Of a stretch of DNA of 64,000 bases, positions 1 to 64,000 are shown piece after piece (positions within the stretch are counted from its first letter, which is position 1; each line of letters begins with the position of its first letter). The notes under the pieces were generated by a model. That model made no database searches and was not told the origin of the DNA. It worked only from the letters and a program-made list of their open reading frames with translations. Source of the stretch: an uncultured Planctomycetales bacterium (lineage in GTDB: Bacteria; Omnitrophota; Gorgyraeia; Gygaellales; Profunditerraquicolaceae); assembly GCA_964545575.1 (NCBI GenBank), contig CAZJFL010000001.1, forward strand, positions 153,896-217,895. Direction: 5' to 3'. The position numbers and the translations under genes are program-made.

Positions 1-900
1 AGTAGCGGCTATGCGTAGCCAGGGTGAACCGTGATATAGTTGCGCCAATCTGCCTAATATATCTGATATTACAAAGCCCGCATGTGCGCTAACACCGAAA
101 TTCGAAAGTACTGCGTCCAAAAAAAGTGAAGAAATAGCGATAGGAATAATTAATGAGAAAAAGAATGCGCTAGGCTTCTTCTTAAGTAAGGGTTGGCCAT
201 AAGGAGCAAATAGGATAAAGCCAACGGAAATCAGGTAACCAACGCTCAAGGTAACGATATCCCAATAATCACCAACATAAGTCTTGGGATTCGGATAAGC
301 CTTAGCTATCTGGTTTAGTTCAGCTACTAATTGCAGCCCTAGGTGAAGCGTCATCAAAGCTATTCCTATAAGAGCTGTATCCTTGAAGACTGAATCTAAC
401 TCTTCAGAGGATTTAGACATGGCTTTAAGTAGCCTGCCTATAAGATCAAGAATAAAGAATAAAATGGCTCCAAAACCCAGAGTAATTAGCAAATCGTTAA
501 AATGTGAAGGGATTAACGGTGAGAAGGAATTAAACAAAGAATATAATTGCGTGTCTTTAGCAAAAGATCTCCAAGCAGCAAGAACTAAAATTACTATCGA
601 TATTGAATAATAAAGCCATACCTTGATGTTTACCCTGCTACTACGAAAATAGGCAGAGATTCTAATCAACCACCCCCTGGTTGTGGTAATTAAAATTAGA
701 GGTAATGGTGTCATGACAGCTGCGCTAAGGAGAGTGATTGCGGATACGATAATAACCGCCAGCCACGGCGGACCGGTGAACTGCAAGTGCTTAAGGATTT
801 CCTGTGTATGCGGGGACCCAAGCTTAAACATCGCCGATCCGGAAATGCCGATGCCCAGAAGCGGGGTTAACAATTCAAGCAGGAAGAAGCCGGATGATTT
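1..900 (-). other. Membrane region with several transmembrane helices, the most C-terminal part in the window
   Basis: Verified translation of 1-960 gives successive hydrophobic helices, for example KSSGFFLLELLTPLLGIGISGSAMF, PPWLAVIIVSAITLLSAAVMTPLPLILITTT, WLYYSIVILVLAAW, LGFGAILFFILDLIGRLL, ALIGIALMTLHLGLQLVAEL, VTLSVGYLISVGFILFAPYG and FFFSLIIPIAISSLFLDAVLSNFGVSAHAGFVISDILG. It is preceded by a Pro/Ala linker LQPPAAPVPARPK at about 905-960. Confidence 0.5.
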
Positions 901-3900
901 CTTCGGGCGAGCGGGCACAGGGGCGGCGGGCGGCTGTAAAGGTAAATCTTGATTAATCACAGAAGTAAGATATCCGCGCAATAGCCGGCAAAACGGATCA
1001 TCATCGTCTGCCTCCTGCGACTCAAAAGGATAATCTTCTTTTAAACCATAAAATCCTCCATTATCATCATACTCTTTAAACTTCTGCAGCAGACTCTCAT
1101 CGCTTGTAATATGATTATCCTCAATAAATCTTTTATTTAGTATCTGCTTAAAGCCTTCTAAGCCACCCTCTGACTTAACAACATCTTCATCGGCAAATTG
1201 ACCTATCGTTCTATCTAAAACATACCAGCGCGAATCGCCTTGTATTTTCACCTCCACACAACTATGCCTCCTTATCAAACCTGGGTTTTCTTTCTTTGAA
1301 TCGTAATAACTTACTCTGACCGCTGTAATAAAATCCTCCTTTCTGAACCTATCGCAAATAGCATCTTTCCAATCTCTGCACCATCCTCGTAGCTGACGGC
1401 CCCTTTTACCCCTAATAGGCTCTTTGCATCCAACAACTAAACATTCTCCAAGAATAAGTTTTAGGGATGGCCAGAAGGGATTTTCCTTTAGCGGCGCAAG
1501 GGCCACGAAATCATCGCTGGAACAGGATTCCCGCCCGCCGTTTGCGCCGCAGCCGGGCGCAGGGGCGCGGTTAAAACGGTCGCGTTTGACAAAAGTGCAA
1601 ATAAAGGTGAAGCTATACAATACTACCAAGCAGTAAAGCGGCAGATCGGTCAGCGCATAAAGATAGGCCAGGATAATCAAGGGGATAAAATTAAGGCGGG
1701 TGACGTACCAGATGTTTTTTAGCGGCGAGGCTTTAGGCATCTGATTAGTCCTTAAGAAATGCAGAACAAAGAAGAGCCCCCAGGCAATCACCGTGGCCAG
1801 GCGGATATCCATAAAGAAAGCTAAGGCTAAATTCAGCCCCCAGAAAATCCCTTGCTCTATCCGCGCCTGTTTTTCCAGAGGAATGCCGTGCTGCATCAGG
1901 AAATAACTTAGGGCCGGGATCATACCGGCGCCAGAATTATTATCTTGTCGCGACGCTTGCGGCTCGGGCGCAGGGGCGGCGCCCTCCTCCCGGCCGGCGG
2001 CACCGCTGCCAGGCCGCGGCGCCTGAGACTGATATTTATCAATCCTTACCGCTAAGCCTAAAACCCTACCCTCTTTATCCCTGTTAATGTTTTCTAGTAG
2101 ATGCGGATTTTTCTCAATAAATGATTCCTGTAATCTCTGGGCTTCTGGAGTATTTAAAACAGGAATATGCAGGCTAATACCGGGGATCTCCCCTATATAA
2201 AACTTTCTTACGCCTATCTTTTTCAAATAAGCAAAAACCTCATCGCGCAACAGGCTACCTATACCTTTATCCCGCCAGTCGATGCTCACATAGATGCCGT
2301 CTCCGAAGGCTACGATTGCCTCTTCTAGCGCACAAACATAAAATTGATAAGCTGCTACCGGAGTATTTTTGATAAAGGCGATTATTGCATCCTTACCTTC
2401 ATAGCCGACCTTGGACTTAAACAAGCATACCGAGGAATAACGCCCGAAGAATGTATCGCCTGCCATGCTATCTGACAAATCTTCGGGAAGTTCGCTTAAA
2501 AGATAAAATCTTAAATCCTCAATTTCATCGCTCCGGCCAGAGTCGAGCGCAGGGGCAGCGAGCAGAACGGGAGACTCAGTGTCCCTATAGAAGATTTTTT
2601 CCCAGAACCTGGGGTCAGCCTCGTAAAGAAGAAACTCTTCGTCCCTGTCCAATACAAAGACGCTTTGTCCGTGTTCATGTTTTCTGATCAGGTAATCTAT
2701 AACGCTGGCAAAGAAATCTTGTTCCTCTTTAGTGAGGGGGTCATTTTTATTGAAATACGAATCGCCAAATACATACATCGCAAACTTATCACAAAAGAGC
2801 TCTTCATCAATATCCAGTTTATAGCCGTGCTGGAGGTGTTCGTCTCCTTGATTCTTTCTCCAATCAGAAAGAAAGCCTTCTCTCTTACAAGCTGAGCCAA
2901 ACCTATGCCTTAGTCTTTGCGGTATCAATAAATAAAGCACGTATCCGACCTCATGGTAGAAGCCATGCTCTTCTATGCTGAAAAATATTTCCTCCGCATC
3001 CTTATCTTTTGGACTTAGGCCTAAAGAGTGAAAGACCGTCCATAAAGCATTTACGCCCTGATCAAAAGTAAGGTCGAGGAAGTTGATTTCTGCAAATATA
3101 CGCTTGCCCTCTGCAATATCCATCGCTGCTCTTACCATGCCTATGGGAGCCCGGTTCACATGAGCATCTTTAGTTAAATTCGCAAAATTATAAGTTAATC
3201 CTTCCTCGAATATAAACGGCAGAATACGATAAATCCTTTCTGCCCAACGCTGTATCTGTCGCGGACGGAATTGCCTGATAAAACCTGCGCGCGGGCTGTC
3301 CAAAGGCACCGGTAGGCCAGAGTGAGATTCAAATTCTCTTCTTAGCCTAACCATAAGTAAGGCCATTACTTCTTTATCCAGTCCTTGCCGAAGCAAAGAT
3401 TCCTTTACTTCTTGAAACATCAATCGCCTGATATAATCCTGGCTGCCGTATCTGGCTTGGGTGCTTTGAATATAATTCCTATCATCCGGCGTAGAAGCAG
3501 ATGATGGTTCAGCAGGGGCTATCCCTGCCCCTCGGCTTCTAATAGGTATAGCGGGGATGGTTTTAGTCTTTAAATCAAACCTTAAGTCTCCTTCTTTGGT
3601 CGGTTCAAACCCAAGCGGGATATAAAAATTTTCTGCCTTCCCCTTAGCCGGCGCCAAAATTAAAAATTCACTGTAGCCATAATGTGTTGTTAACTCTAAC
3701 GCTTGGGTAATTAAATTAGAGCCTATGCTGCGAAACTGGTATGCGCTATCTACAAAAATGCCTTCCTTGGCTATAACGCGCCCTTTACCATCGTAAGCAG
3801 TACCGACTAAAACGGTAATGCCATCATCCATCAGGGAAAAATGGAGATAGCCGATAGCCTCACCGCCATGATTAACTTCGATTATCCCAACGCTCCTATG

Positions 3901-6900
3901 CGAGCATCTATTATCGTTGATGGCGATACTCCGATAGCAAAAATCAAACTTCTCCCCGTCTTCGGAATTAATAGTCAAGCGGCCTTGCCTGGCTAAAGTT
4001 TCCCCTATAGATAAGCGGTTAGTGGCGCGACTCCCCTTGCGCTCTGCAATAACTCCCGGGCAGCCGGGCCGAGTTCTTATTTTTCTTAAAACAGCTAATA
4101 TTGTATTCCCGGTAACCGCATAAACCCACCTTGTACCATCGAGGACTTCTGCCTCGTATACGATAGCGACTAATTTTCCTTTATAGAATACTGAGGCGCC
4201 GCAAATCCCACCGTGGTTTATCTCGGTACCGGTCGTATCTATCTCCAGGATATCCCTTGAGCCGTCGCTACAGAGCACTCGGCGTGCAGGCACGGTAACT
4301 ACATCTTTATAGCAGAATCTATTTCCGCTCCTGGCCTTACTGTAACGTATGAATGGGATGACTACTTCAAATTCGCCATCAAGGGGCGGAACGCCTATCT
4401 CTAAAGAATCAAATTCGGTAAGGTAATTCGGCGCAGGCCCTGCTGGGCCCGCAGAGGGGGTATAGGAAATGCTCGAAATGTATATGACCCCGATATCTTT
4501 GCCGGACTCATCGCAACAGGCCAAGATCCTTCCCATGGCAAAAAGTTTATCTTCTGTAAATTCCGCCATGACCAGGTCTCCCGGCTTCACCCGATGCCCC
4601 ACGGTCAAGACAAAAGCCGCATCCCTGGTTGATCTGATAATCGTCCCCTGATATAAAGTACTCTGGTCTACATCCTCCAGCCCAAGGATGCGCCGTAATG
4701 ACCTGTTTCTTTCTTCGCCTGCGACAAACCCTCCGTCTCTTTCCTCTGCCACCTGCGGCTCGGGCGCAGGGGTGGCGGCAGGCGATAATTTAGGATCGGG
4801 TTTAAACGCTACAGCATCACCTATTCCCTCATAGCCTTCTTTTACCCACTTCATGCGCAGTGGGAGAATGTCGTTCTCTATCCCTTTCTTTCCTCCTTCA
4901 TGCAGGCTATATATTAATGAACGAAGGCTATCGCAAAATTCATCAAATTTCATATCGCAGGCATGATCAGTTATACAACTTAATTTTCCTTCATATTGTA
5001 ATGTAGAGAAGTCTATAAGGAGGACCTTTCCGTTTGTGGTAATGAAAATATGCCGTAGGCTAGAATCGCCGTGAAAAATATGTAGTTCGCGATTAAGGAT
5101 CCCATAGACTCTGCCGATTTCCCTGAAAAAATATCTTTCGTTTGCTAAGAACATCTTGCGGTAATATCGATTACGACGATGCTGATCATCTATAACTTCT
5201 TCGAGGGAAAGGCCATCGCTGATCTCGCGGATTAGTAAAGTGTCCGCCACAACAACGGACGGCGGCGTAATCCCTCTCCGGGAAGCCTTGAGGGTTATTT
5301 TGTATTCGAGTGCGGTGGGGTTACGACGTTTTAGATTTGATGAATGGCGTAGTTTTGCGTAGAAAGATACTGGTCCTTTTTCTGTAGTAAGGGTAAATTT
5401 AAGAACGTATCCGAATATATCTGCTCTTTCGTATAGACCTCCTGGCCCTTCTTCTCCCGCAATCTCATGGGTGCTAGCCAAGATCTTTTTTACTCCGAGG
5501 AACTTTTTAATCGCTGCTTGCTTGTAAAGTATGCATTGTACTTTCTCAGCTACAAACGGTTGCTTTTCCTCATCTACCAAAAGCATTCCAATAAACCGAC
5601 TTATCACCGGCGGAGCGCGGGGACGGCGAGCTCCAGCCATCAATAGCCCGCCGACCAAGAGGCCAAGGATAATTCCTGCCAGAATCGGATTATATATTCC
5701 GTCGGCAAATAAAACCAAAAGTACGACAACGGCAGGCAAGCGGGCAATGGTGGCAGATGAATTTGTGCTGCCGGTTTGCGGCGCCTGCGGCCGAGCAGAA
5801 TCTGTGGGCTTGGCGCGGTCAGGGGCGGCCGCAGGGGCGGCGGGATTTGACTCTGACCAAAATGCCCGTAAATAACTTATAGGAATCTCTGGGTAGCGAT
5901 CGTATAAGACCTGATATTGCTGCTTGATCTTACGCAGGCGTACAAGGTCTGTACTGTCTAAAGAATATAACCTTATTTCTTTGACGACCCTTTTCGCCTC
6001 TCGATCCTGTATTAAAGGCTCGAGTGGCCTATCGTTAAGCTTGGCGACCAGCAGTCTTTCAATAAGTTTGAGTCGGTCTAAATCCCCAAAGAAACGTTCA
6101 AACTCAAAATCTTCTTTTCCAAATAACCAGGCCCACTGCAATGTCGCTTTGATCACCTCGATATGCGCGTGGCGAGTAAAACGCACAAAAATCTCATCTA
6201 CCAGGTCTGCCTCATCTACCGCCGCCTCAAATACCTCATGCGCAAAAGTAACCGGCGTATTTACGCTACCCTTAATATAATAAATACCCGACCCCTGAAT
6301 CTCGGGGCAGGCGATAATAGCCCGGAGTTGTGCCGGTTCGAATACGCCAGCGGAATTCCTATCGCGATAATATTTAACTCTTTCCCATACCTGAGAGTTA
6401 ATGTAAATCGCCTGCGTATGCAGATTATAGTCGCCACTTATTTCTTTGGCCCCTAATCTCCTGCCTAATTCAAGCGGATTTTGATTTAGAGAAGGCGCTT
6501 CTTCCAGGCGAACGGCCTGTGCTAGCTTGCGCCAAGCAGTGGCTATGGCTTCATCTATTTCCGGACAAGAAGGAAATAGTCCTTTCCACTCTTTTATAGG
6601 CATACTCCTTCTCTTTTTTGGAACAATTGGCGCCAATACTTCCTGACTATTATCACCCATGTTAGGTAAATGAACGTGGCCCGGCGCAGGGGCGGTAGAC
6701 GGTACGGCTGGAGACTTCTCCCAAATAAAATGCCATGATCCCACAGGCTCATTCCTGAACCCTCGCTTCAGATAAAAATCAGCCATTATCTCATCGGGTT
6801 CTCGGCCACTTTCATCTTGAACAAGAAAAAGAGGAGTATTAATCAAGGTAATGCGGCTAAATTTATTTTGGCAGAATTCTATTAAGGATCCGGCTATACC

Positions 6901-9900
6901 TCTATTGCGGTATTTTGGATGGACAAAGAAATCATCGAGAGAGACTGCATGAAAATCTTTCAGTGTATATACCAGATAACCAAATACTGTTTTGATTATT
7001 GGATCGACAGCTGCAATTAAATGTGTTATGCCACTCAGTAGCTCTTGGGTTCTACTTTCCAGAATATCTAAGTCAGAGTAACCAGGATCAATTGTTAATG
7101 CCTGACCGATACCTTGTTTATCGTATACAAAAATTATCTCTGGTTTAAGTCTTTCTCTCCCTTTTGGCTCAGGGTAAACGGCCACAGGGGCGGCGGCTCG
7201 ATTTTGCTCTGGACAGGCAGGTGAAGATAATCTCTTTACAGAAACATAAGACAATATTTGTGTACCGGAACAAACATCAACCCAGTCTAGGTCTACCGGG
7301 AAACGCTCAGAGAAATCTTGCCTGCGCCAGAATCTACGCGTGTTTCCTTCATCTACGCATGTGCCGTGAAGTAAAATAATATCAAAACCGCATCTTCTTA
7401 AGTATGGCTCAATAACTCTGCTATACCAAACATAACCTACTCCTTTACCGCGTAAAGAAGAATGGATCTCAAGCTTTTTTATAACTGCCATCCAATTAAG
7501 ATTGTAATAAGACCTTACTGATTTTTGACCGCCTGCGATGCCATGTATCATGTGCTCGTGGTAAGCGCTCGCATCGTTCCATAATACATCCCGAAGAAGA
7601 TCGTTAAGTTCACAGTCACCGTAAGCGATTCCCAGGGTATTTTCTACGCAGAGAGTCAAAGAAGCTGCTTCGCATTCCTTTTCAGCGGCCTCTCCTTCCC
7701 TCTTAAATAATAAGGAAAGGCTTATTTCGCCTTCTTTATAGACGGCTACCCGCGTTTCTAATCTTCCCTTCTCGCCTGTATCATCCATTACTTTTTTGAT
7801 TTCTCGGTACGGCAAAAGGCTATCTGGAGCAATTGTCAAGTCAAACTTTGGTTTTCCGCGCGCATCCTCTATTCTATCGGCGGGCGCAGGGGCGCTGTCG
7901 TCTTGCCTGGCCATTGCCAGCTCAAAACCAACAAAGCAGCCCATTGCGCCGCCTATAGGAGGAACAGGTGCATGATAGGGTAAAGCCAGCGGCACTATGA
8001 TGGTTCCGGCATAAGGATTACGCGAATTATATATATTTCGTTTTTCCGGGTCACTAAGCACCAGATAAGCTTCGATAATCTGACGCATGATTTCTCCCAG
8101 GCGCGCATCACTCTGGCAGATATCCGGATGATAGCGTTTGGTCAATTTTAAAAATTGCCCCTTAATCTCATCCGGAGCGGCATCCTTAGTAACCCCTAAA
8201 ACCCCGTAATAATCTTTTTTGTAATCCGCCTGGACGCCTGCGAATAAATCCCGATACTCTTGTTTAAGCCGCTCGAGCCACTTCTGCAATTCCCGTAACA
8301 TATCCTCGGCCATTATCTGGTCTCTAACCGCCTGCCGTAATAAAGCAGCGCTCTGTTTATTTGAATGCCGGGCATAGATATTTAAAAATAAACCTATAAC
8401 CCCAAAGATACCTCCTAAGATACCGAATAAAAACATAATCTCTCCCAGAGACGGCGCGCCTGTGGCGCCGACGAAACTGAAGACTATAAGGGCACCAAAC
8501 ATGGCCAAGAGGATGCGCTTGGCATTTTTATAGAGCCAGATGATCGGCTTGACTACCAGCCATTTAAAGACCAAGCCCGCCAGTGCCGTTACTCCGCTTT
8601 CCAGCAAACCTCCCTTTTCTCCCACGCCGGGTATCTTATCCGTTGCGTGTGAAATTGTGCTCTTGATGATATATTGTGCCAGCTCCGGATGGTCCTTACT
8701 GATCTCTAATGGCGCAGCTGCCAGGCCAAATGTCGGGACCAAACTCCAGAAAAGAGCCAAGAAATACTTTGGCCTGAAAGCGAAGACGATTAAAGAAACC
8801 ACAAACCTGAAGGCAACATCAATCGCCTCAGGGATTAACCAGCCCCACTCCGCCTTCCCCTGAAAAATCAGCGTCTTCAGGAATGCAACCATTCCTCCGG
8901 CTCCGACGATGGGCGGATTAACCACGCCTAAGACCCCCTTGAGAATTACATGCAGGCCGAAAAGAATAATCATATCGCGGTTATCTTTTGCCTCCATTTG
9001 CCGCCTTAATGATTGCGCTTCTTTTTCATCCAGCCGCCCGCTTTTTAAATCTTCGTCTATCCATTTATTGATGAGCTTTTTGGCGTAGACCAGGATCTTA
9101 TCGGGAATGGTCCTAACCCAGCGGAATATAGTAACGAATTGGTGAAATAATGCTTTTATCTTCCCGGTAAATAGATAAATCAAGGCCTGCTTCAAATGAT
9201 ACAGGGTTTGTTTGAAGGCGTAGTGAAAAGGAATGCATAGCGCCCTGACTTTAACATCAATATAGTCGCATAATTGCCAGAAAAGATTTAATAAATGCCG
9301 GGGTAAACTTTTTAAGGTCCTAAAGAGATACTCCCAATCAAAATGCAACGGTTCGCTTTCCCGCCACATTTTCAGGTAATACACCAGCCTCTGGAAATCC
9401 TCTTCTCTGCCAAGTTCGAGATGGCTGTCCACGTAACGCTTCAGCCGCTTAAGCGCTACTAAATCAGCAAAGACCGGCGAGCGACGGTTCAGTAAACCGA
9501 TGACCCAATATTTTATCTCCCACGGAGTCGCCACCACCGAACCCACTAAATCCATTATCCTGAAATCCCCTCCGGCGGTTTTTACGATATTGGCGAGGCT
9601 GTTCAGGTTAGCGCTATCTATCTGGCGGCCGATGCCGATAAAACCTAATTCTCTGACTAAGAAATCATAAAAATCAGCCGCCCTGTGCCTGAACTCGCTG
9701 ATATCAGAGAAACTATGCCGAACGATGCGGCACCCCTCCAGAAGCTGAAATGCCTGGGCATAGCAGCCGGCTTGGCTGTCATAATAAGTAAAAAGTAATT
9801 CCGGCGTTATATTTGCGCCAAATTCCTGCCTGAAGGCGCGGACAATAATCCTGTTGGAGAAATGGTTAGCCAATACTGCCCAGAGATTATTTTCATAGGA

Positions 9901-12900
9901 ATAGGGGTATCCCCGCCAGAGCCGGAACCAGAACCTGACCAAGGCAATGGCTATCTTCTTGGCGGTAGTCTTGGGCCAGATATGATAATATTTCACCGCA
10001 AAAGTCCGGTCGGCGGTTATATCTTTGGCCTTATATACCGTACCGGAAAGGCCCGCGCCCAGTTCGCCCAGTATCTGGATGGTAATGTTACCGGCTCCGT
10101 AAGTCCGGATGTCCTTGACATCTCCTGTTTTCGGCTCTACGCTGCTCACTTTTCTTCGGTCTAATGGCGTAACTACGTCAATAATCTCGGTGCTAAAATC
10201 TGAAGCAATCCCCGGTACCACTGGTTCACTTCTATCATCCGCAGATAACCGGTAGTCATAATGCAGGCCGAAGAAACGCATCACGGAAAACAGCAATAAG
10301 GCCGGGATATAGAATACGGCCGATTCGGCAAATTCATAGACTGCACCCCAGGGGTAGAAGCGGCTGCGCTTTAATAATTCATCACAAAAGTACGCATACC
10401 ACTTCAAATGCCCCTTAAGGTACGGTTCTTTTTTATAGCCGTTCTCGGCAAAGAATTTTAGACTGAAGGCGCGCCGGACAATCAAGTATTTTGTAATTTG
10501 TCTAGAGATAGTTATATTTGGCGTAAGATAAATCGTCCTGCTGACGGGGATATCTTTGCCTCCGAAAATAGCAACCATCGTGTAATCTGCGCTTAGCCGG
10601 ACATCCTCAGCCAGCGCAAGCGCCGCAAGCAATTCTCTATCGCCTGACTTCTCTGCCTGTTGCTTTAGTTCAACGCGGACTTCCCTGATACGTTCTTCAG
10701 GGCTCTTTTTTAAATATTGCGTCAATCTTAAAAATGCCGGAAGGTCCGTAAACGGGAAGTAGCCGATTAAAGGCAAAGCGGAAATAAAGACTAGAGTGCC
10801 AAACACGACCATACTCATAATGCGCAATGGTGCGGGGGTACATAAAATAAGGGCAATGAGCGCGAGGGGGATTAAATTGAGGCCTACGGCAACAAGGATT
10901 TTTCTCGCCCAGTCCGGCTTCGAATTCTTGCCCTGCCATCCAGAACCATCCCTGAGGGCGGATTTTGTTTTAGCTAAAACGATAAAGGCAGAATTGATTT
11001 CCTCAACAGTCAACCTGCTCAGGTCTTTTAATACCATATGCGCGCCAAAACTACGCAATGTCTCTATATCCCCTAAGCCGATAACCAAACCAAAATTACC
11101 GGATATTCCGGCCTTAATATCAGCATCGGCATCACCGATAACTATGGCCTGTTCAGGGGCAACGCCCATTCTTTTGGCAGCAAGCAGAAACATCTCCGGG
11201 TCAGGCTTGCCTCGCTGGACATCCCTACTTGTGATTACCACATCGAAGTTATTCTTTAGGCCAATCTTCTCTAAGATTTCCGGTGTAGCATCAGAGCCAG
11301 AACCAACCACCAGCCTAATCCCTGCCTCGCGCAGCCGGCTTATTAGCGCAAACGTTCCCTGGATTTTATTAACGCCTCTTAACTCTAGTAGCTGCATATA
11401 ATATTTCTGCCGCTCTTGAGCCATCAGTAAAACCTGAGCATCAGCCAATCCGGGAAACATCATCTCTATAGAAGTAGTTTCTTTCCTACCGTTAAGCCGC
11501 TCTTGAAAATATTGCATAGTTACTTCCGGGCCGCGGTGGGCCTCAGAGAGCATCCGCCAAGCCTGGAAATGCTCCTGAACGGTATCGATGATCACGCCAT
11601 CACAGTCAAAAATTACGGCCTTAAAGGAACTGTTCGGGGATAACCCTTCAGGGGACGCTTCTCCGATTGGCACAGGGCCTGGTCCTGCTTTGGCGCGAGA
11701 ACTGTCCCTGAAGAAAGTAAAGAGCCCGTAGGCCAGCGCTAAGAAAACTAAGGCAAAGAAGATAAAGTACGGTATCGCCGGGCGCGTAATCAAAGCGGCT
11801 AAATCTCGAGCGATAAATTGCCAGGTGCCGCTCTGAGTAAGAGTAATTTTAAAAACAGTAAAATAAGGCCATAATTTCAGCATTAAGGAATCAGAAACCA
11901 GCAACCAGCCGAAAACAAAAGCGCACAAAACCGCTGCCGCCGCAAAAGCATAGTAGGTAGGCTTACGCTGGGATTTAAAAACGGTTTGAACCATTCCGCG
12001 CAGTTCATTAAAGCGGGCAAGGAATTCGCCGCAGAAACCTTGATATTTGCGATGTAGCGGCTCATGGTAATCTCGGATGGAAATCTGGAATATTTTCGGC
12101 AGGTATTGGAACGCGGGATGTTGTCCTTCGGGCGTAGCAATATAAGTAGTTAACGCAGGCGGGCCTTTAATCAAACCGGCTTTTTTGGCATAGATCCGGA
12201 ATGCCCGCAGCACAAATAAGCCCTTTACTACAAAAACCAGACCGGCCAAAGCAACTAATACTGTCAGACCTAAACAGATTTTTCCTAACTGGGGGACGCT
12301 GTATACGAAGCCGGCCGCCACCAGAAAAGCAATGAAGGCAAATCCGAAATCCTCCAGCGCAGCGGATTTAGCACTTGCCGCTTTTAACCGCCATGGTCTT
12401 AGGATAAGAGCCCCTCTGCTTTTTTTCTGAATAATCATTTTAACTGCTGAAGAAATATCTATTGGCTTGCCACTCTTCTTGATTGCCTTATTTATCGCGG
12501 CAGAGGTCCAGCCATAACTGATAATCCGGCAGGCATCCCTATACTTTATTCTGGCTTCATCTAAAGCCGCCAAGCCGGCTTTTAATCTTCCCGTAAAAAC
12601 CTTAAACGCCTTACTGCCCAGCCAATCTGTATTATTGTATTTTATACGTTGCCTGTCAGGACGCGAAATTAAACCGTTCTCAACATACTTCTGGCGAAAA
12701 TAAGCTGCTTTATTTAGCTCTTTTACCCTGCGCTGGCCCGCAACATTAGCTACCACGGTTAGATTATCAATAATCTGCTGCGCTAATGTTTTAGGCAACC
12801 TCTCGGCTCTCAACGCCCGATAGAACTTCTTTCTAAATTCTGCTTCTGCTTTTTGTTTTAAAGAAAATCTTCTACTCCTAATCGTGCTTTCGCGGAAAAG

Positions 12901-15900
12901 CTTTATTTGTACTTCCCGAATAAACTTTTTCACAAGTTTATCTCGTTTAAAAATTTCCGGATCCAAGGTTAACCTTACTAACATCCCCTTAACCAGGGCA
13001 GGGTTAAATTTAAGACTCTGGAAAAATTGAAGATCAGACCAGTCAAGACGCGCGCTTACCGTTCCGCAGATATTGAGAGAAATGCCCGCCCTCCCCATCG
13101 CCTCTGCAAGAGCCTCTAAATTAATCCTTCTCGCATCTTGCTCTTCCGGTTCCGGCGCCTGCTCCGGCAGAAGCAGCTCAGGAACCAATCTCTCCAGCCT
13201 GGCAACTAATCCTTCCAGCAATTTCCGCAAGCAGCGGTCCTGCTTTTTTAAACGCCTGATCATCTTGCGCAAATCTCTAAGCGTCTTCTGGGAATCAAGG
13301 ATTCCCGTATCGGTATCGCTGTCTCTGATGCTCTTGCCACTGCTATCCACTAATTGAAAGCCTTCTAATTCTCTAGCTTCCGGTGTTTCCTCGTCTCCCT
13401 CATCTTCTAAAACCACCGGCTCTACCTCGTCATCAACCGCATTGGCATCTTTATCATCGTCTGGCTGCTCTTCTTCGGATTCAAGCTCTACATTTAATAT
13501 TTCAGCTGCCTCTGCTACTACCCGGGATAATTCGGATAAATGCAATCCCTCTGCCCTCTGCTGAATCTCTAATAATAAAATCTCATCCGGCAACTCGAAG
13601 ACAATATTTACCGCCCCGAGAATAATATCTAAAATCGGGCGCGGGACCGGCTGCTGATTTATTTTTCTGGCCTTAGCCCAAGCCTCGTATTGGCTCCACA
13701 AAGAAGCATCCTGGCTGGTCTTTAAGGTGCTGGCCCAAAGCATAGCCATGTTTTCCTGATCAGAAGAGCCTTGCGCTTCTAAACGGCGGGCCTCTTCCAT
13801 CGCACCCAAGGCTGCCTTAAACTGCTTAAGGAATTCCGGTTGAGCAAGAATATACTCTAACAACTGCCTTAATCCTTGCGGCCCGGGCAGCGGAGTAAAA
13901 ATCACTTTGCCCTTTAGCTCCTTAGGCAACTGGTTTTCCTTTAATCTTCCGGAATAGACCGCGGTAACCTGCGGCAGGCCGAGCATCCCGAAGTCATTCG
14001 GCCCGTCGCCGGAAACAAAAACTTCTGCCAGCGGAATTTTCAGGCGTTTGGCTAAAGCGGCTACCGCATCTTTTTTATCCACCAGCGCCACATCCACGGC
14101 AACTGAGGAATAGACAATATTCAACCCTTGAAGGCCTTCTAGGCATACCTTCAGTAACTCGACAAAGCGCAACAATTTAGCGCGCAACTCTTCTTTAGTA
14201 AAGAATAACGAAGCCTCTGAATATTTTTCGTGCACCTCTAATCCCCCCGAGGTTAGAGATTTTTCCAGGCCTAAGCTGCGCGCCGTATTTTTTATCTCGC
14301 CAACTATCCGCTGCCTTAAATCATCCGGCATTTGGCGGCTTAAATCTTTATCTAAAACCAAATCTCCTTTTTGGTCAAAATGCCAGACACAGCCGCCGCC
14401 TTCGGTGAGAATATGGATTTGCCGGCGGTATTTGATTCTGGCCTTCAGGGGAATGCGGTCGCAGAATAAGGTTTTTAAACCCGGCATGCTTCCTACTAGC
14501 CCCATTGCCCGGCCGGTAAGCACGGCAAGGTGGCTTTCCTGCTCTAATGCGTTAACTAGCAGCGCCAGCATTTCCGGAGAAATCGCCTCACGAAAATCCG
14601 CCAGATTATCATCATAGTCGTGAACATAAAGCTTAAACGCTTTCTGCCCATCGGCAGGATATCCCCTGATATCTATACTTAATCCGCAAGGAACATCGCA
14701 CAGAGTAAAGAGATAATCCGGCAGATATCGCTTGATCGAATCGGCTAAGCGCTTCTTCCACAGCGAACCCTGGGCTGACCTTAAGCAGGCCAAGAAATAA
14801 TCGCGCGCCAACATTACCCATTCCAAGAGCCGCGGCAGTATCGGGCCAAAGACGCCAAGGATACTGGCGATAGTGGTGATGATAGTGGTGGTGGTTACCG
14901 CGCTTAAGCCTAAACCAAAGCCTTCTAATTCAAAGTGGCGCGTCATTCTGGCGCGTTCCCTCTCTTTGGCTTTCCTAAAAGCCGTTGTTCTAAGGTCTCC
15001 AATCGTTTCTCTGTAGCGGGCAATCCTTTCCCGCAGCCCGCCGTTATCCGCAGCTGATATCCTAATCCCGCACAATAGCCTTGCTGCCCGGTCAAAATTA
15101 GCTACTGCTTCTGCGATATCCGGTTCTACTAGAAGGTCATCGGGCTGAAGCTGCCATATCCCTGCGTTAATAGCAATATCTATTTCTGCTGTTAAGATGT
15201 GGTTATTAATCGTTGTCCTGTAAATCGCCTTTACCTGTTGGCAGGTCATTTTGGCACCATTAATCTGATGAGTGGAGAAGGCCCGGGGAGGCATGCTGTC
15301 CAATATTGCCTGTGCTTGCCTAAATTTGCCGAGGGCTGCCTCTGGATCTTTGACCAGCGCTGCTAAGCCTTCGCGAATAAGGATAATCATTTCCATTTTG
15401 CTGATGAGAATAGCTGCTTCGGCCTCGGACTTCCGTAATTCTGCCGCTATTTTTTGCAACTTAATGTAGCGGCCAAAGAATGCCGCCTTCTCAGCAGGAA
15501 TGATGGTTTCCAAAATCTCTTTGGCTTGCTGATAGCGCGCCAATTCCGCCCTTAATTCCTCCAGAGTCTTCTTGCCGTTTGCCTGCTGCGTGGGCGCTTG
15601 CTGGAGCTGTTTAGCCATTCTAAGCTTACCAAGGATAGCTTTTAATCCCTCATAATCCGCGCAGATCTCTTTTTCTATAAAATCCCGCCAACCGCTATAC
15701 ATTACCACCTTGGTCCTTGCTTCTTTAATGAAGCAATAGAACCTGCCGCGAAAAGTAAAGCCTAAATTTTGGATGCTAAGAGTCAGGTTTTTGGAAATCT
15801 CCTCTATAGCTTTACTGACTACATATTCTTTCCTTTTCCATCTATCTTTCTCTTGGGGCAGAGGTTTATATTTCAAGCCGGCTAAGCGCGCTGCCCGGCG

Positions 15901-18900
15901 CATAGCCGTCTCCCATTTTATTTTCCATTCTTTATGATTACTGGACCAGGCTTTTTGTATATCATAACGCATTTTATTATCCCTGAGATATTCCAAAACA
16001 AGGTTATTGCGGAATCCCTCGTTCTTTTTAAATTCTTCTGCTAACTGCTGGATAAATCTTTCCTTTGTCCACTTAATGTGTATGGCCTTATACCCCCTGG
16101 CTTCCAAAAGCGCGTACCAATCTGGGTAACCATAATGCTTATGATATACGAAGGCGCCCATAAGCCCAGAATAACTATCATAAATCGCATCATAATCCGT
16201 GGTTCCCAGCCTTTGTATGGTCTTATCCAATTCTGCGCAAAAATATGGCCAGGTCCACTTCGTCATTTGCGTCCTTGCGTCAGTACGTTCAATACCCGCC
16301 TCCGCTACTGCAGCATCAAAGTCCTTAAATATTTCCAGCCTTAGCAAATGCCTGTACCAATTTTCCAATCTATGGTATTTGTTTTGAATAATATACGCTG
16401 AAACATGCCCCTCTTTTCTGTAAACCTCCCTCAATTGCTTACAAAACGCCTCTTTTTCTTCCTGAATCACGCCATTAAAACCTTTCTTTATAGAATCTAT
16501 TCTTTTTCTCCGGGCAGCATCGAAACGCATCTCTGATTCTAAAAGCCGCTTTAACATATCCTCTACAAAATAGATGAATCTCCACTTATTAGCTCTGGGC
16601 TTACGGGAAGCGTCCGGGCTAATCTGGCTTATTCTACCCATATATGATTCTATACTGCTGATTTGCCTTTCTATAAGCTTGGCTTCCGGGTCGGGGCTGG
16701 TGATGCAGAGTAATACATCTTTGCGCTCAAAAATCCTCAGCCATTTACACACCACTTCTATAGAATATCCGCATGATAAAGCCGCGGCAGTTTGACGGAC
16801 GGTCAAACTGGCCTTGCCCATTCTTAAAAGTTTGGCATTAATCCTAAAGGCCTCAGCTACTTTATCCGGCTGGACGAGTCTGATAAACTCATCGCTTGAC
16901 AAAAAATCTATTTTCTGTAACGCCTTTAACTGGATATTATCTAAGTAACTGCATTTAACAAAATTACTCCATTTCAAGTCACGGAACTCTCTGGTATTAG
17001 CCGGGTTAATAAAACCGGCAAGGCTGTTTATAATCTTGTTGATCATTACGGGAGAAAGGCGCTGCCTGACAAAGGCGCTCCGGAGAATCTCTATATTTTT
17101 AGCCCGGCATTGTAATCTTTGGCGCCTATGAGGCTCTTTTCGATTAACGGAGGAAACTGCCGGCACCGGCGGGAAGGTAAATAAGACATTCGGGGAATAA
17201 GCGAAAGAAAACTTTGCCAAAAACTTTTCCGGATAAAGCAGGTAGGATAAAATTTTGTCGCGGATAAACTCAAGCGGCGGGGCTTTGTTCCAAATGCTCC
17301 AGCGCATAATCTCGTCGCGATAATTATAAGCGGTTAAATAGACAAGCATAGCCAAACCAAGGGGGCCGGCACCGGCACAAAAAACAGCGCCTGCCGATTC
17401 AGTTCTTCTTTTTCTGCGGGAGCTTCTATACCTCCAGTTAAAATGTTGCATAACCAGGCCCTTGACCTCCCTCTTTACCTTGCGGATAATCCGCAGTATC
17501 TCGACTCTGTCAATATGATGACGTTTTACCAATTTATCCATGATTACGTCTTCTTCGAAGCCGAGCAGAAAGCCCCTTAGCCAATCAAGGAAAATTTTCC
17601 GTTCCTGAACCGTAAAACCATTAGTTTTAAGTTCTCTCCTGAAGGTATCGAATATTCTGGCTAGCGCCCTGTTATAACCATAATCCCTGCCGGGCATTGT
17701 TTCTTCCAAGGTATCTTTACCGTCTTCGTCGAACCCCTCCACGCACATATCTAAAGATACAGGGTTATTCCGGAAGGCTATACCGCGACAGTAGAACGCA
17801 TCCTGAATAGCTTTTCTAATCGCCCCCTTGAGGTATTCCTCAAAACCGCCTTCTCCGGGCTTGTATTCGTCTGATGCCTTATCAATACCGGACATTAATC
17901 CCAAGTTTCCAATACCGATTAATTCCTCTTCCCTTAAACCGCGCGGATGAATGATCTCTTCAAACACCTGAATGACCAGCGGCAGATAATGACAGATAAG
18001 CAACTCTCTAAACTCTTTACCGTTACCTTTAAGCAACTCAGTAATTGCTGCGCTTAACTGTTCGTCACTCAAGCGAGGAACGGTTTTCAGTTCATGACGA
18101 TATACTTCTGCTATATTACACTCGCCCCTCCTGCGAAGTCCCACTTTCATAACAGGTTTTTTTGCGCGCTTTCGCCTAGCAGCAGAAACAGACTCAAGCC
18201 CCAATTCCCTTAAATTATCCGCCAGGTATTCTGCAGTAACTTCTCTTCCATTGCGCAACTCTTCAAAAACCAGAAGGAAAAAATGCAGCAAGCCTATTCC
18301 TTTCTGGCTTAAGTTTCGCCCACCCCCTTGCCTGATCAATAACCCTAGCTTGCTTAATTTCTCTAAATGCAGGTGGAGTGGCTTAAGGTCACCTGTTTTC
18401 CCCCGGCCTTTAAGGGGGTGGCCGTACTGTTTCAACAACTCTATGATTTCTGAATTACTCCTTCCGTTGGCAACAGCTAAAAATATAATCAGCCTTCTTG
18501 TTGATAATGTGTGTAGCACAGGAAGCTTATAGATTACGCCGCTCTCAAAGATAGCCGTAAATTCATCATCCGAAAGAAAGCTGGCCCTCTGGACAGATGT
18601 TACTCTTGCGCTTTTAAGCGCGCCGGCAATCTCTTCTTCGCGCATTGAATCAATGGCTTCCATAACTTTATTACCTCGAGCAGAAAGCGCATAATCTCTA
18701 CCCTCTTTTACCACCAGGCCCCTTTTGATAAATACCTCCAAGCTCCTGCGTATCCGCCTGCGCTCTAGAGGAGTAGTATCGACTAAAAGCGCATATTTAG
18801 CCCAAAGCTTTCTGAATCCGGCAATCAGCGGCCTCTGGTCTGCCAATGCTTTAAACAGCGCATCAAGATCAGCCGGGGAAGAGGCGCTTTTTAGTATTTT

Positions 18901-21900
18901 TTCAGAGACAAAATCCTTGATCTCCTGAGAAGCGTAACAATAGGTATCCTCTGGATTAGAGAGCAGAAAACCGTCACGCACCATCTTCTGTAGGGTGTAT
19001 CGCACAATTGCCCGCTTCATTCCTGTAGACCTGTAAATCTCAAATATATTGCGCTTGCCTTTGGCAATGGCAAGCAAAACGATAATTACCGCCAGCCTCG
19101 CGATAGTCTTCTTTTCCCGTAAAACACCCTGCTCAGCAGGAAAAAGACGCCCCAAGACTACCGCCTCTATTGTATTTAAACCGAGCCCCTTTACCGCATG
19201 CTCAAAAGTAAATTCTTCAAATTTCGGAGTATATCCTAAGCTTATCAACAAATCATTTGGCTCCTGCTTAGTATCGGCAAGGTAGCCAAGGACTTTTTCT
19301 TTTATCTGCGGGCAAAGCGTATAAACAAATCCTATTCTCGCTGCCAATCTCTCCCCTACAAGGTTCCTTAAGACCTGTTCTACTCTAATCTTATAATTAA
19401 ATAATACGCCGTATGCCCGCCAAGGACGCGTATCATATGTCATATCCAGATAATTCCATAATTCGGATGCGCTGAAATAAGCTGATGGCCCGTTGAGCGC
19501 ATATCCCTCTAATACTGCTATCAGCGGCAAGAGCAAAAACGCGTTGTGCAATAAGCCCTTCATCTTATTATCCCAGGGAAATTCTAACAGCTTCTGAAAT
19601 TGTGTTTTAAATGCCGCGTCTCTTTCGGAAATAGAAACAGGCAGTCCGAAAGATACCCTGACGTCCCTCAGGCGCCTGCCTAAAGCGCGTAATTTCTCGG
19701 GGGCAAAAGGCCTTTGCGTAGCTTCTCTTATCGTTTCATCTATAAGAGACGTCAATCTTGCCGGAAATGCCTCTTTTGTAAGCCCGGCTTTACGCAAGGC
19801 CTGAATTTTATGGATAAGCTGCGCAAACAGAGCGGATAAAATTGCATCTTCAAGCCGGCCGATAAGGGAGCGGACCTGGTAAAAAATACCTTTGCTAAAA
19901 TAACGGTTAATCTCCTCTACGGTAATGATGGAAAGGAAATCCCATAGTTGGTATAAATGCTGCGCTTCTTTACTAGAAGAAGGCCGCATTAAAAGCTTTA
20001 CCCGGGCAATAGCATCTAAGAGCATTTCCCTACTTAGCAGCCCACGTACTTTTCTGAGCGGCGTAGGATAAAAGCGCGTTATTGCCCGAGCGGTATCAGT
20101 CTCTGCAGCCTCGATCTTTATGGTTTTTCCGTTTTCAATCCAGACTCTTAGCGTAGCGCCGTAATGGCGAATGGAAACGTATATCTGGCGCTCAATCGCA
20201 ATCCTGCCCTCTCTGTTTAATTTTAGTGTGGGCCCTTGCAAAATAATAATCCGCCCGGCAAACTTCCCCCGGTGCAAGGAGAGCATTACCTTTCTCTTAT
20301 TGCTCGGGAAAGAACCGATTATCTCTTTAGTCGCGGCATCGCGCATAAGGTTTAAATCTTCTCTTTTTTCGTTATCCGCCGCCAGCCTCACCCAGAATAA
20401 TATCCCTTTCTCAAAATAAGCTTCAATATCCTGTCCCGCAAAACGCTTAAAGTTATTGAAATTCTGGTCGGCAAATTCAAAACGCCCCAGCCGCGTCAAT
20501 CCCGGCAGCCGGGTGCGCAAAATGAGCTGCTTATGCAGCCTATTAAGCTCCTCCCAGCGGGTAGCTGAAACGCCCCAGCTGGATTTGTAAAGAGATTTGC
20601 CTGCGGGAGTGAGAATCTCCGTAAAACGCCTTTGCTTAAGATAACGCGGCCTTTGCGTTTGCGACGCTGTTTCAGCTACCGAAGCTGCTGCGCAACCCAA
20701 TCCCATACCAAATAGCTTATACCACTGCTGCATAAAACCGGAAAAGAACCAGCATAAAGCCGCAAAAACGCCAAGCGCAGTAATCAGAAAGATAATTTTT
20801 TTGCCGGTAGAAAGCCGCGGCCAGAAAACCTCCAGCCCGCCTAAACCGCAGGCAAGGACGCTATCGTCATTGTATTCGCCGTCGGCGTTAAATGGCCGGA
20901 CGCTGCGGTCAACATCAAGCTGCTTATCTTCTGATGTCGCGTCATCCGGAACCGGGCGCCTTGCTGCCGTAGGCTGCGGCTGAGTTTTTTCCCTGACGCT
21001 TTCCGGATGCGGGTGCTGCTTGCCGTTTCTTAATCCTGCCAATATAAAGGCTAAATGTCTTAAGTCTTCCTTTATAGGCATAAATGTTTCATATCTTAAA
21101 CTACTCTCCTCGGCATCGGCAAGTATAGAGCAAATCTCTTTTATCACTACTGTTAATTCTTCTAACACTTCTTTCGCTAATCGGCGCCTTAAATTAGGGG
21201 CTAAAGCCTCCAGAATATTTTCTGTCCGGCTGAATAAATCTAATGCCCTGGGAAAATCCTGCCGCACTATGGCTTCGTGCGCTTCGGAAATTATCCCGCG
21301 GATTTGTTGCGTCGGAGTAAGCGCCTTTGCTTTCGACGCCTTCTGCTGTGGCGTCTTCTGCTGCGCTGCTTGTCCTCGCTGGCTTTGCTGCCTGGCTGCT
21401 TCTTGCCGGGCTGCTTCTTGCCTGGCTGCTTCTTGCCGGGCTAATTTTAGCTTGGCTGCTTCTTGAGTAGCTGCTTCTCTGGTAGCATATCTGGCTAATT
21501 GTTCCCCTGTCCTGCGGAATGCCGCCGCTGCCTGTCTTTTAACTACCATCCTAAATTTCATTTCAGCTATCTTGGCCTGCCTTTGAGTTTCCCGTTTTTG
21601 CCTTGCCTGCTCTCGCTTCTCTAATTCAAGCCTTTTCTGTTCTATTTTCTCTTGCGCTATGGCTCTTCTTGCAGCTTCTCTTTTTTGTCGTTCCTCACTG
21701 ATAATCTCTTCTGTGTCACGGATTAACTGCCCAAGGTCGATCTTAAGCTGGCGCAACTCTTCTAAAACAGCAGCCTTAATTTTCGCCAATCTCTTTTCTT
21801 CGGCTACCGGCAACTCCAGGCGTCTAAGCATAACCTGATATCTTCTTAACCGCTGCAGCGGAAAATATTGCACTGCTTCTTCCAGGTCTAATCTTGCCTG

Positions 21901-24900
21901 CCGTAACTTACGAACTACAATGTGAACAAATACCTCATCTTTCATCTCCTGTCTTACGCGTAATCTCTTGGCTTGCCGCTCTGCGCCAAGCGCAATCAGC
22001 TTATTACGCAATTGTGCCACTAAGGCGTCTGCCCTAGCTAAAACCCGCGGCGACTCCTCTTTGTCTAACAAGCGTCTCAACCGCCCAAGATAATAATCGC
22101 AACGGGCGATTTGTAAATGTGGCGATATTGCTTCCATGCCTTCTAGGCGCCCGGGCAATTCTCGAATTAAAGTTTCCAAAGTCTGGCGAGGGCGAGAGGC
22201 GGCCCTGATCACTAAGCCCAAGGCAGTCAAATCTTCCCGCGCAGGAGCACTCTTATTATTTTGTAAAAATCCGAGTAATCTTAAACCTGCTTCAGTCGCC
22301 TCCGAAAGATGTTTTCCTTTTGCCAAAATCCCGGACTTCCTTAGTCCCATAAAATCATTGCGCACCGCTTGCGCCGAAGGCAATCCCAATTCTTCCTTTA
22401 TCTCTTGCGCGCTTAAACCGGCTAAAAAGTAAACGTATACCTGCATTCTTTTCTGTCCTTTTAACTTCTTCACCAGCGCTCTGGCTTGCTCCAGAGTAAT
22501 CACTTTTTTCCGGTATTTTGCGCCCCATTTAGTTACTCTTTTTCCCTTAATCAATTTTAATCTTCCGGCAGCAGCGGTATCAAACTGCCCTGCTTCTATT
22601 AAGCTGACTAATTCTTGGCCTTTGGCAGTTAACTGCCTTGCTGCGTCAATTAAGCGTAATTCCTGAAGTTTAGCCAGCATATTCTGGAGGCTTCCGTAAC
22701 TTATCTTTAGGCTCTGGGATAATTCCCTTCTCTCCCTGAGGCCAAAATTAATCCCCAAAAGCACTTTCATCCAGCTGGGTAAAACTTTAAGTTGTTTTCT
22801 TAATGCTTCGGGTAAAGCCATATATTTTTTCCATAGCCCCTCCAGTTGCGCCGGGACCGGCCGGATATCTTGCAGCCGGGGATCAGGGTTTTTAAATTCA
22901 AGCTCCAAGGCATACGCAGTTACCCTACCGCTCAATACTCCCGCTACCAACGCCTCTCCTTTCCCGCTCAGATGAAAAGGCGAAGGGCCTTGCTGAATAT
23001 AACCCCAGCCCGGTTCATTGCGCCTCTGGCGGTAAATAAATGCCTCGACATCATTCGGCTTCATCCCGGTCAGGCGGCTGATGCTAAAGGTAGTATTTTT
23101 TAAGCGATAAGGAAGCCTTCCGGAAACAAAAAGCGCCAAGAGAATAGTAAAGTGCTTTATTTTGACCGCATTTTTAGCGCTCAATTTCGCAAATACCTGT
23201 TGATAGCGCGCCAATTCACCACTTGTCAATATTTTTTCAAGCAGCAGGCCGCGTTTTACATTTTTCCAGTTAAATTCTTTAAAGTGCGGCAGGCCGTTCA
23301 GCTTAGCGCCCACGAGATCCTGCGGGTACGGCGTGGTACGCATGACCATAGCTGCCGCCAGAGTCAATAAGTGGTGTTCTCCGAGTGGCTGAACTAAAAA
23401 TTGCATTATTCCGCCGTGGGCGATAAATTCATAGGCGCTGCGCGCTAACTCTTGGCCTTGCGGATTATAGCAGATATAATAAACCGATAAAATTACTCCT
23501 ATAACTAGCAGCCCCAAATCAAATAATTGCACGCTGCCTCTTGCCTGTCCGGGGGTATCTTTATCCGGCGCAGGAGCGGATGTTTCTTTCTGAAATAAAA
23601 GCAGATATTTCCTAATAGTCCTTGGGGCGATATCGACGTTCGACTTTCCCGCCATTCTTATTGACCATTTTTCTCTAAATAAACCGGCTATCATAGACGG
23701 TACTAATTGGGCGGCGCTACAGCCCTGCTCACGGCATATCTCTTGAATTATATCCCTGGCCTGTAAATAGCCGTATCCCGTGCCAGGAACCAACAGCGAA
23801 AGAGGATAAACTTTACCCTTATACATTATTTCCTTTATTCCTTTTAAGAGCTTAATTACCGTGGTGTAATTAAAACCTATGGCCTCTGCGATATCGCGCA
23901 TATAAAGCGGGCAAAGCGAAACCATATTGCCATTTTCCAAATACTCCTTTTGCTTTTCAATGATTGTGTTTATCGCCAACAGTATAGATGCGCCGGGCAA
24001 TGGCTGCACAGGTAATCCATTCTGCATTTTCTCTAAAGCGCCTATTATGCCGCTATACGGAGCGCCCATCTTAAGATTTATAAAACCTAAGCGCCTGATT
24101 TGTCCTTCCTCGCTGATAAAATCTACAGAAGCTCTTTGCTTATATTTATCCCATAAGGCAAATAGTTTATTTCCTACCATCACCGCCTCTTCCTTTACAG
24201 CTGCCCGCATGCGCCAGAGATTGATCCTTCCGGTAAGTTTATGAGTAATGATTTTAGCGACCGCCTCTTCTATCTTTTTATCCAACGCTTTTGCAAAATC
24301 ACAGAAAGAACCATCAAGGTTCCAATTGTCAACCAGGGCGCCTATTTCATTAAGAACGGCTTTTAAAATATCTTCTGCCAGTTTATTGATTTCTTCATAA
24401 GCATAGAATATCTTCAAGGCGCTTACGGACCATTCAAAAGTATCAGCCATATCTTTGGCTAACCTATATTCATTCGATTCTGTAATGCGGCCCTGGTGGG
24501 CTTTGAAGTTATCGGATTTTTTTACCTCCTCAGGCGTGGGATGGTCAAACCCCTCCACATAGGTAAAGGCATTGGCAAACTTAGCCCGGAAATTATGCTC
24601 CAGCCAATCTAAATAAACCTCGGTCTTCTTCTCCTTTGCGCAAATAGCAAATTCTAATCTTGTAGCTAACTGGTGGTCGCCAAAAAGCTCTTCCCCTTTT
24701 TCATGTAGCGCAACATATCCTATAAACTCATCAGGAAACAAATCTCCGTCTACCAATAGAAAATAGCGTCCGTCAATAAAAATAGCCAGGCCCCCTAATT
24801 CTTTCCAGAAGAGCTCGAATGAAGGCTCGTCTTGATAATCCTTCTTTTTAATTACGCTATACTCAAAATCTAAACCGTGTCTCTGATAACGCCTCAGCCC

Positions 24901-27900
24901 TCCCGTCCTTCGTGCGGCCCGGCGGCAAATTTTAGGAACTACCTCTGCCAGATATTTATAAATACCTTCCAATTCCAGGCGTAGCTGCAGAATTCTTATT
25001 TCTAGCCTTTGCACCAACATCTGCCTTAGGCTCAAATCTTGACGCGTCTGCAGCACTAGCCCCAGCCCCAACCTCGTAGAATAATGCACCGGAAGAGCTG
25101 GCTCATAAGAAATATTGCGCTTAGTCGGCTTGATATCTGGCTTGATATAGCGATCCCCGAAGGCTGGAATTGGCAGAACGGTGGCTTCTTCTTTCTGCTT
25201 TTGCCAAAAGAGACCCCCTGCTTCAAGCAAATTCTTTAATTCCGCGTAGATATATTCTAATGCTGATTGGACTTCTTTTGCCTCCCAGTCAAACTCTCTA
25301 CCGGGCATGATACGCGCTGCAGCCGGTATCCCCAATATCTGCTTAATTTTCAAAAGTATATTGTGGGCTTTCCGATTAGTAAAACCATGTTCATGTAAAT
25401 CTGCCTCAAAAGCAATTATTCCTTGAAGCAGAGAGCTGAATAACTCTCTGGCTAAACGCTTTAGTTTCTCTTCTTCGCTTAACTGGACAGCGCCTTCTTT
25501 TTTATCTTCCGGTAGAGCAGGACGGTTAAGGCAAAAGCGTTTTCGCCCCACAGGCAAATTCTTTAATTCGGCAATAAGATAGCTTAAGATTCTTACTATC
25601 TGCGGCGAATCCCATTGAATAACCAACCTGGTAAAATGAACTCCAGAATTCAAGCCTAAGCCTTGATGGATTTCTTTACAGATACGCTTTATCTCAGCGG
25701 AGTTAAAACCGAGCCGTTGTAAAGCAAGCTCAAGGCCGATACGTCCGCTTTCGGGTAAGGGCTTTAATAACCTTATGGCGATACGCTTTAAGCCTGCTTC
25801 CTCTGTATCACTTACATCCTTTATGCTGCATCCGGCAGGGACATTCTGGAGGGTAAATAACCAACGGGGTAGGATTTGTTCGATAAGCGTAGCGATGGTT
25901 TCGGCGATAGGTGGGCCCTGGGCGCTGCGCAGGCAGGCCAAGAGATAATCGCGCGCTAACATTACCCCTTCTAATAGCCGCGGCAGGATCGGGCCAAAGG
26001 CGCCAAGGATACTGGTGATAGTGGTGATGATAGTGGTGATGGTTGCCGCGCTTAATCCTAAACCAAACGGCCAGAAAACGTCCCCTTTTGCCTGCTCAGG
26101 GGTATTTTTATCCGGTAAAGGTTGCTCTCTACTTTGGGCAGAGTACCCATCCGCTCCCGCTAATCGTCCCAACATAGTCATTTTCAGGCCGGTAGCAATT
26201 TTACCCAATAAACCGGGGACATAAAGATAAGCTTCGATAATACTGCTAAAGCCGGCTTTTTGCGCTAAGTGGTTTAAGAAATATAAATTCTTCAGTAAGA
26301 GGGTGATCTGAAGCGGGATAAATACGCCGTGCTTTTTTAGGCAAACCACTACTTCGGATAAACTCTGTCCGGAAGCCAAGCTCTCCAGCCTATTTTGTTG
26401 AGCAGCATTATCCATTAACTGCTTTACTTCCTGCGCAATCGCTTGCCGCTGGCTGCTTAACGGTTGATTTTCGGCTAAGCCAAAAAGGTAATCCAGGAGC
26501 TGATTGATTTTAGCGCCGGCGCCGGATAATTTTGCCAGGCCGCGCATTAATTCTCTTTCCTGCGCGCCTAATTCGAGGTAGAAGTTGCGGTCCAAAATGG
26601 CTACCCGGCCGTCAGGGGTAATGCGGAAGTTGCCTTCATGGGTATCGGAATGCACCAAGCCCAACCCATCGCCCAGCTGTTCTAAGTAATTCCGGATAAT
26701 CAAACTGACTATCTGCCGGTAATCTTCCTGCGCCACCACTCCTTGGGTTAAATCCGTGCTCTCCCCGATCTTAAGCTGCGTAAGATTGACCCCCTCGATA
26801 TATTCTTCGCGCTTGAGGTAACGGTAGTTAGGCTCAAAACTCTGCGGTACATAAATCGAGAGTCGGAAACCCTTTGGCCGCCAGCCATTATATCTTTCTC
26901 TAAAGCGGCGGTCATTTTCTAAGAAGCGGGTATCATTGATATCGCTGATTAACCAGCGCTCCAAATCCGGCAGCACGCTATCCCGCAACATAACATAGAT
27001 TTTATTTTCCGGCTCCTGCTCGATGAGTAAATCTAAAGTCTTTTTAAGCAAGGCCGCCATTTCTCTGATCCGCGCTTCGGCATTGGGGTTTAAAACTTTG
27101 AGGATATACTTTCTGCCGCTCTTTTCTTCTACCAGATAAACACTCACCAATGACCCGCCTCCGATACGCTCTACTAACCGGTCTTCGGGGCCTAAAAGCC
27201 CGGGCGCTTCCCTCTTAATGGTCTCATGGGCGGAAAGTTTAGACTGGCCGTGGATATCGTCATAAACCCGGGAAAATTCTTCCTGAACCGCTGGCGGTAT
27301 ATCTATATACTGACCTAAAACCTGCAGGCAACGCACGCCGAGGGCGCCAAAATGCTCGGCAACCCGGATAATTGCCGTCGGCCCGGAGAGTTTCTGCGTT
27401 TGTGGCGGATGGCGGCATTCCTCGGGAAGCTCGACAAAAATAGCCTGTTCTGCCGAAAGTAATTTTTCTACCTGACCAAGAGCAGAAAAAGCATAGCGGC
27501 TGGCTTTAGCCACCAGGCAGTCACCCTGAGTTTCATATTCTCTGCCATCCTTACCGGCACAGGGGCAGTGTAATCTAGCATCCCAAACCCCTTCATAGCG
27601 CACCTCTCCGTGTATATCACGCGTATTCTCTAAGAAATCCCGTACAAGCTCGGCAAAATCGTTCACCCTATTTTCCGGACGCCCAAAGATAGCCTTGACT
27701 AAAATCGGCGCTAAAAGAAAATAAAGGTCTTCTTTAGAGGAAACGCTGATAAAGGCCTTGACTATCCGCTCAACTGCCGCTTCATGCGCCTCGGATACTT
27801 CTACCTGATGCTCGATAAACTGAGCGGCCAGCTCTTCTACTTGCCCGGGATGATTAAGGATTCCGTTGGCGGGATCGGTTAAGGCCTTACGCAGCAGCAT

Positions 27901-30900
27901 CTGGCGCTCTAAAACATCGCTGTCATAGAGCCGCTCGATGAGCTCGCTGACGGATAAAAGATTGATCAGCTGGGCCTGGGTTTTATTTGCCTTTTTGACA
28001 TGTCTGTCCTCGTCATCGTCAGACATATTCCTCAATAAGTCATCAGCGGGAAATTTTTCTTCTGTCCAATGTAGGATATCTTCTGGCTTATCAAAATAAT
28101 CTAAGCCCGTCGGCTCCAGCGACTCTCTTAATATTCCGCTGTCTACCGTCCTGAGCCACCATTCCCACAAGCCAAAACGTAACAGTTCGTATTCGTCATT
28201 ACTGCTGCTTAAAGCAGCCAGCAGGAATTCCTGATTGTGCTGGAAACAGAATTTAATAAAGGCGTCGATAAATACGCCCCAGCTGGCTTTCTCTTCTGCG
28301 GCCTGGCTGCGGTATAAAGCCAGGAATTTCTCCCTTATTCTCTCTAGCTCCACCGGCGTCTGGGCAATTTTTTCTATGAATACTTCCATGCTGTTTCCTA
28401 ATCTGGCGCCTTGGCCTTCTTCCTCCTCCTGGCCAAAAACAATCTCCCAAGCAGCATTAAAATCAGCTCCTTTCAATAAAGCGCCCCGCGCATAATCTGC
28501 TACCTTTCTTTTGATATCCGGGTCAGAGAACAAGCAGGTTAAAAGCAGGAAGCGCTTAAGATTACCTTTTACCTGCGGATACATCCCGGAGATGACTTCC
28601 TCTGTCTCATCAATAAGGCTTCTTTGTTCAAGGGCATTAAGTAAATCCGGCGCAGTAATTAAAGCAAAGATATTTATGACGCATAATCTATTTATCCGCT
28701 CCAGGAATAACCAGGACTCTTCGGCTTTACCCGCTTTTAATAACTTAGCCAGGATGCGCACCGCGTCTTTCGTAAGCAAGTATTCAGCTTTGCGATAGGC
28801 TTCCTTGCGGTTACGCCACGGCGCCGTCTTTAAAACATCCTTTTTCTTAAAAACAGGTATCCGTTCCCGGATAAGCTCTAACAGAGAAATATAGCTATGG
28901 GTAAACTCTTTCCTACCGGACAGATTCCAGGAAGTAATGGAAAAATAGAGAATATCGTTAGCGCAATCTATGAGGGTTGCCGGAGGCAAATCATCCTGGG
29001 CCATTACAGCGATGAGTTCACGCAGAAAACTCTCCTCTATGACTATTTGCTCTTTTTCCTGGCCTTTCTTTACTTCCGCCATTTCATTTTTGTCTAACAC
29101 GCGCTGCATTATGTTGTCACAGAGCTTACGGTAACCCTTATCACGGATATCCTGCGGCTGGCCCTTGAATAATGCGTTAAGGTCTTGTATGCGCTGCTGG
29201 CCGGGATAACGGCTAAAATAATTTTTTAACCCTTCCAGAGCGAATTGATGCCAACGCCAGAGCTTGGTCAGCTCTGGATCATCTATCTCTTCTATCTGTT
29301 GAGCGGTTACGCTAGAACGAAACGAGAAATATACCATGTGTTCTATCTGGAATAGATTTTTGTGCCTTTTAATCGCCGGGCTATCCAGATAACTCGGGAT
29401 ACCTGACCCGCCAGAGAGAATCAGCAACAAAGCCAAGTGGGCCAAAGAATCATTGTCCGCAGCTTCTAAAATGCCGCTTTCTAAAATAATCCGGCTCCAA
29501 TCTCGTTTGTCGCTTAAAAAATAAGAAAGGTAGAGAGTCGTCTGCCATCTGTTTAAACCCTCCTGCGCTAGATAACCGCAGATATCTTCAAAAGAACTGG
29601 CGTTTGAAAAAAGGGCTAAGCTAAAGAGCAGGCGGCGTAAGTCTTCTATATCAGTTTCTTCGCCCTGAAAGGCCAAGCCTAAATCAGAAAGCCGCTCTGT
29701 CAGCCGTTCAGAAATACGGAAATATTTTGCACTGTCAAAATTACCGCTTTCAGCATCAATAAATAGTTCCGGCTCGCGGACGCAATAAGTGATAAAATCT
29801 ACAATTTTAAACCCCCATCCGTATTCCGGGCTGCTAAAAAACTGAATCCCTAACTTGCGGAAATATTCCGGATCTAATAAATTAAGGAAACCTTCCAGCT
29901 CGTTATCTCCTAAGAGATACATAAAGAACTCCTGGGCCAGGAATTTACCGTTTTGGCTGCGGAAGTCCAGTATGTTGCATAATCTCTCTTTCTCCTCGCT
30001 GTCATCACGGCCGATAATTTCTTCGCGAAAGAGCTCAACATCCATGGCAAAATAGAGAACTACCACCATAAATGCCCGGCGCTCCTGTTCCGATAAATGC
30101 GGTAGCTTCTTGGCGATTGCCTGCAATAACTTATCCACTATCAGTCTTGCCGCAGGAAAACCATTTTTATCTATTTGATAGAGCGGAAACTCAGTGCCGA
30201 TTTTATATTTTGGATAAGGGCTTAAGCCCAAGTCAGCCAGCTTGATGCCGCCCTTTGCGGATTCTTTTTTAGTCACTAAATGATCGCAAAGGTCAACCGC
30301 CACATTGAAGTAACTGGCGGCTAACGCCCTCTGCAGAATAACCAAGTCAGTGGTATTTCCTGCTAACATTCCCTGCACTAAATCTTCTATATCTCCTTCC
30401 TGTCCCTCTTGGATTTTTTTCAGGCGTTGCTTTAAAGAGTACTCTTCTTCCTTGACTTCTGTCAGTTCCTGCGCCACCTGCTTTTGCCACTGGGGGTTAA
30501 CCGGCGTCTGTAACCGCTGCATACCTTTGATATCCAAAATAAAAGCCAAAGAAAGAATATTTAACCTTCGGTCTTCCAGCCCGCCGTGTACCGCGTCCCA
30601 ATCCTGGCCCTGCTGAGCGTATTCCTTAAGATTCTGAAAGAAAGTTGCTCCGGCCAAAGGATAATATCCGGCCTCACCAAGCATGTTTACTACCGGCGCT
30701 AAGTCAGCCTCGTATTCTTTTAAACGATCTGCGCCCAGGTAAGTCGTCAACCCGGAAAGGCTTCCCTTTGCCTTCCTTAGATTATCCAGCGAGTGGCCGC
30801 TGTAGATATGTTGCAGTTCGTGGGCAAGGAAGACCGCGGCTTCGTCTTCGGTCTTTAAGTAGGTGAGTAATTTCAGGCTGGCGATAATACTGCCGTCCGG

Positions 30901-33900
30901 CAGGCCCAAGCCGATTAAATGCTGGGTCTCTTGCAGGACATAAAGATGAGGGTTAATGCCGGGCGCGGGTTTTCTTACCGCAAGCAGTTTGGCTAAAATA
31001 TCATTCAGATAACGCGGGATAAGATGGTCCTCGCTAAAAAATCCGTAACGCGCCTCTAATTCTGCCCGATATCTTTGGGTGGCCATAGTTAAAAGGCGGC
31101 TCTCTTCTGGCATAGGAACCACTGCCCTTGCTCTTAAAAAAGTCTGCTTTTTTACCGGTTTATCAGCTGCTCTTCTAAAACCAAGGAGTTCTTGCCGAAA
31201 TTCCTCATGCTCAATTCTCTCTAATTCTCTCCGAACTTCCTCTTTAACATACTTACGCAGCAACCGTCTGACTGGTCTATCCAGCGAGTTTCCGACTGTT
31301 CTCACATCCATAGCGTCGGTATCCTGGCTTAAGATTTCTTGGACTAAACGGCATCCCGCCTGCAACCTAAGAAATTCTATATCATAATTCCTCTTTCCTT
31401 CTAGGGGAGCAAAGAGATTATAAAAAGTTAGGCTTTGCGTTGCCTTAAAAATTAATGATAATAGCACAGACCCTAAGTCTAATTTCTTTTCCGGTGATGG
31501 ATATTTAAAGGCCTTTGTCATTATGTAAACACTTAATTCGTGACAGAACTTGGCAGGGAAAGTGCCGCCGCAACAGGCTATCTCTATAACCTTATCCCAG
31601 CTCTTTCCAAGAATCCCTTTTAATGGCGCGGAGTCGCCTTGGGTAAGAAAGATATTTACGGCTTCTTCCGCTCCCGGATACCTATTAATAATCACCTCTA
31701 AAAACTGTCTCTCAAATCCATAAGTCCTAAAAACCCAACTAGCAAATTTTCTGGGATCTTTATCATAAATTCTCTGCTGAAGCCGCTGTAAGCGGGGCAG
31801 GTAGGCAATTATTTCTTCCTCTATACCAGGCTCCCCAAGGCAAATATCGCCCATTATCCGTATGCTTAACTTTTCAGTCATTGCCTCATCTAATATAGAA
31901 AATAAAAATGACACACTACCTTTTATCCTTGCCATGCCTACGGAGAAATAGTTATGGACTAGCTCATGAATCAAGATTTTTAATATGACTAAAAGGCTTT
32001 TAAGTTCGTTGCGTATAAAGATTATACTGGTGCCGTTTTTGCCGTCGGAAATTGGCTTATTTATGCCCCCGGCATCAGGAAGCCTTAGTAATTCCCAAAG
32101 CCATGATGACTTCGGAATAAAGAATATCTTTTCCGAATCAAAATCAATATCGGGATATTTTTTCAGGGCCCTCTGCATAATATCTAAAGCGCGTTTCTGA
32201 GAAGAAGAGAGTTCTTTTTCTACCCCGCCCGGCATTTTTCTTAAGGCCCTGATGAATTCCCCTATTGTTGGCTCTCTCATATGGCTCTTTAATTCTGCGA
32301 TATTTGCTTCTGCCTGCCTTAATTTTTTTCTGCAAGTTTCCAAGTCGTCTTCCTCTATGCTAATTAAAGTCTCCCTTGCGATGCGTGTGCGGGGTGATTT
32401 TTTCAATTTCCTTAAGCGCTTTTTGGATTCTTCGATATCGTATATTTTGTCCTTAATATAATTATCCATCATACCTTCGATAGTGCGTATTCTGGATTTG
32501 GGCTGAACTGGCTCAAGAGCGGATGCGTCCTGTATGCTACATCCTAGAGGGGCATTCTGGAAGGTAAATAACCAACGGGGCAGGATTTTTTCGATTAAAT
32601 CGGCTAAGCGCTCCTTCCACGGCGGGCCGTGGGCGCTGCGCAGGCAGGCCAAGAGATAATCGCGCGCTAACATTACCCCTTCTAATAGCCGCGGCAGGAT
32701 CGGGCCAAAGGCGCCAAGGATACTGGTGATAGTGGTGATGATAGTGGTGATGGTTGCCGCGCTTAATCCTAAACCAAACGGCCAGAAAAGATTACCGGCC
32801 AAAGGCTCGCCTTTCTTCCCTTCGCTTTGGGGCTCTTCCTGTACGAGAGCCTGTTTCAGTTCTCTTTTATACATATCTCGATAACTGCTCAGGCGGCAAA
32901 ACAGCGCTTTATCTGCTTCATCGCCGGTAATGTTATATTTTTTGGCCATACTATGCGTAGCCCTAGACAGGCCTTTCACCAATAATGTTAGAGTAGAGGC
33001 CACCTTATCTTGATCGCGCAGAATTTGATACTTAGCGTAGAACATCTGTTGCACCATTGCCGCATTGAGCGCAGTAACCGCGGCCCTTTCAAAAAGCTCC
33101 GCTACTGTTGCATTTTCATCCGAACACTGCTGGAGAGAACGCGCCTGATGATAAAAGGCATTACTCAGCCACGCATAGGCACGGCTTAGCTCTCGATAGA
33201 GGGTGGTAATTATCTCATTATCTGCCTCCGTGGGTTCCTTGCGGCAGAGGGATAATAAGGCGGTATTTAAACGCACCAGGAGTTCACAGAAAGCAACCGC
33301 TACCGCGTAATCTTGCGGATCAGCATTATTCCAGGCCTGCTTCTCTATTGCTTCTATAATACGTAATAACTGCGTAACAACCGACTCTACAACAGGCAAA
33401 TACTGTTGCGGGTCAATTTCGTAACACTCGGGGAATAAATCAATCATCTGTTCGGCGATGCGCAGTATCTCGGGATATTCTGCGGGGGTAATTTCAGAAG
33501 CCGCCCTCCTCGCCCTGCAGACGATTGCCCAGTGCAAATCACCCAATGCCAGGCTAAGAGTATTCTGCCTGTCCATGTTGAAATAGCTAAGAGGTACGGC
33601 AGATAAGCGCAGACCCCATTCTGCCGACTTTGCGTAAAGCCTGCTTGCTTCAATATACTGGGCGCGGCTTACCGCAAAAGGCCTTTCTTCCCGGCAATGC
33701 GCAGCAAAGTGGCAATCGTTCGCCAACCGGCCTATCGCGCGGGATAAATAAGGAAGAATTCTCAGATGTTCATTAACCCGCACTATAGCCTCGCCTAACT
33801 CTATATCTAAGAGGCAGGCCTCATAGGCCAAATCAAAAGCATCCCGGCATTCCTTAAGCACTTTACGTTCCTCTGGGCTAAAGCCTCGTTTATCCCAATA

Positions 33901-36900
33901 CTTTCCTGTCTCTTCTTTTAATAACTTCTTTAAGAAGTCGGCTTTCTGACACATATATTGCGCAGCCAGATGCAGATAATGCTTTTGTTTGATTAAATGC
34001 ACGATTACCCTCTGGTCATATTCTCCCAGGTATCCTGACTTAATTTTAAATATCCGGCCGTGAAACTCTGAAATGTTCCTGGCAACTTCAAAGATTTCCT
34101 GATAGACCTGCGCTAATTCATATCCATCGTAGCAATATACGGCCCTCCCTAGTAAATATGCCAATGCATTCTTCTGTTCGGCAATGCCTCTGCTGCACAT
34201 CCTAACTTTATACCGGGATACCACGGAGCTGCCTAAGACCCGCCATTGAAAATAGTAATAGTTTGCCTCCCAGTTATCCCTTGCCCACATCGGTAAATCC
34301 CACAAGGTGCTCTCCAGAAGATCGTTGTCGAGTAAGCTATCTAAAAGCTCCAAAGCCGCGCGGCAGATAATCCTCTCTGACAGATCAAGTCCTGATGCTA
34401 AAAGTTTTGGATAAACTTTCCCGGGGCCAAAACAAAAGTAGATAGCGGCGCTATCCAAAAAGCGCAGAATCTCTGCATCCCTGAGCAATCCCTGAGGGGA
34501 ACAGTTTCTTTTCTCAGCCAGCAGATGCGCTAAACGGGCTACTTCTGGCTTGCCGGTTACTTCTGCAATAGGAACGCGTGACTGAAGGAGAGAATTTCTA
34601 TCTGACTTCTGTGTCATGCCGGCGCGTAGTTTCTCCATGGCCTTGCCGACCATTACCGCGGCTGCGCCGAAGAAATCGTAGGCAGTGACGGAAGGTAAGT
34701 TTCTGGGCGTCCCTGGTTCGGATTCCACATATTCGGCGACAAAGGCGTCTTTTTGGTAGCGCCCGCCTATCTCTGCCGGCCATTTCACCATTAACAAGAA
34801 CAAGCTGTCTTTAGTCGGCGCGCAATTGCGCACGGTAAGATAATTCCCCTGCCCTTTGAAGACCAACAGGTCTGCCTCCTGCCAGGCCCGGAAGAATTCA
34901 GGGGATATCCTTTGTAAATCCGTGCCCAGGCCGATGGTACCGGTAGAAACGCAGGGCAGTTTGTCTATACCTAACATTTCTTTAATCGCCGGCTCTTGCA
35001 ATAATTGCTCGATTTCCGTTTTTGTGGCATCATTGTAAGCAGGCAACTCATTAGCCGCCAGAGTAACGCTATGGCCTTGGGCGATTAAATAGTTAATAAA
35101 GACAAAATCCATGACATCCTCTCCGGCATTATCAAAGACGTAAATAATATTTTTCGGCCGGCCCTCTAATTTCTTCCTTAATTGGTCTATATCAAACCTC
35201 TCCCAGAAAATATCCCTCCGGAAGAAATCGCTAATTATATCTTCTAAATAATAATCGCCACCCTTCATGATGCGTTGACACAGCCGAGGATCAGCCATAT
35301 CTATGGCATTGGCAATAGCGGCAATGCGTAACACTGCTTCTAATTTATCCTGTGCGGCCATGGCTAAATCGACAGCCTTAGCCAGCACCGCTAATGCCTT
35401 GATACGCGACCAGCGCTTGATTCCCGCGTCCGGATCAATGTTGCCGAGTACCGAGCGGATAATCTCCAGAGTTACTTCCAAAGCCTCGTAATTAGTCATC
35501 TCTTTAGTTTCCGGCAAACTCAAGAATGCATCTACGGCGGCCTTGGCCTTGATTTTTAAATCTTCGTCTGTGGTTGTCGCCCGGTCAATCAGGGCGAATT
35601 CACTCTCTCTCCTGCGCACAAGCAGATTGGTATCAGGGTCATTTCCGGCGAGATAGTCTCTGATGAACATATCGCCGATGCGGTAGGGCGCGCTGGCTGC
35701 AGCAATCTCCGGCGAAACCGGCGCCAGTCTGCTGCGGTCGAGCTTAGCCAATATTTGCTTTACCAATGCCTCGGCAGAAACCTCTATGGGAACCTGACAG
35801 TGCGGCCAGCGCCTGCCATTATTGTCGTCCTGCTGCGGCCCTTTGGCTTGATTCAGGGCAAGCACAGGGACGACGAATTGGGCGGTGCGGGGACGGATAA
35901 ATTGCAAATACCAGGCCTCGTGCCGCTGGGCGAGGTGGGTGAGGGTAAATTTACTTTCTACAAATTTTCTTCTCTTACGGCCCATCTCCGCTCTTTTGAT
36001 AGGGTCGTCTAAGAGCTCCTCTAACCTGGCCGCAAATCCGTAGATATCGCCTTTCTTCACTAGATATCCGGTTTCACCATGCCGCATCGCCTCAGAAATT
36101 CCTCCCACATTATAGGCGATCACCGGCTTGCCCATTGCCTGGGCTTCTAAAAGAACCCTCGGCAAACCTTCGCTTTCGCTAGGCAAAACTATTACATCGC
36201 TGGCAGCATAATAATCACGTAATTGCTCTTGCGAAAGATCGCCGGTAAAAATAATATCCTGCGGATCTAACCCGGCTTTATTAGCCGCAGTGATTATTTT
36301 TGCCGTGAATTCTGGACCGGACTCAGGGCCGGCAAAGATGAACTTAGCTCTTTGACCGCTATTCCTAAGAATACCGGCAATGCGAATAAGGTCTAAATGC
36401 CCTTTTGCTTCATAAATTCTGGCAGCCAACAGCACTACGGGATGTTTAAAATCCAATACTTTGGCATTCTCCATTTTCCAGTACTCCGTATCAATACCAT
36501 CTAAAAGATTCCTGAACTTACGCTGAACTGACTTAGGAACACCCACGCCCGATACGCCTCCTACGCCATCTACCATATTTGCTAAAGGCTTATTCAAAAA
36601 CTTATTATCGCCATGATATTGGAACAAAATAGGAATATTTTCCTTCCGCGCTTCAGAAGCCAGCGATATCATATTCTTTATGAATAATGCATGAACGGTA
36701 ACTAAATCTACTCCGTATGTCTTAAAAGCTTCCTTAACCTTTTCCGTAATTTTATCCGTATCTAAAGGAGAATCATAAAACTTCCTTATTAGCGGTACCC
36801 CGAGTAGAAAAGTTGCAACTTTAAGATTACTTAGCCAGCGGATGATTACATTTTTTATCCTCAATAGCGTAAGCAATAACTTAATTATATTATAAAGCCG

Positions 36901-39900
36901 TGATTCTATCTTAGCGCTGAGGTCTCTCTTGGCTCTTGGGTGTAAAATGATAGGCATTTTTATCAACTTGCTGCCGTTTTCCATATTTTCAATACTGGTA
37001 GCCGCGACAAGCTGATCTTCTGTCAGGTATATTTGAATAATAGTAAGATTATGATTACGTTCTAATAAAACGCGATTCAAACACTGTAAATAATATTGCA
37101 ATCCTCCGGTTGTATCGTAGGCGTGCGTAATCCTAAGGATAGTCCGGTTGTCAAGGCATCCGGACTCAGTAACGTCCAACGCAGCGGTAGGTATAGTAGC
37201 GGGGCCTCTAATAGCGGGAGCGGGTTCCGAGCTAATCGGAGAGGTGTCCCCTTCGGGGGCGGCGGCGGAATTCTGCGATGGGGAATATGGCGCAAACAGA
37301 TGCGGCAGGAAAAAACTTAAAAGAGCTGCGGTATAGCAGGGAACGGATAACAAAAATGATCCGCCAAGAAAGAGCAAGGCGACGGCAAAACTGATCATCA
37401 ACTTATCTATAGAGAAGGCAAATTGCAGTTTCTTGCGGAAGTTTTGACCGGGCGCGCCGGGAATATGCAAGGGGTGCCAGAGAAGGAATTGGTAAGCGGC
37501 TAAGAAAGCAAACACAAACCAGAAGGGCGGGGCAAGGCTAAATGGCAGACCAAAAGCCAAACTCAATAGCCATGCCCCACCAGCCACAAAGAGAGGAGAA
37601 ATTAATGATTCAAAGATTGCCGGCGCCCACACCCAGCCCACTTTCTCACCATATTTTCCGGCTAACCGCCTATATATCGGCTTCATCCACGGCCACTGCC
37701 CGCCTAAGTGCGTACCGTAATCAACTGCCGGCAGATTCAGGGGAACGGACGCCAAAAACGGCTGTAGAGGAACAGCTGCCTCTTGGTCCTCTGGCCTGCG
37801 GGGGAAAAATTTATCCAGCTCTTCTTGCGCCACCCGCTTGAACTCGGCGTCAAACTTAAGGCGCACTACGTATTCAACCACAAATTCCTGCAGTTGGGAA
37901 TCTTTGCGGAACATCCCCATTAATACCCGCAGGCTATAACCTGCGGGTTCTTCCGGATAATCAAAATAAAAATGCAAAAACTCGGCAATTTCGCAGCGAT
38001 AATATTCAAGATCGTCTCTCTTAGCGCCGCCGGCATCTATAGCTTGGCGCAATGATAACCCGGTCTGCTCAATATAAAAACTCACTAATGCCTCTCTGAT
38101 GCCTGCGGGAACAAACTTCCGCAGAAAGTTGATCGGTTGGTATAACACATGCCCGCGCTTGTTCAAAAAGGCATTTGTTCTGTTATTATCATCGAGCCGG
38201 TAACACATATCACGTATTCCTGTAGCCTTCATATCTACCGGGGCAAGCGGATCACTAAAAAGAGAACCGAGGTCTAAAAGATATAGGTTACCCTGCTTAT
38301 CTATCCCATATTGCTTAAGAAAAGAATCACAACAGAACACTCCCCTGGCCATCATCTGATGTTCTAATTTTATTTTCTTCGCCAGAAGATCTTTGAGCGC
38401 TCTCTCAATTGTCGCCTCATCCTCACTGCGGCATATCTCTAACATAACCTCATTAAGGGGGGCGCGCTCTACCTGAATAATAGCTTTATGGCGGCTAAAC
38501 TTATCTCCTATCGTCAGGGGCACAGCAGGCATGAGGGAAAATTCCGCTGCCAGCCCTCCTAAGCGCTGCGCTGCCAAACTATAGCCGCTTTCTGTCTGCG
38601 GAAGGAACTGCCATCTGTTGTGAGGAATTTTGACTACAAACCCCATTCCGCGGCGGATGACTTTTACTTCAAAGCCCGCGGGATCGACTTCTGCGGAGAC
38701 GAATGCAGTTGAGGCAAGAACTTGCGAAAGTTGCTCTGCGGTTATCCCGCCGACTCGCGTTTCTACCTGTTTCCCCCGGTGGCTTACATTCTTTCTTAAA
38801 ATATAGGTGCTGTGCAGAACGCCGGGTGAATGATCTTTTGGATACATGACGGGTGAAGAATCCAGGACCTCCAAACCACCTCTGAGATCGCCAAATATAG
38901 ATGGTTCTTGTTCATGCTTTTTAGATTCAAAAGAAATATATGTAATTGCGCGAAGCCTGGCTAACTTGAAAAGGGTATCTAAGTGATTATTTATTATCCA
39001 CTGGCTAAATAATTCTTCACTTTCGCAAAATAAAGCGTGCTTTTTAGCTCTCTCGCCATAGGCATTATTCACGGCATATAGATATCTAGTCAGCGGCATC
39101 ATCATCCCGTTCATCATATCTGCAGAAACCACTAAATCCGCCTGTTCTAAACCTAAATCCTTCGCCTCTTTCATCCGAACTTCTCCGTTACCGGATTCCC
39201 TGCTTATATAGTGGCGGTAGAGGCCACTTAATGCTGATAAAAAGCTATCTATTTCTGCCGGCTGTCTTAATCTTCCTGCGGATAATAATTCATGCAATTT
39301 CTTATCAGCTTCTCTGACAATTTCAGCGTTAGCTCCGGAAACATCCTGCCTGACCAAAACCAGTCTTTCCTGCAGGTCCGGACGGTGGGATAACCGCTGA
39401 TAGGCAAAACTCAGCGCCTTGGCGTCTAAATCAACTAAAATCACCTTTTTAAAAGCTGAAGCCAGATCTTCCAGCGGTACATCCAGACAGATATTTGCCC
39501 CCAACACGATAACCGTGCCCTTATTCTCGGTATACTTGATCGCCTGACGGACTTTATTCTGCACACACTGGATGGTTTGGGTAAAAGGAGAGGTTCCGTT
39601 CTGCGATAATATTTTTATTGCCTTGCTAGTATACCATTCAAAAGCTTGCCGATAAGGTTGCGGTAATTCGCCTGTTCTATCATCGACGATCGGTTCTCTA
39701 TTATCAAATATAAATACCTGGCTGAAGTTTGCCGCGAATGTTTCAAAGTCTAATCCCGGTATTGCCAAGGCTTGATGCAGTTCGCCAAGGTCAGGTGGTC
39801 GATTTTTTATGATAAATTCGACCCTGCGCTCCCAAAATTCAGAGTGCTTCCTCGCATAGCGAAGAAGTCGGGAAAACTCCCCTAGCTGCGGTAAGCACCT

Positions 39901-42900
39901 GAGCTTATCTCTTAGCGCTGCATCGTCTGCGTGCAAAACATCTATAGCGGAATTATCCGGATCAGTTGCTTCGCTCTTAATTGTGTGTGTCAGATAGGGC
40001 TGGTAACCTTGCTTTAATAATTTAGTCACTGCCTTCGTATTTAAACGGCTCTCCAGGCGCCGCCTGATCATAGGGGTAGCTTCATCAGGAAAGCCTCTCT
40101 CTATATTCTGAAGAAATTCCTGATAATCGCCAAAAATATTCTTGAAGATTAAATGCGCGTAATCTATATTTCCTTGAGTATAATGGCGCAATAGTTCATC
40201 TATAAAGCGGTCAAATTTGCTATCCCGGATAATTAACTCTCTCTCTTCGGCCAAAAAGGCAGCGAAAATATCTTTATTTTTCCCTTTGACATAGGGCCGG
40301 TGTCCGAATTCATGAAAGAGCACTTTGGCGATAGCAGCCACAGCCACCAGTTTAGCCAGATCATCCGCAACAAGATACCACTTGATAACTTTCGCCAGAA
40401 ACTGCCGGTTAAAGATTATGCTCCGGCGAAAACGGGCAGCATCAGAATTTAGATTTCTGGCCACTTTATATTCTATTGACTGATTATCCGGCCGGCTGCC
40501 TAGCTCTGTCCAATAGCAGCATAAGGCATCATATTGACGCGCTATAGCAGCATAATGATCTTCGGACTGGCTGTCAGAGATTTTCAGAAGATTTAAAAGT
40601 TTAGATGCCTCGCTAACCAGGTGGGAGATTAAATCTTTATTCTGCTGGGCATAATCTGTATCATATCTAACCTCTGTAGCCCGCTGATATCCGCCGCTTC
40701 TGATATTGCTGGGCTGCAGTAAATCGTCTGGCGCATCTCCAGAAGTCTCCGGAGGGCCTTTTCTTTCTTCCTTCCAGACGCAACCCTTAAGCAGTTTGGC
40801 CTGCTCGGTATCCAAACCAAAATCCTGCGCCAGGGCCTCGGCCAGACCAGATAAATCTTCGCGGATAAGATGGATGCGGGATTTTTGAATGCCATTAAGG
40901 AACTTGCGCGTGCCAGCCAGTTTACGGCTACGCAGGGTGCGCGTTTTGAGCGCGTCTTTTAAATATTTGAATTCTAAGATATGGGCGTATAAAGAAATGG
41001 CCCCAAAGACAGGGTTGGGAATTCTTTTGCCACGCTTTCGCGGATGGTTAATTTTCAAGGGGATAAAAGCGGCTTGATAAAATTTTGCCCACCAGAGCGC
41101 GCGGCCTTGTGGAGACCCGCGCAAAAGTTGCGCCCGCTCCACAAAATAGAGGAAAGTTTCATTTAATAAAGCCATTCTGTCTATCGGCTCATCTTGCGCC
41201 AGTTCGCGCTGAAGCAGTTCGTCGCGGTAATGGCGCATCAGGGTCTGTAAAAATGCGGAGTTCTGAGCTTTCTTCCCAATCAGCGCCAGACAATCCATCG
41301 CCTTCTGGTATCTTTTCTTCTTCATCTGTCCCAGCGCAGCGTAAATCAGCTCATAGGTTCCCTGATATTCCGGTTCATCTTTGATGATATTCAGCCGGCT
41401 GATACCCAAAAGATTAGTACGCACCATTTCTAATTTCCGGTTTTTGATGAGGTTAATCACCCACTTCGCCCGGCCGGCAATTTTCTCGTTTCTGCGCCGG
41501 GCTAAGGCGCGCAGTTCTTCTAATCTGGTATTTTGCAGCTGCGCAATAATGCTTTCGTTATCGCTCAATCTTAATTGCAGGAATTCTAAAGCCAGATACA
41601 AAAGGTCAGCGGCGGTCTTTAAGTAATGCTGGCCGGCTGCCAAAATTGCCTCGGTAGCCGCCAGTAATATGCGGGCAATGCGCTTTTCTTCGGAAAGCAC
41701 AATATCCGTCATCCCGACCAGGATCTCCAGGGCGGTTTTAATCTGGGCCTGGGCATCGCTAAACTCTCCTTCGCTCAATTGATAATTTTTAGTTTTGATA
41801 AAGCCGTGTAGCGGCGAAAGGATCCCCAGGCATTTTTTCATTCTGCGCCGGTCAGCAATCTCAAAATCAATCTGCTCGTCAATGGCGCGGAAGGCCTCCC
41901 AGAGCGTGGCAAATTTTGATTCTCCGTATTGCAGCATCGTGCGCTTGCCGCCCTTGGGGATAACATGCCTTTGCTGCACGACCTTAATAAAAGTGCGGTC
42001 GCGGCGCACGCGCACCCTGCGGCGCTGCCGCTTGGCAATTCTCTCCCGGATTAACCTCAGCCGCGCGTCGCTGATGGCATGAATAACAGTAAATAAAATC
42101 CAGCTCGCTGCTGGCTCATTGCCTTTGCGAATCAACTCCACGGCTTCTGTAATTTGACGGTTGAGCCGGCTGACTAACCGGTTATATTGCCATTTATGAA
42201 ACTTATTCCCCGGATATTTTTCGGCAAGCGCAACTAATTCTTGGGCGAGCGCCTGCCTTTTCTCTATAGCCTCCCCTTCTTGCTCCTTTTCGGCTTTGCG
42301 CCGGGCCAAAAGCACCAGCAATTCTAAAGCCTTTTCATAAAGGTCCTCAAAATAATCGCGGAACAATATTTCATCTTGGTATCTTTTTTCCTTATATCTG
42401 CGGTCAATGGGCTGCCGGCGCAAACCTCCGCTATCCGCTGCCTGCACCATCGCTACCGGCATGACCAGCCCCGCCAGCAGGAACACCCATTCAAAACTGA
42501 GTCTTGAAACTAAACCCACCAGCCACGAGCGGATGCCAAAGAGATTAGCGGCGATGGCTCCGAGGATAAGGCCGATTGCCAAACCAATGCCCCCGAATAA
42601 AGCCCACCCGGTAAATCCTACTGCCACCGGATAGGCGATTTGGCATGCCGGCAGCGGAGACACTTTCCCGCTAGCTAATTCCACAAAAGAACCGTCAACG
42701 CCCCATTGATGAAACTTAACCGACATCTGCCTTAAACCTGCTCTATCAGGCTGTATATACGCTTTAATCACTAATGTCTTCTCGGCCGCAGGTATTTTGC
42801 TCTCCGCAATACACTCCATTTGAAGATGCGAATTTGCCTCATCATACAGCACAATCCTGTCTTTTTTGCCGCCTTCCTGCTCCATTTTGGAAAATAACAT

Positions 42901-45900
42901 TTTAAAATACGGCACGAGCCGGCAAAAGGGATCGGGTATTCGTTTTAGCTCTTCATAAATATCTGACAAGTTATAGTACATAGAATAATTGCGGAACATG
43001 CCGTCAACGGTCTGGCGGGAGGCGTCTCTTATCATGTCGAAAGACGCCTGGAGACAATCTCCTTGTATGACCAGAATGTTACGGTTTAAATTTAAGCCTA
43101 AATTTTTGAACGCTATTCCGTATGGAGGCACGGGGCCTCTAAATGCCGGGTCTATTGCTTTTGCCAAAGTTGTTTTACCTACACGCCCCTTTCCTCTATT
43201 ATCTCCATCTAAAAATATCAATACCGGACAATCCGGATTTTGCGGCCTCCATTCATTTTCGATGAATCTCTTAATGCTTGCTAATGCTTGAAGAATAGGC
43301 ACCCTTACCTCCCCCGCCTTATCTATCACAGGGACTGTCCCCGCCTTATCATTTCCTTGTTCTCCTAAGGGAGCTGTCCCTGAAACTGGTTGCTCTCCGT
43401 TACTGTCTAGGGGCACTTCTTGGTTCTGGCGAGAACCGTCCCTGTTAGGTAGGCGGATTTCGATGCGCGCGCCGCCTTCTTCGACGGAGGTAAATGAGCG
43501 AACCGCAGTAATTAAAGATACTATTCCTAGCCCTCTTAAGAAGATGCGTAGGACAGAGTGACGTATCATATATTCAGCGGGTAATTCATCGAGTGCTATT
43601 ATCGATTCGGCTACCTCCAGGCCGGCTGCCTGCAAAACATCCGAAAATTTCTTAAACCATCCGTATCGTTGTTCGCATCTGCGCTCGGTGATTACCGTTA
43701 ATTTTCCCCCATCATTAACTAACGGTGCAAGCATCGCGGCAAAACTATCATCACACATATCATTATTAACTTCGCGCCAATCCGGCGCCAAGATAAAGAC
43801 CTCATCAAAGCGAAGATTACCGAATAGCCTAAATTCCTCCAGGGTCAAACGAAGTAATACCACATCCTTCAGGCGCGCCCTTACAAGCCTATAGGCTACA
43901 TCGGTAGCAGGGCATTTTTGTGGCTCAAGCCCTATAATGACCGTCCTCTCATCCTTGCAATCTGCCAATCTGCGTCTTCCAAGAAGGAAACCTCCCATAC
44001 CCGAGCCTACCTCTAACACTAATCTGACCGGCTTACCCTCTATTATTGCCAGCCGGGTTTCTTCAGTTAACTTGTTACAGGCTAGCGATGGCTCTCCTAT
44101 CTTTATTAATTCCAATAGGCCAAGTAATCTCAGTAAGTTATTCTCTCCACGTCTAAGGTCCGCTTTTAGCATCTCTAAAAGTAAGAGTATTCTCCGTATA
44201 AATTCGGTGTAGTCAGTACATTCCTTTTCGGCAATCGCGCGAAGATAAGATATAATAAAGCCAAAATCCTTATTCTGCATCAACTCTGCAATAAAGACGG
44301 CTAACTTGGCCCTCACTACTCCATTATGGGAAGGTGGAGCCTTATCCACTGGAAGGATATTACCATAACTTTCATCTAATAATTGCTTCAGCGCATGTTT
44401 GAAGAAGGTAGCTACCTCCTCTATTCTTGCGGCGCTTGCGGGATATTTTTCGTAGGCCAGGCGGGCGGATTCAAGATGGGTCTTATGGTCTATAACTTCC
44501 AATTCTTCGTGAAAAGAGGCGGTTTCAAGGCCTTCTTTGGGATTATCTTTAGTTTTTTCTATAAATGGCAGGATGGTTGCTTCGGTAAATACAACGGCAA
44601 AGTCTTCTGTACGATCCACTCCAAAAATAAGCGGCTTATCCGGATTCTGTAAGGGCGGGCCGCGGCTAAAGTTAGCCTTACAGAACTTAACCTGCTTTTC
44701 TGCTGCGGTACGGATAGCGTATCCGGCAAATTCAGGTATCTCATCAAGCGTAATCCTGCCGTCAAGCACTGCCTGCTGATAAACTGCTATCTCCTCTTGG
44801 CTGCGGTCGCCGAAGAATCCTGCGGGCTCTTTAACTAATGCTTCCTTAACTTCCTCTGTTCCACTTATGCCCTGCCTTTCTAAAGCTGCTAATTCCAGAA
44901 TAATTCTCTGTATTAACGACGGAGTTTCCTTTAAGGCAAGTTGATATTGCTCTATGGCCTCGGCAACTTTCTCTTCGGTCATCAACCACCAGGCCTGGGC
45001 TAAAGATTCGCGAGCTTCCATGCTCACAGAAGGCTTAAGCGCAGGCTCATTCTTGATATCCCGTACCAGTCCCCAGAATAACCTCATCGGCGAAATAAAT
45101 TCATAATCATCTCCCGGGCCAAAGAAGAAACCCACGCCCTCTCTGCCCCCTATTCTTGCGGCGAATTCCCGCGCCTGCGCAAACATCCCAAACATTATCT
45201 GATGCAATTTTTCCAACAGTTCCCGCTGTGACGCAGGAAGCGGACCCTGTAAACTCTTTACAGCTTCCATTTCTTGCTTTAAGGTAACTTTTTCATCTCT
45301 CCTAATAGCAATAAAACCCGCCAGGAATTTACCTTCGGCAGAATCCCTGCTAATCCCTAAGGCATTCCAGACTGCGGCGTCAATAACCTTTTCATTTCTT
45401 AACTTCTCGCCCTGAATATTGAAAGTATCCGGATTTGACGCTCCCTTATAGCATCTGACATATAACTCATAGTAGACCCGGGGAGTAAAAGTCTTGCCCC
45501 AAACTGCTTCTTCCGGGTGCTCTAAAATATAGGCTGCCTCCGCAGAAAGGCCTTTTTTGTGCGAGGCGACCAGCTTTGCTTTTTCCTGCGCCAGCCAGGC
45601 GCAATCAAGCTGCGCCAGGTTTAATCCGGCCAGATTAGAATCGATTAACTCCTGGGCCGATTTATATTCTTCAGATTTTTCTATCTTTTCCCTGTACTGA
45701 CGATATTTTCTGTTGTGCGCTTTTAGAAGATCTACTGATTCCTCTTCGTACGTAAAGCAGATAAAGATATCATCAAATTTCACCTCCCAGCTTGCTTTCA
45801 TCCATTCCAGATAGGCCTGCAGGTTTCCTTCTTTGGCGCAAACCGCCAACTCCAGCAGGGTAGCCAGGTAATGGCTATCAAATAACGCCTCTCCTCTTTC

Positions 45901-48900
45901 GTGGACCGCTATATATTCTACGATTTGCTTAGGGAAAAATTTACTGTCAACCATAAGATAATAACGCCCGTTACTTAAAAACCCTCCGGCATGTTTCTTC
46001 TTCCACCAATATTCTATAAATAATGTTTCGCCGGCATAATCTTTTTTTATCGGCGCGGCATAGTCAAAGGATAAGCCGTGTTTAGCGTAATGCCTGATCC
46101 CTCCCGGCCGTTTTGCCACCCTCTCCCAGATCCGCGGGACTATTATTTTTGCCAAAGTATTCTCAGTTTCAATGTCTTCTATTTCTGCGTATAAATCGGA
46201 TAGATCGTCAAAAACTTCTTCGCCTTCCCCTTCCTCCGATGGCGCTTCGCCGATTGGCCCTCGAGCTTTCACTACTTCAGTAGGGACAGCGGAGGCATGG
46301 GTGACCCTTTGTTCCTCAGGGTAAACGGGCGAAGAGCCGCTGCCTTTACCCTGCCGCACCATCATCACCGCCACAGCGCCCAGCACAATCAGCCCCAGCA
46401 CCGGCAATACCCAGGGTGCAAGATGCAACGCCTTAGCCAGCGCCCCTAATATTACCGAAATCCTAAAAGGCGCAAAGGCAGGAAGCGTTGTTTTCGGCGC
46501 AGGGGCGGCAGGCTGCTGGCTAACAGAGAGCAAAGAAGAAACAGTTGGATCTATCTCCTGCAGGGGAATAACCTTAATATCTGTCCGGCCGTAGTTCTGA
46601 AGCAATACCGAAACTATGCCAATATATTTTTTATAGGTTGCGACAATTTCAATGGGCAATCTCTCTACTCTGTCCTCAAATACATGGTCTCTATGCAATA
46701 TGCCTTCTTTTATAGCCCAGTTGTCATAATCAGCCACGGGCTGGTCTTCTACCGAGAGTCCGGCTACAGAACCGATAATAATAACCGGTATCCTGGAAAG
46801 CTTATTAATCTCAGCTTGCGCATCCTCTGATAAATCAGCAAAATACCTCTGTATTTCAAGAAATCTGTCTAGCGCATTATTCACAGTTTCATCTGTAAGG
46901 TCACGCATAAAGGCCTTTGTCCAGCTCCTGACTTTTTCGTCAATATTGTCCGGAGCAATTCTATAACAAAACTGGAAGACCGTATCCCTTTCTGCGCTAC
47001 ATTCCGAAGCGTATTGCAGCGCCAAAACGGCATAATTATGTTTTTTATTTTTCATCGCCACTGATAAATTTATGGTCGATACCATATTTTCGGTTGTACC
47101 CGTAATAGCAAATCTTTCTCCCGAGAAAACTAAAAGTCCCCGCTTTAGAATCTCCTCTATTGATAGTAACGCTCCTGCTGTGGTTTCAAGTGCCCTCTTG
47201 AGAGCAAATACGTTAGTGCCATGGGCGTGATATTCTCTTGCGCTACGGCTGGCGACACCTTTACCTTGCTTTGCTATCCACAGCGCCGGAAACGGCAGGC
47301 CGAACGGCAATAACTCAAGAACTCGCGAACCCAATAACTCGCGAACTAACGCCGGCGGGCCGGTAGTAAAATGGCTAGCTAGCTGCTGCAGAAAATGCAG
47401 GTGAGAAACGGCAAATAAGGCTGTGCTGCTGATCAGCCCGATAACTAAAATTACGCCCAGTAATCCGATCATGGCAAAACCGCCAGGCGTAAAGCCCTCT
47501 TTGGGCTGGGGAGGGTCGGGGGAATCTTCGTCCTCGTCCTCCGGCACCACCTCAAAGCCGATGTTAATCTGATTTTGCTCTGTGGTATCAACTATCAAAT
47601 ATAATCTCATTCTTTGTTGCCCTAAGTAAGGCTTAGCTTCTTCAAGTATTTCCCAGCGAGCCCCAGGTAATGATTCCTCAAGCAGTATCCCTAGTTCAAC
47701 TAGCTGCTGCAGCACATCCTCAAGAGAATCTTCGTCTGAGAAAATACCCGCGAATTGCCAGAAACCGTTTGCGATACCTAATAATCTTTCCGTATATGCG
47801 CTTTTAGATATCGGCATTTGCGATATCGCAACTAAAACTTGCACCAATTCGGTTTTACAATATGCGTAATAGTCAAATCTCCGCTCACAGGCAAGCCGAT
47901 GGGCGACGTCCGGAGGAAGGCCTTGTCTTAAAGAGACCCATTCTGAGAATTCATGAGCGGCAACTTCTCTGCGCAATACCTGTGGAGTATCCTGATCAAA
48001 CAAGAGCCAGTGGATAGTAAAGATAAACTCCCCGTCTTCTTTTCTCATCTGAAATAAATCTGTATCTTTTTCGCCGACGATGACGGCCTTTACTCTTTCT
48101 CCTAATATCCCGCTATCAGGGGAATCATCCGACTCAGCGGGATAAAAATCATCCAGCAGCTCCTTAACCCAAGCGGGCAGGAATATTTCATCCTCGATAT
48201 CGAGCCCTTTTACTTTCTCCGTAGGCATTTTAAAAGTACCGCTTCCTTTTTCTTTAGTTAAAATAACTCTGGGCTTATCTATCTGCTTCAGGGATTTCTC
48301 GGCATAGGCGCGCGGCCTAGACATTTCTTTCTTATCTCTGGCTTCTTGGATAATCGCCGATTCTAATTGCTCAAGTGTCATTCCCGGCTTAATCAGGCCG
48401 CGAATCATCCTCGAGTCTGCGGTTGGTAACCTCTCTTTTTTTATCCTCGGCTTCATCCAGTAGTACATTGCTTCGGCGATACTCTTCTCTAAACGCTCAA
48501 TTAAACTCCGGAACACCCCCACCACTGCTTCTTCTATCTCTACTTTTTGTAATTCTGTCATGAAGGACCGTGAAAGCTTGGAGAAATCCACCACCTCGTC
48601 TACCCGTTGATAATTTTCAACTATATAATAAGTGATAATCTCCAACCAGATCCTTTCCTTTACTTCCCGAGCCCTCCCTCCTTCTTCCAGCGCATTCTTC
48701 AGAACCCAGGAATCATCTTTAGGGTAGAACCCTGCCTCAGTCAGCGCCGCTTTAGCCCGCTGCAGAAACCGCTCTGCAGCTATTCTCAGCAGGACGCGCC
48801 ACCCCTGCTCATCCCCGCCCTGCATTGCTTCTTTGACTTCGTCCAGAGAAACTTCCGCTAACGTCCGGAGCCTCTGCTGAATCGTAGCGTATTCTTTTAC

Positions 48901-51900
48901 GCAGCGCCTTCTTTCTATCCTATAGGCAAGATACCTAAAATATCCCGCCAGCTCAGCAGAAGGGAGCTTATCCAAATCTATGCTATCAATAAAAGCTTTT
49001 ACTTGTGTTAAAAAGGTATCAGGAGCAGTAACCCAGTCAAGGCAAGAAACAAATTGCCTGATTGCCTCTGAAAACGCCTCCCAGCTGCCGTTTGCGCCTT
49101 TATTCTTTCCCTTCCCTTTAGGCAGTTGCTCCCATAACCTTTTGATGATATCAAATATCTGCGGGTAGCTAATCCGGGCGAGGGCTGCCGGACAAAGCTT
49201 TATTACTCTGAGCCCCTTATCAAAATTACCCGTCTTTAAATAGGCACGAAGTAAATCCTCACCTAGGCAGGGATCATTCACTCCGGAAACTAAAATCTCA
49301 TTTAAATATCCCTCGGCTGCTTTAATCTCTCCCTTCTCTAATAAATAGGCGGCAAGCTCCAATCTAAACGCTATTCCTTTATCCGAGGTCAACTTTAAAC
49401 CGGTTTTTAACATTGTTAAGGCTAAATCTACTTTGCCTGCCGCACGATAAGCCCTGCCGGCGGTAAAAAGAAGTTCCGAGGCCGCTCTTTTTTGGAATGT
49501 TTTCGTGAGGTCGGCCATATTTTTGACTTCTCCGAAAGCAACCACAGCCAGGGCTAAAGATTCATCTGCCATTTCTTTCAACCCGGCGGTTTGCCCTTGC
49601 TGCAGGCGAATCTCCGTTATATCCCGGATCACCTCTGCTTTCAGGATAAGTAGTGAGGAATTTTCTTCCTCTTCAATCGCCTTATCCATTAATGGCAACG
49701 CTGATTCTAATAGCTGAAGCGCTTCTGTCAGCCGGCCGTGGGATTGATGCAGCGCTGCCAGAGAGCGCATTCCCTCGACCTGGAGATCTTCGCCGGCTTC
49801 TGCTAAAGCATCTTCAGCAAGAAGCCTTATGGCTTCCGCTTCATTGCCGAGCGCAGCGCAACAAATCCCCAGAGTCACGGTAATAATGGAATGGGGCACC
49901 TCTTCTTGCGCGGCAACTATCGCCTTACGCAAAGCATCTGCTGCCTGCTGATACTGGCGCCGGCGCAGAAAGTACATCCCTAAGCAAAAATATGCCTGCT
50001 CCATAACCTTAGCCCTTTCCTGCTCATAATAACGGCGCGCCTGATCTTTAGCGTCTGCGGGAATTATTAAGGGCGTCTCTTGCGCCTTTAAGACATATCT
50101 TTCTGTTTCCGGATAAAAAATAACCCCGTCTGACACTGCTTTTTCATACCAATAGTGGGCAATGCGTTTATAAGCAGAAGCGAGAAAATTAGGCGTGATG
50201 TACTTGCGGGCCTTCTCAGCATTAAGTTCCAAAAAGGTAACTACTTTCTTAAGATAGCCGATGGCTTTGTCGTAATCACCGAGATTGTAATAACAATGGC
50301 CGAGATTATAATTGCACATTGCCAGCAACGCAGAAACGTAGGTACTTTGCCGGAACTTTCCGGCTAGATTCTCTACCTCGGTCAGATACTTTATTGCCTC
50401 CTGAATTTCACCCAAATCAAGGCATGTCCCGCCTAAATTAAGGTAGGCGCGCATCCTCTTTGCATCATCGGTAAGCAGGCCGAGAAGCTCTAACAACGCC
50501 GCCTTTTCTCCCTGGCGATCCTCAACAGAAAGGCAGGAGGCGGCTTGAGCAAAGAGCTCTTGAATTCTATCCTTTGTCCCCAGCTCCTTAGCAAGCTCCC
50601 CCTTAAGAGTCGTAATCAGTTTGGTTAATTTGTTAGGATAGGCCACGCGGGGCTTTGCTGCCAGCTCTACTTGATTTAATAAATCTTCGGCAACCTGATA
50701 GTTTATTCCCGCAGCAGAAAAGGCTTTCACTAATACTAACTGAAAGACCATTAAAGCCATCTCGTCTCCTGTGTTAACTTTTGCTACCATAATGCCTGCT
50801 ATCGGCTGGAGTTGCTTTTGCTGAATCATAGCGGTGTATTCTTCTACAGTCAGTATCGCCTGCTGTCTCAATAGACTCCTCAGCGCATCTTTTCCTGCTC
50901 CTGATAGGCCTAACATAATCAGCAAACCGGTAATAGAATTATGGCCTATCCCAAGAAACGCTCCGATAAGAATTAATCCTGCCATCTGCGGCTGGGCGCG
51001 GATAAAACTCTCTAAACACTTTACAAAAGTCTTTAATAACTTAGCAAGAATACCCCAGAGGTATACTATTAATCCATAGCTCCATTGACGCACACTAAAC
51101 ATATTGCATACAAGAGCGCCGAGGAACAGGCCGACAGCAGCACCAATACCCGGCAGGCCCCACGCCATATAAGCAATCACTGCGCCGGTAAAAGCTAGGG
51201 CAATCGGAACGCGCATATTCGCTGTAGCATCGTTGATACTTGCGCGCTTCATTACTACCCCGGTTTTCGAATGTAATAATTTCTCTCTTTGCTCTCCGCT
51301 AAGGTCACGAAAGAGTATATGAGGCATAGTACAAAAGTTGAGATAGAGAGATAAGGGCGAGCCGGCAAAAGCAGGACCATAAATAATTAGGCCTTGCAAG
51401 AAAGGTGTTGGTTTCTCGGTATTTGGCTGTAGTTGTTTTCTTGCCGCATCAACTATATCCTTCGCCGCTGGATTTTCGGAATCTACAAGCAGCACATAAG
51501 GATAATCAATCTTCCTGGAAGTTAAATCTTCTGCATTTGTTAGCTCAATAACCCGGAATCCTTTTTGCGGCTGGGCAATCGCTGCCGTAGCTACGGCAGG
51601 CTGAGCTTCTTTTTGAGTGGGCGGCGCTGTTTCTACTCTGGCCTGCGAAACCTCCACTTCGACCTGCTGGGGCGCGGCTAATCCCTCTTTGATCCTGCTG
51701 ATAAGACTAGCTAGTCTGACGGGAGTGGCTTTTAGTCCGCTATTTTCTCGCGCTGCCTCTCTTTCTATATAATCAAGTATCGTAATTTTATCGGCATAAC
51801 GCATCCAGGTAGCTGTAAAGTTAACTGTATTAAAAGCTATTATCAAATTACGTATAAACCGCGCGGTATCTGGACAGTTGGGGCAATTGGCTACATTAAT

Positions 51901-54900
51901 AATTTCCTTAATCAGCCGGCCATACTGCAGCGGTTTTTCGCGCAACCCTTCCTTAATATACCTGATGTATTCTGCCAAATTGAGGACAACTAACCGAGCG
52001 GCGCTAGCGTCGTCATCACGCAGCGCTTCCCTGCCTCCGAGTAAATCGCTGTCGGAAATTACGCCGTAGATTTGCTCGTAAGCGTAGGGAGTCCTGTGCA
52101 TTGGTGGACAAACAAGCTTAAATTGCGCATTCCATTCTTTGCTTTGCACATCATAGGTAAGCAAGATAAAATATAACCTGCCTCCTTTCTCAATCACGGT
52201 GACAAAGCCGTATTTTCTTAAATCCTGCACATCCCTGGCCCTAAAACTTAACTGCACACCTAAATCTACTGACTCCTGCCTTAGCATCTCTAACCAAAGC
52301 CTTAACCCAAAGGCCTTGCCTTTAAGTTGCTCTTTCTTTAGGTGGTATTTATCTATTAATTTAGCTATCCACACTTCAAGATTGATGTCAGGAAATACGC
52401 GCGATAAGGCAATTAAGCCGCAATTTCCCTTGAGTGCCTCTATAAAAGCTGCTCTTGCGGCGGCTTCTTGCTCGGCTTTTACCTCTTTCGCTTGTTCGGC
52501 TATTCTGGCGGCTTCTTGCGCGGCTCTACCGGCGGCTGCTTCATCAATCCGGCGTGCGGGACTTTTAATTGTAGGCACGCGCTCTGCTTGCGCTACATCT
52601 CGAGTAGAAGAAAGCCTTTCTGCTGTTACCTCTTTACCTTTATCATCCCTACCAACCATCACATGGCCGTTAATCAACAATTCATCGATATTCCATCCTA
52701 TAAATTGATGTGTTTCCTCTTCATCGAGCAGACGATACCAAACCTCGCCCGGCTTAAGTACCTGAAGCATTAAAACCGGCTCGTTTTGGCCGGTCTCTGT
52801 TGAACTCTTCTCCATCATATTTGCTCTCATTATCGGATCATCGGGACTCATCCCGTCGGGAGTCTGAAATATATTCCCCATTCCATGGTTGGGGAAAAAC
52901 CGCGGAGAATTGTCATCCATCCGGCAAAAACGACAATCACGCCAACATTTAGAGGGTTCAATCTGAATTGCGCCGCAAGGCGCGCCGGACAATTCAATTG
53001 ACCGGGGGATATCTTTTCGGCTCGTAGTCGAGGCAAAGAAAATCAAACCAAGCACTTGTTCGCCGGGTACTCCTGCCGCCTCTAAACTGGCGATGATCGG
53101 CCCGGCAGCTACCTGAATAGGACTTCGATAAATTATTGGCGGATTTGTATCCCAAACATCTTCTCCTAAGGAAGCAGTTTTATAAACTCTCCTAAATCTT
53201 AATCCGGCAAAAATAGCGACCCTGGCTAAAACTATCGGCCAATCGTCTACGGGCATAAGACCATAGACTGGCTGCCCTGCTTCTTGAAGAAGTAAATCTA
53301 TTTCCGCCTGAAGGCTGTCTTTATATCTCTCAAGTGTTCTGGATATCCTCCTATATTGTTGACATAATTCTAAATGCTTCTTTGGTTCTGCTTCTAGTAT
53401 TATTTGGCTGACTATTTCTCTGTATCTTGCTGCCTCCCCTGCTTTACGTTCCTGTCCTTCCTTATTACCTTGCCCTTCTGCCTTCTTACCCGCCCTTTCT
53501 GCCTCTTCTGCCAGCTGCAGATTTCTTTGGATTATTTCTCTATTCTTTTCTCTAACTTTGCCCGCCGTCGCCAGAGACTTCTTAGCCAGTTCTCTATATA
53601 CCTGCGGCAATAAAGGTAATTCTGCCAAGAGAGACAGAAGAGTAGTGTGGTCATCGGTCTGATTTTCCAAGAAATGAATGAACTCATCTAATAGGGCATC
53701 CCAAAGAAGTTTCTTTAATCGGGGGTCTTCTTCTTTACCCATCAAATAATTCCAGAAAATCGGATGTAATCTAATGATTGCTAATGAGGATTTAGTGGCG
53801 GGAATAAATTCGGCAATATATCTTCTGCCTGTTTCGTCTATTTGGGTGGTTTGAGCAATCTCAATAACTACTCTTTCTTTATATTCTTGCTTCCGCCGTA
53901 ACGCGTCCTCTAAAGGCGGGGCGTGAATCAACATCGGTAGCAATTCTTCCAATAAGACCCGGCGAATACTTTCTGTTTCATCGCCGCTTAAATTTCCGGT
54001 GAGCGCCTTTAAGCCTACCTGCCAGTTGCTACTTATCTGCCCAAATCTGCAGCGAAGTTTTCTGGGAGTAAAATTATCATACCGGGCATCCCGCGTAATC
54101 CCCACCGGGTGGTGGCCGGGGCCGGGGCCGGCCGGCGGCTGGCTGGCCGGAGTAGTTTTGGCAGCCTGCCCGGTAACCTGTTCAATGGCCTTACCAATCA
54201 GTGCGATGGCTTTCTCATACTGTTCACCTGTTGTATTATATGCGCCGAAGCAATTTTTTATGCTTGCGCGAGCAAAAGAATGGATTGTGCAGCTCTGCGG
54301 CAATGACGCCCCTTTAACAGAAGATATAAGGGAATCATTCTTGCTCAGGAGCACGTAGGAAATGAACCTGTCGATCTCGAATAATGCCTTGTCTTCTGCC
54401 AGGGCAAGAAAAATAGCGAATGACTGCTTTCCTATCTCCGCCATAAATAATCTTACCTTTCCTTCCGGAAACAAACGGCAATCCAAATCCAGCAAAGCCT
54501 TATTTTCGGCAATCACGAAATACTCTGCTTCGGGGCTTTCCCTGATAATCCGCTCAATGAATCTGGAGTAGATAGCATCCTGGCCTTCGCCTGCGACCAC
54601 AAGGCTAATCCTCTCTGGTCCGATTTGATCTATTAGCCATTGATAGGCGAATTTGCTTTGCCAGGAATAAGAGGGGTTGCGAAAATCGCAGTCAGTGGCA
54701 AAAAAGCAAAGGGAAAGATTCCGGTGATAAGCTAAAAATGCCGCTATTACCCTGGCTGTATCCGGGCTAATGTTAGTTTTGCCTAAAGGAAAGATGACCC
54801 TGGCCGCTTGGAACCCCGGCTTAAGAAATGTCTCCTTGATGTAACTTAAGGCCTTTTCTCTTTCGACCACTTCTGAGTTTTCCTCCACAGCGATAACCAT

Positions 54901-57900
54901 GACCATTGCTTTCCTCTCCCCGAGGGCCGGCAAGGTCTGGCCACGGATAGACAGGGAACTGCGCAGCTCGTCATCTGTTAATGCCTGCTTGAGGTTATAG
55001 ACCTTGCCTTTAAAAGTAAAGGATATTTTGGCGGCTTCTCTTTCTCCCTCGCAATGTATGGCGTATACCTCGTAAAGTTTGCGCAAAATTTCCCACATTG
55101 TCTGCGTATCAATATCTCGCCTATTATCGGCATCAGGGACTATCGGCTGTACGACTTCCGCAAAGAAATCATAATCCTTCTCTCTTTGCAAGCGCTCCTG
55201 CGCTTCTAATACGCTGATACGGTCTAATTCCGGAAGCCGCCCTGTCTCTAACAGCTGCTTCACGGCCTGGGATAAGTAAGCGGCCGCCGAGTCAAGCAGC
55301 TGCGATTCAACCTGAAAACAGTCTTCTAATTCTCTGATCTTGTTGACTGTTCCTAACCCGTCAACAATGGCTACAAAATTATGGAAGGGGATCAAATCCC
55401 TGCTTTTTGCTGCCAGCAGCTTTCTTGCCCAATCCATCATCAGCGCTATCTCTGTTGACTGGAGGAAACTCACCTCTTCCGGCTCTGCGACGAATAAACG
55501 CTCAGTGGTAAAAATACCGTTTCTGGCGGCATTTACCACCAAATTGAGTTCCTCCATCATGGATTGCTGGTCAGGGATAAACCAGTCGTCATCCAGTAAA
55601 CTTTGGTAAATTGCGTATGTTTCTTCATCCAATGACTCCCGCAATATAGCCTGTACTTCCTCCCTCCTTTGCGAAGATAGCTTTGCGGTCCTGGAGTCAA
55701 GCAGGCTATAGCCCTCAAGAATCCCTGCCTTGTCTCCTAAGCGGAATCTGACATACTTTTCCACCTCTTCCTGGGCAACAAATATCAAGATGCGCCGAAT
55801 CCCGTATTTAAGCGCCATCAATTTAGCAAATACCACTCCATAATTCTGCAGCGTAGCATTTACGACCGCTGATGCCCGCGCTAATCTGGAGGTAATCGCC
55901 GGGTTATCGTGGATTTCTAAGCTTCCCAGGCCTGATCTCAATTCTTGTATTTGCTTAGTGAAATTAGCAGATGCCGGCCTTAATAGCTTAAATAACGCCT
56001 CTGCCCCTCCCAGGACAACGGCGTTGTACTCATCCATATCTGCGTATTGTCTCTTAACGTCGCTCCGCCCCGCTTCAAGGACTCGGGCTATAAAGAGGTT
56101 TTGGAACTGCGGGTTACTAGCAGCCTGCTCCCCAAACATGCTGATTCGATTCATGCCTGCAGCAGCTAACCTTTCTTTATATGTCCTTTTAGTAAAAGGC
56201 AGGATACGCTCATAAAAATCTGCCAGTTTTGCTTGCACTATAGCCACTTCCTCGGGCTTGATGGAAGCAATCTCTTCATCAAGAAAAATACCGATTACGC
56301 CTACTTCTCTCTCGATAAAATCCAGCGCCTCACGGAGCTCATCTCTTTTACGTGCATCAAAATCCAGCCAGGCCCTGTTGACGGACCCTCTGAGCGTATT
56401 GAAGTGTGTCCTTGTTGCGGAGGTAACGGCGCACAAATGCTCCCGTCTTTCCAGAGCAGCTACCGCCTGTTGCAGGCGCAGATAAGCGGCGTCTTCTGCG
56501 ATATTGCCTAAGTCTAAATCAAACCATTCCTGCCTCAGCGCCAACAGCCTTCCTTCTATATCCAAGAATTGGCTGACCGGCTCTAGCTCAGCTGCGATTG
56601 ACTTTTTCTCTTCATCAAAGCGGGCGCGCGCTTCTATCTTGGTTAAATCCGCGGCTTGCGTGCGGCAGCCCGTTAACACCTCTCTCAGGATAACCTTGGC
56701 AGTATCCCCCAGCAGGGATTGCGCAGTTAACCCGGATAATCTGGCAAGCAGCTGCTTGATTTGTCCAGCTAAGCTTTCGCTGGCATGCCTCTTGCTCCCC
56801 TCAATCTGGTCTATTGCCTGCAATGCTAAATTCCTGATCTCTCTCAGGCGGGCAAGGGCATAACCAAAAGTCTCTGCATTCGGTTTAGCATAGAATTTAT
56901 CTAATTGCTGGCCTACTGCCTGCCAGAGCCTGAGGCGGTTGATGATCCCATGCGCTCTCTCTGCGTCAATTACCCCCCACCTTCTGCCTAAGACAACCAG
57001 CGCTATAATGCGCTGCTTCATATTCAAGAGCCGCTTTTCATCATCCTTAAACTTGGAAGCCATTATTTTACTGTCAAAACCCCTTCTGCCCCGCCTGTAG
57101 AGATCTTTTTCTTTTTGCTTTGCTTCTTCGGCCGCCCTGGCAGCGTATATTTTCCCAACTACACGCATGATCTCTGCGGAAACTTCTTTTTCAAAGAAAA
57201 ATTCATGGACCCAGGCCAAGCGTTCTTTCAATCGAGGGAGTACGTCGGGCAAAACCATCTCTTGCATCCCCTTCAGGCGTTGGTCTTCAGGGATACTCCG
57301 ATCAGCCCAGAAATCATCGATCAGGAGAAGGCTTCTAGTTCCCGCTTCTCTTCTAGCGCCCTGCAGCTGGGCGGCAAGGGCTACTTCTTTAAAATCGTCT
57401 TTCTGGCCCTGGTCAAAATCTTCTGATTCTACCCCTACCAGTTCATCGATGGCTTGTTGGAGAGGGATAAAACGGCCCTTTTCTATTTCTATCGGAGTAG
57501 CGCCGATCTCTCCCAAGCCCTCCAGGTATAAAGAGGAGTCAACTGCGGGGCCCTGCAGGCTTCTTAATAAATTCAGCGCATCTTCGCCGGCGGTAGGAGA
57601 CCAAATATTCTCTTTACGCTCATGCGAATCTATCAGCGCCAGGAAAATAGTCTTCAGCCCCCGGTTTACCACATAAAATATGGCTGCGGGTTTGCTGAAA
57701 TGGACGTGTCCGGTTAATAACCCTCCGGGGGTACCACTCAAGGGATCGATTACTTCTTCTGCCTCTATCCAACGATGATACAGGCGCAATATTCTTTTAC
57801 CAACTTGCTGCTGCGCTTTCGGCTCTAATCTTTCCCAGTATTCCATAAATGGCAGGGTTCTGGCAAAAACCGGATATTCGGCCCTGTCGATGGCCCCTTG

Positions 57901-60900
57901 AGACAATATCGCTCTCACGCCCATCTTTTCACCCGCGCCCGGAACAACGCCGGCGGGCTCAACTTGTGTATTTCTTTTAACCAGTTGCAAAACCTGAGGC
58001 ACAAAATCCTTAGGCAGTTGGCCTTCGTATCTGCGTAAGGCCTCCTCAATTACGCCTATCTTGACATCCGGGTCTTTCTTTAGTATAGAAACGAGGATTC
58101 TGCTTACATCGCGCGGATAGGGAAGGCGCGAATTATCAGCGGCACAAATCTCAAAAATAGTTTCCACGACTAGCATTCCTCTTTTTTTGCCTCCCATTTC
58201 AGATAAAGCGTCTGCTGCGGGATCACTCCAATTGCATTCATTAGCCCAAGGGCCGCGATAAGAACTCCACAACTCTTTAGCTGCCTGCTTAACCAGCGCA
58301 TCAGCCCCCGGTATTCTCGCTACTACCTGCGCCAGAGCAGGTATTATCCGAACAAGACAAATATTATTCCAACCTTCCTGAGGATTTACAAAAGCGCCTG
58401 CGCGCCATAACGTTAAAGCCTCAAAATATGCCTCGACTGCTCTCTCGCCCCCTATTTTAGCTAAGGCCTTAACTGCTGCCTCTTTAACCGCGGTTTCCAG
58501 GCCTCTTACCGGGTTGCGGCATAAAAAGTATTTCAATCTACTCACCGCTCTTTCATCCCCTATATTACCAAGCGAAGAAATTGCCGCAGGGATAAGCAGC
58601 CGCTTATCTTGCTCTCTCTTTAAAAAGCCTAACCAAAAATCAAGCAGCGCTGGATCGCGCATATTAGCCAAAGCATCTGCTGCTTGCAAATAGGCTTCAG
58701 GCAGGCTTGTCCCAAGCTTCAAGCCTCGTCTCACTATTTCAATTAAAGAATCAGCTACTGGCGCCCCGATTTTACTTAAAGCCTCTGCCGCAGCCTTTGA
58801 TAATCCATCCCTGATATCAGCCTTAGAATCATCCTTTAGCTCAAGCATATTCTTCTTTAAAGCCTCCAATAAATCTTCCTTTGCTTCCATAGCACGCAGT
58901 TCTCCCAGCGCCTTGGCGCTGGCAACAAAAGCATCCAGGCCTTTATGAGCCAAAGCATAATTACTATTGTGCATACTCTCATTCAGGCTAAATTTCAAGC
59001 ATTCCAGCAAAGTATTGATTATTCTTTCTCTTATTACCAGCCTTATTTTAGCCAGCGTAACAAATTTCGGAATGACTGCGCTATCTACAGTCCGCACAGG
59101 CTCCTGGCGTAAGGGAGACGAATCGTGCTGCACGTACAAGGCAAAGAAAAGGCAGCTAAATCTATAAAGTGCATCCGCCTTAAAATGATCCCCAACCAGA
59201 TGCTCAATTGCTTCGTGGATCAATATTTCTCCTAAATCGGGCTGTTTATCCGGCGCCTGGAGGAGGCTGTAGAAATCATGGCTGATGCAGAAGACAACCT
59301 TAAGGAGACCTTCTATTTCTAATTCAACTAAACCTGAACGATAATCTACTCCTAAATCCACTACCCAGACTTGATCGATACGCTCAGGCAGGGCGAGCTG
59401 ACCTTGCGGACCAATCACTTCCCCGCAGATCCTCTTTAGCATAGGCCCGGCTGCCTCAAATTCTTTATTAATCATCTCTCCTAAGGCCGAAGTAACATCC
59501 TGTTGTTTCTCTGTGCCGATTGTCTCTTTGATAGCGGCGATAAATTCATCCCTGGTGCCGGGAAACGCACCATTATGGCCCTGACAAGGAGCAGAGGGGC
59601 CAGCTGGCGTCCGGCGGCTGGGGTCGGCGGCGGGCAATGAGGAAACGTTCAAGCTCCTCGCCATAGGAAAGATGAAGTCAAAGAAACTATCATCCGGGCA
59701 CCCATCATTAAGCTGCCTTGTTGTCCCGAAAAATCCTAGTTTTTTCCAGAACCTGCTCGTCTGCGCAATATTATTACATGTCCCCCAGAAAACAACGACT
59801 TGGAAACCGCATCGCCTGAAGTAAGGCGCAAGGTGATCCTCAAACCATAGCCTACCGATACCTTTGCGCCTTATTCTTTCATCAAGCCGATAATAAGTAA
59901 TCAAGGGTATCCACTTTAAATTATGATATGTGATTATCCACATCCTTCCCGGCCTGACAGCCGTACGTACGCTCTTTGGTGTCCAAAGCAAATCTTTTAT
60001 TTCTTTGCCATACCATTCAAGTGGCTGAGCATCCTCTTGCCCAACACCATCGATTTCTAATTTGTTTGTAGCATCCACCTCTACTTCAGCTATTTTTCCA
60101 CTTGATCCCCTCCGTCTAACTGTTATATAAGCTTTACGCTGTTCAGTAATTTCAGCCTCTACTTTAAGCTGTTTTATCCCCACGCCCAAGGCCCGGGCGA
60201 TTTCCTTAAGAGGAGCTAAGCTTTCCAGGGGAATTGCGCTATTAAAAGTAATCCTCTCGGAAGAACGTAACTCTAACGCCGTAACAAAATGGGACCAGCC
60301 GCCGCAAAATAACATCTTATCCATAATTACCTGTGTCATCTCCGGCCGCTGCAAAGCGCAATCTGCCAGAGGAACTAATGCCTCATCGAGACGCCTCTTA
60401 AATTCAGTTATCTCGGACGCATAACGCCTTTCATGGTCAGACTCTCGGTTATGGCTACACAAAAATTCAGAATACTCCCAACTTCTTTCACGATAAACAG
60501 CGATCAGGGCATCGACATCAACCACTGCGGCGACTGGCTGCCGACCGGCGCGGGCAGGGCCGCTGTAAGCCTCCACCACCTCTGCTACTGTTTCTTCCCT
60601 GGGTTTCGCAATATAAAATTTCTGCCTGAGGTCAAATTTTAAAGTCGCTGCCAATGCCGCGGCTCTTGTGTGGGCAGCGCTACCTTCAAGGCCTTCCTCG
60701 ACCCTGGCTAAGAAATGTCCTATTTCATGCTTTAATATTTTTTCGCTCCCCCCTTTTTCGACGACAACAGAAAATACGTACTTTTCAGACGACCGCCACA
60801 TTCTGTAACTATCTTTCACCAGCACCCCGCCGCCCCACCTGCTTAAGCGGCCTGGTGAAAATTCATAGACTCGAATTTGATAGCTATCCTTCTGCCCTTT

Positions 60901-63900
60901 TATTTGGATAATCTTAACATCACACGGCACATTCTGTTTTAAGTCCACGGCATCACCCGGATTGACCTTATTGTTATAGGCACCAAGCACCTGGCCGCGG
61001 CCGGGGCCGGCTGGCGGCTGGCTGCTTGAGCCGGTGCCTGACAAGACGAGGCCGGTGTTGCGCGCCAGGAGAGCGGCGGAGATTTGATATTCATTAAGTG
61101 TATAGCCTCTATCCGAGAATGTGCCGTTAAAGGTAAACCCTAACTTTCTATGCAAGCTATTAGTCGCCAGATTGTCTGCTAAGGTTAATATCACTAACGT
61201 CGGCTCACTGCTATGATCAAGCAAGAAATAGCGCGGGCCCTGTTGCGCATAATCAAAAGGCAGGACCAATTCTATGCCGTTGGCCTCGCAATATTCTTTA
61301 ACCTCCCTGAATATCGCCAGGTATTTAGCCAGGTCTTTCTCTTTGGGCATCAGGGATTTTCCCATATCTTGCCCGAAGAAATGTAAGCCGACATTGGCTA
61401 ATGCGCCGATAATAAATACTTTATCGCCGGGCTGTAATCTATTCTTGACGATTTCCAGAATCCCGTCGTATTTATCGAACTTTGCGCCGCCAAAAATCGC
61501 CACCCACGGATGCTTAGCGCTCTTTTCGAAGGCGCTGATTTTAGCCATCTCGGCCTGCGTATATTCTCCTGTCCTGCGGTTTCCCGCGGCAAAAAGATTG
61601 ATCATTTCTATCGATGCTTCTTTGGGGCGATGCCATTTATCCACTGCCTCAAAAACATAATATTTTGCCCCGGTCAGCTCGATGATTCTCTCGGCAAAGG
61701 CCTTTCTCTCGGCGGCATCTTTGGATTTCTCCTGCCGATAGAATCTGACATTTTCAAAGATAAAGATTGCCTTGGGATATTGGCGCCTGGTTTCGGCAAT
61801 CTGCTTTTGGGCGTTATCCAGGTCAAAATCTAAAAGCACGACCGGAATATCTATACCTTCTGCGGCAAGAATCTCTTTTAATCTGGCTGCTACCGGCTTA
61901 AGGCTGTATTTTTCTTCAAAGCCTTCTCCTTTGGGCCGGCCCATATGCGTCATCACAAAAAGGTAATCAAGTTCTCCCAGCGATTTCTTTATCGTTGGGA
62001 CGGCCTGCCGGATTCGCTGATCGTCTCGGATGGCGCCTCCTTTATCCAGAGAAACATTAAAATCTGCTGCCAGGATCGCCGCCTTCTCCGGCGTATTCCG
62101 CTTACCCGCCACCGCTGCAACGCCCATCGAAACCGCTTTCGCCAAACCTAAAATAAAAACGGGCAGGATAAAACTGAAATCTAAATGCGCAGCCGGCGCT
62201 GGTGCCTGATTTGCGGCAAATAATAAATTGGGCAATAAGAGAATTGTGCCGATAACAAAAGGCAGGATGGATTTCAGATACCGGCTTGCCTCAAGGCCTT
62301 TGCCTGCCGGCGCTAATTCCTCTTTCCTAGCTTCTGCCAATTCATTTTTCCGGGCTTCTACCAACAGACGGAACTTAGCCAATAAAAGTTCCAGGTGCGG
62401 AATCGAAGAGTCTACCTTGTGCTCCACCTTGCGTTGCCCGGCCTCATAATCGTCTGTAATTACCTCTTGCTCTTCTTGCTTCTCTTGCTCCTCCTCCATA
62501 AGCTGCCAGAAGAGCCTCGCTGGCCACTCTGCTATAATCTTTTCTTCGCGGTAATAGAGGCAATAGCCGATGAACTTCCTGATTTCTGCGGCGTACAGGC
62601 TGAATCCCCGCGCATCAAAATATCCTTCGGTAAGGATAAACTTCAGCCAGGCCGCCTCCAGGTAAGTGAGCTCTAAATCATATCCTACTTCTTTTAAAGA
62701 AAAGTTAACCCCTGTCCCGGCGCAGAATATCTCCACGGCCTTTTCCGCGTAGGGCTCAAATAAACCGCGCAGCTTCGCTACAAAATCCTGCCAGATTACC
62801 AACGCCGGAGCAGCAACCAATCTTTCTTCATCCGCTATATAAGCCCCGGCAGGATTAAAATAATAATTAAGCAAATGCTTTGCATTCTGATAGATGCGGG
62901 CAAAGGAATCTCTTCTTAAAGTAGAAAACTCGGCATCGCACCTATTTGCCTGCGCCAGCGCCCGGTGCATTGTTTTCTCAATCCGCCGGTAAAGTTCTCC
63001 GGTTAAACGGTGCGAGATTTTATCTTCCGTAACATAAGCCAAGAAAACCTTTACGCCTTCTAAATCCAAACAATACGGCTCCCTGCCTACGGCTGTTGCC
63101 ACTGCCTGTTTTACCAAATTCGGATGTTTTATTGCGCCGCCTGCATCCAGCGCTTTTATGCCGCAGAGAATAGCGGCAATAAATCTTCTCTCGTGATCGT
63201 AAAGCTTGGCATTGATTGCCTGCTGTTCCGGGTTAGCCTGATTTGCTTCCTGCTCAAGCTCCGCCAGCGCTGCCACTGCTGCCTCATATTTAAGCCGGTC
63301 TTGCCTGTCCGTTCCTACTGCCGCCGCAATAAACCCGCCCATCGAAAGCGCTTCCGCGGCAGCTAAAATAAAAAGAGGCCAGAATAACAGATTATGGCGG
63401 CTGGCTTCGCTGCGCCTGCCTTTAAACAAAGGATACAGCGCTACTAATAATAAAATTCCGATAAGCGCAACCGACAGCACCCAATCATAAGAAAACAACT
63501 TGGATAAAAGCATGGCCAGTTGCGCAAAAGGATCTACCTTAGGAACCGGATATATAAGCCCTGCGTAAGCCGGCAAAACAAATATAGGTAACAGCATTCC
63601 GGCAGCGATTGCCCCGGCGCCCGGGCGGGCGGCTTTCTTTTTTCGAAGAGAGGGACGCCTCAGAAAAGAAAGCATGCGTATGCCGCTTATTCCGTCAGCG
63701 TCTAAAGTCCAATCTTTTCCCGGGTCAAATCCCAGAGACTCGAAGAAATTCTGCGCCCGCTCTTTTGCCAACCTGCTATCTTTTGTCTCGCCGGCAGATA
63801 AGGGGTTGGCTTTTAAAAACCAAGCATCCTTAAGGTATCCTTCAGCTTGCGCCAATAATAAATACACAAAAGCCCTACCTAAGCCCAAACCATGGTTTCC

Positions 63901-64000
63901 TTCACCGATAATTTCTATCTTATCAATAATATAGGTATGATTTTTTTCGTTATCCTCCCCAAATTGTTCGTCTTTAGGTTTAGCAGGTGCAATTATTAAA
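1..64000 (-). CDS. Giant ORF with no start or stop inside the window, at least about 21,300 codons. It would encode a multi-domain mega-protein or polyprotein with interleaved membrane anchors.
   Basis: Minus-strand frame with codons at plus positions 3k+1..3k+3. About 150 sixty-base lines sampled from 1 to 64000 were translated codon by codon. None contains TTA, CTA or TCA in frame on plus, which are the minus-strand stops, and all give protein-like sequence with recognisable motifs. All 15 minus-strand ORFs in the supplied track have high coordinate congruent to 1 or 2 mod 3, none to 0, and none exceeds 88 aa. Plus-strand ORFs are short and low-complexity, as expected for antisense. I did not scan every one of the 21,333 codons, so a single isolated in-frame stop cannot be excluded. 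Confidence 0.8.
1150..1480 (-). other. Transglutaminase-like, papain-fold cysteine peptidase core
   Basis: Verified line 1321-1380 reads C-R-D-W-K-D-A-I-C-D-R-F-R-K-E-D-F-I-T-A. Reading-pass context is LILGECLVVGCKEPIRG...GWCRDWKDAICDRF...HSCVEVKIQGDSRWYVLDRT. This matches the transglutaminase-core pattern G-x-C-R-D-[FW]-A ... H-x-W-x-E-V ... W-x-x-x-D-[PR]-T, with Cys, His and Asp in the canonical order. Confidence 0.45.
2050..2540 (-). other. GNAT acetyltransferase-like module 1
   Basis: Verified lines 2221-2340 read YVCALEEAIVAFGDGIYVSIDWRDKGIGSLLRDEVFAYLK. The GNAT motif A is R-x-x-G-I-G-x-x-L. Confidence 0.5.
3560..3980 (-). other. GNAT acetyltransferase-like module 2
   Basis: Verified lines 3661-3780 read RVIAKEGIFVDSAYQFRSIGSNLITQALELTTHYGYSEFL. 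The motif-A-like stretch is QFRSIGSNLI. Confidence 0.45.
4000..4700 (-). other. Possible chymotrypsin or 3C-like protease fold with a cysteine nucleophile, very tentative
   Basis: Verified lines 4141-4260 read SRDILEIDTTGTEINHGGICGASVFYKGKLVAIVYEAEVL. G-x-C-G followed by G-K-L-V resembles the nucleophile region of 3C-like and trypsin-fold proteases. No His/Asp partners were identified. Confidence 0.2.
4850..5560 (-). other. Protein-kinase-like module 1, possibly Kdo/RIO-like and atypical
   Basis: Verified lines 4981-5280 read ...SLEEVIDDQHRRNRYYRKMFLANERYFFREIGRVYGILNRELHIFHGDSSLRHIFITTNGKVLLIDFSTLQYEGKL. HGD as catalytic-loop-like and L-I-D-F as DFG-like have the order and spacing typical of Kdo/RIO/APH-type kinases. 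There is no canonical Asn after HGD, so it may be a pseudokinase. A TM helix LPAVVVLLVLFADGIYNPILAGIILGLLVGGLLMAG precedes it at about 5620-5720. Confidence 0.4.
6700..7150 (-). other. GNAT acetyltransferase-like module 3
   Basis: Verified lines 6841-6960 read KDFHAVSLDDFFVHPKYRNRGIAGSLIEFCQNKFSRITLI. This is a classic GNAT motif A, V-x-P-x-Y-R-x-R-G-I-[AG]-x-x-L. Confidence 0.5.
7260..7800 (-). other. GNAT acetyltransferase-like module 4
   Basis: Verified lines 7261-7560 read HEHMIHGIAGGQKSVRSYYNLNWMAVIKKLEIHSSLRGKGVGYVWYSRVIEPYLRRCGFDIILLHGTCVDEGNTRRFWRRQDFSERF. These are GNAT motifs A (RGKGVG) and B (N..RFW.RQ.F). Confidence 0.55.
8030..8215 (-). other. J-domain (DnaJ/Hsp40 type) with intact HPD motif
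   Basis: Verified lines 8041-8220 read KKDYYGVLGVTKDAAPDEIKGQFLKLTKRYHPDICQSDARLGEIMRQIIEAYLVLSDPEK. It has the canonical D-Y-Y-x-x-L-G-V, K-x-Y-H-P-D and A-Y-x-V-L-S-D elements. Confidence 0.75.
8250..8900 (-). other. Cluster of transmembrane helices N-terminal to the J-domain
   Basis: Verified line 8401-8460 reads GAPSLGEIMFLFGILGGIFG. Reading-pass context gives further hydrophobic helices, for example LAMFGALIVFSFVGATGAP and GVTALAGLVFKWLVVKPIIWL. Confidence 0.45.
9500..10150 (-). other. Protein-kinase-like module 2
   Basis: Verified lines 10021-10140 read VEPKTGDVKDIRTYGAGNITIQILGELGAGLSGTVYKAKD, a Gly-rich loop G-x-G-x-x-G-x-V-Y-K followed by FAVKYY, a beta3-Lys-like element. Verified lines 9541-9660 read LVRELGFIGIGRQIDSANLNSLANIVKTAGGDFRIMDLVG. 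QIDSANLN is catalytic-loop-like with D and N, and IMDLVG is DFG-like. Confidence 0.5.
11100..11620 (-). other. Haloacid dehalogenase (HAD) superfamily hydrolase domain, subfamily IA (beta-phosphoglucomutase/phosphatase-like)
   Basis: Verified lines 11101-11640 read SPNSSFKAVIFDCDGVIIDTVQEHFQAWRMLSEAHRGPEVTMQYFQERLNGRKETTSIEMMFPGLADAQVLLMAQERQKYYMQLLELRGVNKIQGTFALISRLREAGIRLVVGSGSDATPEILEKIGLKNNFDVVITSRDVQRGKPDPEMFLLAAKRMGVAPEQAIVIGDADADIKAGIS. All four HAD motifs are in order: I FDCDG, II S-G-S, III K-P-D-P, IV G-D-x-x-x-D. Confidence 0.8.
11700..12400 (-). other. Transmembrane helices between the two HAD-type domains
   Basis: Reading-pass translation gives FGFAFIAFLVAAGFVYSVPQLGKICLGLTVLVALAGLVFVV and YYAFAAAAVLCAFVFGWLLV...PAIPYFIFFALVFLALAYGLFTFF. 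A Pro/Ala-rich linker RAKAGPGPVPIGEASPEG follows at about 11630-11690. Confidence 0.4.
13330..13520 (-). other. Highly acidic low-complexity linker
   Basis: Codon-level pass gives ELESEEEQPDDDKDANAVDDEVEPVVLEDEGDEETPEARELEGF. Confidence 0.4.
13960..14660 (-). other. HAD superfamily module 2, subfamily IIB (Cof / sugar-phosphatase-like)
   Basis: Verified lines 13981-14100 read AVDVALVDKKDAVAALAKRLKIPLAEVFVSGDGPNDFGML, the hallmark IIB motif IV G-D-G-x-N-D-x-x-M-L preceded by K. Verified line 14581-14640 reads AFKLYVHDYDDNLADFREAI, a candidate motif I D-x-D about 205 aa upstream. Confidence 0.55.
14797..14950 (-). repeat. Diverged third copy of an intragenic hydrophobic module shared with 25921-26078 and 32632-32789
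   Basis: Codon-level translation gives ELEGFGLGLSAVTTTTIITTIASILGVFGPILPRLLEWVMLARDYFLACLRSAQGS. It is about 75-80 percent nucleotide-identical to the other two copies, with the same reading frame and the same Thr/Ile-rich helix. Confidence 0.6.
17650..18200 (-). other. Sigma-70 family region 2-like module (core-binding, -10 recognition-like)
   Basis: Verified lines 17761-17940 read GLREEELIGIGNLGLMSGIDKASDEYKPGEGGFEEYLKGAIRKAIQDAFYCRGIAFRNNP. This matches the sigma-70 region 2.2-2.4 consensus [DE]-L-I-x-x-G-N-x-G-L-M-x-x-x-D-K-F...G-x-x-F-x-x-Y-x-x-x-x-I-R-x-A-I. Reading-pass context upstream, ...FRELLICHYLPLVIQVFEE..., resembles region 2.1. Confidence 0.6.
21350..22100 (-). other. Highly charged K/E/R/Q-rich helical region (single-alpha-helix or coiled-coil-like) containing a QEAAR pentapeptide tandem repeat
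   Basis: Verified lines 21361-21480 read REAATQEAAKLKLARQEAARQEAARQEAARQQSQRGQAAQ. Verified line 21601-21660 reads IAQEKIEQKRLELEKREQAR. Confidence 0.6.
21389..21466. repeat. Tandem 15-nt repeat, about 4 units of cc(t/g)ggctgcttcttg, encoding (QEAAR)n on the minus strand
   Basis: Plus strand reads cctggctgcttcttg ccgggctgcttcttg cctggctgcttcttg ccgggct..., followed by a degenerate unit gcttggctgcttcttg. Confidence 0.7.
22560..22760 (-). other. Winged-helix, MarR/GntR-type helix-turn-helix-like segment
   Basis: Verified lines 22621-22740 read LRERRELSQSLKISYGSLQNMLAKLQELRLIDAARQLTAKGQ. The pattern is helix, turn, recognition helix, then G-L-I-like wing. Confidence 0.35.
24600..24790 (-). repeat. 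Copy A of an internally duplicated paralogous protein domain with an H-E-[KR]-G-E ... D-H cluster
   Basis: Verified lines 24661-24780 read FIDGRYFLLVDGDLFPDEFIGYVALHEKGEELFGDHQLAT. Copy B at about 45830-45960 reads YLMVDSKFFPKQIVEYIAVHERGEALFDSHYLATLLELAV. Confidence 0.6.
25921..26078. repeat. 158-nt perfect direct repeat, copy 1 (copy 2 at 32632-32789; in-frame spacing 6,711 bp = 2,237 codons)
   Basis: Both copies match base for base over the stretch ggcgctgcgcaggcaggccaagagataatcgcgcgctaacattaccccttctaatagccgcggcaggatcgggccaaaggcgccaaggatactggtgatagtggtgatgatagtggtgatggttgccgcgcttaatcctaaaccaaacggccagaaaa. Flanks diverge immediately on both sides. Minus-strand translation gives FWPFGLGLSAATITTIITTITSILGAFGPILPRLLEGVMLARDYLLACLRSA, a transmembrane-like helix. 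Confidence 0.85.
26450..27400 (-). other. Protein-kinase-like module 3, ABC1/UbiB (aarF-domain)-like atypical kinase
   Basis: Verified lines 27061-27180 read RLVERIGGGSLVSVYLVEEKSGRKYILKVLNP, which compares with UbiB I-A-A-A-S-I-G-Q-V-H ... V-A-V-K-V-Q-R-P. Verified lines 26581-26700 read IIRNYLEQLGDGLGLVHSDTHEGNFRITPDGRVAILDRNF, which compares with UbiB F-H-A-D-P-H-P-G-N-I ... D-G-R-I-A-L-L-D-F-G. Confidence 0.55.
30700..31000 (-). other. HExxH zinc-metallopeptidase-like module, M48/Ste24/HtpX-like context, HELQH at about 30808-30822
   Basis: Verified lines 30781-30960 read GINPHLYVLQETQHLIGLGLPDGSIIASLKLLTYLKTEDEAAVFLAHELQHIYSGHSLDN. This resembles the M48 segment N-A-x-x-x-G ... I-x-x-x-x-x-L-L ... 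E-x-x-A-V-L-A-H-E-L-G-H. Confidence 0.45.
31954..31968 (-). other. Second HExxH motif (HELVH)
   Basis: Verified line 31921-31980 reads KILIHELVHNYFSVGMARIK. Confidence 0.4.
32632..32789. repeat. 158-nt perfect direct repeat, copy 2
   Basis: Identical to 25921-26078. Downstream protein context differs (...RSAHGPPWKERLADLIEKILPRWLFTFQNAPLGCSIQDAS here, ...RSAQGPPIAETIATLIEQILPRWLFTLQNVPAGCSIKDVSDTE at copy 1), so the repeat is embedded in diverged paralogous modules. Confidence 0.85.
34700..35250 (-). other. DUF89 / ARMT1-like (damage-control phosphatase family) module
   Basis: Verified line 35101-35160 reads RPKNIIYVFDNAGEDVMDFV. Verified line 34981-35040 reads AYNDATKTEIEQLLQEPAIK. Verified line 34801-34860 reads FKGQGNYLTVRNCAPTKDSL. 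The D-N-A-G-E and K-G-Q-G-N signatures are characteristic of this family. Confidence 0.5.
35950..37100 (-). other. Glycosyltransferase family 4 (GT-B fold, Glycos_transf_1-type) domain
   Basis: Verified lines 36001-36480 read WKMENAKVLDFKHPVVLLAARIYEAKGHLDLIRIAGILRNSGQRAKFIFAGPESGPEFTAKIITAANKAGLDPQDIIFTGDLSQEQLRDYYAASDVIVLPSESEGLPRVLLEAQAMGKPVIAYNVGGISEAMRHGETGYLVKKGDIYGFAARLEELLDDP. This is the canonical GT4 C-terminal motif set, E-x7-E-G-x-G-L-P-x-L-E-A-x-A-x-G-x-P-V-I-A ... G-G-x-x-E-x-V. Confidence 0.8.
37330..37700 (-). other. Transmembrane helices immediately N-terminal to the GT4 domain
   Basis: Verified lines 37441-37620 read AIFESLISPLFVAGGAWLLS, LAFGLPFSLAPPFWFVFAFL and AAYQFLLWHPLHIPGAPGQN. 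Confidence 0.5.
40300..40314 (-). other. Third HExxH motif (HEFGH)
   Basis: Verified line 40261-40320 reads LFHEFGHRPYVKGKNKDIFA. Confidence 0.4.
43290..43440. repeat. Short imperfect tandem and dispersed repeats (units ctcccccgccttatc / ctgtccccgccttatc and gctgtccctgaaactgg / accgtccctgttagg) encoding D-K-A-G-[TE]-V-[PR]-V peptide repeats
   Basis: Verified lines 43261-43440 read ...DGSRQNQEVPLDSNGEQPVSGTAPLGEQGNDKAGTVPVIDKAGEVRVPILQALASIKRFI. Confidence 0.5.
43700..44050 (-). other. Class I SAM-dependent methyltransferase motif, TrmB-like (tRNA m7G46 methyltransferase-like)
   Basis: Verified lines 43921-44040 read EGKPVRLVLEVGSGMGGFLLGRRRLADCKDERTVIIGLEP, which compares with TrmB L-E-I-G-F-G-M-G ... 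F-L-G-I-E. Verified lines 43741-43920 read ...RARLKDVVLLRLTLEEFRLFGNLRFDEVFILAPDWREVNNDMCDDSF, which compares with TrmB F-P-D-P-W. Confidence 0.55.
49250..50700 (-). other. Tetratricopeptide-repeat (TPR) region
   Basis: Verified line 50221-50280 reads GDYDKAIGYLKKVVTFLELN. Verified line 50401-50460 reads KRMRAYLNLGGTCLDLGEIQ. These show the TPR signature G-x-Y-x-x-A-x-x-x-Y, and reading-pass context shows repeated 34-aa-type helical units. Confidence 0.5.
50850..51250 (-). other. Transmembrane helix cluster
   Basis: Verified line 51121-51180 reads VIAYMAWGLPGIGAAVGLFL. Adjacent reading-pass sequence is similarly hydrophobic. Confidence 0.4.
52924..52977 (-). other. Cysteine cluster C-x9-C-x3-C-x2-C, a radical-SAM-like CxxxCxxC or other Fe-S/Zn site
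   Basis: Verified line 52921-52980 reads PCGAIQIEPSKCWRDCRFCR. Confidence 0.5.
58300..58900 (-). other. HEAT / PBS-lyase-type helical repeats
   Basis: Verified line 58441-58500 reads LETAVKEAAVKALAKIGGER. Verified line 58561-58620 reads KREQDKRLLIPAAISSLGNI. The periodicity ...V-R-x-x-A-x-x-A-L-G-x-I-G-x-x-x-A-V... repeats several times in the reading pass. Confidence 0.5.
59200..59217 (-). other. Fourth HExxH-like motif (HEAIEH)
   Basis: Verified line 59161-59220 reads IHEAIEHLVGDHFKADALYR. Confidence 0.35.
59700..60000 (-). other. GNAT acetyltransferase-like module 5
   Basis: Verified line 59821-59880 reads ERIRRKGIGRLWFEDHLAPY. Reading-pass context is ...ITYYRLDERIRRKGIGRLWFEDHLAPYFRRCGFQVVVFWGTCNNIAQTSRFWKKLGF. 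Confidence 0.5.
60715..60729 (-). other. Fifth HExxH motif (HEIGH)
   Basis: Verified lines 60661-60780 read YVFSVVVEKGGSEKILKHEIGHFLARVEEGLEGSAAHTRA. Confidence 0.4.
61150..62080 (-). other. Phosphoglycerate kinase (PGK)-like domain, N-terminal substrate-binding domain plus the start of the C-domain, apparently truncated before the nucleotide-binding tail
   Basis: Verified lines 61861-62040 read GGAIRDDQRIRQAVPTIKKS...LGELDYLFVMTHMGRPKGEG FEEKYSLKPVAARLKEILAA, which compares with PGK R-V-D-F-N-V-P ... D-D-x-R-I-R-A-A-L-P-T-I ... S-H-L-G-R-P ... K-Y-S-L-x-P-V-A. Verified lines 61381-61500 read AIFGGAKFDKYDGILEIVKNRLQPGDKVFIIGALANVGLH, which compares with A-I-L-G-G-A-K-V-S-D-K-I ... L-I-I-G-G-G-M-A. 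Downstream reading pass lacks the PGK G-G-G-A-S and W-N-G-P motifs. Confidence 0.7.
62150..62300 (-). other. Transmembrane helices immediately N-terminal to the PGK-like domain
   Basis: Reading-pass translation gives YLKSILPFVIGTILLLPNLLFAANQAPAPAAHLDFSFILPVFILGLAKAVSMGVAAVAG. Confidence 0.35.
63300..63560 (-). other. Transmembrane helices near the N-terminal edge of the window
   Basis: Verified lines 63301-63600 read GMLLPIFVLPAYAGLIYPVP, VLSVALIGILLLVALYPLFK and LLFWPLFILAAAEALSMGGFIAAAVG. Confidence 0.5.

Follow-up and report, generated by a model that had tools for sequence, protein, structure and literature searches.

How does a sequence resembling region 2 of the sigma-70 transcription initiation factors come to lie inside a giant membrane protein, and what could such a domain still do there? 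The resemblance was noticed within a 64-kb stretch of DNA, which was analyzed over its whole length and is referred to here as the window. The answers given below concern the reading frame that fills the window, the extent and ancestry of the sigma-like module, the state of its functional residues and the elements that surround it.

A single giant reading frame fills the window

The window contains one gene only. No stop was found across the 21,333 codons of the minus-strand frame that runs from position 63999 to position 1, which is also the window's sole stop-free stretch of at least 300 amino acids.

1..63999, minus strand: stop-free reading frame of the giant gene, 21,333 codons, running off both ends of the window

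Hydrophobic segments were defined by a Kyte-Doolittle hydrophobicity of at least 1.6 over a 19-residue span, and 52 of them were detected in the giant protein. Pfam domains distributed along the same frame include PGK, GT4, ARMT1-like, ABC1, M48, HAD, DnaJ, GNAT, TPR and HEAT, and glycosyltransferase (GT1), kinase and peptidase domains are carried as well. The frame is a fragment of a giant gene, the product of which combines multiple domains with numerous transmembrane helices. The uninterrupted codons together with the 52 hydrophobic segments bear out the membrane "mega-protein" of the original prediction. With more than 10,000 residues, numerous transmembrane helices and a large set of distinct Pfam domains that do not repeat, it has the features by which multi-enzyme proteins are recognized. 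The few internal repeats all lie away from the sigma module.

Giant multi-enzyme membrane proteins of Omnitrophota have been reported (West-Roberts et al. 2023, bioRxiv 10.1101/2023.11.21.568195), and a "multi-enzyme" class of Omnitrophota giant proteins has been described (Nielsen and Lui 2026, bioRxiv 10.64898/2026.06.07.730766). The window gene is like them in its size of more than 64 kb, in its dozens of transmembrane helices, in the tiling of unrelated Pfam domains (GT1, HAD, GNAT, TPR, HEAT, peptidase, kinase) and in having a sequence without close relatives. A sigma domain is mentioned neither in the text of these two papers nor in one supplement of Nielsen and Lui 2026, and a literature search yielded no paper that couples sigma factors with giant Omnitrophota proteins.

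Location and layout of the sigma module

The motif quoted in the original prediction (ELIGIGNLGLM...DK...G..F..Y....IRKAIQDAF) is literally present in codons 15359-15402 of the minus strand (window 17794-17925), within the interval of 17650-18200 that had been given for it. It is part of a larger unit at window 17428-18117 on the minus strand (residues 15295-15524), which is a genuine, highly diverged member of the sigma-70 superfamily and consists of the following elements.

18025..18117, minus strand: helix resembling sigma region 1.2, residues 15295-15325, NIAEVYRHELKTVPRLSDEQLSAAITELLKG
17872..18024, minus strand: sigma regions 2.1-2.2, residues 15326-15376, including ...RGLREEELIGIGNLGLMSGIDK
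17788..17871, minus strand: sigma regions 2.3-2.4, degenerate, residues 15377-15404, DEYKPGEGGFEEYLKGAIRKAIQDAFYC
17686..17787, minus strand: linker resembling sigma region 3.2 ("sigma finger"), residues 15405-15438, ...NNPVSLDMCVEGFDEDGKDTLEETMPGR
17428..17685, minus strand: C-terminal helical HTH domain with 4-5 helices, residues 15439-15524

The region 1.2 helix was assigned from alignments to the RpoS model, to PDB chain 5h6x and to an HMM of 119 sigma factors, and from hhalign. Alignments also revealed an insertion of 3-4 residues in regions 2.3-2.4. The sigma3 domain is absent between region 2.4 and the 3.2-like linker in the hhalign alignment, which skipped sigma3 and placed the linker on the consensus "..p.SLe.pvGeEed..L.D.i.D"; the linker is acidic, and its match is not significant taken alone. 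The 21,333 residues contain one such module, and a search of the giant protein for a second copy found none. The module closes a soluble stretch of about 1,100 residues, in which at least two winged-helix domains are found as well.

The module is homologous to sigma factors

Curated family models recognized the module at low scores. PF04542 (Sigma70_r2) matched over profile positions 4-65 of 71 with an E value of 0.024 and 14.9 bits, below its gathering cutoff of 24, and the Pfam search detected no match to PF04545 (region 4) in the module. The 18 weak NCBIfam matches were all to sigma-factor models, including those for RpoS, SigF/G, WhiG and RpoH, and the best of them (TIGR02937, E 1.7e-5) reached 24.5 bits at a cutoff of 42.9. 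The original prediction, which had proposed these two Pfam families as a check, overstated the case in calling the match strong, as both Pfam and NCBIfam scores stay under the curated cutoffs. Homology was established via intermediate sequences, custom profiles and fold comparison, since the curated models remained below cutoff.

Scores under the curated cutoffs would be in keeping with a chance likeness of a charged helical segment to the sigma consensus without common ancestry, and a very long protein offers many openings for a spurious match. This explanation is contradicted by several lines of evidence. A sequence search of the PDB returned 32 weak matches, 31 of them to sigma factors, with RpoS (5h6x) as the best single match. 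Exhaustive phmmer searching of 1.84e9 representative proteins produced seven matches, on exactly the module stretch, at whole-library E values of 6.8e-6 to 8.5e-4; all seven proteins match Pfam Sigma70_r2, six of them above the gathering cutoff. In reciprocal blastp the module was the best match for each of the seven (E 8e-14 to 1.5e-8), and it was the best match for E. coli RpoD, RpoS and RpoH too. An HMM trained on 119 bona fide sigma factors, with the module left out, had a single match in the 21,333-residue translation, to residues 15295-15378 (23.8 bits, E 1.3e-9), and the 201 controls made from the whole giant protein (200 local shuffles and the reversed sequence) gave a top score of 4.2 bits. 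The hhalign comparison of the module with sigma factors was collinear from region 1.2 to region 4, apart from the skipped sigma3, with a probability of 96.1% and an E value of 3.3e-9.

Fold comparison agreed with these results. A single-sequence AF2 model of the full module, calculated with no alignment, was of low confidence (pLDDT 60.6), and its sigma2 part displayed the expected four long helices at a pLDDT of only 50-65. When this model was compared with the PDB by Foldseek, the best 50 matches were all sigma factors (best E 9.6e-4; probability 0.87-1.00, at least 0.95 in 45 of the 50), a result to be read with the low confidence of the query model and the fact that Foldseek scores sequence too. 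The match is collinear over about 110 residues and the hydrophobic core is preserved. The sigma resemblance is well beyond chance, and an origin by coincidence is effectively refuted already. The resemblance to sigma-70 region 2 on which the original prediction was built reflects true homology, and the module extends beyond it to regions 1.2-2.4, the 3.2-like linker and a sigma4-like HTH domain.

The C-terminal HTH domain

For the C-terminal domain, single-sequence AF2 predicted a confident fold (pLDDT 79.7, pTM 0.70, core above 90). Foldseek found no significant match to it in the PDB (best E 0.83); the non-significant top list contained many sigma factors and region-4 domains in isolation (1ku7, 6onu, 3hug), and the TM-scores normalized to the target were 0.56 for 1ku7 and 0.64 for 6onu, the latter at an rmsd of 3.2. 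Its sequence gave no PDB match with phmmer and no region-4 match in Pfam. An assignment of the domain as mS41 SAM was rejected as a spurious Pfam match (E 0.082). The domain alone yielded an hhalign probability of 0.3%, and when linker and domain were compared jointly with a region 3.2-4 profile, 12 of 200 shuffles (6%) scored as high as or higher than the real sequence. The HTH domain appears collinear and compatible with sigma4, and its identity as sigma4 is not proven.

Residues for promoter opening are replaced

To map individual residues, the module was compared column by column with the 119 sigma factors and E. coli RpoD, and positions are given in E. coli sigma70 numbering. Regions 2.1-2.2 retain L384, V387, L404, I405, G408, N409, G411, L412 and M413. 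The changes in region 2.2 are D403E, Q406G and E407I; D403 is present in all 119 of the compared sigma factors and E407 in 118. Regions 2.3-2.4 retain F427, Y430, I435, R436, A438 and I439, and carry the changes Y425G, T429E, W433G, W434A, Q437K, T440Q and R441D. Of the positions that serve in -10 recognition and in opening the strands (Y425, T429, Y430, W433, W434, Q437, T440, R441), Y430 alone is kept, plus F427, and the changes at the near-invariant positions for -10 recognition and melting (T429, W433, W434, Q437, R441) are all non-conservative. At six positions where 108 or more of the 119 sigma factors share the residue (D403, E407, T429, W433, W434, Q437), the module always has a different one.

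In real sigma factors, the region 2.2 helix binds the clamp helices of beta-prime, and D403, Q406, E407, N409 and M413 are the residues which we take, from the mutational literature on E. coli, to make these contacts. The conserved RNA polymerase-binding residues to which the original prediction had pointed are divided in this respect: N409 and M413 are kept, and D403, E407 and Q406 are exchanged. By this comparison, the core-binding surface of region 2.2 appears to be partly retained. Absence of canonical residues does not prove loss of function: the tryptophan pair W433/W434 is also missing from ECF sigma factors, and the nearest free-standing relatives of the module, described below, are without it too.

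The reading we favor, at a probability of roughly 0.6, is that a captured sigma gene has been preserved in a form predicted to fold but to have lost canonical promoter opening, a "pseudo-sigma". The conserved hydrophobic core and 2.1/2.2 helices suggest that the sigma domain would still fold. The exchanges T429E, W433G, W434A, Q437K and R441D, together with D403E, E407I and Q406G, indicate that the module most likely no longer serves as a promoter-specificity subunit. Facing the cytoplasm, the pseudo-sigma would at most dock weakly on the beta-prime clamp helices of RNA polymerase or on DNA, and would do so together with the neighboring HTH modules. Alternatively, the module may be a mere folded passenger in the giant protein, kept open since any stop codon would cut off thousands of downstream residues.

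An HTH-rich block precedes the module

Several DNA-binding-type elements and a transmembrane helix lie ahead of the module in the giant protein.

18637..19086, minus strand: a pair of winged-helix domains shortly before the sigma module
20740..20796, minus strand: strong transmembrane helix, residues 14402-14420, IIFLITALGVFAALCWFFS, Kyte-Doolittle 2.39
22327..22767, minus strand: earlier part of the HTH-rich block, a winged helix and an HTH_11/ECF-region-4-like HTH
23842..23985, minus strand: short fragment similar to the sigma-54 DNA-binding domain, residues 13339-13386

The transmembrane helix, which is followed by the basic cluster RPRYLKQRR, bounds the soluble stretch of about 1,100 residues that ends with the sigma module. 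The two winged helices just upstream of the module are MarR_2-like (residues 14972-15018) and HVO_A0261_N/HTH_45-like (residues 15058-15121), with Pfam E values of 5e-5 and 2e-6 that are both under the gathering cutoffs. The winged-helix segments placed at about 22.6 kb by the original prediction are present as residues 13745-13800 (window 22600-22767), for which wHTH-PRTase_assc scored 26.6 bits (cutoff 27) and MarR_2 and HTH_45 matched too. The adjacent HTH (residues 13825-13891) matched HTH_11 (E 1.9e-4) and Sigma70_ECF (E 0.018). The sigma-54-like fragment exceeded the cutoff of PF04552 (24.8 bits, cutoff 22.8, E 2.1e-5, covering 25-71 of the 160 profile positions) and was matched by five NCBIfam rpoN models (best E 1.9e-5). 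At least four HTH or winged-helix modules and the sigma-54-like fragment cluster with the sigma module in a span of about 2,200 residues, so that the suggested transcription-factor-like block was recovered as a setting of many HTH and winged-helix modules. The soluble stretches flanking the sigma module (residues 14440-14975 and 15558-16360) had no NCBIfam matches, and the upstream one had no PDB sequence matches.

This clustering bears on the idea put forward in the original prediction, namely that the module could sequester or deliver RNA polymerase, as a tether or sink. The region 2.2 helix would dock on the beta-prime clamp helices and open no promoter, and the giant protein would hold core polymerase, and DNA via the flanking HTH modules, at the membrane. 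Such an arrangement could couple transcription, translation and membrane insertion of a very long gene, or sequester polymerase. A docking-only module would be expected to show a retained 2.1/2.2 helix and lost melting residues, and the pattern fits, as the sigma2 fold is predicted to persist, most of this helix is retained and the DNA-melting residues are lost. The neighboring DNA-binding-type modules and the likely cytoplasmic orientation, which we infer from the basic clusters, point in the same direction. However, two near-invariant residues of the docking helix are changed (D403E, E407I), Q406 has become G, and the binding is putative. Moreover, the module is not conserved in any other protein found, and published giant-protein catalogues mention no such role. 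A function as polymerase tether or sink is on balance unlikely.

A candidate membrane tether follows the module

17329..17445, minus strand: basic stretch RYRSSRRKRRT, then a Gly/Ala-rich hydrophobic segment SAGAVFCAGAGPLGLAMLVYLTA (residues 15535-15557)

The hydrophobic segment is rich in Gly, Ala and Pro and has a Kyte-Doolittle value of 1.76 over 19 residues. Its membrane insertion is not assured, given an unfavorable insertion energy of about +2.7 kcal/mol (a manual estimate on the Hessa scale), and residues 15535-15557 are a borderline candidate for a transmembrane tether. Only about 10 residues, basic in character, separate it from the last HTH helix, and the Pfam search found no anti-sigma (zinc-finger/ZAS) domain in between. 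The positive cluster on the module side would fit a cytoplasmic location of the module, a topology that can be put no higher than probable because the adjacent transmembrane helix is borderline.

Covalent linkage of sigma factors to membrane segments has precedents. Some ECF sigma factors carry a fused transmembrane extension of anti-sigma-like type (IutY/ECF243, SCO4117/ECF52, ECF48, ECF53, ECF36) and provide a model for activation through proteolytic release; these proteins comprise a few hundred residues, with the sigma part N-terminal (C-terminal in ECF36) and a zinc-binding anti-sigma domain before the transmembrane helix (PMC8999054). The module shares with them the covalent junction to a membrane-spanning segment, borderline in its own case, and an organization of two domains, sigma2 and a sigma4-like one, without sigma3. 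It differs in having no anti-sigma domain and about 15,300 residues ahead of it. ECF sigma factors are devoid of region 1.2, whereas the module possesses a region 1.2 helix that aligns to models of the RpoS, RpoH and RpoD type.

By analogy, the module could be a working, latent sigma factor that is tethered to the membrane, freed by regulated proteolysis and then binds core RNA polymerase and activates a regulon, by which the giant protein would report its own state, such as contact with prey, to transcription. This would account for the layout, which reads as that of a complete, collinear sigma factor (1.2, 2.1-2.4, 3.2-like linker, sigma4-like HTH), for the confidently predicted fold of the C-terminal HTH, for the basic stretch and hydrophobic segment directly after the module and for the retention of N409, M413, G408, L404/I405, F427, Y430 and R436; in addition to the fused ECF precedents, a peptidase M48 domain occurs within the same reading frame. 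It is at odds with the replacement, mostly non-conservative, of the six residues conserved throughout the compared sigma factors, with the short spacing and missing ZAS domain, and with the cleavage on both sides that release from behind some 15,300 residues would require. The hydrophobic segment is also borderline and the sigma4 identity unproven. We regard a latent sigma factor as improbable and retain the pseudo-sigma as the preferred reading.

Relatives and origin of the module

Among known systems, the free-standing group 2/3 sigma-70 factors (RpoS, RpoH, SigF/G, WhiG/FliA) are the closest in layout: region 1.2 directly precedes regions 2.1-2.4, helix order and hydrophobic core are common to both, and the module likewise ends in an acidic 3.2-like linker and an HTH domain. 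It is 27-38% identical to E. coli RpoD, RpoS and RpoH in alignments of 65-118 residues. In contrast to these proteins of 25-35 kDa, the module sits within a polypeptide that exceeds 21,333 residues, lacks sigma3, has D403, E407, T429, W433, W434, Q437 and R441 replaced, scores under the family cutoffs and shows no region 4 at the sequence level.

The nearest detectable relatives (28-36% identity) are P0005, P0007 and P0009-P0011, which are short sigma-like proteins of 246-272 residues with regions 1.1, 2 and 3 and no region 4, and P0008, a divergent housekeeping-locus sigma factor with the neighbors infC-rpmI-rplT, argS, ileS and recO. Like the module, these six proteins are without W433 and W434 and mostly without Q437. 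Unlike the module, they are free-standing, keep D403 and, except for P0008, E407, and contain a sigma3 domain and in most cases region 1.1.

No orthologue of the module was found in protein searches, in genome and metagenome contigs or by DNA patterns. The 261-residue module and the surrounding stretch of 2,181 residues had no match at E<=1e-3 in a word-indexed protein collection, which does not contain the source protein, as the queries failed to match even themselves. Pattern matches to the module in genome and metagenome contigs yielded no related locus confirmed by tblastn. The degenerate DNA pattern for LIGIGNLGLM had no matches in genomes, and eight metagenome matches to the IGIGNLGLM pattern were dismissed as chance, since they lie in reading frames that are tiny or resemble signal peptides and that the sigma profile does not score. 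The possibility of a nested gene or of a recent foreign insertion was also considered and rejected: promoter-like and terminator-like sites occur at the level of shuffled sequence, and the GC content around the module is uniform (about 0.45; whole window 0.467).

A relic of gene fusion, mentioned in the original prediction as a further possibility, is the reading with the best support. A free-standing sigma gene of group-2/3 type would have been captured in frame by a giant gene that probably grows by accretion, as suggested by the many unrelated cytoplasmic-type enzyme domains in one frame.

Implications for giant proteins

Characterization has hardly begun for bacterial proteins that run to tens of thousands of residues, and a module such as this one would be missed by published catalogues owing to standard domain cutoffs (14.9 versus 24 bits). 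The most far-reaching version, which we consider a long shot, is a giant membrane protein with its own RNA polymerase-docking module. Recruitment of polymerase and DNA to the membrane by the sigma-like domain and the flanking HTH modules would allow a gene of more than 64 kb to be transcribed, translated and inserted in one place; alternatively, a signal, for example contact with prey, would lead to release of the sigma-like domain by cleavage, and the freed domain would reprogram transcription. Were docking or release true, there would be a direct connection between a giant surface machine and gene expression, and this would be the first known sigma-type regulator embedded in a protein of tens of thousands of residues.

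The finding itself indicates that gene capture by this giant protein extended beyond enzymes to a sigma factor. It is also a warning not to equate a domain match in a giant protein with a function. A module that still binds RNA polymerase would link a giant envelope protein physically to transcription, and one that has lost this binding would be a clean pseudo-sigma made by nature. The capture of a sigma factor supports the view that giant genes grow by taking up whole neighboring genes in frame, and the module may serve as a datable "fossil" in studies of how domains decay or find new use after capture.

A diverged sigma-70 module within a giant protein

The minus strand of the window is read by one frame from 63999 down to 1, which comprises 21,333 codons with zero stops. 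As this frame leaves the window at both ends, the length of the gene exceeds 64 kb. A standard ORF listing of the window is almost empty, since frames that extend past its ends are left out. Residues of its translation, the giant protein, were numbered by codon (residue n is codon n of the minus-strand frame and ends at window base 63999-3(n-1)). A sigma-70-like part at residues 15295-15524, hereafter the module, truly belongs to the sigma-70 superfamily, although it has diverged very far. The original prediction had proposed a sigma region 2 element here on the basis of a consensus motif, and this motif was located at residues 15359-15402 (window 17794-17925, minus strand). The match to the sigma consensus had been called strong, yet Pfam Sigma70_r2 reached 14.9 bits against a cutoff of 24 (E 0.024, profile positions 4-65 of 71), which is below threshold and was seen only when the short segment was scanned by itself, and Sigma70_r4 of Pfam gave no match to the module. 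All 18 weak matches in NCBIfam were sigma models, the best being TIGR02937 (E 1.7e-5, 24.5 bits against a cutoff of 42.9), and sigma factors accounted for 31 of the 32 weak matches in a PDB sequence search. An exhaustive phmmer search with residues 14900-16099 against 1.84 billion representative proteins yielded 11 matches. Seven of them (175-348 residues) fall precisely on residues 15262-15433, and their E-values for the whole library are 6.8e-6 to 8.5e-4. These seven bridging proteins all match Pfam Sigma70_r2, six of them above the cutoff, and most also contain region 3 and region 1.1. In the reciprocal search, the module was the best match within the giant protein for each of the seven (E 8e-14 to 1.5e-8; 28-36% identity across 101-167 residues), and likewise for E. 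coli RpoD, RpoS and RpoH. An independent HMM was derived from an alignment of 119 bona fide sigma factors that did not include the module. It detected a single match in the 21,333 residues, at 15295-15378 (23.8 bits), and scored at most 4.2 bits in 200 locally shuffled copies and the reversed sequence. Alignment of the module to the 119 sigma factors by hhalign gave a probability of 96.1% (E 3.3e-9). A single-sequence AlphaFold2 model of the module is of low confidence (pLDDT 60.6); its top 50 Foldseek matches in the PDB are all sigma factors, led by sigma-S (6uu7_F, E 9.6e-4). The resemblance to sigma factors is borne out by phmmer, reciprocal search, HMM and hhalign, and the Foldseek matches of the low-confidence model agree with it; coincidence can in practice be dismissed as its cause.

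The layout of the module was drawn from the sequence, HMM and hhalign alignments, in which no sigma3 domain appears between region 2.4 and the linker.

Layout of the module (giant protein residues)
15295-15325, minus strand, region 1.2
15326-15376, minus strand, regions 2.1-2.2
15377-15404, minus strand, regions 2.3-2.4 with an insertion of 3-4 residues
15405-15438, minus strand, acidic linker NNPVSLDMCVEGFDEDGKDTLEETM, placed by hhalign on the region 3.2 consensus
15439-15524, minus strand, compact domain of 4-5 helices

Modelled by itself, the C-terminal domain reached a pLDDT of 79.7 (core above 90) and a pTM of 0.70. Its best Foldseek E-value of 0.83 is non-significant; the non-significant list consists mostly of sigma factors and of structures of region 4 by itself (1ku7, 3hug and 6onu, the last with TM 0.64 and rmsd 3.2) and also includes homeodomain, KorA and FixJ-type HTH domains. 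Sequence searches of Pfam and the PDB gave no identification of this domain, and 12 of 200 shuffles equalled the real score when the linker and C-terminal part were compared with a region 3.2-4 profile. From collinearity and fold class we infer that the domain may be sigma4-like.

Functional residues and nearest relatives

The module, E. coli RpoD, the seven bridging proteins and the 119 sigma factors were aligned to one profile to give a residue map (E. coli sigma70 numbering). Residues L384, V387, L404, I405, G408, N409, G411, L412 and M413 of regions 2.1-2.2 are unchanged in the module, as are K418, F427, Y430, I435, R436, A438 and I439. Among the region 2.2 positions implicated in binding of the beta-prime coiled coil (D403, Q406, E407, N409 and M413), the substitutions D403E (D in 119/119 sigma factors), Q406G and E407I (E in 118/119) were found. 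At the positions that serve -10 recognition and strand opening (Y425, T429, Y430, W433, W434, Q437, T440 and R441), the module carries Y425G, T429E (T in 118/119), W433G (W in 108/119), W434A (W in 117/119), Q437K (Q in 118/119), T440Q and R441D (R in 101/119); F419A is also present. Judged from the alignment, the module keeps the residues that determine the fold, has lost practically all of those that open DNA and differs at about half of its core-binding surface. A docking-only tether, in which the module would still hold RNA polymerase, is unlikely.

The tryptophan pair W433/W434 is also missing in the nearest free-standing relatives, while D403 is kept in all seven bridging proteins and E407 in six. 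Five of these proteins (P0005, P0007, P0009, P0010 and P0011) are free-standing, 246-272 residues long and mostly contain sigma regions 1.1, 2 and 3; P0009 has a region 2 match only, just under the Pfam cutoff. Region 4 and the W433/W434 pair are absent from all five according to Pfam and the residue map, and they may form a class of their own among sigma-like proteins, truncated and so far uncharacterised. The closest full-length relative, P0008, has 348 residues and a weak Sigma70_r2 match. Its gene (L007 10001-11047, assembly GCA_964349095.1) neighbours infC-rpmI-rplT, argS, ileS and recO, and P0008 has the appearance of a housekeeping sigma that has diverged strongly in a fast-evolving organism.

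Membrane context and neighbouring domains

The giant protein contains 52 strongly hydrophobic 19-residue segments. Its Pfam domains include phosphoglycerate kinase (PGK; window 61243-62088, minus strand), group-1 glycosyltransferase (GT4), ARMT1-like phosphatase, ABC1 kinase, peptidase M48, HAD hydrolases, DnaJ (J-domain at window 8026-8214, minus strand), several GNAT acetyltransferases, and TPR and HEAT repeats. With unrelated Pfam domains and hydrophobic segments, it agrees with the 'multi-enzyme' membrane-threaded class of Omnitrophota giant proteins. Domains of usually cytoplasmic housekeeping type (PGK, DnaJ, GNATs, HAD, ABC1 kinase, ARMT1-like and GT4) share the frame, with transmembrane helices between them. 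The only sizeable recent internal duplications are three copies of a unit of ~82-110 residues, which show 70-75% identity and each contain a Thr/Ile-rich hydrophobic stretch, LGLSAATITTIITTITSIL.

Features of the giant protein around the module
Window 32512-32841 (residues 10387-10496), minus strand, repeat unit copy 1
Window 25801-26130 (residues 12624-12733), minus strand, repeat unit copy 2
Window 23842-23985 (residues 13339-13386), minus strand, sigma-54 DNA-binding-like fragment (Pfam PF04552)
Residues 13745-13800, minus strand, winged helix (wHTH-PRTase_assc, MarR_2, HTH_45)
Residues 13825-13891, minus strand, HTH_11 or ECF-region-4-like HTH, following the winged helix (both within window 22327-22767)
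Residues 14402-14420, minus strand, nearest strong upstream transmembrane helix, followed by a basic cluster
Residues 14972-15018, minus strand, MarR-like winged helix, weak profile match
Residues 15058-15121, minus strand, HVO_A0261_N-like winged helix, weak profile match
Window 15895-16455 (residues ~15849-16035), minus strand, tandem homing-endonuclease-associated repeats (PF18780), downstream of the module
Window 14674-14919 (residues 16361-16442), minus strand, repeat unit copy 3

Directly after the last helix of the module, a basic RYRSSRRKRRT motif precedes a Gly/Ala-rich hydrophobic stretch at 15535-15557 (Kyte-Doolittle 1.76). An estimate for this stretch with the Hessa scale is ~+2.7 kcal/mol, and the candidate transmembrane helix is therefore borderline. 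Between helix 14402-14420 and the module end lie ~1,100 residues that hold two winged helices, and the basic clusters at both ends of this stretch suggest, by the positive-inside rule, that it faces the cytoplasm together with the module. Database relatives of the PF18780-type repeats are built solely of such repeats, and one free-standing relative has a lipoprotein-like signal at its start, which is weakly consistent with a location of the repeat part outside.

The winged-helix segments expected near 22.6 kb were found at residues 13745-13800, and the 'transcription-factor-like block' does exist in the sense that weak HTH matches cluster there. The PF04552 fragment scored 24.8 bits (cutoff 22.8) when scanned within a piece of 300 residues, and is also matched by five rpoN models of NCBIfam; it lies ~2,000 residues upstream of the module and adds another type of sigma remnant to the giant protein. 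At window ~21000-21900, a strong AT skew (to -0.45) overlies a charged low-complexity part of the giant protein. This stretch contains a weak DnaX-tau-like match, which is probably compositional, and is overlapped by a plus-strand ORF of 148 codons (21020-21466).

Origin and possible function

A single copy of the module is present in the 21,333 residues, its GC content is uniform, and promoter-like and terminator-like sites around it occur at shuffle level; these data give no sign that the module is a nested gene, was inserted recently or stems from a chimeric assembly. No ortholog of the module was found in the protein collection, in genome and metagenome contigs or with degenerate DNA motif patterns. 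We consider it probable (about 0.6) that the accreting giant gene took up a free-standing sigma gene in frame, the product of which is predicted to keep its fold, would no longer be capable of canonical promoter opening and would sit on the cytoplasmic face as a pseudo-sigma. The captured gene would have been of the group-2/3 type, since region 1.2 is present and the best matches are RpoS, SigF/G, WhiG and RpoH.

Sigma factors fused to transmembrane extensions are known from IutY and the ECF52 type (PMC8999054) and provide a precedent for a latent sigma that would be freed by proteolysis. However, the functional residues of the module are replaced, it is without an anti-sigma domain and its release would need cuts on both sides, making this reading quite unlikely. 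The module is also not an ECF-fusion protein, since region 1.2 is present and an anti-sigma domain is absent. It belongs to the sigma-70 superfamily by homology, yet lies below the curated family cutoffs and is without the defining functional residues, and it is therefore not filed as a working sigma factor.

A sigma module inside a polypeptide of >21,000 residues is unmentioned in the text of two giant-protein catalogues (10.1101/2023.11.21.568195, with 46 giants, and 10.64898/2026.06.07.730766, with sets of 916 and 5,761 proteins of at least 10,000 residues) and in one supplement of the latter, and a wider literature search gave no mention of a sigma module inside a giant protein. The module would escape standard annotation. 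Though a curiosity, it is well supported and sheds light on how giant genes come together. A putative role in connecting RNA polymerase functionally with a giant envelope protein is unlikely and, if true, would be far more interesting.

Follow-up and report, generated by a model that had tools for sequence, protein, structure and literature searches.

A giant open reading frame (ORF) that fills the whole 64-kb stretch of DNA analyzed here (the window) carries two copies of an uncharacterized α/β domain of ~190 amino acids, which we call the HExGE domain, and sequence comparison confirms the copies as true ancient paralogs. The domain may be built around a hydrolase center with one metal ion, probably zinc, on the zincin plan, a reading that we advance tentatively. 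The ORF, the two copies, and their core motifs lie at the following window positions.

1..64000, minus strand: single stop-free ORF (frame scan, Pfam, and TM-like segment count).
45607..46173, minus strand: copy A of the HExGE domain, amino acids 5943–6131, BLAST core 45637–46143 (BLASTP, HMM/phmmer).
45850..45903, minus strand: core motif of copy A, H-E-R-G-E-ALFDS-H-YL-A-T-L-L-E, amino acids 6033–6050 (alignment and conservation).
24409..24972, minus strand: copy B of the HExGE domain, amino acids 13010–13197, BLAST core 24439–24942 (BLASTP, HMM/phmmer).
24652..24705, minus strand: core motif of copy B, H-E-K-G-E-ELFGD-H-QL-A-T-R-L-E, amino acids 13099–13116 (alignment and conservation).

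The ORF is stop-free over at least 21,333 codons and runs off both window ends; the other five reading frames of the window contain 689–1,531 stops. Amino acid i corresponds to window positions 63997-3(i-1) to 63999-3(i-1). Enzyme domains (PGK, GT4, ARMT1-like, M48, ABC1, HAD, DnaJ, and GNAT) are tiled along the ORF, which also has HEAT/TPR repeats, ~36 TM-like segments, and more than 12 distinct Pfam families. It resembles the giant proteins of Omnitrophota, described as Archaeovorins (West-Roberts et al. 2023) and as a “multi-enzyme metabolic cluster” class (2026 preprint), in being a single ORF of more than 10,000 amino acids (here more than 21,000 codons) with many unrelated Pfam domains, many unrelated enzyme domains among them, HEAT/TPR repeats, and TM helices. 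Published descriptions report diverged internal duplications of domains as the norm in such proteins. Neither West-Roberts et al. 2023 nor the 2026 preprint mentions the HExGE domain or any sigma-type module, and the word “sigma” occurs in neither. The original prediction was silent on the minus strand, on the window-filling ORF, and on the ~500-amino acid module ending in a sigma-54-type helix-turn-helix (HTH) that contains copy B.

Both peptides that had been called homologous, at ~24.7 kb and ~45.9 kb, are present, with HEKGEELF beginning at window position 24705 and HERGEALF at 45903 in the same minus-strand frame. BLASTP with 300-amino acid flanks returned a single alignment of residues 5953–6121 to residues 13020–13187, with 71/174 positions identical (41%) and an E value of 6e-37, which rules out chance or low-complexity similarity. 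The similarity extends well past ~40 residues, and the part common to the two copies measures ~175–190 amino acids, less than the several hundred residues originally proposed for the duplicated unit. Scanning the whole ORF with HMM and phmmer gave exactly two copies, with envelopes 5943–6131 and 13010–13197, ~21 kb apart in one gene. No third copy was found by these searches, as a weak match at residue ~6276 reached only E = 2.3; two copies in 21,333 amino acids do not amount to the amplification that had been suggested. The duplication is old, as blastn detected no similarity left between copies A and B at the nucleotide level. All residues conserved across the family are retained in both copies.

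The HExGE domain defines a family of its own. An exhaustive profile search recovered relatives in 119 representative clusters, of which 50 scored E < 1e-10, unlike a word-indexed homolog search, which was nearly empty. The relatives comprise ~360-amino acid proteins of Patescibacteria, proteins of 500–1,600 amino acids without a Pfam match, and pieces of giant proteins of the Omnitrophota type; one of them, P0026, comes from a MAG annotated as Candidatus Omnitrophica. The family spans Patescibacteria, where the domain stands alone, giant proteins of the Omnitrophota type, and other uncultured bacteria. The gene context of standalone homologs, at four Patescibacteria loci and one JGI contig, showed nothing conserved. 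The domain has no match in Pfam, in NCBIfam, or, by single-sequence and profile searches, among PDB sequences, and weak Pfam matches pooled over 31 family members were empty even at E ≤ 10. This agrees with the original view that the motif fits no nameable family.

In domain numbering, the core residues are H91, E92, G94, E95, H101, A104, and E108, and they occur in 117, 118, 110, 116, 116, 115, and 118 of 121 sequences, respectively. Every one of these except G94 is thus kept in 95–98% of sequences, and the His/Glu cluster, kept in both window copies, is the top conserved feature among the 119 representative clusters. The spacing of the third His is +10 or +11 in 87 members, and the conserved Glu at +17 (E108) is present in 118/121. 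The +4 position is Glu in 116/121 and is His only in P0004, P0005, and one degenerate member. P0004 (HERGH) and P0005 (HEFGH) therefore have a canonical HExxH, and both retain H101 and E108. In each of three degenerate members, several core residues have been lost together, as would be expected for one cooperative site. From the near-invariant motif, the HExxH of two members, and the coupled loss in degenerate members, we infer that the His/Glu cluster forms one metal site, for which a variant of a zincin-like hydrolase with HExxE and a His at +10/+11 would be the likeliest identity.

The AlphaFold 2 model of the domain is confident (pLDDT 85.7, pTM 0.85). It shows an N-terminal helix, β strands, the HExGE helix (residues 82–98), and a second helix (residues 101–114) that bears H101, A104, and E108; the HExGE helix stops at +7, with a two-residue turn before the next helix. 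In this model, H91-x3-E95 and H101-x6-E108 would each lie on the same helix face, a clustering deduced from helix periodicity alone. Foldseek searches of the model against PDB and BFVD returned nothing significant and no zincin, with best E values of 0.65 and 0.38 and TM scores of at most 0.31.

The paired residues could also be read as a carboxylate (Fe/Mn) di-metal or hemerythrin-like site, where HxxxE and Hx6E would bind two ions that serve redox or small-molecule sensing or oxidative chemistry. The two pairs sit on consecutive helices with same-face spacing, and di-iron sites of the hemerythrin/RIC type typically contain HxxxE pairs. However, the ligands would come from only two helices, Foldseek against PDB gave no four-helix-bundle match, and there was no Pfam Hemerythrin or ferritin-like match, even a weak one. 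The natural change of E95 to His, which makes HExxH, points instead to a mononuclear site of the zincin type, and we regard two bound ions as quite improbable.

For the single-metal, zincin-like site, we propose H91, E95, and H101 as ligands: E95 would replace the second histidine of the HExxH motif, and H101 would have the +10/+11 spacing known from metzincin or WLM-type motifs. The general base would be E92; residues E108, Y121, and K132 may serve in the second shell or at the substrate. Like zincins, the domain has a His-Glu pair on a helix, a metal-capable residue at +4, a His at +10/+11 past a helix break (the third ligand of CLCA1 is at +11), and, in two family members, a true HExxH. The small Gly at +3 is shared with the HExGH of several zincin families. 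The modeled order of a backing helix, β strands, the active-site helix, and a following helix also resembles the description of zincins as a backing helix, sheet, active-site helix, and third helix. The domain also differs from zincins. Zincins have HExxH (HExxHxxGxxH in metzincins, HExxHx5H in WLM/DUF45-type minimal zincins), whereas Glu prevails at +4 here and both window copies have HExxE; neither a Met-turn nor any further family signature was recognized; and the third His opens a helix that also bears the invariant Glu at +17. Pfam clan-MA families gave no match to 31 members at E ≤ 10. No relationship emerged to the ORF’s own M48-like zincin, whose HExxH segment aligned to the domain with an hhalign probability of only 0.1%. 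A true HExxE zincin did not turn up in the literature: the mentions of “HEXXE” that we found concern HExxH enzymes. Metal binding and hydrolysis by the domain are suggested by its sequence, and the original proposal of a novel metal-binding or hydrolase domain fits the unnamed family and its conserved His/Glu cluster, with amplification set aside.

The two copies have different surroundings, and the features that flank them are as follows.

46357..46413, minus strand: TM-like hydrophobic segment WVLPVLGLIVLGAVAVMMV, amino acids 5863–5881, followed by an acidic linker into copy A (TM prediction).
24973..25071, minus strand: Leu/Gln-rich leader LGLGLVLQTRQDLSLRQMLVQRLEIRILQLRLE, amino acids 12977–13009, directly upstream of copy B (sequence comparison).
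23578..24408, minus strand: conserved region downstream of copy B, amino acids 13198–13474 (profile comparison).
23842..23982, minus strand: sigma-54-type HTH, amino acids 13340–13386 (Pfam, NCBIfam, PDB profile, and hhalign).
23470..23526, minus strand: TM-like segment, amino acids 13492–13510, that closes the copy-B module (TM prediction).

Copy A is a bare domain without leader, helical extension, or HTH, and would be a stripped-down derivative set after a TM helix. Copy B would have kept the full family module of leader, domain, helical extension, and sigma-54-type HTH, ~500 amino acids that end in the HTH. In almost every family member, a similar Leu/Gln-rich leader stands before the domain. 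The region downstream of copy B consists, in order, of a ~100-amino acid helical extension, common to much of the family, a sigma-54-type ELH-HTH, and an RpoN-box-like “DIAPRTIRKY,” which aligns collinearly but below threshold to ARRTVAKYR. By sequence comparison, this downstream segment is homologous to the sigma-54 ELH-HTH. The HTH gives local matches to Pfam Sigma54_DBD (E = 1.1e-4) and NCBIfam TIGR02395 (E = 2.4e-5), a PDB profile match at E = 8e-6 on ~20 sigma-54 sequences, and 48% identity to a bona fide RpoN in L006. A second metagenome scan returned only a genuine rpoN. The C-terminal part of the module aligns to real RpoN with an hhalign probability of 96% and E = 2.8e-9.

Like sigma-54 (RpoN), then, the copy-B module has an ELH-HTH, the segment that binds the -12 element, and then an RpoN-box-like motif. 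Unlike sigma-54, it has no core-binding domain, scores far under the family cutoffs (23.6 bits against 277 for TIGR02395), and sits between TM-like helices inside a polytopic giant protein. Could the module be a complete, fast-evolving embedded RpoN, with the HExGE domain as a very divergent region II/core-binding domain? The collinear order of Leu/Gln-rich leader, domain, ELH-HTH, and RpoN-box-like “APRTIRKY” is that of sigma-54, and the best hhalign placement of the leader on real RpoN is at residues 5–44, in region I. That placement has a probability of only 4.7% and the leader profile finds no sigma-54 in PDB, so identity of the leader with region I is not supported; Sigma54_AID reached only E = 1.2, in P0036. 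No sigma-54 region resembles the HExGE domain itself: the domain profile against real RpoN gave an hhalign probability of 0.2%, on which we reject it as a core-binding domain, no member has a Sigma54_CBD match, and Foldseek returned no sigma-54 chains. A divergent RpoN is therefore exceedingly improbable.

The sigma-54-type ELH-HTH lies ~145 amino acids downstream of the domain in copy B, in P0001–P0005, and partly in P0026, and P0007 has an ECF-type Sigma70_r2 and r4_2 module ~95 amino acids upstream of its domain. These neighbors would suit a non-catalytic metal-binding domain that regulates adjacent sigma-type modules, analogous to an anti-sigma factor or sensor, with the His/Glu site, through its metal or ligand state, and the amphipathic leader together gating the DNA-binding segment. 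Many anti-sigma domains are helical and bind zinc. However, most members have no detectable sigma/HTH module, including the ~360-amino acid Patescibacteria proteins, the 500–1,600-amino acid classes (zero Pfam matches), and copy A. Unlike ZAS domains, which are ~90-amino acid helical units with HxxxCxxC, the HExGE domain lacks that signature and has a motif without a Cys pair, ~190 amino acids, and β strands. Furthermore, an invariant Glu right after the first His typifies a catalytic base rather than a structural site. Purely regulatory function is thus conceivable but rather doubtful. If the domain is instead a zincin-like hydrolase, it may act on its own host polypeptide or on the neighboring sigma-type module, which it might, for instance, release or control.

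Giant bacterial genes consist largely of “dark” sequence, and whether their products work as one polypeptide or in cleaved pieces is, to our knowledge, an unanswered question. The HExGE domain, conserved and unannotated, with what is probably a metal or catalytic site, would give a concrete handle on it, and its residues H91, E92, E95, H101, and E108 are open to mutation. Two copies in one gene and a neighboring sigma-54-type DNA-binding segment make the HExGE domain a candidate processing or regulatory enzyme. If it is an ordinary structural domain, the finding is one more diverged internal duplication of the kind already reported as the rule in such proteins. At its most ambitious, and this we think unlikely, it would be a new zincin-like metallohydrolase family with Glu for the second His; the complete form, fused to a sigma-54-type DNA-binding segment, would be a self-contained, possibly self-processing, membrane-tethered transcription module in a giant polyprotein, and the standalone form a conserved, unrecognized enzyme of Patescibacteria. 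Since the domain is the core of a ~360-amino acid protein in several Patescibacteria lineages, a function assigned to it would annotate proteins of the candidate phyla radiation as well.

Six-frame translation revealed a minus-strand frame that is open over the entire window (at least 21,333 codons) and runs off both ends; the remaining five frames contain 689–1,531 stops each, and an ORF listing of the window returned none longer than 201 aa outside the main frame. Pfam matches make this ORF a mosaic of phosphoglycerate kinase (PGK), HEAT and TPR repeats, a GT4 glycosyltransferase, ARMT1-like, M48-like HExxH peptidase, ABC1 kinase-like, and winged-helix segments, two HAD hydrolases, DnaJ, and several GNATs. 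A hydropathy scan marked ~36 TM-like segments across the ORF, and the cytosolic-type enzymes (PGK, HAD, GNAT, DnaJ, ABC1, GT4, and ARMT1-like) are interspersed with them. The mosaic fits published descriptions of Omnitrophota giant proteins, both that of the Archaeovorins, which lists HEAT, TPR, GT, and glycolytic-enzyme domains, and that of the "multi-enzyme metabolic cluster" class. Such a mix is typical of Omnitrophota-type giant genes. Among the long proteins of that published collection, 65% repeat one or more of their Pfam domains. Because those repeats are old and diverged, an internal duplication with diverged copies is nothing unusual in such a gene.

The ORF holds two copies of an unannotated domain, which we call the HExGE domain after its conserved motif (six-frame translation):

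window 45903 (aa 6033), minus strand: HERGEALF, motif of copy A
window 24705 (aa 13099), minus strand: HEKGEELF, motif of copy B

We compared the copies by all-against-all BLAST of 400-aa chunks of the ORF and directly with 300-aa flanks. Both peptides quoted in the original prediction are present in one frame and are homologous far beyond chance, with 71 of 174 positions identical in a single alignment (aa 5953–6121 versus 13020–13187; BLAST E 6e-37). This self-comparison delimits the duplicated unit to the ~175–190 aa common to both copies, well past ~40 residues but short of the several hundred proposed. The description "amplified" also failed, as a profile of the pair and a phmmer search with copy A found two places only (envelopes aa 5943–6131 and 13010–13197) and no array. 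Blastn detected no DNA similarity between the copies. Copy B is the best match of copy A; copy B itself scores 147 bits with relative P0001, 133 bits with relative P0002, and 131 bits with copy A. Domains of proteins from other samples are as near to copy B as copy A is, or nearer. Judged from these comparisons, the duplication is old.

Other repeats were observed in the ORF. The three copies of a ~85–110-aa element share 70–83% aa identity and 78% DNA identity, and this triple repeat is therefore far younger than the HExGE duplication:

window 32512–32841 (aa 10387–10496), minus strand: triple-repeat copy 1
window 25801–26130 (aa 12624–12733), minus strand: triple-repeat copy 2
window 14674–14919 (aa 16361–16442), minus strand: triple-repeat copy 3

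Its core, FGLGLSAATITTIITTITSILGAFGPILPRLLEGVMLARDYLLACLRSAQG, combines a hydrophobic stretch rich in Thr and Ile with a conserved helix after it. About 280 aa separate one copy from the leader (the segment preceding the domain) of copy B, which is downstream. Between that element and the leader, ~87 aa are locally duplicated in tandem (aa 12729–12815 versus 12838–12924, window approx. 25200–25560; 33% identity, E 1e-5). Near opposite window ends lie the two copies of a second internal duplication that has diverged; they carry a GNAT-like R-x-K-G-x-G motif and are 24% identical over 232 aa (E 1e-20):

window 59590–60246 (aa 1252–1470): one copy of the second duplication
window 7180–7845 (aa 18719–18940): the other copy

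The same ORF also carries a canonical zincin segment, Peptidase_M48 (Pfam E 8e-6; window 30766–30945, aa 11019–11078; FLAHELQHIYSGH), to which the HExGE domain is unrelated by hhalign.

Conservation was counted over 121 sequences aligned to the family profile. In domain numbering, H91 is retained in 117, E92 in 118, G94 in 110, E95 in 116, H101 in 116, A104 in 115, L107 in 110, and E108 in 118; F36, Y121, and K132 are each >90% conserved. Copies A and B keep every conserved residue. In P0004 (HERGH) and P0005 (HEFGH), E95 (+4) is replaced by His, giving a textbook HExxH with H101 and E108 kept. P0088, P0111, and P0026 are degenerate, each having lost several site residues jointly, and in 87 members the spacing between the first and the third His is +10 or +11. 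The E/H exchange, coupled loss, and position of the third His argue that these residues form one functional site.

An AlphaFold2 model using a 31-sequence alignment was confident (pLDDT 85.7, pTM 0.85). It consists of helix 2–21, a beta hairpin (26–39), short helices, two short strands (65–72), helix 82–98 with HExGE, a 2-residue break, helix 101–114 with H101, A104, and E108, and five more helices. H91 and E95 would share one helix face, as would H101 and E108, and helix periodicity would place H91 opposite E108 in an antiparallel hairpin. The predicted order of elements is that of zincins. The helix carrying HExGE stops at +7 and the third His follows at +10/+11, which is where metzincin or WLM-type sites have their third ligand. 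The published description of CLCA1 restates this layout, with Asp167 at +11.

Pfam and NCBIfam gave no match to either copy with 100-aa flanks, nor did a PDB sequence search with a single copy or a 31-sequence profile. When weak Pfam matches were pooled over 31 members at E ≤ 10, no family recurred. A word-indexed protein search is nearly blind to the family; by exhaustive HMMER search, 119 proteins were recovered from 1.84 billion representatives, 50 of them at E < 1e-10, in four groups:

group 1: ~350–375-aa proteins, domain at ~40–235; Portnoybacteria, Saccharibacteria, Andersenbacteria, and other Patescibacteria genomes
group 2: ~500-aa proteins
group 3: 1,000–1,600-aa proteins with zero Pfam domains; one cluster labelled Deltaproteobacteria bacterium RIFCSP
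group 4: multi-kilo-residue fragments, P0001 (3,765 aa), P0007 (4,610 aa), and P0047 (2,762 aa)

The group 4 fragments look like giant-protein pieces, and one relative is annotated Candidatus Omnitrophica. The Leu/Gln-rich leader (G-L-S-L-x-L-x-Q-x-L-x-L-R-Q...) is immediately N-terminal to the domain in nearly all members, and many have a ~100-aa helical extension C-terminal to it. Several Patescibacteria lineages (Portnoybacteria, Saccharibacteria, and Andersenbacteria) encode standalone proteins in which the leader and the HExGE domain are followed by a C-terminal helical region:

L002, 7849–8919: standalone HExGE protein, ~360 aa
L003, 1388–2464: standalone HExGE protein, ~360 aa
L004, 7941–9080: standalone HExGE protein, ~360 aa
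L005, 7980–9095: standalone HExGE protein, ~360 aa

No conserved gene neighbourhood was found around these four. The standalone Patescibacteria proteins have an extra conserved F-S-H-C motif, which the window copies lack.

P0001, P0004, P0002, P0005, and P0003 all conserve the ~340 aa that follow copy B (E 5e-41 to 4e-7); the region after copy A gave no match. Pfam Sigma54_DBD matches aa 13340–13386 (E 1.1e-4, 22.4 bits versus a cutoff of 22.8), with weak matches at the same relative position in P0004 and P0005. A profile of six downstream regions matches ~20 distinct PDB sigma-54 sequences over the DNA-binding ELH-HTH (best E 8e-6) and aligns collinearly, sub-threshold, with the RpoN box. Local matches also come from NCBIfam TIGR02395 and four further sigma-54 models (E 2.4e-5), far under equivalog cutoffs. 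A bona fide rpoN from a metagenome scan (L006) has an HTH 48% identical to that of the copy-B module, and hhalign of this module with L006 gave 96% probability (E 2.8e-9). These matches show a sigma-54-type HTH fused to copy B. The HExGE domain itself has no similarity to RpoN (hhalign probability 0.2%), and a resemblance of the leader to sigma-54 region I is unproven. The hydropathy scan also placed TM-like helices near both copies:

aa 13492–13510: TM-like helix closing the copy-B module
aa 5863–5881: TM-like helix just before copy A

In P0007, a JGI protein, an ECF-type sigma-70 pair lies ~95 aa upstream of the HExGE domain. Its Sigma70_r2 and Sigma70_r4_2 span residues 2962–3100 and the HExGE domain 3195–3394; an additional Sigma70_r4 was observed at 1944–1996. 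From the contexts of copy B and P0007, the HExGE domain recurs beside sigma-type DNA-binding modules, which appear to be recurrent cargo of these giant proteins. Most family members have no detectable sigma-type module.

The ORF thus encodes two paralogous HExGE domains with a conserved His/Glu constellation marked by E/H exchange and coupled loss. This constellation may bind metal and catalyze hydrolysis. Because sigma-type neighbors recur inside a membrane-woven polyprotein, plausible substrates would be the giant polypeptide itself or the adjacent sigma-type module, and cleavage would release or control a tethered DNA-binding unit. The proposal of a novel metal-binding or hydrolase domain survives in part, shorn of amplification and of the longer unit: the HExGE domain is novel and probably metal-binding, and it represents an undescribed family that is best read as a variant of the zincin theme. 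Duplication is routine for such giant genes. What is new, and can be put to the test, is the HExGE domain, with its putative function, together with its sigma-54 linkage; an unexpected sigma-54-type fusion accompanies this undescribed family.

Follow-up and report, generated by a model that had tools for sequence, protein, structure and literature searches.

Size-variable surface proteins of the streptococcal alpha C / Rib family contain tandem repeats whose identity is maintained by concerted evolution and which recombine with each other to give in-frame deletions and expansions. Gene conversion is well documented for the repeated segments of assembly-line PKS genes, which are very large and modular (PMC8256042). 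In that system, GRINS are recognized by a duplicated length of >500 bp, a DNA identity of >80%, and mean absolute GC and TA skews of >0.15 in 150-nt windows (Nivina et al. 2021, PMC8256042). Among the Omnitrophota, giant membrane-anchored multi-enzyme proteins have been described as 'Archaeovorins' with at least 30,000 aa (West-Roberts et al. 2023, 10.1101/2023.11.21.568195) and as a 'multi-enzyme metabolic cluster' class with at least 10,000 aa (Nielsen & Lui 2026, 10.64898/2026.06.07.730766); the repeats in Omnitrophota giant genes have generally accumulated synonymous changes (10.64898/2026.06.07.730766). Bacterial genes with tens of thousands of codons have been discovered only recently.

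The window (i.e., the whole stretch of 64,000 nucleotides that was analyzed) is part of a gene for a giant multi-enzyme, membrane-associated protein. It contains only one giant ORF, which lies on the minus strand and has at least 21,333 codons; with both of its ends open, this frame is longer than the 10,000-aa criterion, while the 30,000-aa threshold exceeds the window. Pfam regions representing PGK, HEAT, TPR, GT1, ARMT1-like, M48-like, ABC1-like, wHTH, HAD, DnaJ and GNAT were found in the frame. Hydropathy, although a crude method, gave approx. 52 hydrophobic-helix peaks across it, so that the combination of many enzyme and scaffold Pfam domains with numerous TM helices, which characterizes the Omnitrophota giants, is present here as well.

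Overall, the encoded protein resembles the giant proteins described in Omnitrophota. It shares with them an ORF of more than 21,000 codons in which GT1, HAD, GNAT, HEAT/TPR scaffolds, kinases and a peptidase tile one polypeptide, the presence of dozens of hydrophobic helices, and the absence of a dominant tandem repeat. On the other hand, Pfam scans covering all 21,333 aa encoded by the window found no SecA_DEAD, C39 or S8 domains, which are common in those proteins; the gene continues past the window, and these domains may lie outside it. A second difference is that the published repeats have decayed in nucleotide identity, whereas the repeat described here is exact. As Omnitrophota giant-gene repeats are usually decayed, the exact tract is an exception and points to a recent event. 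A search with the N-terminal 1,000 aa of the frame (PGK domain included) found no relatives at E <= 1e-10.

The exact repeat and its module

A perfect direct repeat of 160 nt is located at positions 25919-26078 and 32630-32789, with a start-to-start distance of 6,711 nt (3 x 2237 codons). The window contains no other long direct repeat, and chance cannot account for an exact match of 160 nt within 64 kb. On the minus strand the repeat encodes the peptide FWPFGLGLSAATITTIITTITSILGAFGPILPRLLEGVMLARDYLLACLRSA twice (residues 10405 and 12642 of the frame that spans the window). The preliminary description, made from the sequence before this analysis, had identified the repeat and its spacing correctly but had given its length as 158 nt, and it had not mentioned that a single giant minus-strand ORF fills the window. 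Its remark that the spacing is a multiple of 3 is true and trivial, as this follows from both copies encoding the same peptide in one ORF. Each exact tract belongs to a longer module, and the features concerned are as follows:

1..63999, minus strand: stop-free frame of 21,333 codons, open at both window ends (frame analysis, Pfam, hydropathy)
32512..32787, minus strand: module copy A, aa 10405-10496 (~92 aa), with a hydrophobic T/I-rich helix, a GAFGPILP turn and two amphipathic helices
25801..26076, minus strand: module copy B, aa 12642-12733
14659..14925, minus strand: module copy C, aa 16359-16447, diverged (~90% nt identity in the core, 40-70% downstream)
32630..32789, minus strand: perfect 160-nt tract of copy A, 5' (N-terminal) part of the module
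25919..26078, minus strand: perfect 160-nt tract of copy B, 5' part of the module
26016..26041, minus strand: 12-nt tandem (2.2 copies) that encodes a TTII run, inside the core (same tandem at 32727-32752)

Exactly three copies of the module are present in the window (hmmsearch --max), and all three share the giant frame. A third, diverged copy had been noted near 14.8 kb, and copy C was indeed found there (14674-14919), with an identity of 72-78% to copies A and B over 246 nt. The claim that everything around the exact tracts has diverged holds for their N-terminal side, where there is zero homology between copies A and B, but not for their C-terminal side, where homology runs on for approx. 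100-130 nt at ~60-93% identity and then ends. Overall, copies A and B differ by 29 mismatches in 258 nt (~89% identity).

The first helix of the module is hydrophobic but borderline (Kyte-Doolittle 1.71), and helices 2 and 3 are amphipathic; the earlier label "transmembrane-like helix" thus holds only in part, the remainder of the peptide to which it had been applied being an amphipathic helix. AlphaFold2, run on an alignment of four sequences, predicted a helical module with low confidence (pLDDT 55), which was insufficient for a fold search. Judged by hydropathy and by this model, the module is probably a membrane-anchoring or membrane-surface hairpin. No Pfam match was obtained at E <= 1 for copies A or B, copy C gave only a chance-level match, and no relative was found in the PDB (best E 0.12).

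Only one homologue of the module was found outside the window, among 5.8 billion clusters and 1.84 billion representatives. This copy (L001) comes from another organism, in which the module sits behind an HD-phosphohydrolase-type domain. When the 600 aa to either side of the module were compared among A, B, C and the outside copy, the four contexts proved to be unrelated. The module is therefore a discrete, essentially unannotated unit that is placed in several unrelated contexts. With a 351-aa query around copy A, P0001 was the sole match, while a profile of the module run against the 1.84 billion representatives recovered P0001 and P0002 only, the latter being a spurious repetitive protein. 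No relatives were found when GTDB representative genomes and JGI metagenomes were scanned with the module alignment and with the internal paralogue alignment, and the module was found in none of the viral contigs, plasmids and phages searched.

Like the PKS repeats (Nivina et al. 2021, PMC8256042), copies A and B are dispersed segments of high DNA identity within a very large modular coding region; their identity goes beyond protein conservation, which in the PKS genes is attributed to non-reciprocal recombination, and in both systems the repeats represent potential sites of in-frame module loss or gain. Conversely, the window has no PKS domains, and a single pair is homogenized. While the identity between A and B (~89%) is above the 80% used for GRINS, their homology extends over only ~260-290 nt (160 nt of it identical) rather than >500 bp. 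The absolute skews of copy A (GC 0.04-0.17, TA 0.05-0.17) and copy B (GC 0.16-0.20, TA 0.01-0.09) are also not those of GRINS; gene-wide means are 0.153 for GC and 0.123 for TA. Membership in GRINS was thus rejected, as the repeat is too short and its GC and TA skews are not intense.

Nucleotide-identical in-frame repeats are also shared with the alpha C / Rib family. In those proteins, however, the repeats are tandem and are themselves the variable unit, whereas the two short repeats described here flank a unique, enzyme-encoding stretch of 6.5 kb.

Identity along the two copies

In the core, copies A and B show no differences in 52 codons (~39 synonymous sites). In the next 34 codons, which are all that the downstream comparison comprises and which come from one genome, pS is 0.41, dS 0.59 and dN 0.30, and third positions differ in 13 of 34 codons, as compared to 0 of 52 in the core. 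Among codons with conserved amino acids, synonymous changes between A and B number 0/52 in the core and 7/23 just downstream (P = 1.2e-4; Fisher's exact test), and none of 200,000 permutations produced a mismatch-free run of at least 156 nt. The core codons are free to vary elsewhere: copy C shows synonymous variation in 8 of 43 conserved core codons, and in L001 the core codons vary synonymously with a pS of 0.44. As the same core codons vary synonymously in C and L001, neither protein-level nor nucleotide-level selection explains the identity between A and B. The downstream dS between A and B (~0.6) is similar to the distance from the copy in the other organism.

These data agree with the initial suggestion that the identity reflects gene conversion or very recent duplication. 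Of the explanations considered, recent gene conversion within the gene accounts best for the identity, and we consider this explanation as a whole to be fairly probable. According to it, A and B would be old paralogues, as suggested by their downstream dS, and the 5' 160 nt of one copy would recently have been replaced with the sequence of the other by intragenic ectopic gene conversion, a non-reciprocal form of homologous recombination, leaving a perfectly identical tract that ends at the 5' limit of homology. Such an event would be a direct indication, at the sequence level, of active homologous recombination within a giant gene. As a by-product, the two tracts would form a 160-bp substrate for homologous recombination, which could delete or duplicate the 2,237-codon interval with its M48-like and ABC1-like regions in frame.

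The 5' end of the identical tract is also the end of all detectable homology between the copies, which is slightly unusual for a conversion tract; this coincidence is also compatible with a recent partial copy-and-replace event.

The interval between the tracts and alternative explanations

One alternative is that the identity is an artefact of assembly or polishing, i.e., that the cores are similar but not identical or that the assembly took a wrong path through the repeat; the other possible resolution would be the form carrying the deletion together with a circle of 6.7 kb. At 160 nt, the exact repeat is longer than commonly used k-mers and Illumina reads and is therefore a genuine assembly hazard, and short-read polishing can homogenize near-identical repeats. 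The frame stays open under either resolution, and ORF integrity thus does not discriminate between them. Against an artefact, the copies differ from each other in their diverged 3' halves, and their flanks are unrelated, which means that two separate paralogues certainly exist, and the boundary of identity is sharp, with a mosaic at the codon level. Overall, we regard an artefact as unlikely; moreover, homogenization by polishing requires copies that were near-identical beforehand, and the biological conclusion would therefore be barely altered.

The sequence that lies between the two tracts contains the following features:

26079..32629, minus strand: unique interval between the perfect tracts, of unremarkable base composition
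30772..30918, minus strand: M48-peptidase-like stretch with an intact HELQH motif, aa ~11028-11076
26542..27165, minus strand: ABC1/UbiB-like atypical kinase region, aa ~12279-12486

Recombination between the tracts would remove or duplicate, in frame, this interval together with one tract, i.e., a unit of 6,711 nt (2,237 codons). Both the M48-like module (with HELQH intact) and the ABC1/UbiB-like kinase region that had been reported for this interval are present. As its composition is ordinary, we rejected the interval as a foreign insertion, and a large segmental duplication was rejected because the flanks are unrelated and nothing else in the 6.7 kb is repeated. A query with the 2,501-aa A-to-B interval retrieved only P0003 (29% identity over the M48 region), the contig of which represents an ordinary multi-gene locus.

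The in-frame loss or gain of exactly 2,237 codons, as initially proposed, is correct arithmetically and plausible as a mechanism. The further proposal of a "built-in cassette-variation mechanism", on the other hand, is unsupported, such variation being no more than a possible consequence of 160 bp of identity. In this proposal, cassette variation would be programmed or selected, recombination between tracts that are kept identical would switch the M48-like/ABC1-like block, and variants would exist in the population. It draws on several observations, i.e., the product of recombination stays in frame, the module occurs joint-like in unrelated contexts, the module is also present as a third copy and, in yet another context, outside the window, and 160 bp of identity is well above the minimum length for RecA-dependent recombination. 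However, no variant was observed, and the collections searched gave no relatives; only one pair among the three copies is identical; recombinase sites, inverted repeats and other site-specific features were not found; and the composition of the interval is ordinary. Any two identical repeats would share the property in question without being a mechanism, and we thus consider programmed cassette variation quite unlikely. Should population data show that the 2,237-codon block is lost or gained in frame, this would represent a simple way to vary the enzyme content of a giant protein; if the block is not lost or gained, the repeat would be an ordinary conversion tract. In either case the locus is a practical caution for the assembly and polishing of giant genes.

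It is also conceivable, while distinctly improbable, that the module serves giant multi-enzyme genes as a dedicated joint for recombination, with recurrent conversion keeping copies identical and enzyme blocks being excised, duplicated or exchanged in frame. If so, the content of one giant protein would vary at the strain level, and a route for gene growth would be available. In the other organism the module (L001) follows a different enzyme domain, which is consistent with module-bounded shuffling.

The module could also be an in-frame mobile DNA element that spreads within and between giant genes, the identical pair representing the latest insertion; Rickettsia palindromic elements (RPE), for example, insert into ORFs. 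The module forms a discrete, sharply delimited unit of ~270 nt that occurs in four unrelated protein contexts, one of them the other organism's HD-phosphohydrolase-type protein, and synonymous divergence among copies is unsaturated. However, no terminal inverted repeats or palindromic structure common to the copies were found, the fold energy is no better than that of shuffled sequence (z = +0.39), just three copies occur in 64 kb with none in the plasmid, phage and viral collections, and identity between A and B covers only part of the unit, unlike in a fresh insertion. A mobile element is thus very unlikely, and a MITE/RPE-like element specifically was rejected on the absence of shared inverted repeats, the fold energy and the copy number.

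A functional nucleic-acid element under nucleotide selection (RNA structure, internal promoter or start site, or DGR template/variable repeat) would be consistent with the identity of all synonymous sites, but is largely refuted and extremely unlikely, as the same codons show free synonymous variation in copy C and L001, an RNA element is rejected by zero Rfam matches in the window and a fold no more stable than shuffled sequence, promoters and terminators are rejected by the lack of such sites in the cores (counts at or below shuffle expectation), and a DGR TR/VR pair is rejected because A equals B, mismatches to C have no adenine-specific bias, and Pfam scans of the window, which holds one ORF and no separate reverse-transcriptase gene, found no reverse-transcriptase domain.

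At the 12-nt tandem that encodes the TTII run of the core, the outside homologue is shorter by 7 codons.

Domain content of the giant reading frame

The gene under study is a stop-free frame of 21,333 codons on the minus strand (window positions 1-63999), which occupies the entire 64-kb window and is open at both ends. Plus-strand ORFs that were listed mechanically (e.g., 10796-11401) are antisense to this frame and are probably spurious. A Pfam scan of the translated frame identified a range of domains, listed below.

Domains identified by Pfam scan of the giant protein (21,333 aa), all encoded on the minus strand
Phosphoglycerate kinase (PGK) domain
HEAT and TPR repeats
GT1 glycosyltransferase adjoining an ARMT1-like phosphatase
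M48-like stretch
ABC1/UbiB-like kinase
Winged-helix regions
HAD hydrolases (n = 2)
DnaJ domain
GNAT acetyltransferases

A crude hydropathy scan showed 52 helix-like peaks distributed throughout the protein. As BLAST searches of chunk against chunk yielded only six internal similarities, the giant protein is not a tandem-repeat scaffold. Two preprints describe a matching architecture for the giant proteins of Omnitrophota, which likewise combine a wide variety of enzyme domains with HEAT/TPR scaffolding, carry GT1, HAD and GNAT domains and contain numerous transmembrane helices (10.1101/2023.11.21.568195; 10.64898/2026.06.07.730766). At window 34000-36999 (aa about 9180-9740), GT1 is followed directly, within one polypeptide, by the ARMT1-like (DUF89) damage-control phosphatase; this region also weakly matches "GT4 in conflict systems" (PF20706).

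A short helical module in unrelated contexts

With filters switched off, a profile search across the entire protein found exactly three copies of a module of approx. 92 aa (consensus FWPFGLGLSAATITTIITTITSILGAFGPILPRLLEGVMLARDYLLACLRSA.GPPWK..LA..IE.ILP..LFT..N.P.GCS), which correspond to a three-member direct-repeat family; the exact repeat described below is the 5' part of the module.

Members of the direct-repeat family and the corresponding module copies
32533-32778, minus strand, copy A (aa 10405-10496)
25822-26067, minus strand, copy B (aa 12642-12733)
14674-14919, minus strand, copy C (aa 16359-16447), the diverged third copy that the preliminary description had placed at about 14.8 kb

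No Pfam family matches the module, and solved structures include no relative. Its AlphaFold2 model is all-helical with low confidence (pLDDT 55), with predicted helices at residues 10-26, 30-51 and 57-78; helix 1 is hydrophobic, and helices 2 and 3 are amphipathic. Overall, the module is novel, short and predicted to be helical. Flanking stretches of 600 aa on either side of each copy are mutually unrelated, which indicates that the module is a discrete unit in different contexts and not a leftover of a large segmental duplication. N-terminal to the module, the copies share zero similarity. In the preliminary description all surroundings were diverged; on the C-terminal side, however, similarity persists for approx. 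100-130 nt and then stops.

The sole homologue of the module (5.8 billion protein clusters; profile search of 1.84 billion representatives) was P0001, a protein encoded on L001, a 1,351-bp JGI contig (JGI 3300063051, Ga0598267_0261587). In L001 an HD-phosphohydrolase-type domain (HD_assoc) ends before the module, the DNA of which is approx. 77% identical to copies A and B. The L001 ORF reaches a stop 85 codons past the module and the next ORF is in a different frame; this stop may represent either the end of the gene or a frameshift. Scanning with the module gave no match in representative genomes, JGI metagenomes, viral contigs, plasmids or phages, and queries with the entire stretch from A to B, with the N-terminal 1,000 aa and with two internal paralogues returned nothing useful. 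When approx. 3,850 aa of the giant protein (including the PGK, M48-like and ABC1-like regions) were queried against the 5.8 billion protein clusters, two weak matches were found, a scarcity that may partly reflect the word-index pre-filter of the search. The giant ORF is thus almost an orphan by sequence, which, together with the four unrelated contexts of the module, is more unusual than the perfect repeat.

Identity between copies A and B

Base-by-base extension showed that the exact repeat between copies A and B, previously described as 158 nt, is two bases longer; the resulting core of 160 nt (25919-26078 and 32630-32789) recurs at a spacing of 6711 nt (3 x 2237). Both tracts encode the peptide quoted in the preliminary description (at residues 10405 and 12642), although on the minus rather than the plus strand. 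A 12-nt tandem within the core encodes a T/I-rich run, which is seven codons shorter in L001 than in the window copies. Directly downstream of the identical tract, seven residues private to copy B, IAETIAT (window 25888-25908, aa 12698-12704), stand where A, C and L001 carry a WK..LA.-type sequence. As this replacement is followed by a patch of approx. 93% identity, the module is a fine-scale mosaic.

Nei-Gojobori counts for A and B gave 0 differences in approx. 39 synonymous sites of the core, as compared to pS = 0.41, dS 0.59 and dN 0.30 in the 34 codons after it. Among amino-acid-conserved codons, the core has 0/52 synonymous changes, as against 7/23 in the downstream part (Fisher p = 1.2e-4). 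At third positions, differences numbered 0/52 and 13/34, respectively. Moreover, placing the 29 mismatches at random 200,000 times never left a mismatch-free run of this length. At 8 of 43 conserved core codons, copy C shows a synonymous difference, and L001 has pS = 0.44 in the shared part of the core, indicating that these codons are not under nucleotide-level constraint. Protein conservation does not explain the A-B identity. From the lack of any difference in 160 nt, we infer that the tract has diverged by less than about 2% (95% confidence). In the downstream part, A, B and L001 are roughly equidistant (dS 0.54-1.5, dN about 0.3), while C is farther. A core that is identical and a downstream part diverged like L001 indicate that A and B are old paralogues with recently homogenised 5' parts.

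Ectopic gene conversion, or an equivalent recent copy-and-replace event, classically leaves a mosaic of this kind, and the contrast in synonymous sites bears out the earlier proposal of gene conversion or very recent duplication. The best explanation, and in our judgment a reasonably probable one, is recent conversion of the tract between two copies, both old, of this novel module in a giant multi-enzyme gene. Assembly-line PKS genes provide well-documented cases of gene conversion between dispersed segments of a very large modular gene (PMC8256042); the finding would add a new example of this process, already known, from a host gene of an unusual kind. In giant genes of Omnitrophota, repeats are reported to have mostly gathered synonymous substitutions (10.64898/2026.06.07.730766), and an exact tract is the exception there.

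An assembly or polishing artefact is an unlikely source of the perfect repeat. The repeat exceeds usual k-mers and short reads, and is thus the assembly hazard initially suspected; the assembly graph could alternatively resolve into a deletion form plus a 6.7-kb circle, with the frame open either way. However, the divergence of the 3' halves and the lack of relationship between the flanks prove that there are two separate paralogous copies, and homogenisation by polishing presupposes near-identical copies.

The preliminary description had also regarded the repeats as built-in cassette variation through tract recombination. Recombination would indeed remove or double 2,237 codons in frame, including the M48-like region (HELQH motif intact) and the ABC1-like region (kinase-like motifs). 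An identity of 160 bp is well above the minimum for RecA-dependent recombination, and deletion or duplication events are thus expected at some low frequency. A built-in mechanism is nevertheless possible but unsupported, and we consider it improbable: the identical pair is the only one among three copies, there are no site-specific features, and no variant with the interval lacking or duplicated has been seen, the searched collections having yielded no relatives of the locus. Nothing points beyond a by-product of identity. If helix 1 is membrane-spanning, loss of the interval could alter the number of crossings and flip downstream topology, which would be harmful rather than useful.

Other candidates were rejected: a structured RNA (the window matches no Rfam family; 160-nt fold no better than shuffled, z = +0.39), a promoter or terminator inside the gene (the cores contain none, and counts do not exceed those expected from shuffling), a diversity-generating retroelement (mismatches without adenine-specific pattern; no RT domain in the window), an in-frame mobile element (terminal inverted repeats not shared; three copies only), GRINS, a duplicated-segment class of PKS genes (not over 500 bp, and without the skew), and foreign origin of the interval (composition ordinary).

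Other internal similarities

Beyond the three-member family, the window contains no further long direct or inverted repeats. Paralogous domains of approx. 170 aa (window 45637-46143 and 24439-24942; aa 5953-6121 and 13020-13187) share 41% aa identity and a conserved HE.GE motif, with no Pfam match and no relatives in genome or metagenome scans. More distant paralogues (window 59590-60000 and 7180-7596; aa 1334-1470 and 18802-18940) show 28% identity over 145 aa; neither has a Pfam match in the scans, the nearest GNAT hit (aa 19004-19082) being downstream of the second copy. A 15-nt tandem of about 6-7 copies (window 21359-21493, aa 14169-14214) codes for a charged linker of low complexity, (QEAAR)n-like in sequence. 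Towards the N-terminal end of the window, a second short hydrophobic motif, P.FIL..A.A.SMG, occurs twice (window 62121-62164 and 63336-63379; aa 612-627 and 207-222) with 82% nucleotide identity over 44 nt and may be another small shuffled helix motif.

Follow-up and report, generated by a model that had tools for sequence, protein, structure and literature searches.

A phosphoglycerate kinase-derived module in a giant reading frame, probably from an Omnitrophota bacterium, retains the 3-phosphoglycerate-binding residues and has probably lost phosphate transfer

The stretch of DNA analysed here (64,000 nucleotides, referred to below as the window) carries a phosphoglycerate kinase (PGK)-like sequence, which is a module of one gene longer than 64 kb; the product is a giant that crosses the membrane many times and has a length of 21,333 amino acids or more. 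Judging from its residues, the module is most likely a non-catalytic, substrate-binding or structural remnant. The explanation that we favour, with a probability of about 0.6, is that of a tethered pseudo-enzyme module, which would have descended from a PGK lineage of Omnitrophota, resides in a giant multi-enzyme membrane protein and has presumably lost the capacity for phosphate transfer.

The giant frame was revealed by six-frame translation of the window. It runs without interruption over 21,333 codons on the minus strand (window positions 1..63999) and is open at both window ends. It contains no stop codon, versus 689-1531 stop codons in each of the five other frames, and on these counts an assembly artefact or a chance open reading frame (ORF) is rejected. 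An alternative genetic code is not needed, since the frame is already open under table 11. The listing of bounded ORFs, which omits frames running off the window, contains only short ORFs in the region of the module. The PGK-like module occupies codons about 638-992, which is ~1.5% of the visible protein, and it is embedded in the giant frame with neither a start nor a stop of its own. The preliminary description had presented it as a membrane-anchored PGK module; membrane-type helices do precede the domain, but it is one part of a giant and not a small protein.

Recognisable domains extend for 20,000 further codons beyond the module, and the Pfam domains found along the frame are PGK, HEAT, TPR, GT1/GT4, ARMT1-like, M48, ABC1, HAD (x2), DnaJ and GNAT. 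The nearest relatives of the GT4 domain, like those of the PGK-like module, come from Omnitrophota, which makes an origin in this phylum probable. Other duplicated modules were also observed within the frame. The protein contains 52 hydrophobic 19-mers (Kyte-Doolittle mean of at least 1.6), about one per 410 amino acids, a density that reflects hydropathy only and not a dedicated topology predictor. On either side of the module (aa 1-640 and aa 920-1500), Pfam searches with E values up to 1 gave nothing usable, and neither flank had a BLAST hit in the long relatives described below. An orthologue of the giant gene was found neither in scans of viral and metagenome contigs for exact 40-base matches nor in a peptide-pattern scan of GTDB species genomes, the latter returning only ordinary pgk genes of ~30% identity. 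A word-indexed homologue search with a 2000-aa query produced a single distant match, to a protein of the Elusimicrobia type.

The similarity of the module to PGK is significant, and the domain is PGK-derived. The Pfam profile PF00162 matches codons 638-922 (window 61234-62088, minus strand) with an E value of 5.2e-44 and 151 bits against a cut-off of 27, and PGKs of known structure in the PDB match the module down to E 1.3e-26. The PGK motifs that had been listed in the preliminary description all occur, and they lie on the minus strand (ADFNV, DDQRIRQAVPTI, HMGRP, KYSLKPVA, AIFGGAKFDKY and FIIGALA). The top Foldseek matches are all PGK structures, the best being 13pk (E 8e-24). Although the family profile is matched, the complete two-domain architecture of PGK is not, and the PF00162 match spans only profile positions 8-263 of 379. 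A profile of ordinary PGKs gives 166 bits and ends at position 269 of 395, and a profile of the Omnitrophota PGK clade gives 302 bits (E about 1e-93) and ends at position 301 of 440. Bifunctional PGK-TIM (NF010569) was the sole NCBIfam model matched, with 143 bits against a cut-off of 883 and over positions 13-267 of 645. Every profile search stops at the LPFD motif, at about aa 918-922 of the frame, even with filters off. Profile searches with filters off also failed to locate the missing C-terminal third elsewhere in the 21,333-aa frame or in the other frames nearby. A split domain or a frameshift was considered, and the missing third was found neither downstream, nor elsewhere in the frame, nor in other frames. 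The C-terminal nucleotide-binding motifs are missing, as had been supposed at the outset.

The N-terminal, 3-phosphoglycerate (3PG)-binding domain of PGK (aa 638 to ~810, window 61570..62088, minus strand) is fully conserved, and it was modelled by AlphaFold with a pLDDT of 86-97. Residues D646, N648, R662, H685, R688, R752, H790 and R791 correspond to D23, N25, R38, H62, R65, R122, H169 and R170 in the numbering of human PGK1. All eight of these substrate-binding positions, which are invariant in 60-63 ordinary PGKs (counts taken from database sequences), are kept, and the 3PG site is intact. The conservation continues through the hinge and the first half of the C-terminal domain (aa ~811-922, window 61234..61569, minus strand, pLDDT 82-96), which ends with the LPFD strand. 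This segment alone matches positions 183-301 of the clade profile with 84 bits, and it contains IIGALA and GGAKFDK, with both catalytic lysines kept: K840 corresponds to the invariant K215, and D842-K843, the FDK of the clade, are the equivalents of D218 and K219. Among the columns that are invariant in the clade before LPFD, the module is identical in 28 of 29.

The remainder of the nucleotide-binding half (aa 923-992, window 61024..61233, minus strand) is eroded, and its catalytic motifs are gone: LVILTL stands in place of (Q/G)xDIG, FNGTFSD in place of NGGAGxF(D/E), and SGTGS in place of GGD(M/S). No profile matches it even at an E value of 1000, and only the BLAST alignments to two relatives (P0130 and P0128) continue weakly, as far as aa 959. 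A forced MAFFT alignment places V936, a gap, S962, T989 and S991 at the invariant positions D314, G337, E343, G372 and D374. Read in this way, the changes are D314V, deletion of G337/P338, E343S, G372T and D374S, and nothing corresponds to the TGGG loop (T393, G395, G396); these assignments come from forcing an unrecognisable sequence into alignment, and no alternative placement restores the motifs. In the same forced alignment only N336 and G340 are kept among the nucleotide-site residues conserved in the clade (as N958 and G959); of the nucleotide- and Mg-binding and transition-state residues, the K215 and K219 equivalents are kept as well. AlphaFold reproduced the PGK fold up to about aa 916 (pLDDT 86-97) and gave no confident fold beyond it in either of two runs; for aa 923-992 the pLDDT was 37-58 with an alignment of full-length PGKs and 27-42 with an alignment leaving this part uncovered. 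Nevertheless, alternating hydrophobic strand-like and amphipathic helix-like stretches suggest that aa 923-992 are a remnant of the lost part. The term "truncated" used in the preliminary description holds in so far as the C-terminal third is unrecognisable, but about 70 residues with a faint remnant still follow LPFD, and a complete loss seems to be confined to the last ~60 residues of the domain. In the place of the final TGGG loop and the C-terminal helices there is a Pro/Gly-rich linker (SQPPAGPGRGQVL, aa 993-1005, window 60985..61023, minus strand), and an HExxH motif lies further on, at aa 1091. The TGGGA...LPG tail, present in 17-19 of 19 clade members, has no counterpart here. Half of a Rossmann fold may be unstable on its own.

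Directly upstream of the module, where one hydrophobic helix had been noticed before, there are in fact two. The first (aa 578-596, ILPFVIGTILLLPNLLFAA, window 62212..62268, minus strand) has a mean hydropathy of 2.21 over 19 residues, and the second (aa 608-632, FSFILPVFILGLAKAVSMGVAAVAG, window 62104..62178, minus strand) ends five residues before the PGK match. Three K/R residues lie in the 15 residues preceding the first helix and three in the 15 residues after the second (KRNTPEK...), and the loop between the helices, NQAPAPAAHLD, contains neither K nor R. This local charge pattern would place both flanks of the hairpin in the cytoplasm, and counting the five hydrophobic segments from the window end leads to the opposite side of the membrane. 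The topology of the module is thus ambiguous, and the side on which it lies can be proposed from these patterns only tentatively.

The clade relatives of the module became visible only in an exhaustive HMMER search of 1.84 billion representatives; a word-indexed homologue search with the PGK-like domain had returned only ordinary PGKs of 395 aa. Of the best 21 matches among these representatives, 18 are proteins of 598-2599 aa with 37-43% identity and 123-205 bits, the exceptions being two tandem double PGKs of ~796 aa (P0131 and P0138) and one ordinary 395-aa PGK (128 bits). All the long proteins in this set with a named source are labelled Candidatus Omnitrophota/Omnitrophica. The identity of the module to clade members averages 37.7%, and the members are 39.6% identical to one another. 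The module belongs to an Omnitrophota-specific PGK lineage. Its closest relatives are long PGK fusions, e.g. MCX7927234.1 (P0124, 2026 aa), MFH1398213.1 (P0148, 2772 aa) and MDD5746852.1 (P0122), with 37-44% identity and up to 205 bits. The module and the clade have in common the signatures MTHxGRPxGxGFEE, FENIRFYxxExSKD, EAxDKxHRxxEAS(M/I)E and GKSxMPK, as well as GGAKFDK with a one-residue deletion in comparison with ordinary PGK. A hydrophobic segment N-terminal to the PGK domain is also common in the clade, and therefore the upstream helix does not distinguish the module. A signal-peptide-like start was observed in most of the long fusions.

Unlike the module, the PGK of the clade is full-length (Pfam positions 5-377 of 379). 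The relatives reach positions 377-392 of 395 in the ordinary-PGK profile or 433-437 of 440 in the clade profile, whereas the module ends at position 301 of the latter. Residues D314, N336, G337, G340, E/D343, G372, D374, T393, G395 and G396 are kept in 17-19 of 19 clade members, and from these residues the full-length relatives look catalytically competent. The same truncation is absent from ~30 clade relatives and eight metagenome loci. One relative (P0149) carries an insertion of 90 aa at the very loop where the similarity of the module ends. Within proteins of 0.6-2.8 kaa, the relatives fuse PGK to GAPDH, TIM, enolase or PGM, and Pfam searches found none of these partners in the giant frame.

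On this basis, the favoured course of events may be outlined as follows. The ancestor would have been a member of the Omnitrophota-specific PGK lineage, which usually occurs in full length in fusions with GAPDH, TIM, enolase or PGM. The 3PG-binding domain and the hinge, together with the first three strands of the nucleotide domain, would have stayed under normal constraint, and the second half of the nucleotide domain would have lost the residues holding ATP/ADP and Mg, with the C-terminal tail gone altogether. Because of these losses, the module is probably devoid of phosphate transfer. It may serve as a pocket for 3PG, 1,3-bisphosphoglycerate or a similar phospho-acid, or merely as a structural block, and the helical hairpin would hold it beside the membrane. 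A non-catalytic, 3PG-binding role is a reasonable reading, since the 3PG site is intact and the nucleotide-binding motifs are lost. As no orthologue with the same truncation was found, the function of the module is one that we infer. A more specific proposal is that selection keeps the module as a membrane-tethered pseudo-kinase acting as a sensor or receptor for 3PG or 1,3-bisphosphoglycerate, which we regard as rather unlikely. If it were correct, the modules next to the sensor in the giant protein would be informed of the metabolic state of the cell itself or of a prey or host cell, and no earlier case of a PGK N-domain used for ligand sensing without catalysis would exist in bacteria.

The absence of the truncation from ~30 clade relatives and eight metagenome loci means that it could be a recent accident. 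The strongest competitor of the favoured reading is a relic without function. On this view a PGK domain entered a fast-evolving giant gene, by copying or by being carried along, was broken at the loop after the LPxD strand and now serves only as filler or spacer. This is a genuine but minority possibility. The truncation is unique among the relatives found, and the similarity ends abruptly at the loop in which P0149 has its insertion; since that relative was altered at the same point, the loop after LPxD seems prone to rearrangement. Giant ORFs of Omnitrophota have been reported to be poorly conserved and mostly sequence-unique, and there are other duplicated modules in the same frame. The conservation of the first two thirds could also mirror recent copying from a functional gene. 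However, the nearest relative is just 42-43% identical, so that the copy is not recent at the available sampling. In spite of this divergence 28 of 29 invariant residues and all substrate-binding residues survive, and if neutral decay had erased the last third, the first two thirds should have suffered too. Moreover, the faint remnant up to aa 959 still lies in place, which argues for differential erosion over clean replacement.

At the other extreme, the module could still be an active kinase or phosphotransferase, if the unrecognisable 70-90 residues after LPFD rebuilt, in some novel manner, a site for a nucleotide or another phosphate donor, or a partner supplied such a site in trans. In favour of this, the hinge is intact, as are the first glycine-rich loop (GGAK) and the equivalents of K215 and K219; the alternation of strand-like and helix-like stretches beyond LPFD is reminiscent of the remaining part of a Rossmann fold; and the full-length relatives look competent. 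An activity of this kind is nevertheless improbable in view of the replaced or deleted positions (D314V, G337, E343S, G372T, D374S), the absence of the TGGG loop and the C-terminal helices, and the lack of a confident fold after LPFD in both AlphaFold runs; nor is there a second C-terminal piece of PGK within the 21,333 aa. Least credible of all is that a truncated PGK with a membrane anchor is encoded here by a small gene of its own. When the region is viewed alone, the order of helix, PGK domain and loss of similarity does resemble a short protein, but the frame is stop-free across 64 kb, both before the helices and after the domain, the bounded-ORF listing shows no such ORF in the region, and recognisable domains go on in the same frame for 20,000 codons. 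In genome scanning, the module would be mistaken for a small odd gene only if the 64-kb open frame were missed.

The giant genes of Omnitrophota rank with the longest on record, and what they do is understood only in small part. In the module, half of a well-understood enzyme was kept residue for residue and the other half was erased. As such a clear-cut example, it bears on whether the enzyme-like domains of such giants are working catalysts, ligand-binding modules or debris. Omnitrophota PGK, moreover, commonly lies within long fusions with other glycolytic enzymes, and these bear on the organisation of glycolysis in the very small, possibly predatory cells of this phylum.

Compared with known systems, the module shares with ordinary PGK (EC 2.7.2.3, PF00162, ~395 aa) the fold of the N-domain, the substrate-binding residues, the hinge and the GGAK loop, at 30-37% identity. 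In contrast to ordinary PGK it lacks E343 and D374, both the GGG and the TGGG loop, and the C-terminal helix, and it forms part of a giant membrane protein. The 2.4-kaa PGK proteins of Elusimicrobia (OGR93660.1 cluster; P0189, P0121) likewise have a PGK-like domain in a long protein with flanking hydrophobic helices, and the one-residue deletion in GGxK-x-DK is common to both, although at 29-32% identity they are no closer to the module than ordinary PGKs are. In them it is the nucleotide site that has kept its residues and the 3PG site that is changed (D23N, N25D, R38K, R170A), the reverse of the module. This opposite pattern hints that the two halves of PGK may be repurposed separately in giant proteins. 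The bifunctional PGK-TIM of the Thermotoga type (NF010569) illustrates that PGK tolerates fusion, and its TIM part is unmatched in the giant frame.

The closest counterparts of the whole protein are the giants described from Omnitrophota, i.e. the giant ORFs termed 'Archaeovorins' (West-Roberts et al., 2023, bioRxiv 10.1101/2023.11.21.568195), those of Seymour et al. (2023, PMC10066038) and the 'multi-enzyme metabolic cluster' giants (bioRxiv 10.64898/2026.06.07.730766). Like them, the giant frame exceeds 10 kaa, has many transmembrane segments (in the literature ~1 per 370 aa) and highly divergent, mostly sequence-unique domains, and includes HEAT/TPR scaffolds and GT1, HAD and GNAT domains, a repertoire that, sugar-phosphate enzymes included, agrees with the published lists for such giants. 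A SecA-DEAD-like domain and an N-terminal C39/S8 peptidase, which full-length giants are said to have commonly, were not found by Pfam in the visible 21,333 aa, both ends of the gene lying outside the window. Domains of the glycolysis type are already known on these proteins (TIM, GPI, FBPase, PGM, aldolase and PPDK). The papers on them do not mention PGK in their searchable text, and literature searches for such a domain in the giants of Omnitrophota returned nothing relevant. The giant frame fits the kind of giant multi-enzyme membrane protein described in Omnitrophota, a class already on record in which the PGK-like module stands out as an unusual copy.

Six-frame translation of the window gave a stop-free minus-strand frame at positions 1-63999, which comprises 21,333 codons and is open at both ends, while each of the remaining five frames contained 689-1531 stop codons. 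These stop-codon counts exclude a chance reading frame or assembly noise. The gene exceeds 64 kb in length, and the window covers an inner part of it. Residues are numbered along this frame, residue i starting at window position 63999-3(i-1). The ORF listing around 61150-62300 contained short ORFs only, and a separate small gene for the module related to phosphoglycerate kinase (PGK) is excluded. The entire 64 kb being one ORF, every other feature noted in the window falls inside the same giant gene. The plus-strand GC skew is negative in all 2-kb bins (-0.02 to -0.20), which is consistent with a single long minus-strand gene.

The preliminary description had listed PGK motifs, and these are indeed found on the minus strand at aa 640-870 (ADFNV, DDQRIRQAVPTI, HMGRP, KYSLKPVA, AIFGGAKFDKY and FIIGALA). 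The PGK similarity is significant, with PF00162 aligned to aa 638-919 (E 5.2e-44, 151 bits). The suspected loss of the C-terminal motifs was also borne out, as this match covers only profile positions 8-263 of 379. A phmmer search of the PDB matched 46 PGK chains (best 1.3e-26), and all alignments end at the LPxD strand, at about chain residue 265-287. A profile of ordinary PGKs, built from 60 sequences and searched with all filters off, matched at positions 13-269 of 395, and its positions 270-395 had no match in aa 900-1120. NCBIfam gave a partial match only, to the PGK half of a PGK/TIM model (143 bits; the cut-off is 883). The profile of 19 domains from a clade of long Omnitrophota PGK proteins gave 302 bits, aligning at positions 13-301 of 440 with small gaps only and ending at aa 922; positions 302-440 had no match across the 21,333 aa or in the other frames. 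BLAST alignments to two clade members extend weakly to aa 959 (ADNLATNSLHRKLGFTFNG vs vDnIdSLeeGDGLILNG), a hint of erosion in place for part of the lost third. The clade relative P0149 has a 90-aa insertion (aa 1174-1267) just past the LPxD strand, in the very loop where the window similarity ends, so a rearrangement there is also possible.

Residue numbers refer to human PGK1 and are meant only as labels, and database sequences were used for all conservation counts. Each of the eight residues of the 3-phosphoglycerate (3PG) site is kept (D23, N25, R38, H62, R65, R122, H169 and R170), as is K215, and the FDK motif of the clade provides equivalents of D218 and K219. Up to the LPFD strand, the window carries the clade residue at 28 of the 29 columns with at least 90% conservation. 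It shares 37.7% identity with clade members on average, which lies within the clade's own range (mean 39.6%). When aligned globally with 63 PGKs in MAFFT, the sequence after LPFD comes to lie under the C-terminal third of PGK. There GLDIGP is replaced by LVILTL, WNGPMGVFE by FN---GTFSD, GGGDS by SGTGS and the tail STGGGASLEFLEGKxLPG by the linker SQPPAGPGRGQ. At these invariant positions the window has V for D314, a gap for G337/P338, S for E343, T for G372 and S for D374, and the TGGG loop is absent; in the clade, catalytic and nucleotide-site residues are kept in 17-19 of 19 members. The first two thirds of the domain diverge no faster than catalytically intact relatives, and the last third is unrecognisable, with none of the invariant residues that hold nucleotide and Mg.

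An AlphaFold model based on a full-length PGK alignment (mean pLDDT 77) was confident at residues 1-283 (aa 636-918), with pLDDT of 37-58 at residues 284-375, and Foldseek matched it to PGK structures only (13pk, E 8e-24, TM 0.69). Because a full-length alignment imposes PGK columns on the tail, the prediction was rerun with homologues covering aa 636-925 only. The pLDDT was then 86-97 at aa 636-916 and 27-42 at aa 917-1010, leaving the predicted nucleotide domain without a confident completing fold.

A word-indexed search returned ordinary 395-aa PGKs only (at most 37% identity, 55-60% of the query covered), and a GTDB species-genome scan ordinary pgk genes only. When 1.84 billion representatives were searched exhaustively with HMMER, 18 of the best 21 matches were proteins of 598-2599 aa (37-43% identity, 123-205 bits); the others were two tandem double PGKs (P0131 and P0138, ~796 aa) and the best ordinary PGK (128 bits). 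Wherever the source of these long proteins was named, it read 'phosphoglycerate kinase [Candidatus Omnitrophota/Omnitrophica bacterium]'. The long clade proteins are full-length PGKs fused with GAPDH, TIM, enolase or PGM. PGK is commonly found in Omnitrophota in such fusions of 0.6-2.8 kaa (P0122-P0148, e.g. MCX7927234.1 and MFH1398213.1; metagenome loci L016-L023). A single N-terminal signal-peptide-like hydrophobic segment occurs in 17 of the 22 clade proteins starting with Met, and such starts are unexpected on glycolytic enzymes. Eight metagenome loci retrieved by clade-specific patterns encode full-length PGK domains in ORFs of 608-2175 aa, except L018, where a stop at clade position 364 cuts the domain. 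The truncated form of the window was absent from all relatives examined, both long proteins and the eight loci.

The hydrophobic helix previously noted upstream of the domain proved to be two segments on the minus strand by hydropathy, at aa 578-596 (ILPFVIGTILLLPNLLFAA) and aa 601-619 by scan (by eye aa 608-632, FSFILPVFILGLAKAVSMGVAAVAG), the second ending five residues ahead of the PGK match. On either side of this hairpin there are three K/R in 15 residues, and in the connecting loop none, so by the positive-inside rule the module would be cytoplasmic; it falls on the opposite side when the five hydrophobic segments, of which the third is weak, are all counted starting at the window end. 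The two minus-strand hairpins upstream of the module, PLFILAAAEALSMGGFIAAAVG (window 63313-63480, aa 174-229) and PVFILGLAKAVSMGVAAVAG (62104-62268, aa 578-632), are alike. Their connecting loops (KGRRSEASRHN vs NQAPAPAAHLD) differ in charge, which makes the topology ambiguous. Equally ambiguous topology has been published for such giant proteins (bioRxiv 10.1101/2023.11.21.568195).

The simplest reading, to which we assign a probability of roughly 60%, is a PGK-derived pseudo-enzyme that would keep a putative 3PG/1,3-bisphosphoglycerate pocket, or have a structural role, and would have the preceding hairpin as its tether inside a giant multi-enzyme membrane protein. The anatomical statements within it are near certain; that the module is non-catalytic yet still useful has about even odds. 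Chief among the alternatives is a rearrangement remnant without function, for which the P0149 insertion offers a precedent in position and against which the conserved columns before LPFD may be set; it is considerably less probable. A still active enzyme is unlikely, given the vacated nucleotide site.

Beyond the pseudo-enzyme candidate, Pfam placed on the minus strand, with approximate aa ranges, HEAT (1767-1857), TPR (4516-4870), GT1/GT4 (9181-9345), ARMT1-like phosphatase (9506-9739), M48 peptidase (11019-11078), ABC1 kinase (12279-12486), two HAD hydrolase (16624-16689 and 17459-17633), DnaJ (18596-18658) and two GNAT domains (18993-19082 and 20034-20136). The best named relatives of the GT4 domain are from Omnitrophota and, with the PGK clade, suggest that the window also derives from this phylum. 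The contig itself did not turn up in the scans of GTDB species genomes, viral contigs and metagenome contigs. The frame holds 52 hydrophobic 19-mers, ~1 per 410 residues. It also has five HExxH motifs (aa 1091, 7896, 10678, 11060 and 17312) vs ~0.4 expected from composition, the first (window 60715-60729) lying ~100 residues past the PGK-like module. Four of the five have a zincin-like hydrophobic context, with a Pfam match (Peptidase_M48) only at aa 11060, and they may be self-processing peptidase modules. A ~110-aa module (FGLGLSAATITTIITTITSILGAFGPILPRLLEGVMLARDYLLACLRSA...) occurs in three minus-strand copies with 70-75% identity (window 32512-32841, aa 10387-10496; 25801-26130, aa 12624-12733; 14653-14982, aa 16340-16449). 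Two further pairs are duplicated, aa 5953-6121 / 13020-13187 (41% identity) and the GNAT-like aa 1334-1470 / 18802-18940 (28%).

In the searchable literature, which is limited in coverage, no description was found of such a giant protein containing a PGK domain, or of a PGK domain whose substrate half is intact and whose nucleotide half has been erased. The reverse pattern characterizes a more distant, Elusimicrobia-type PGK-like protein (P0121 from a JGI metagenome, and P0189), in which transmembrane helices flank the domain on both sides, the nucleotide site is retained and the 3PG site carries changes (D23N, N25D, R38K, R170A). The 2.4-kaa members of the P0189 cluster (OGR93660.1) are named Elusimicrobia; proteins of this type reach at least 2.4 kaa and also have CofD-like and HAD-like parts, and the P0121 gene (locus L013, 3-8240) runs off the contig end. 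Databases already list the long PGK fusions of Omnitrophota as 'phosphoglycerate kinase', and earlier work has described the giant genes of this phylum, with their membrane-anchored multi-enzyme architecture and their glycolysis-type domains. Published giant ORFs of this phylum have tens of kaa, dozens of transmembrane helices and few, divergent domains (PMC10066038); 'Archaeovorin' proteins carry HEAT, GT, TPR and glycolysis-type domains (bioRxiv 10.1101/2023.11.21.568195), and 'multi-enzyme metabolic cluster' giants are rich in GT1, HAD, GNAT and PGM (bioRxiv 10.64898/2026.06.07.730766). The domains and hydrophobic segments of the window frame match this published picture of Omnitrophota giant ORFs.
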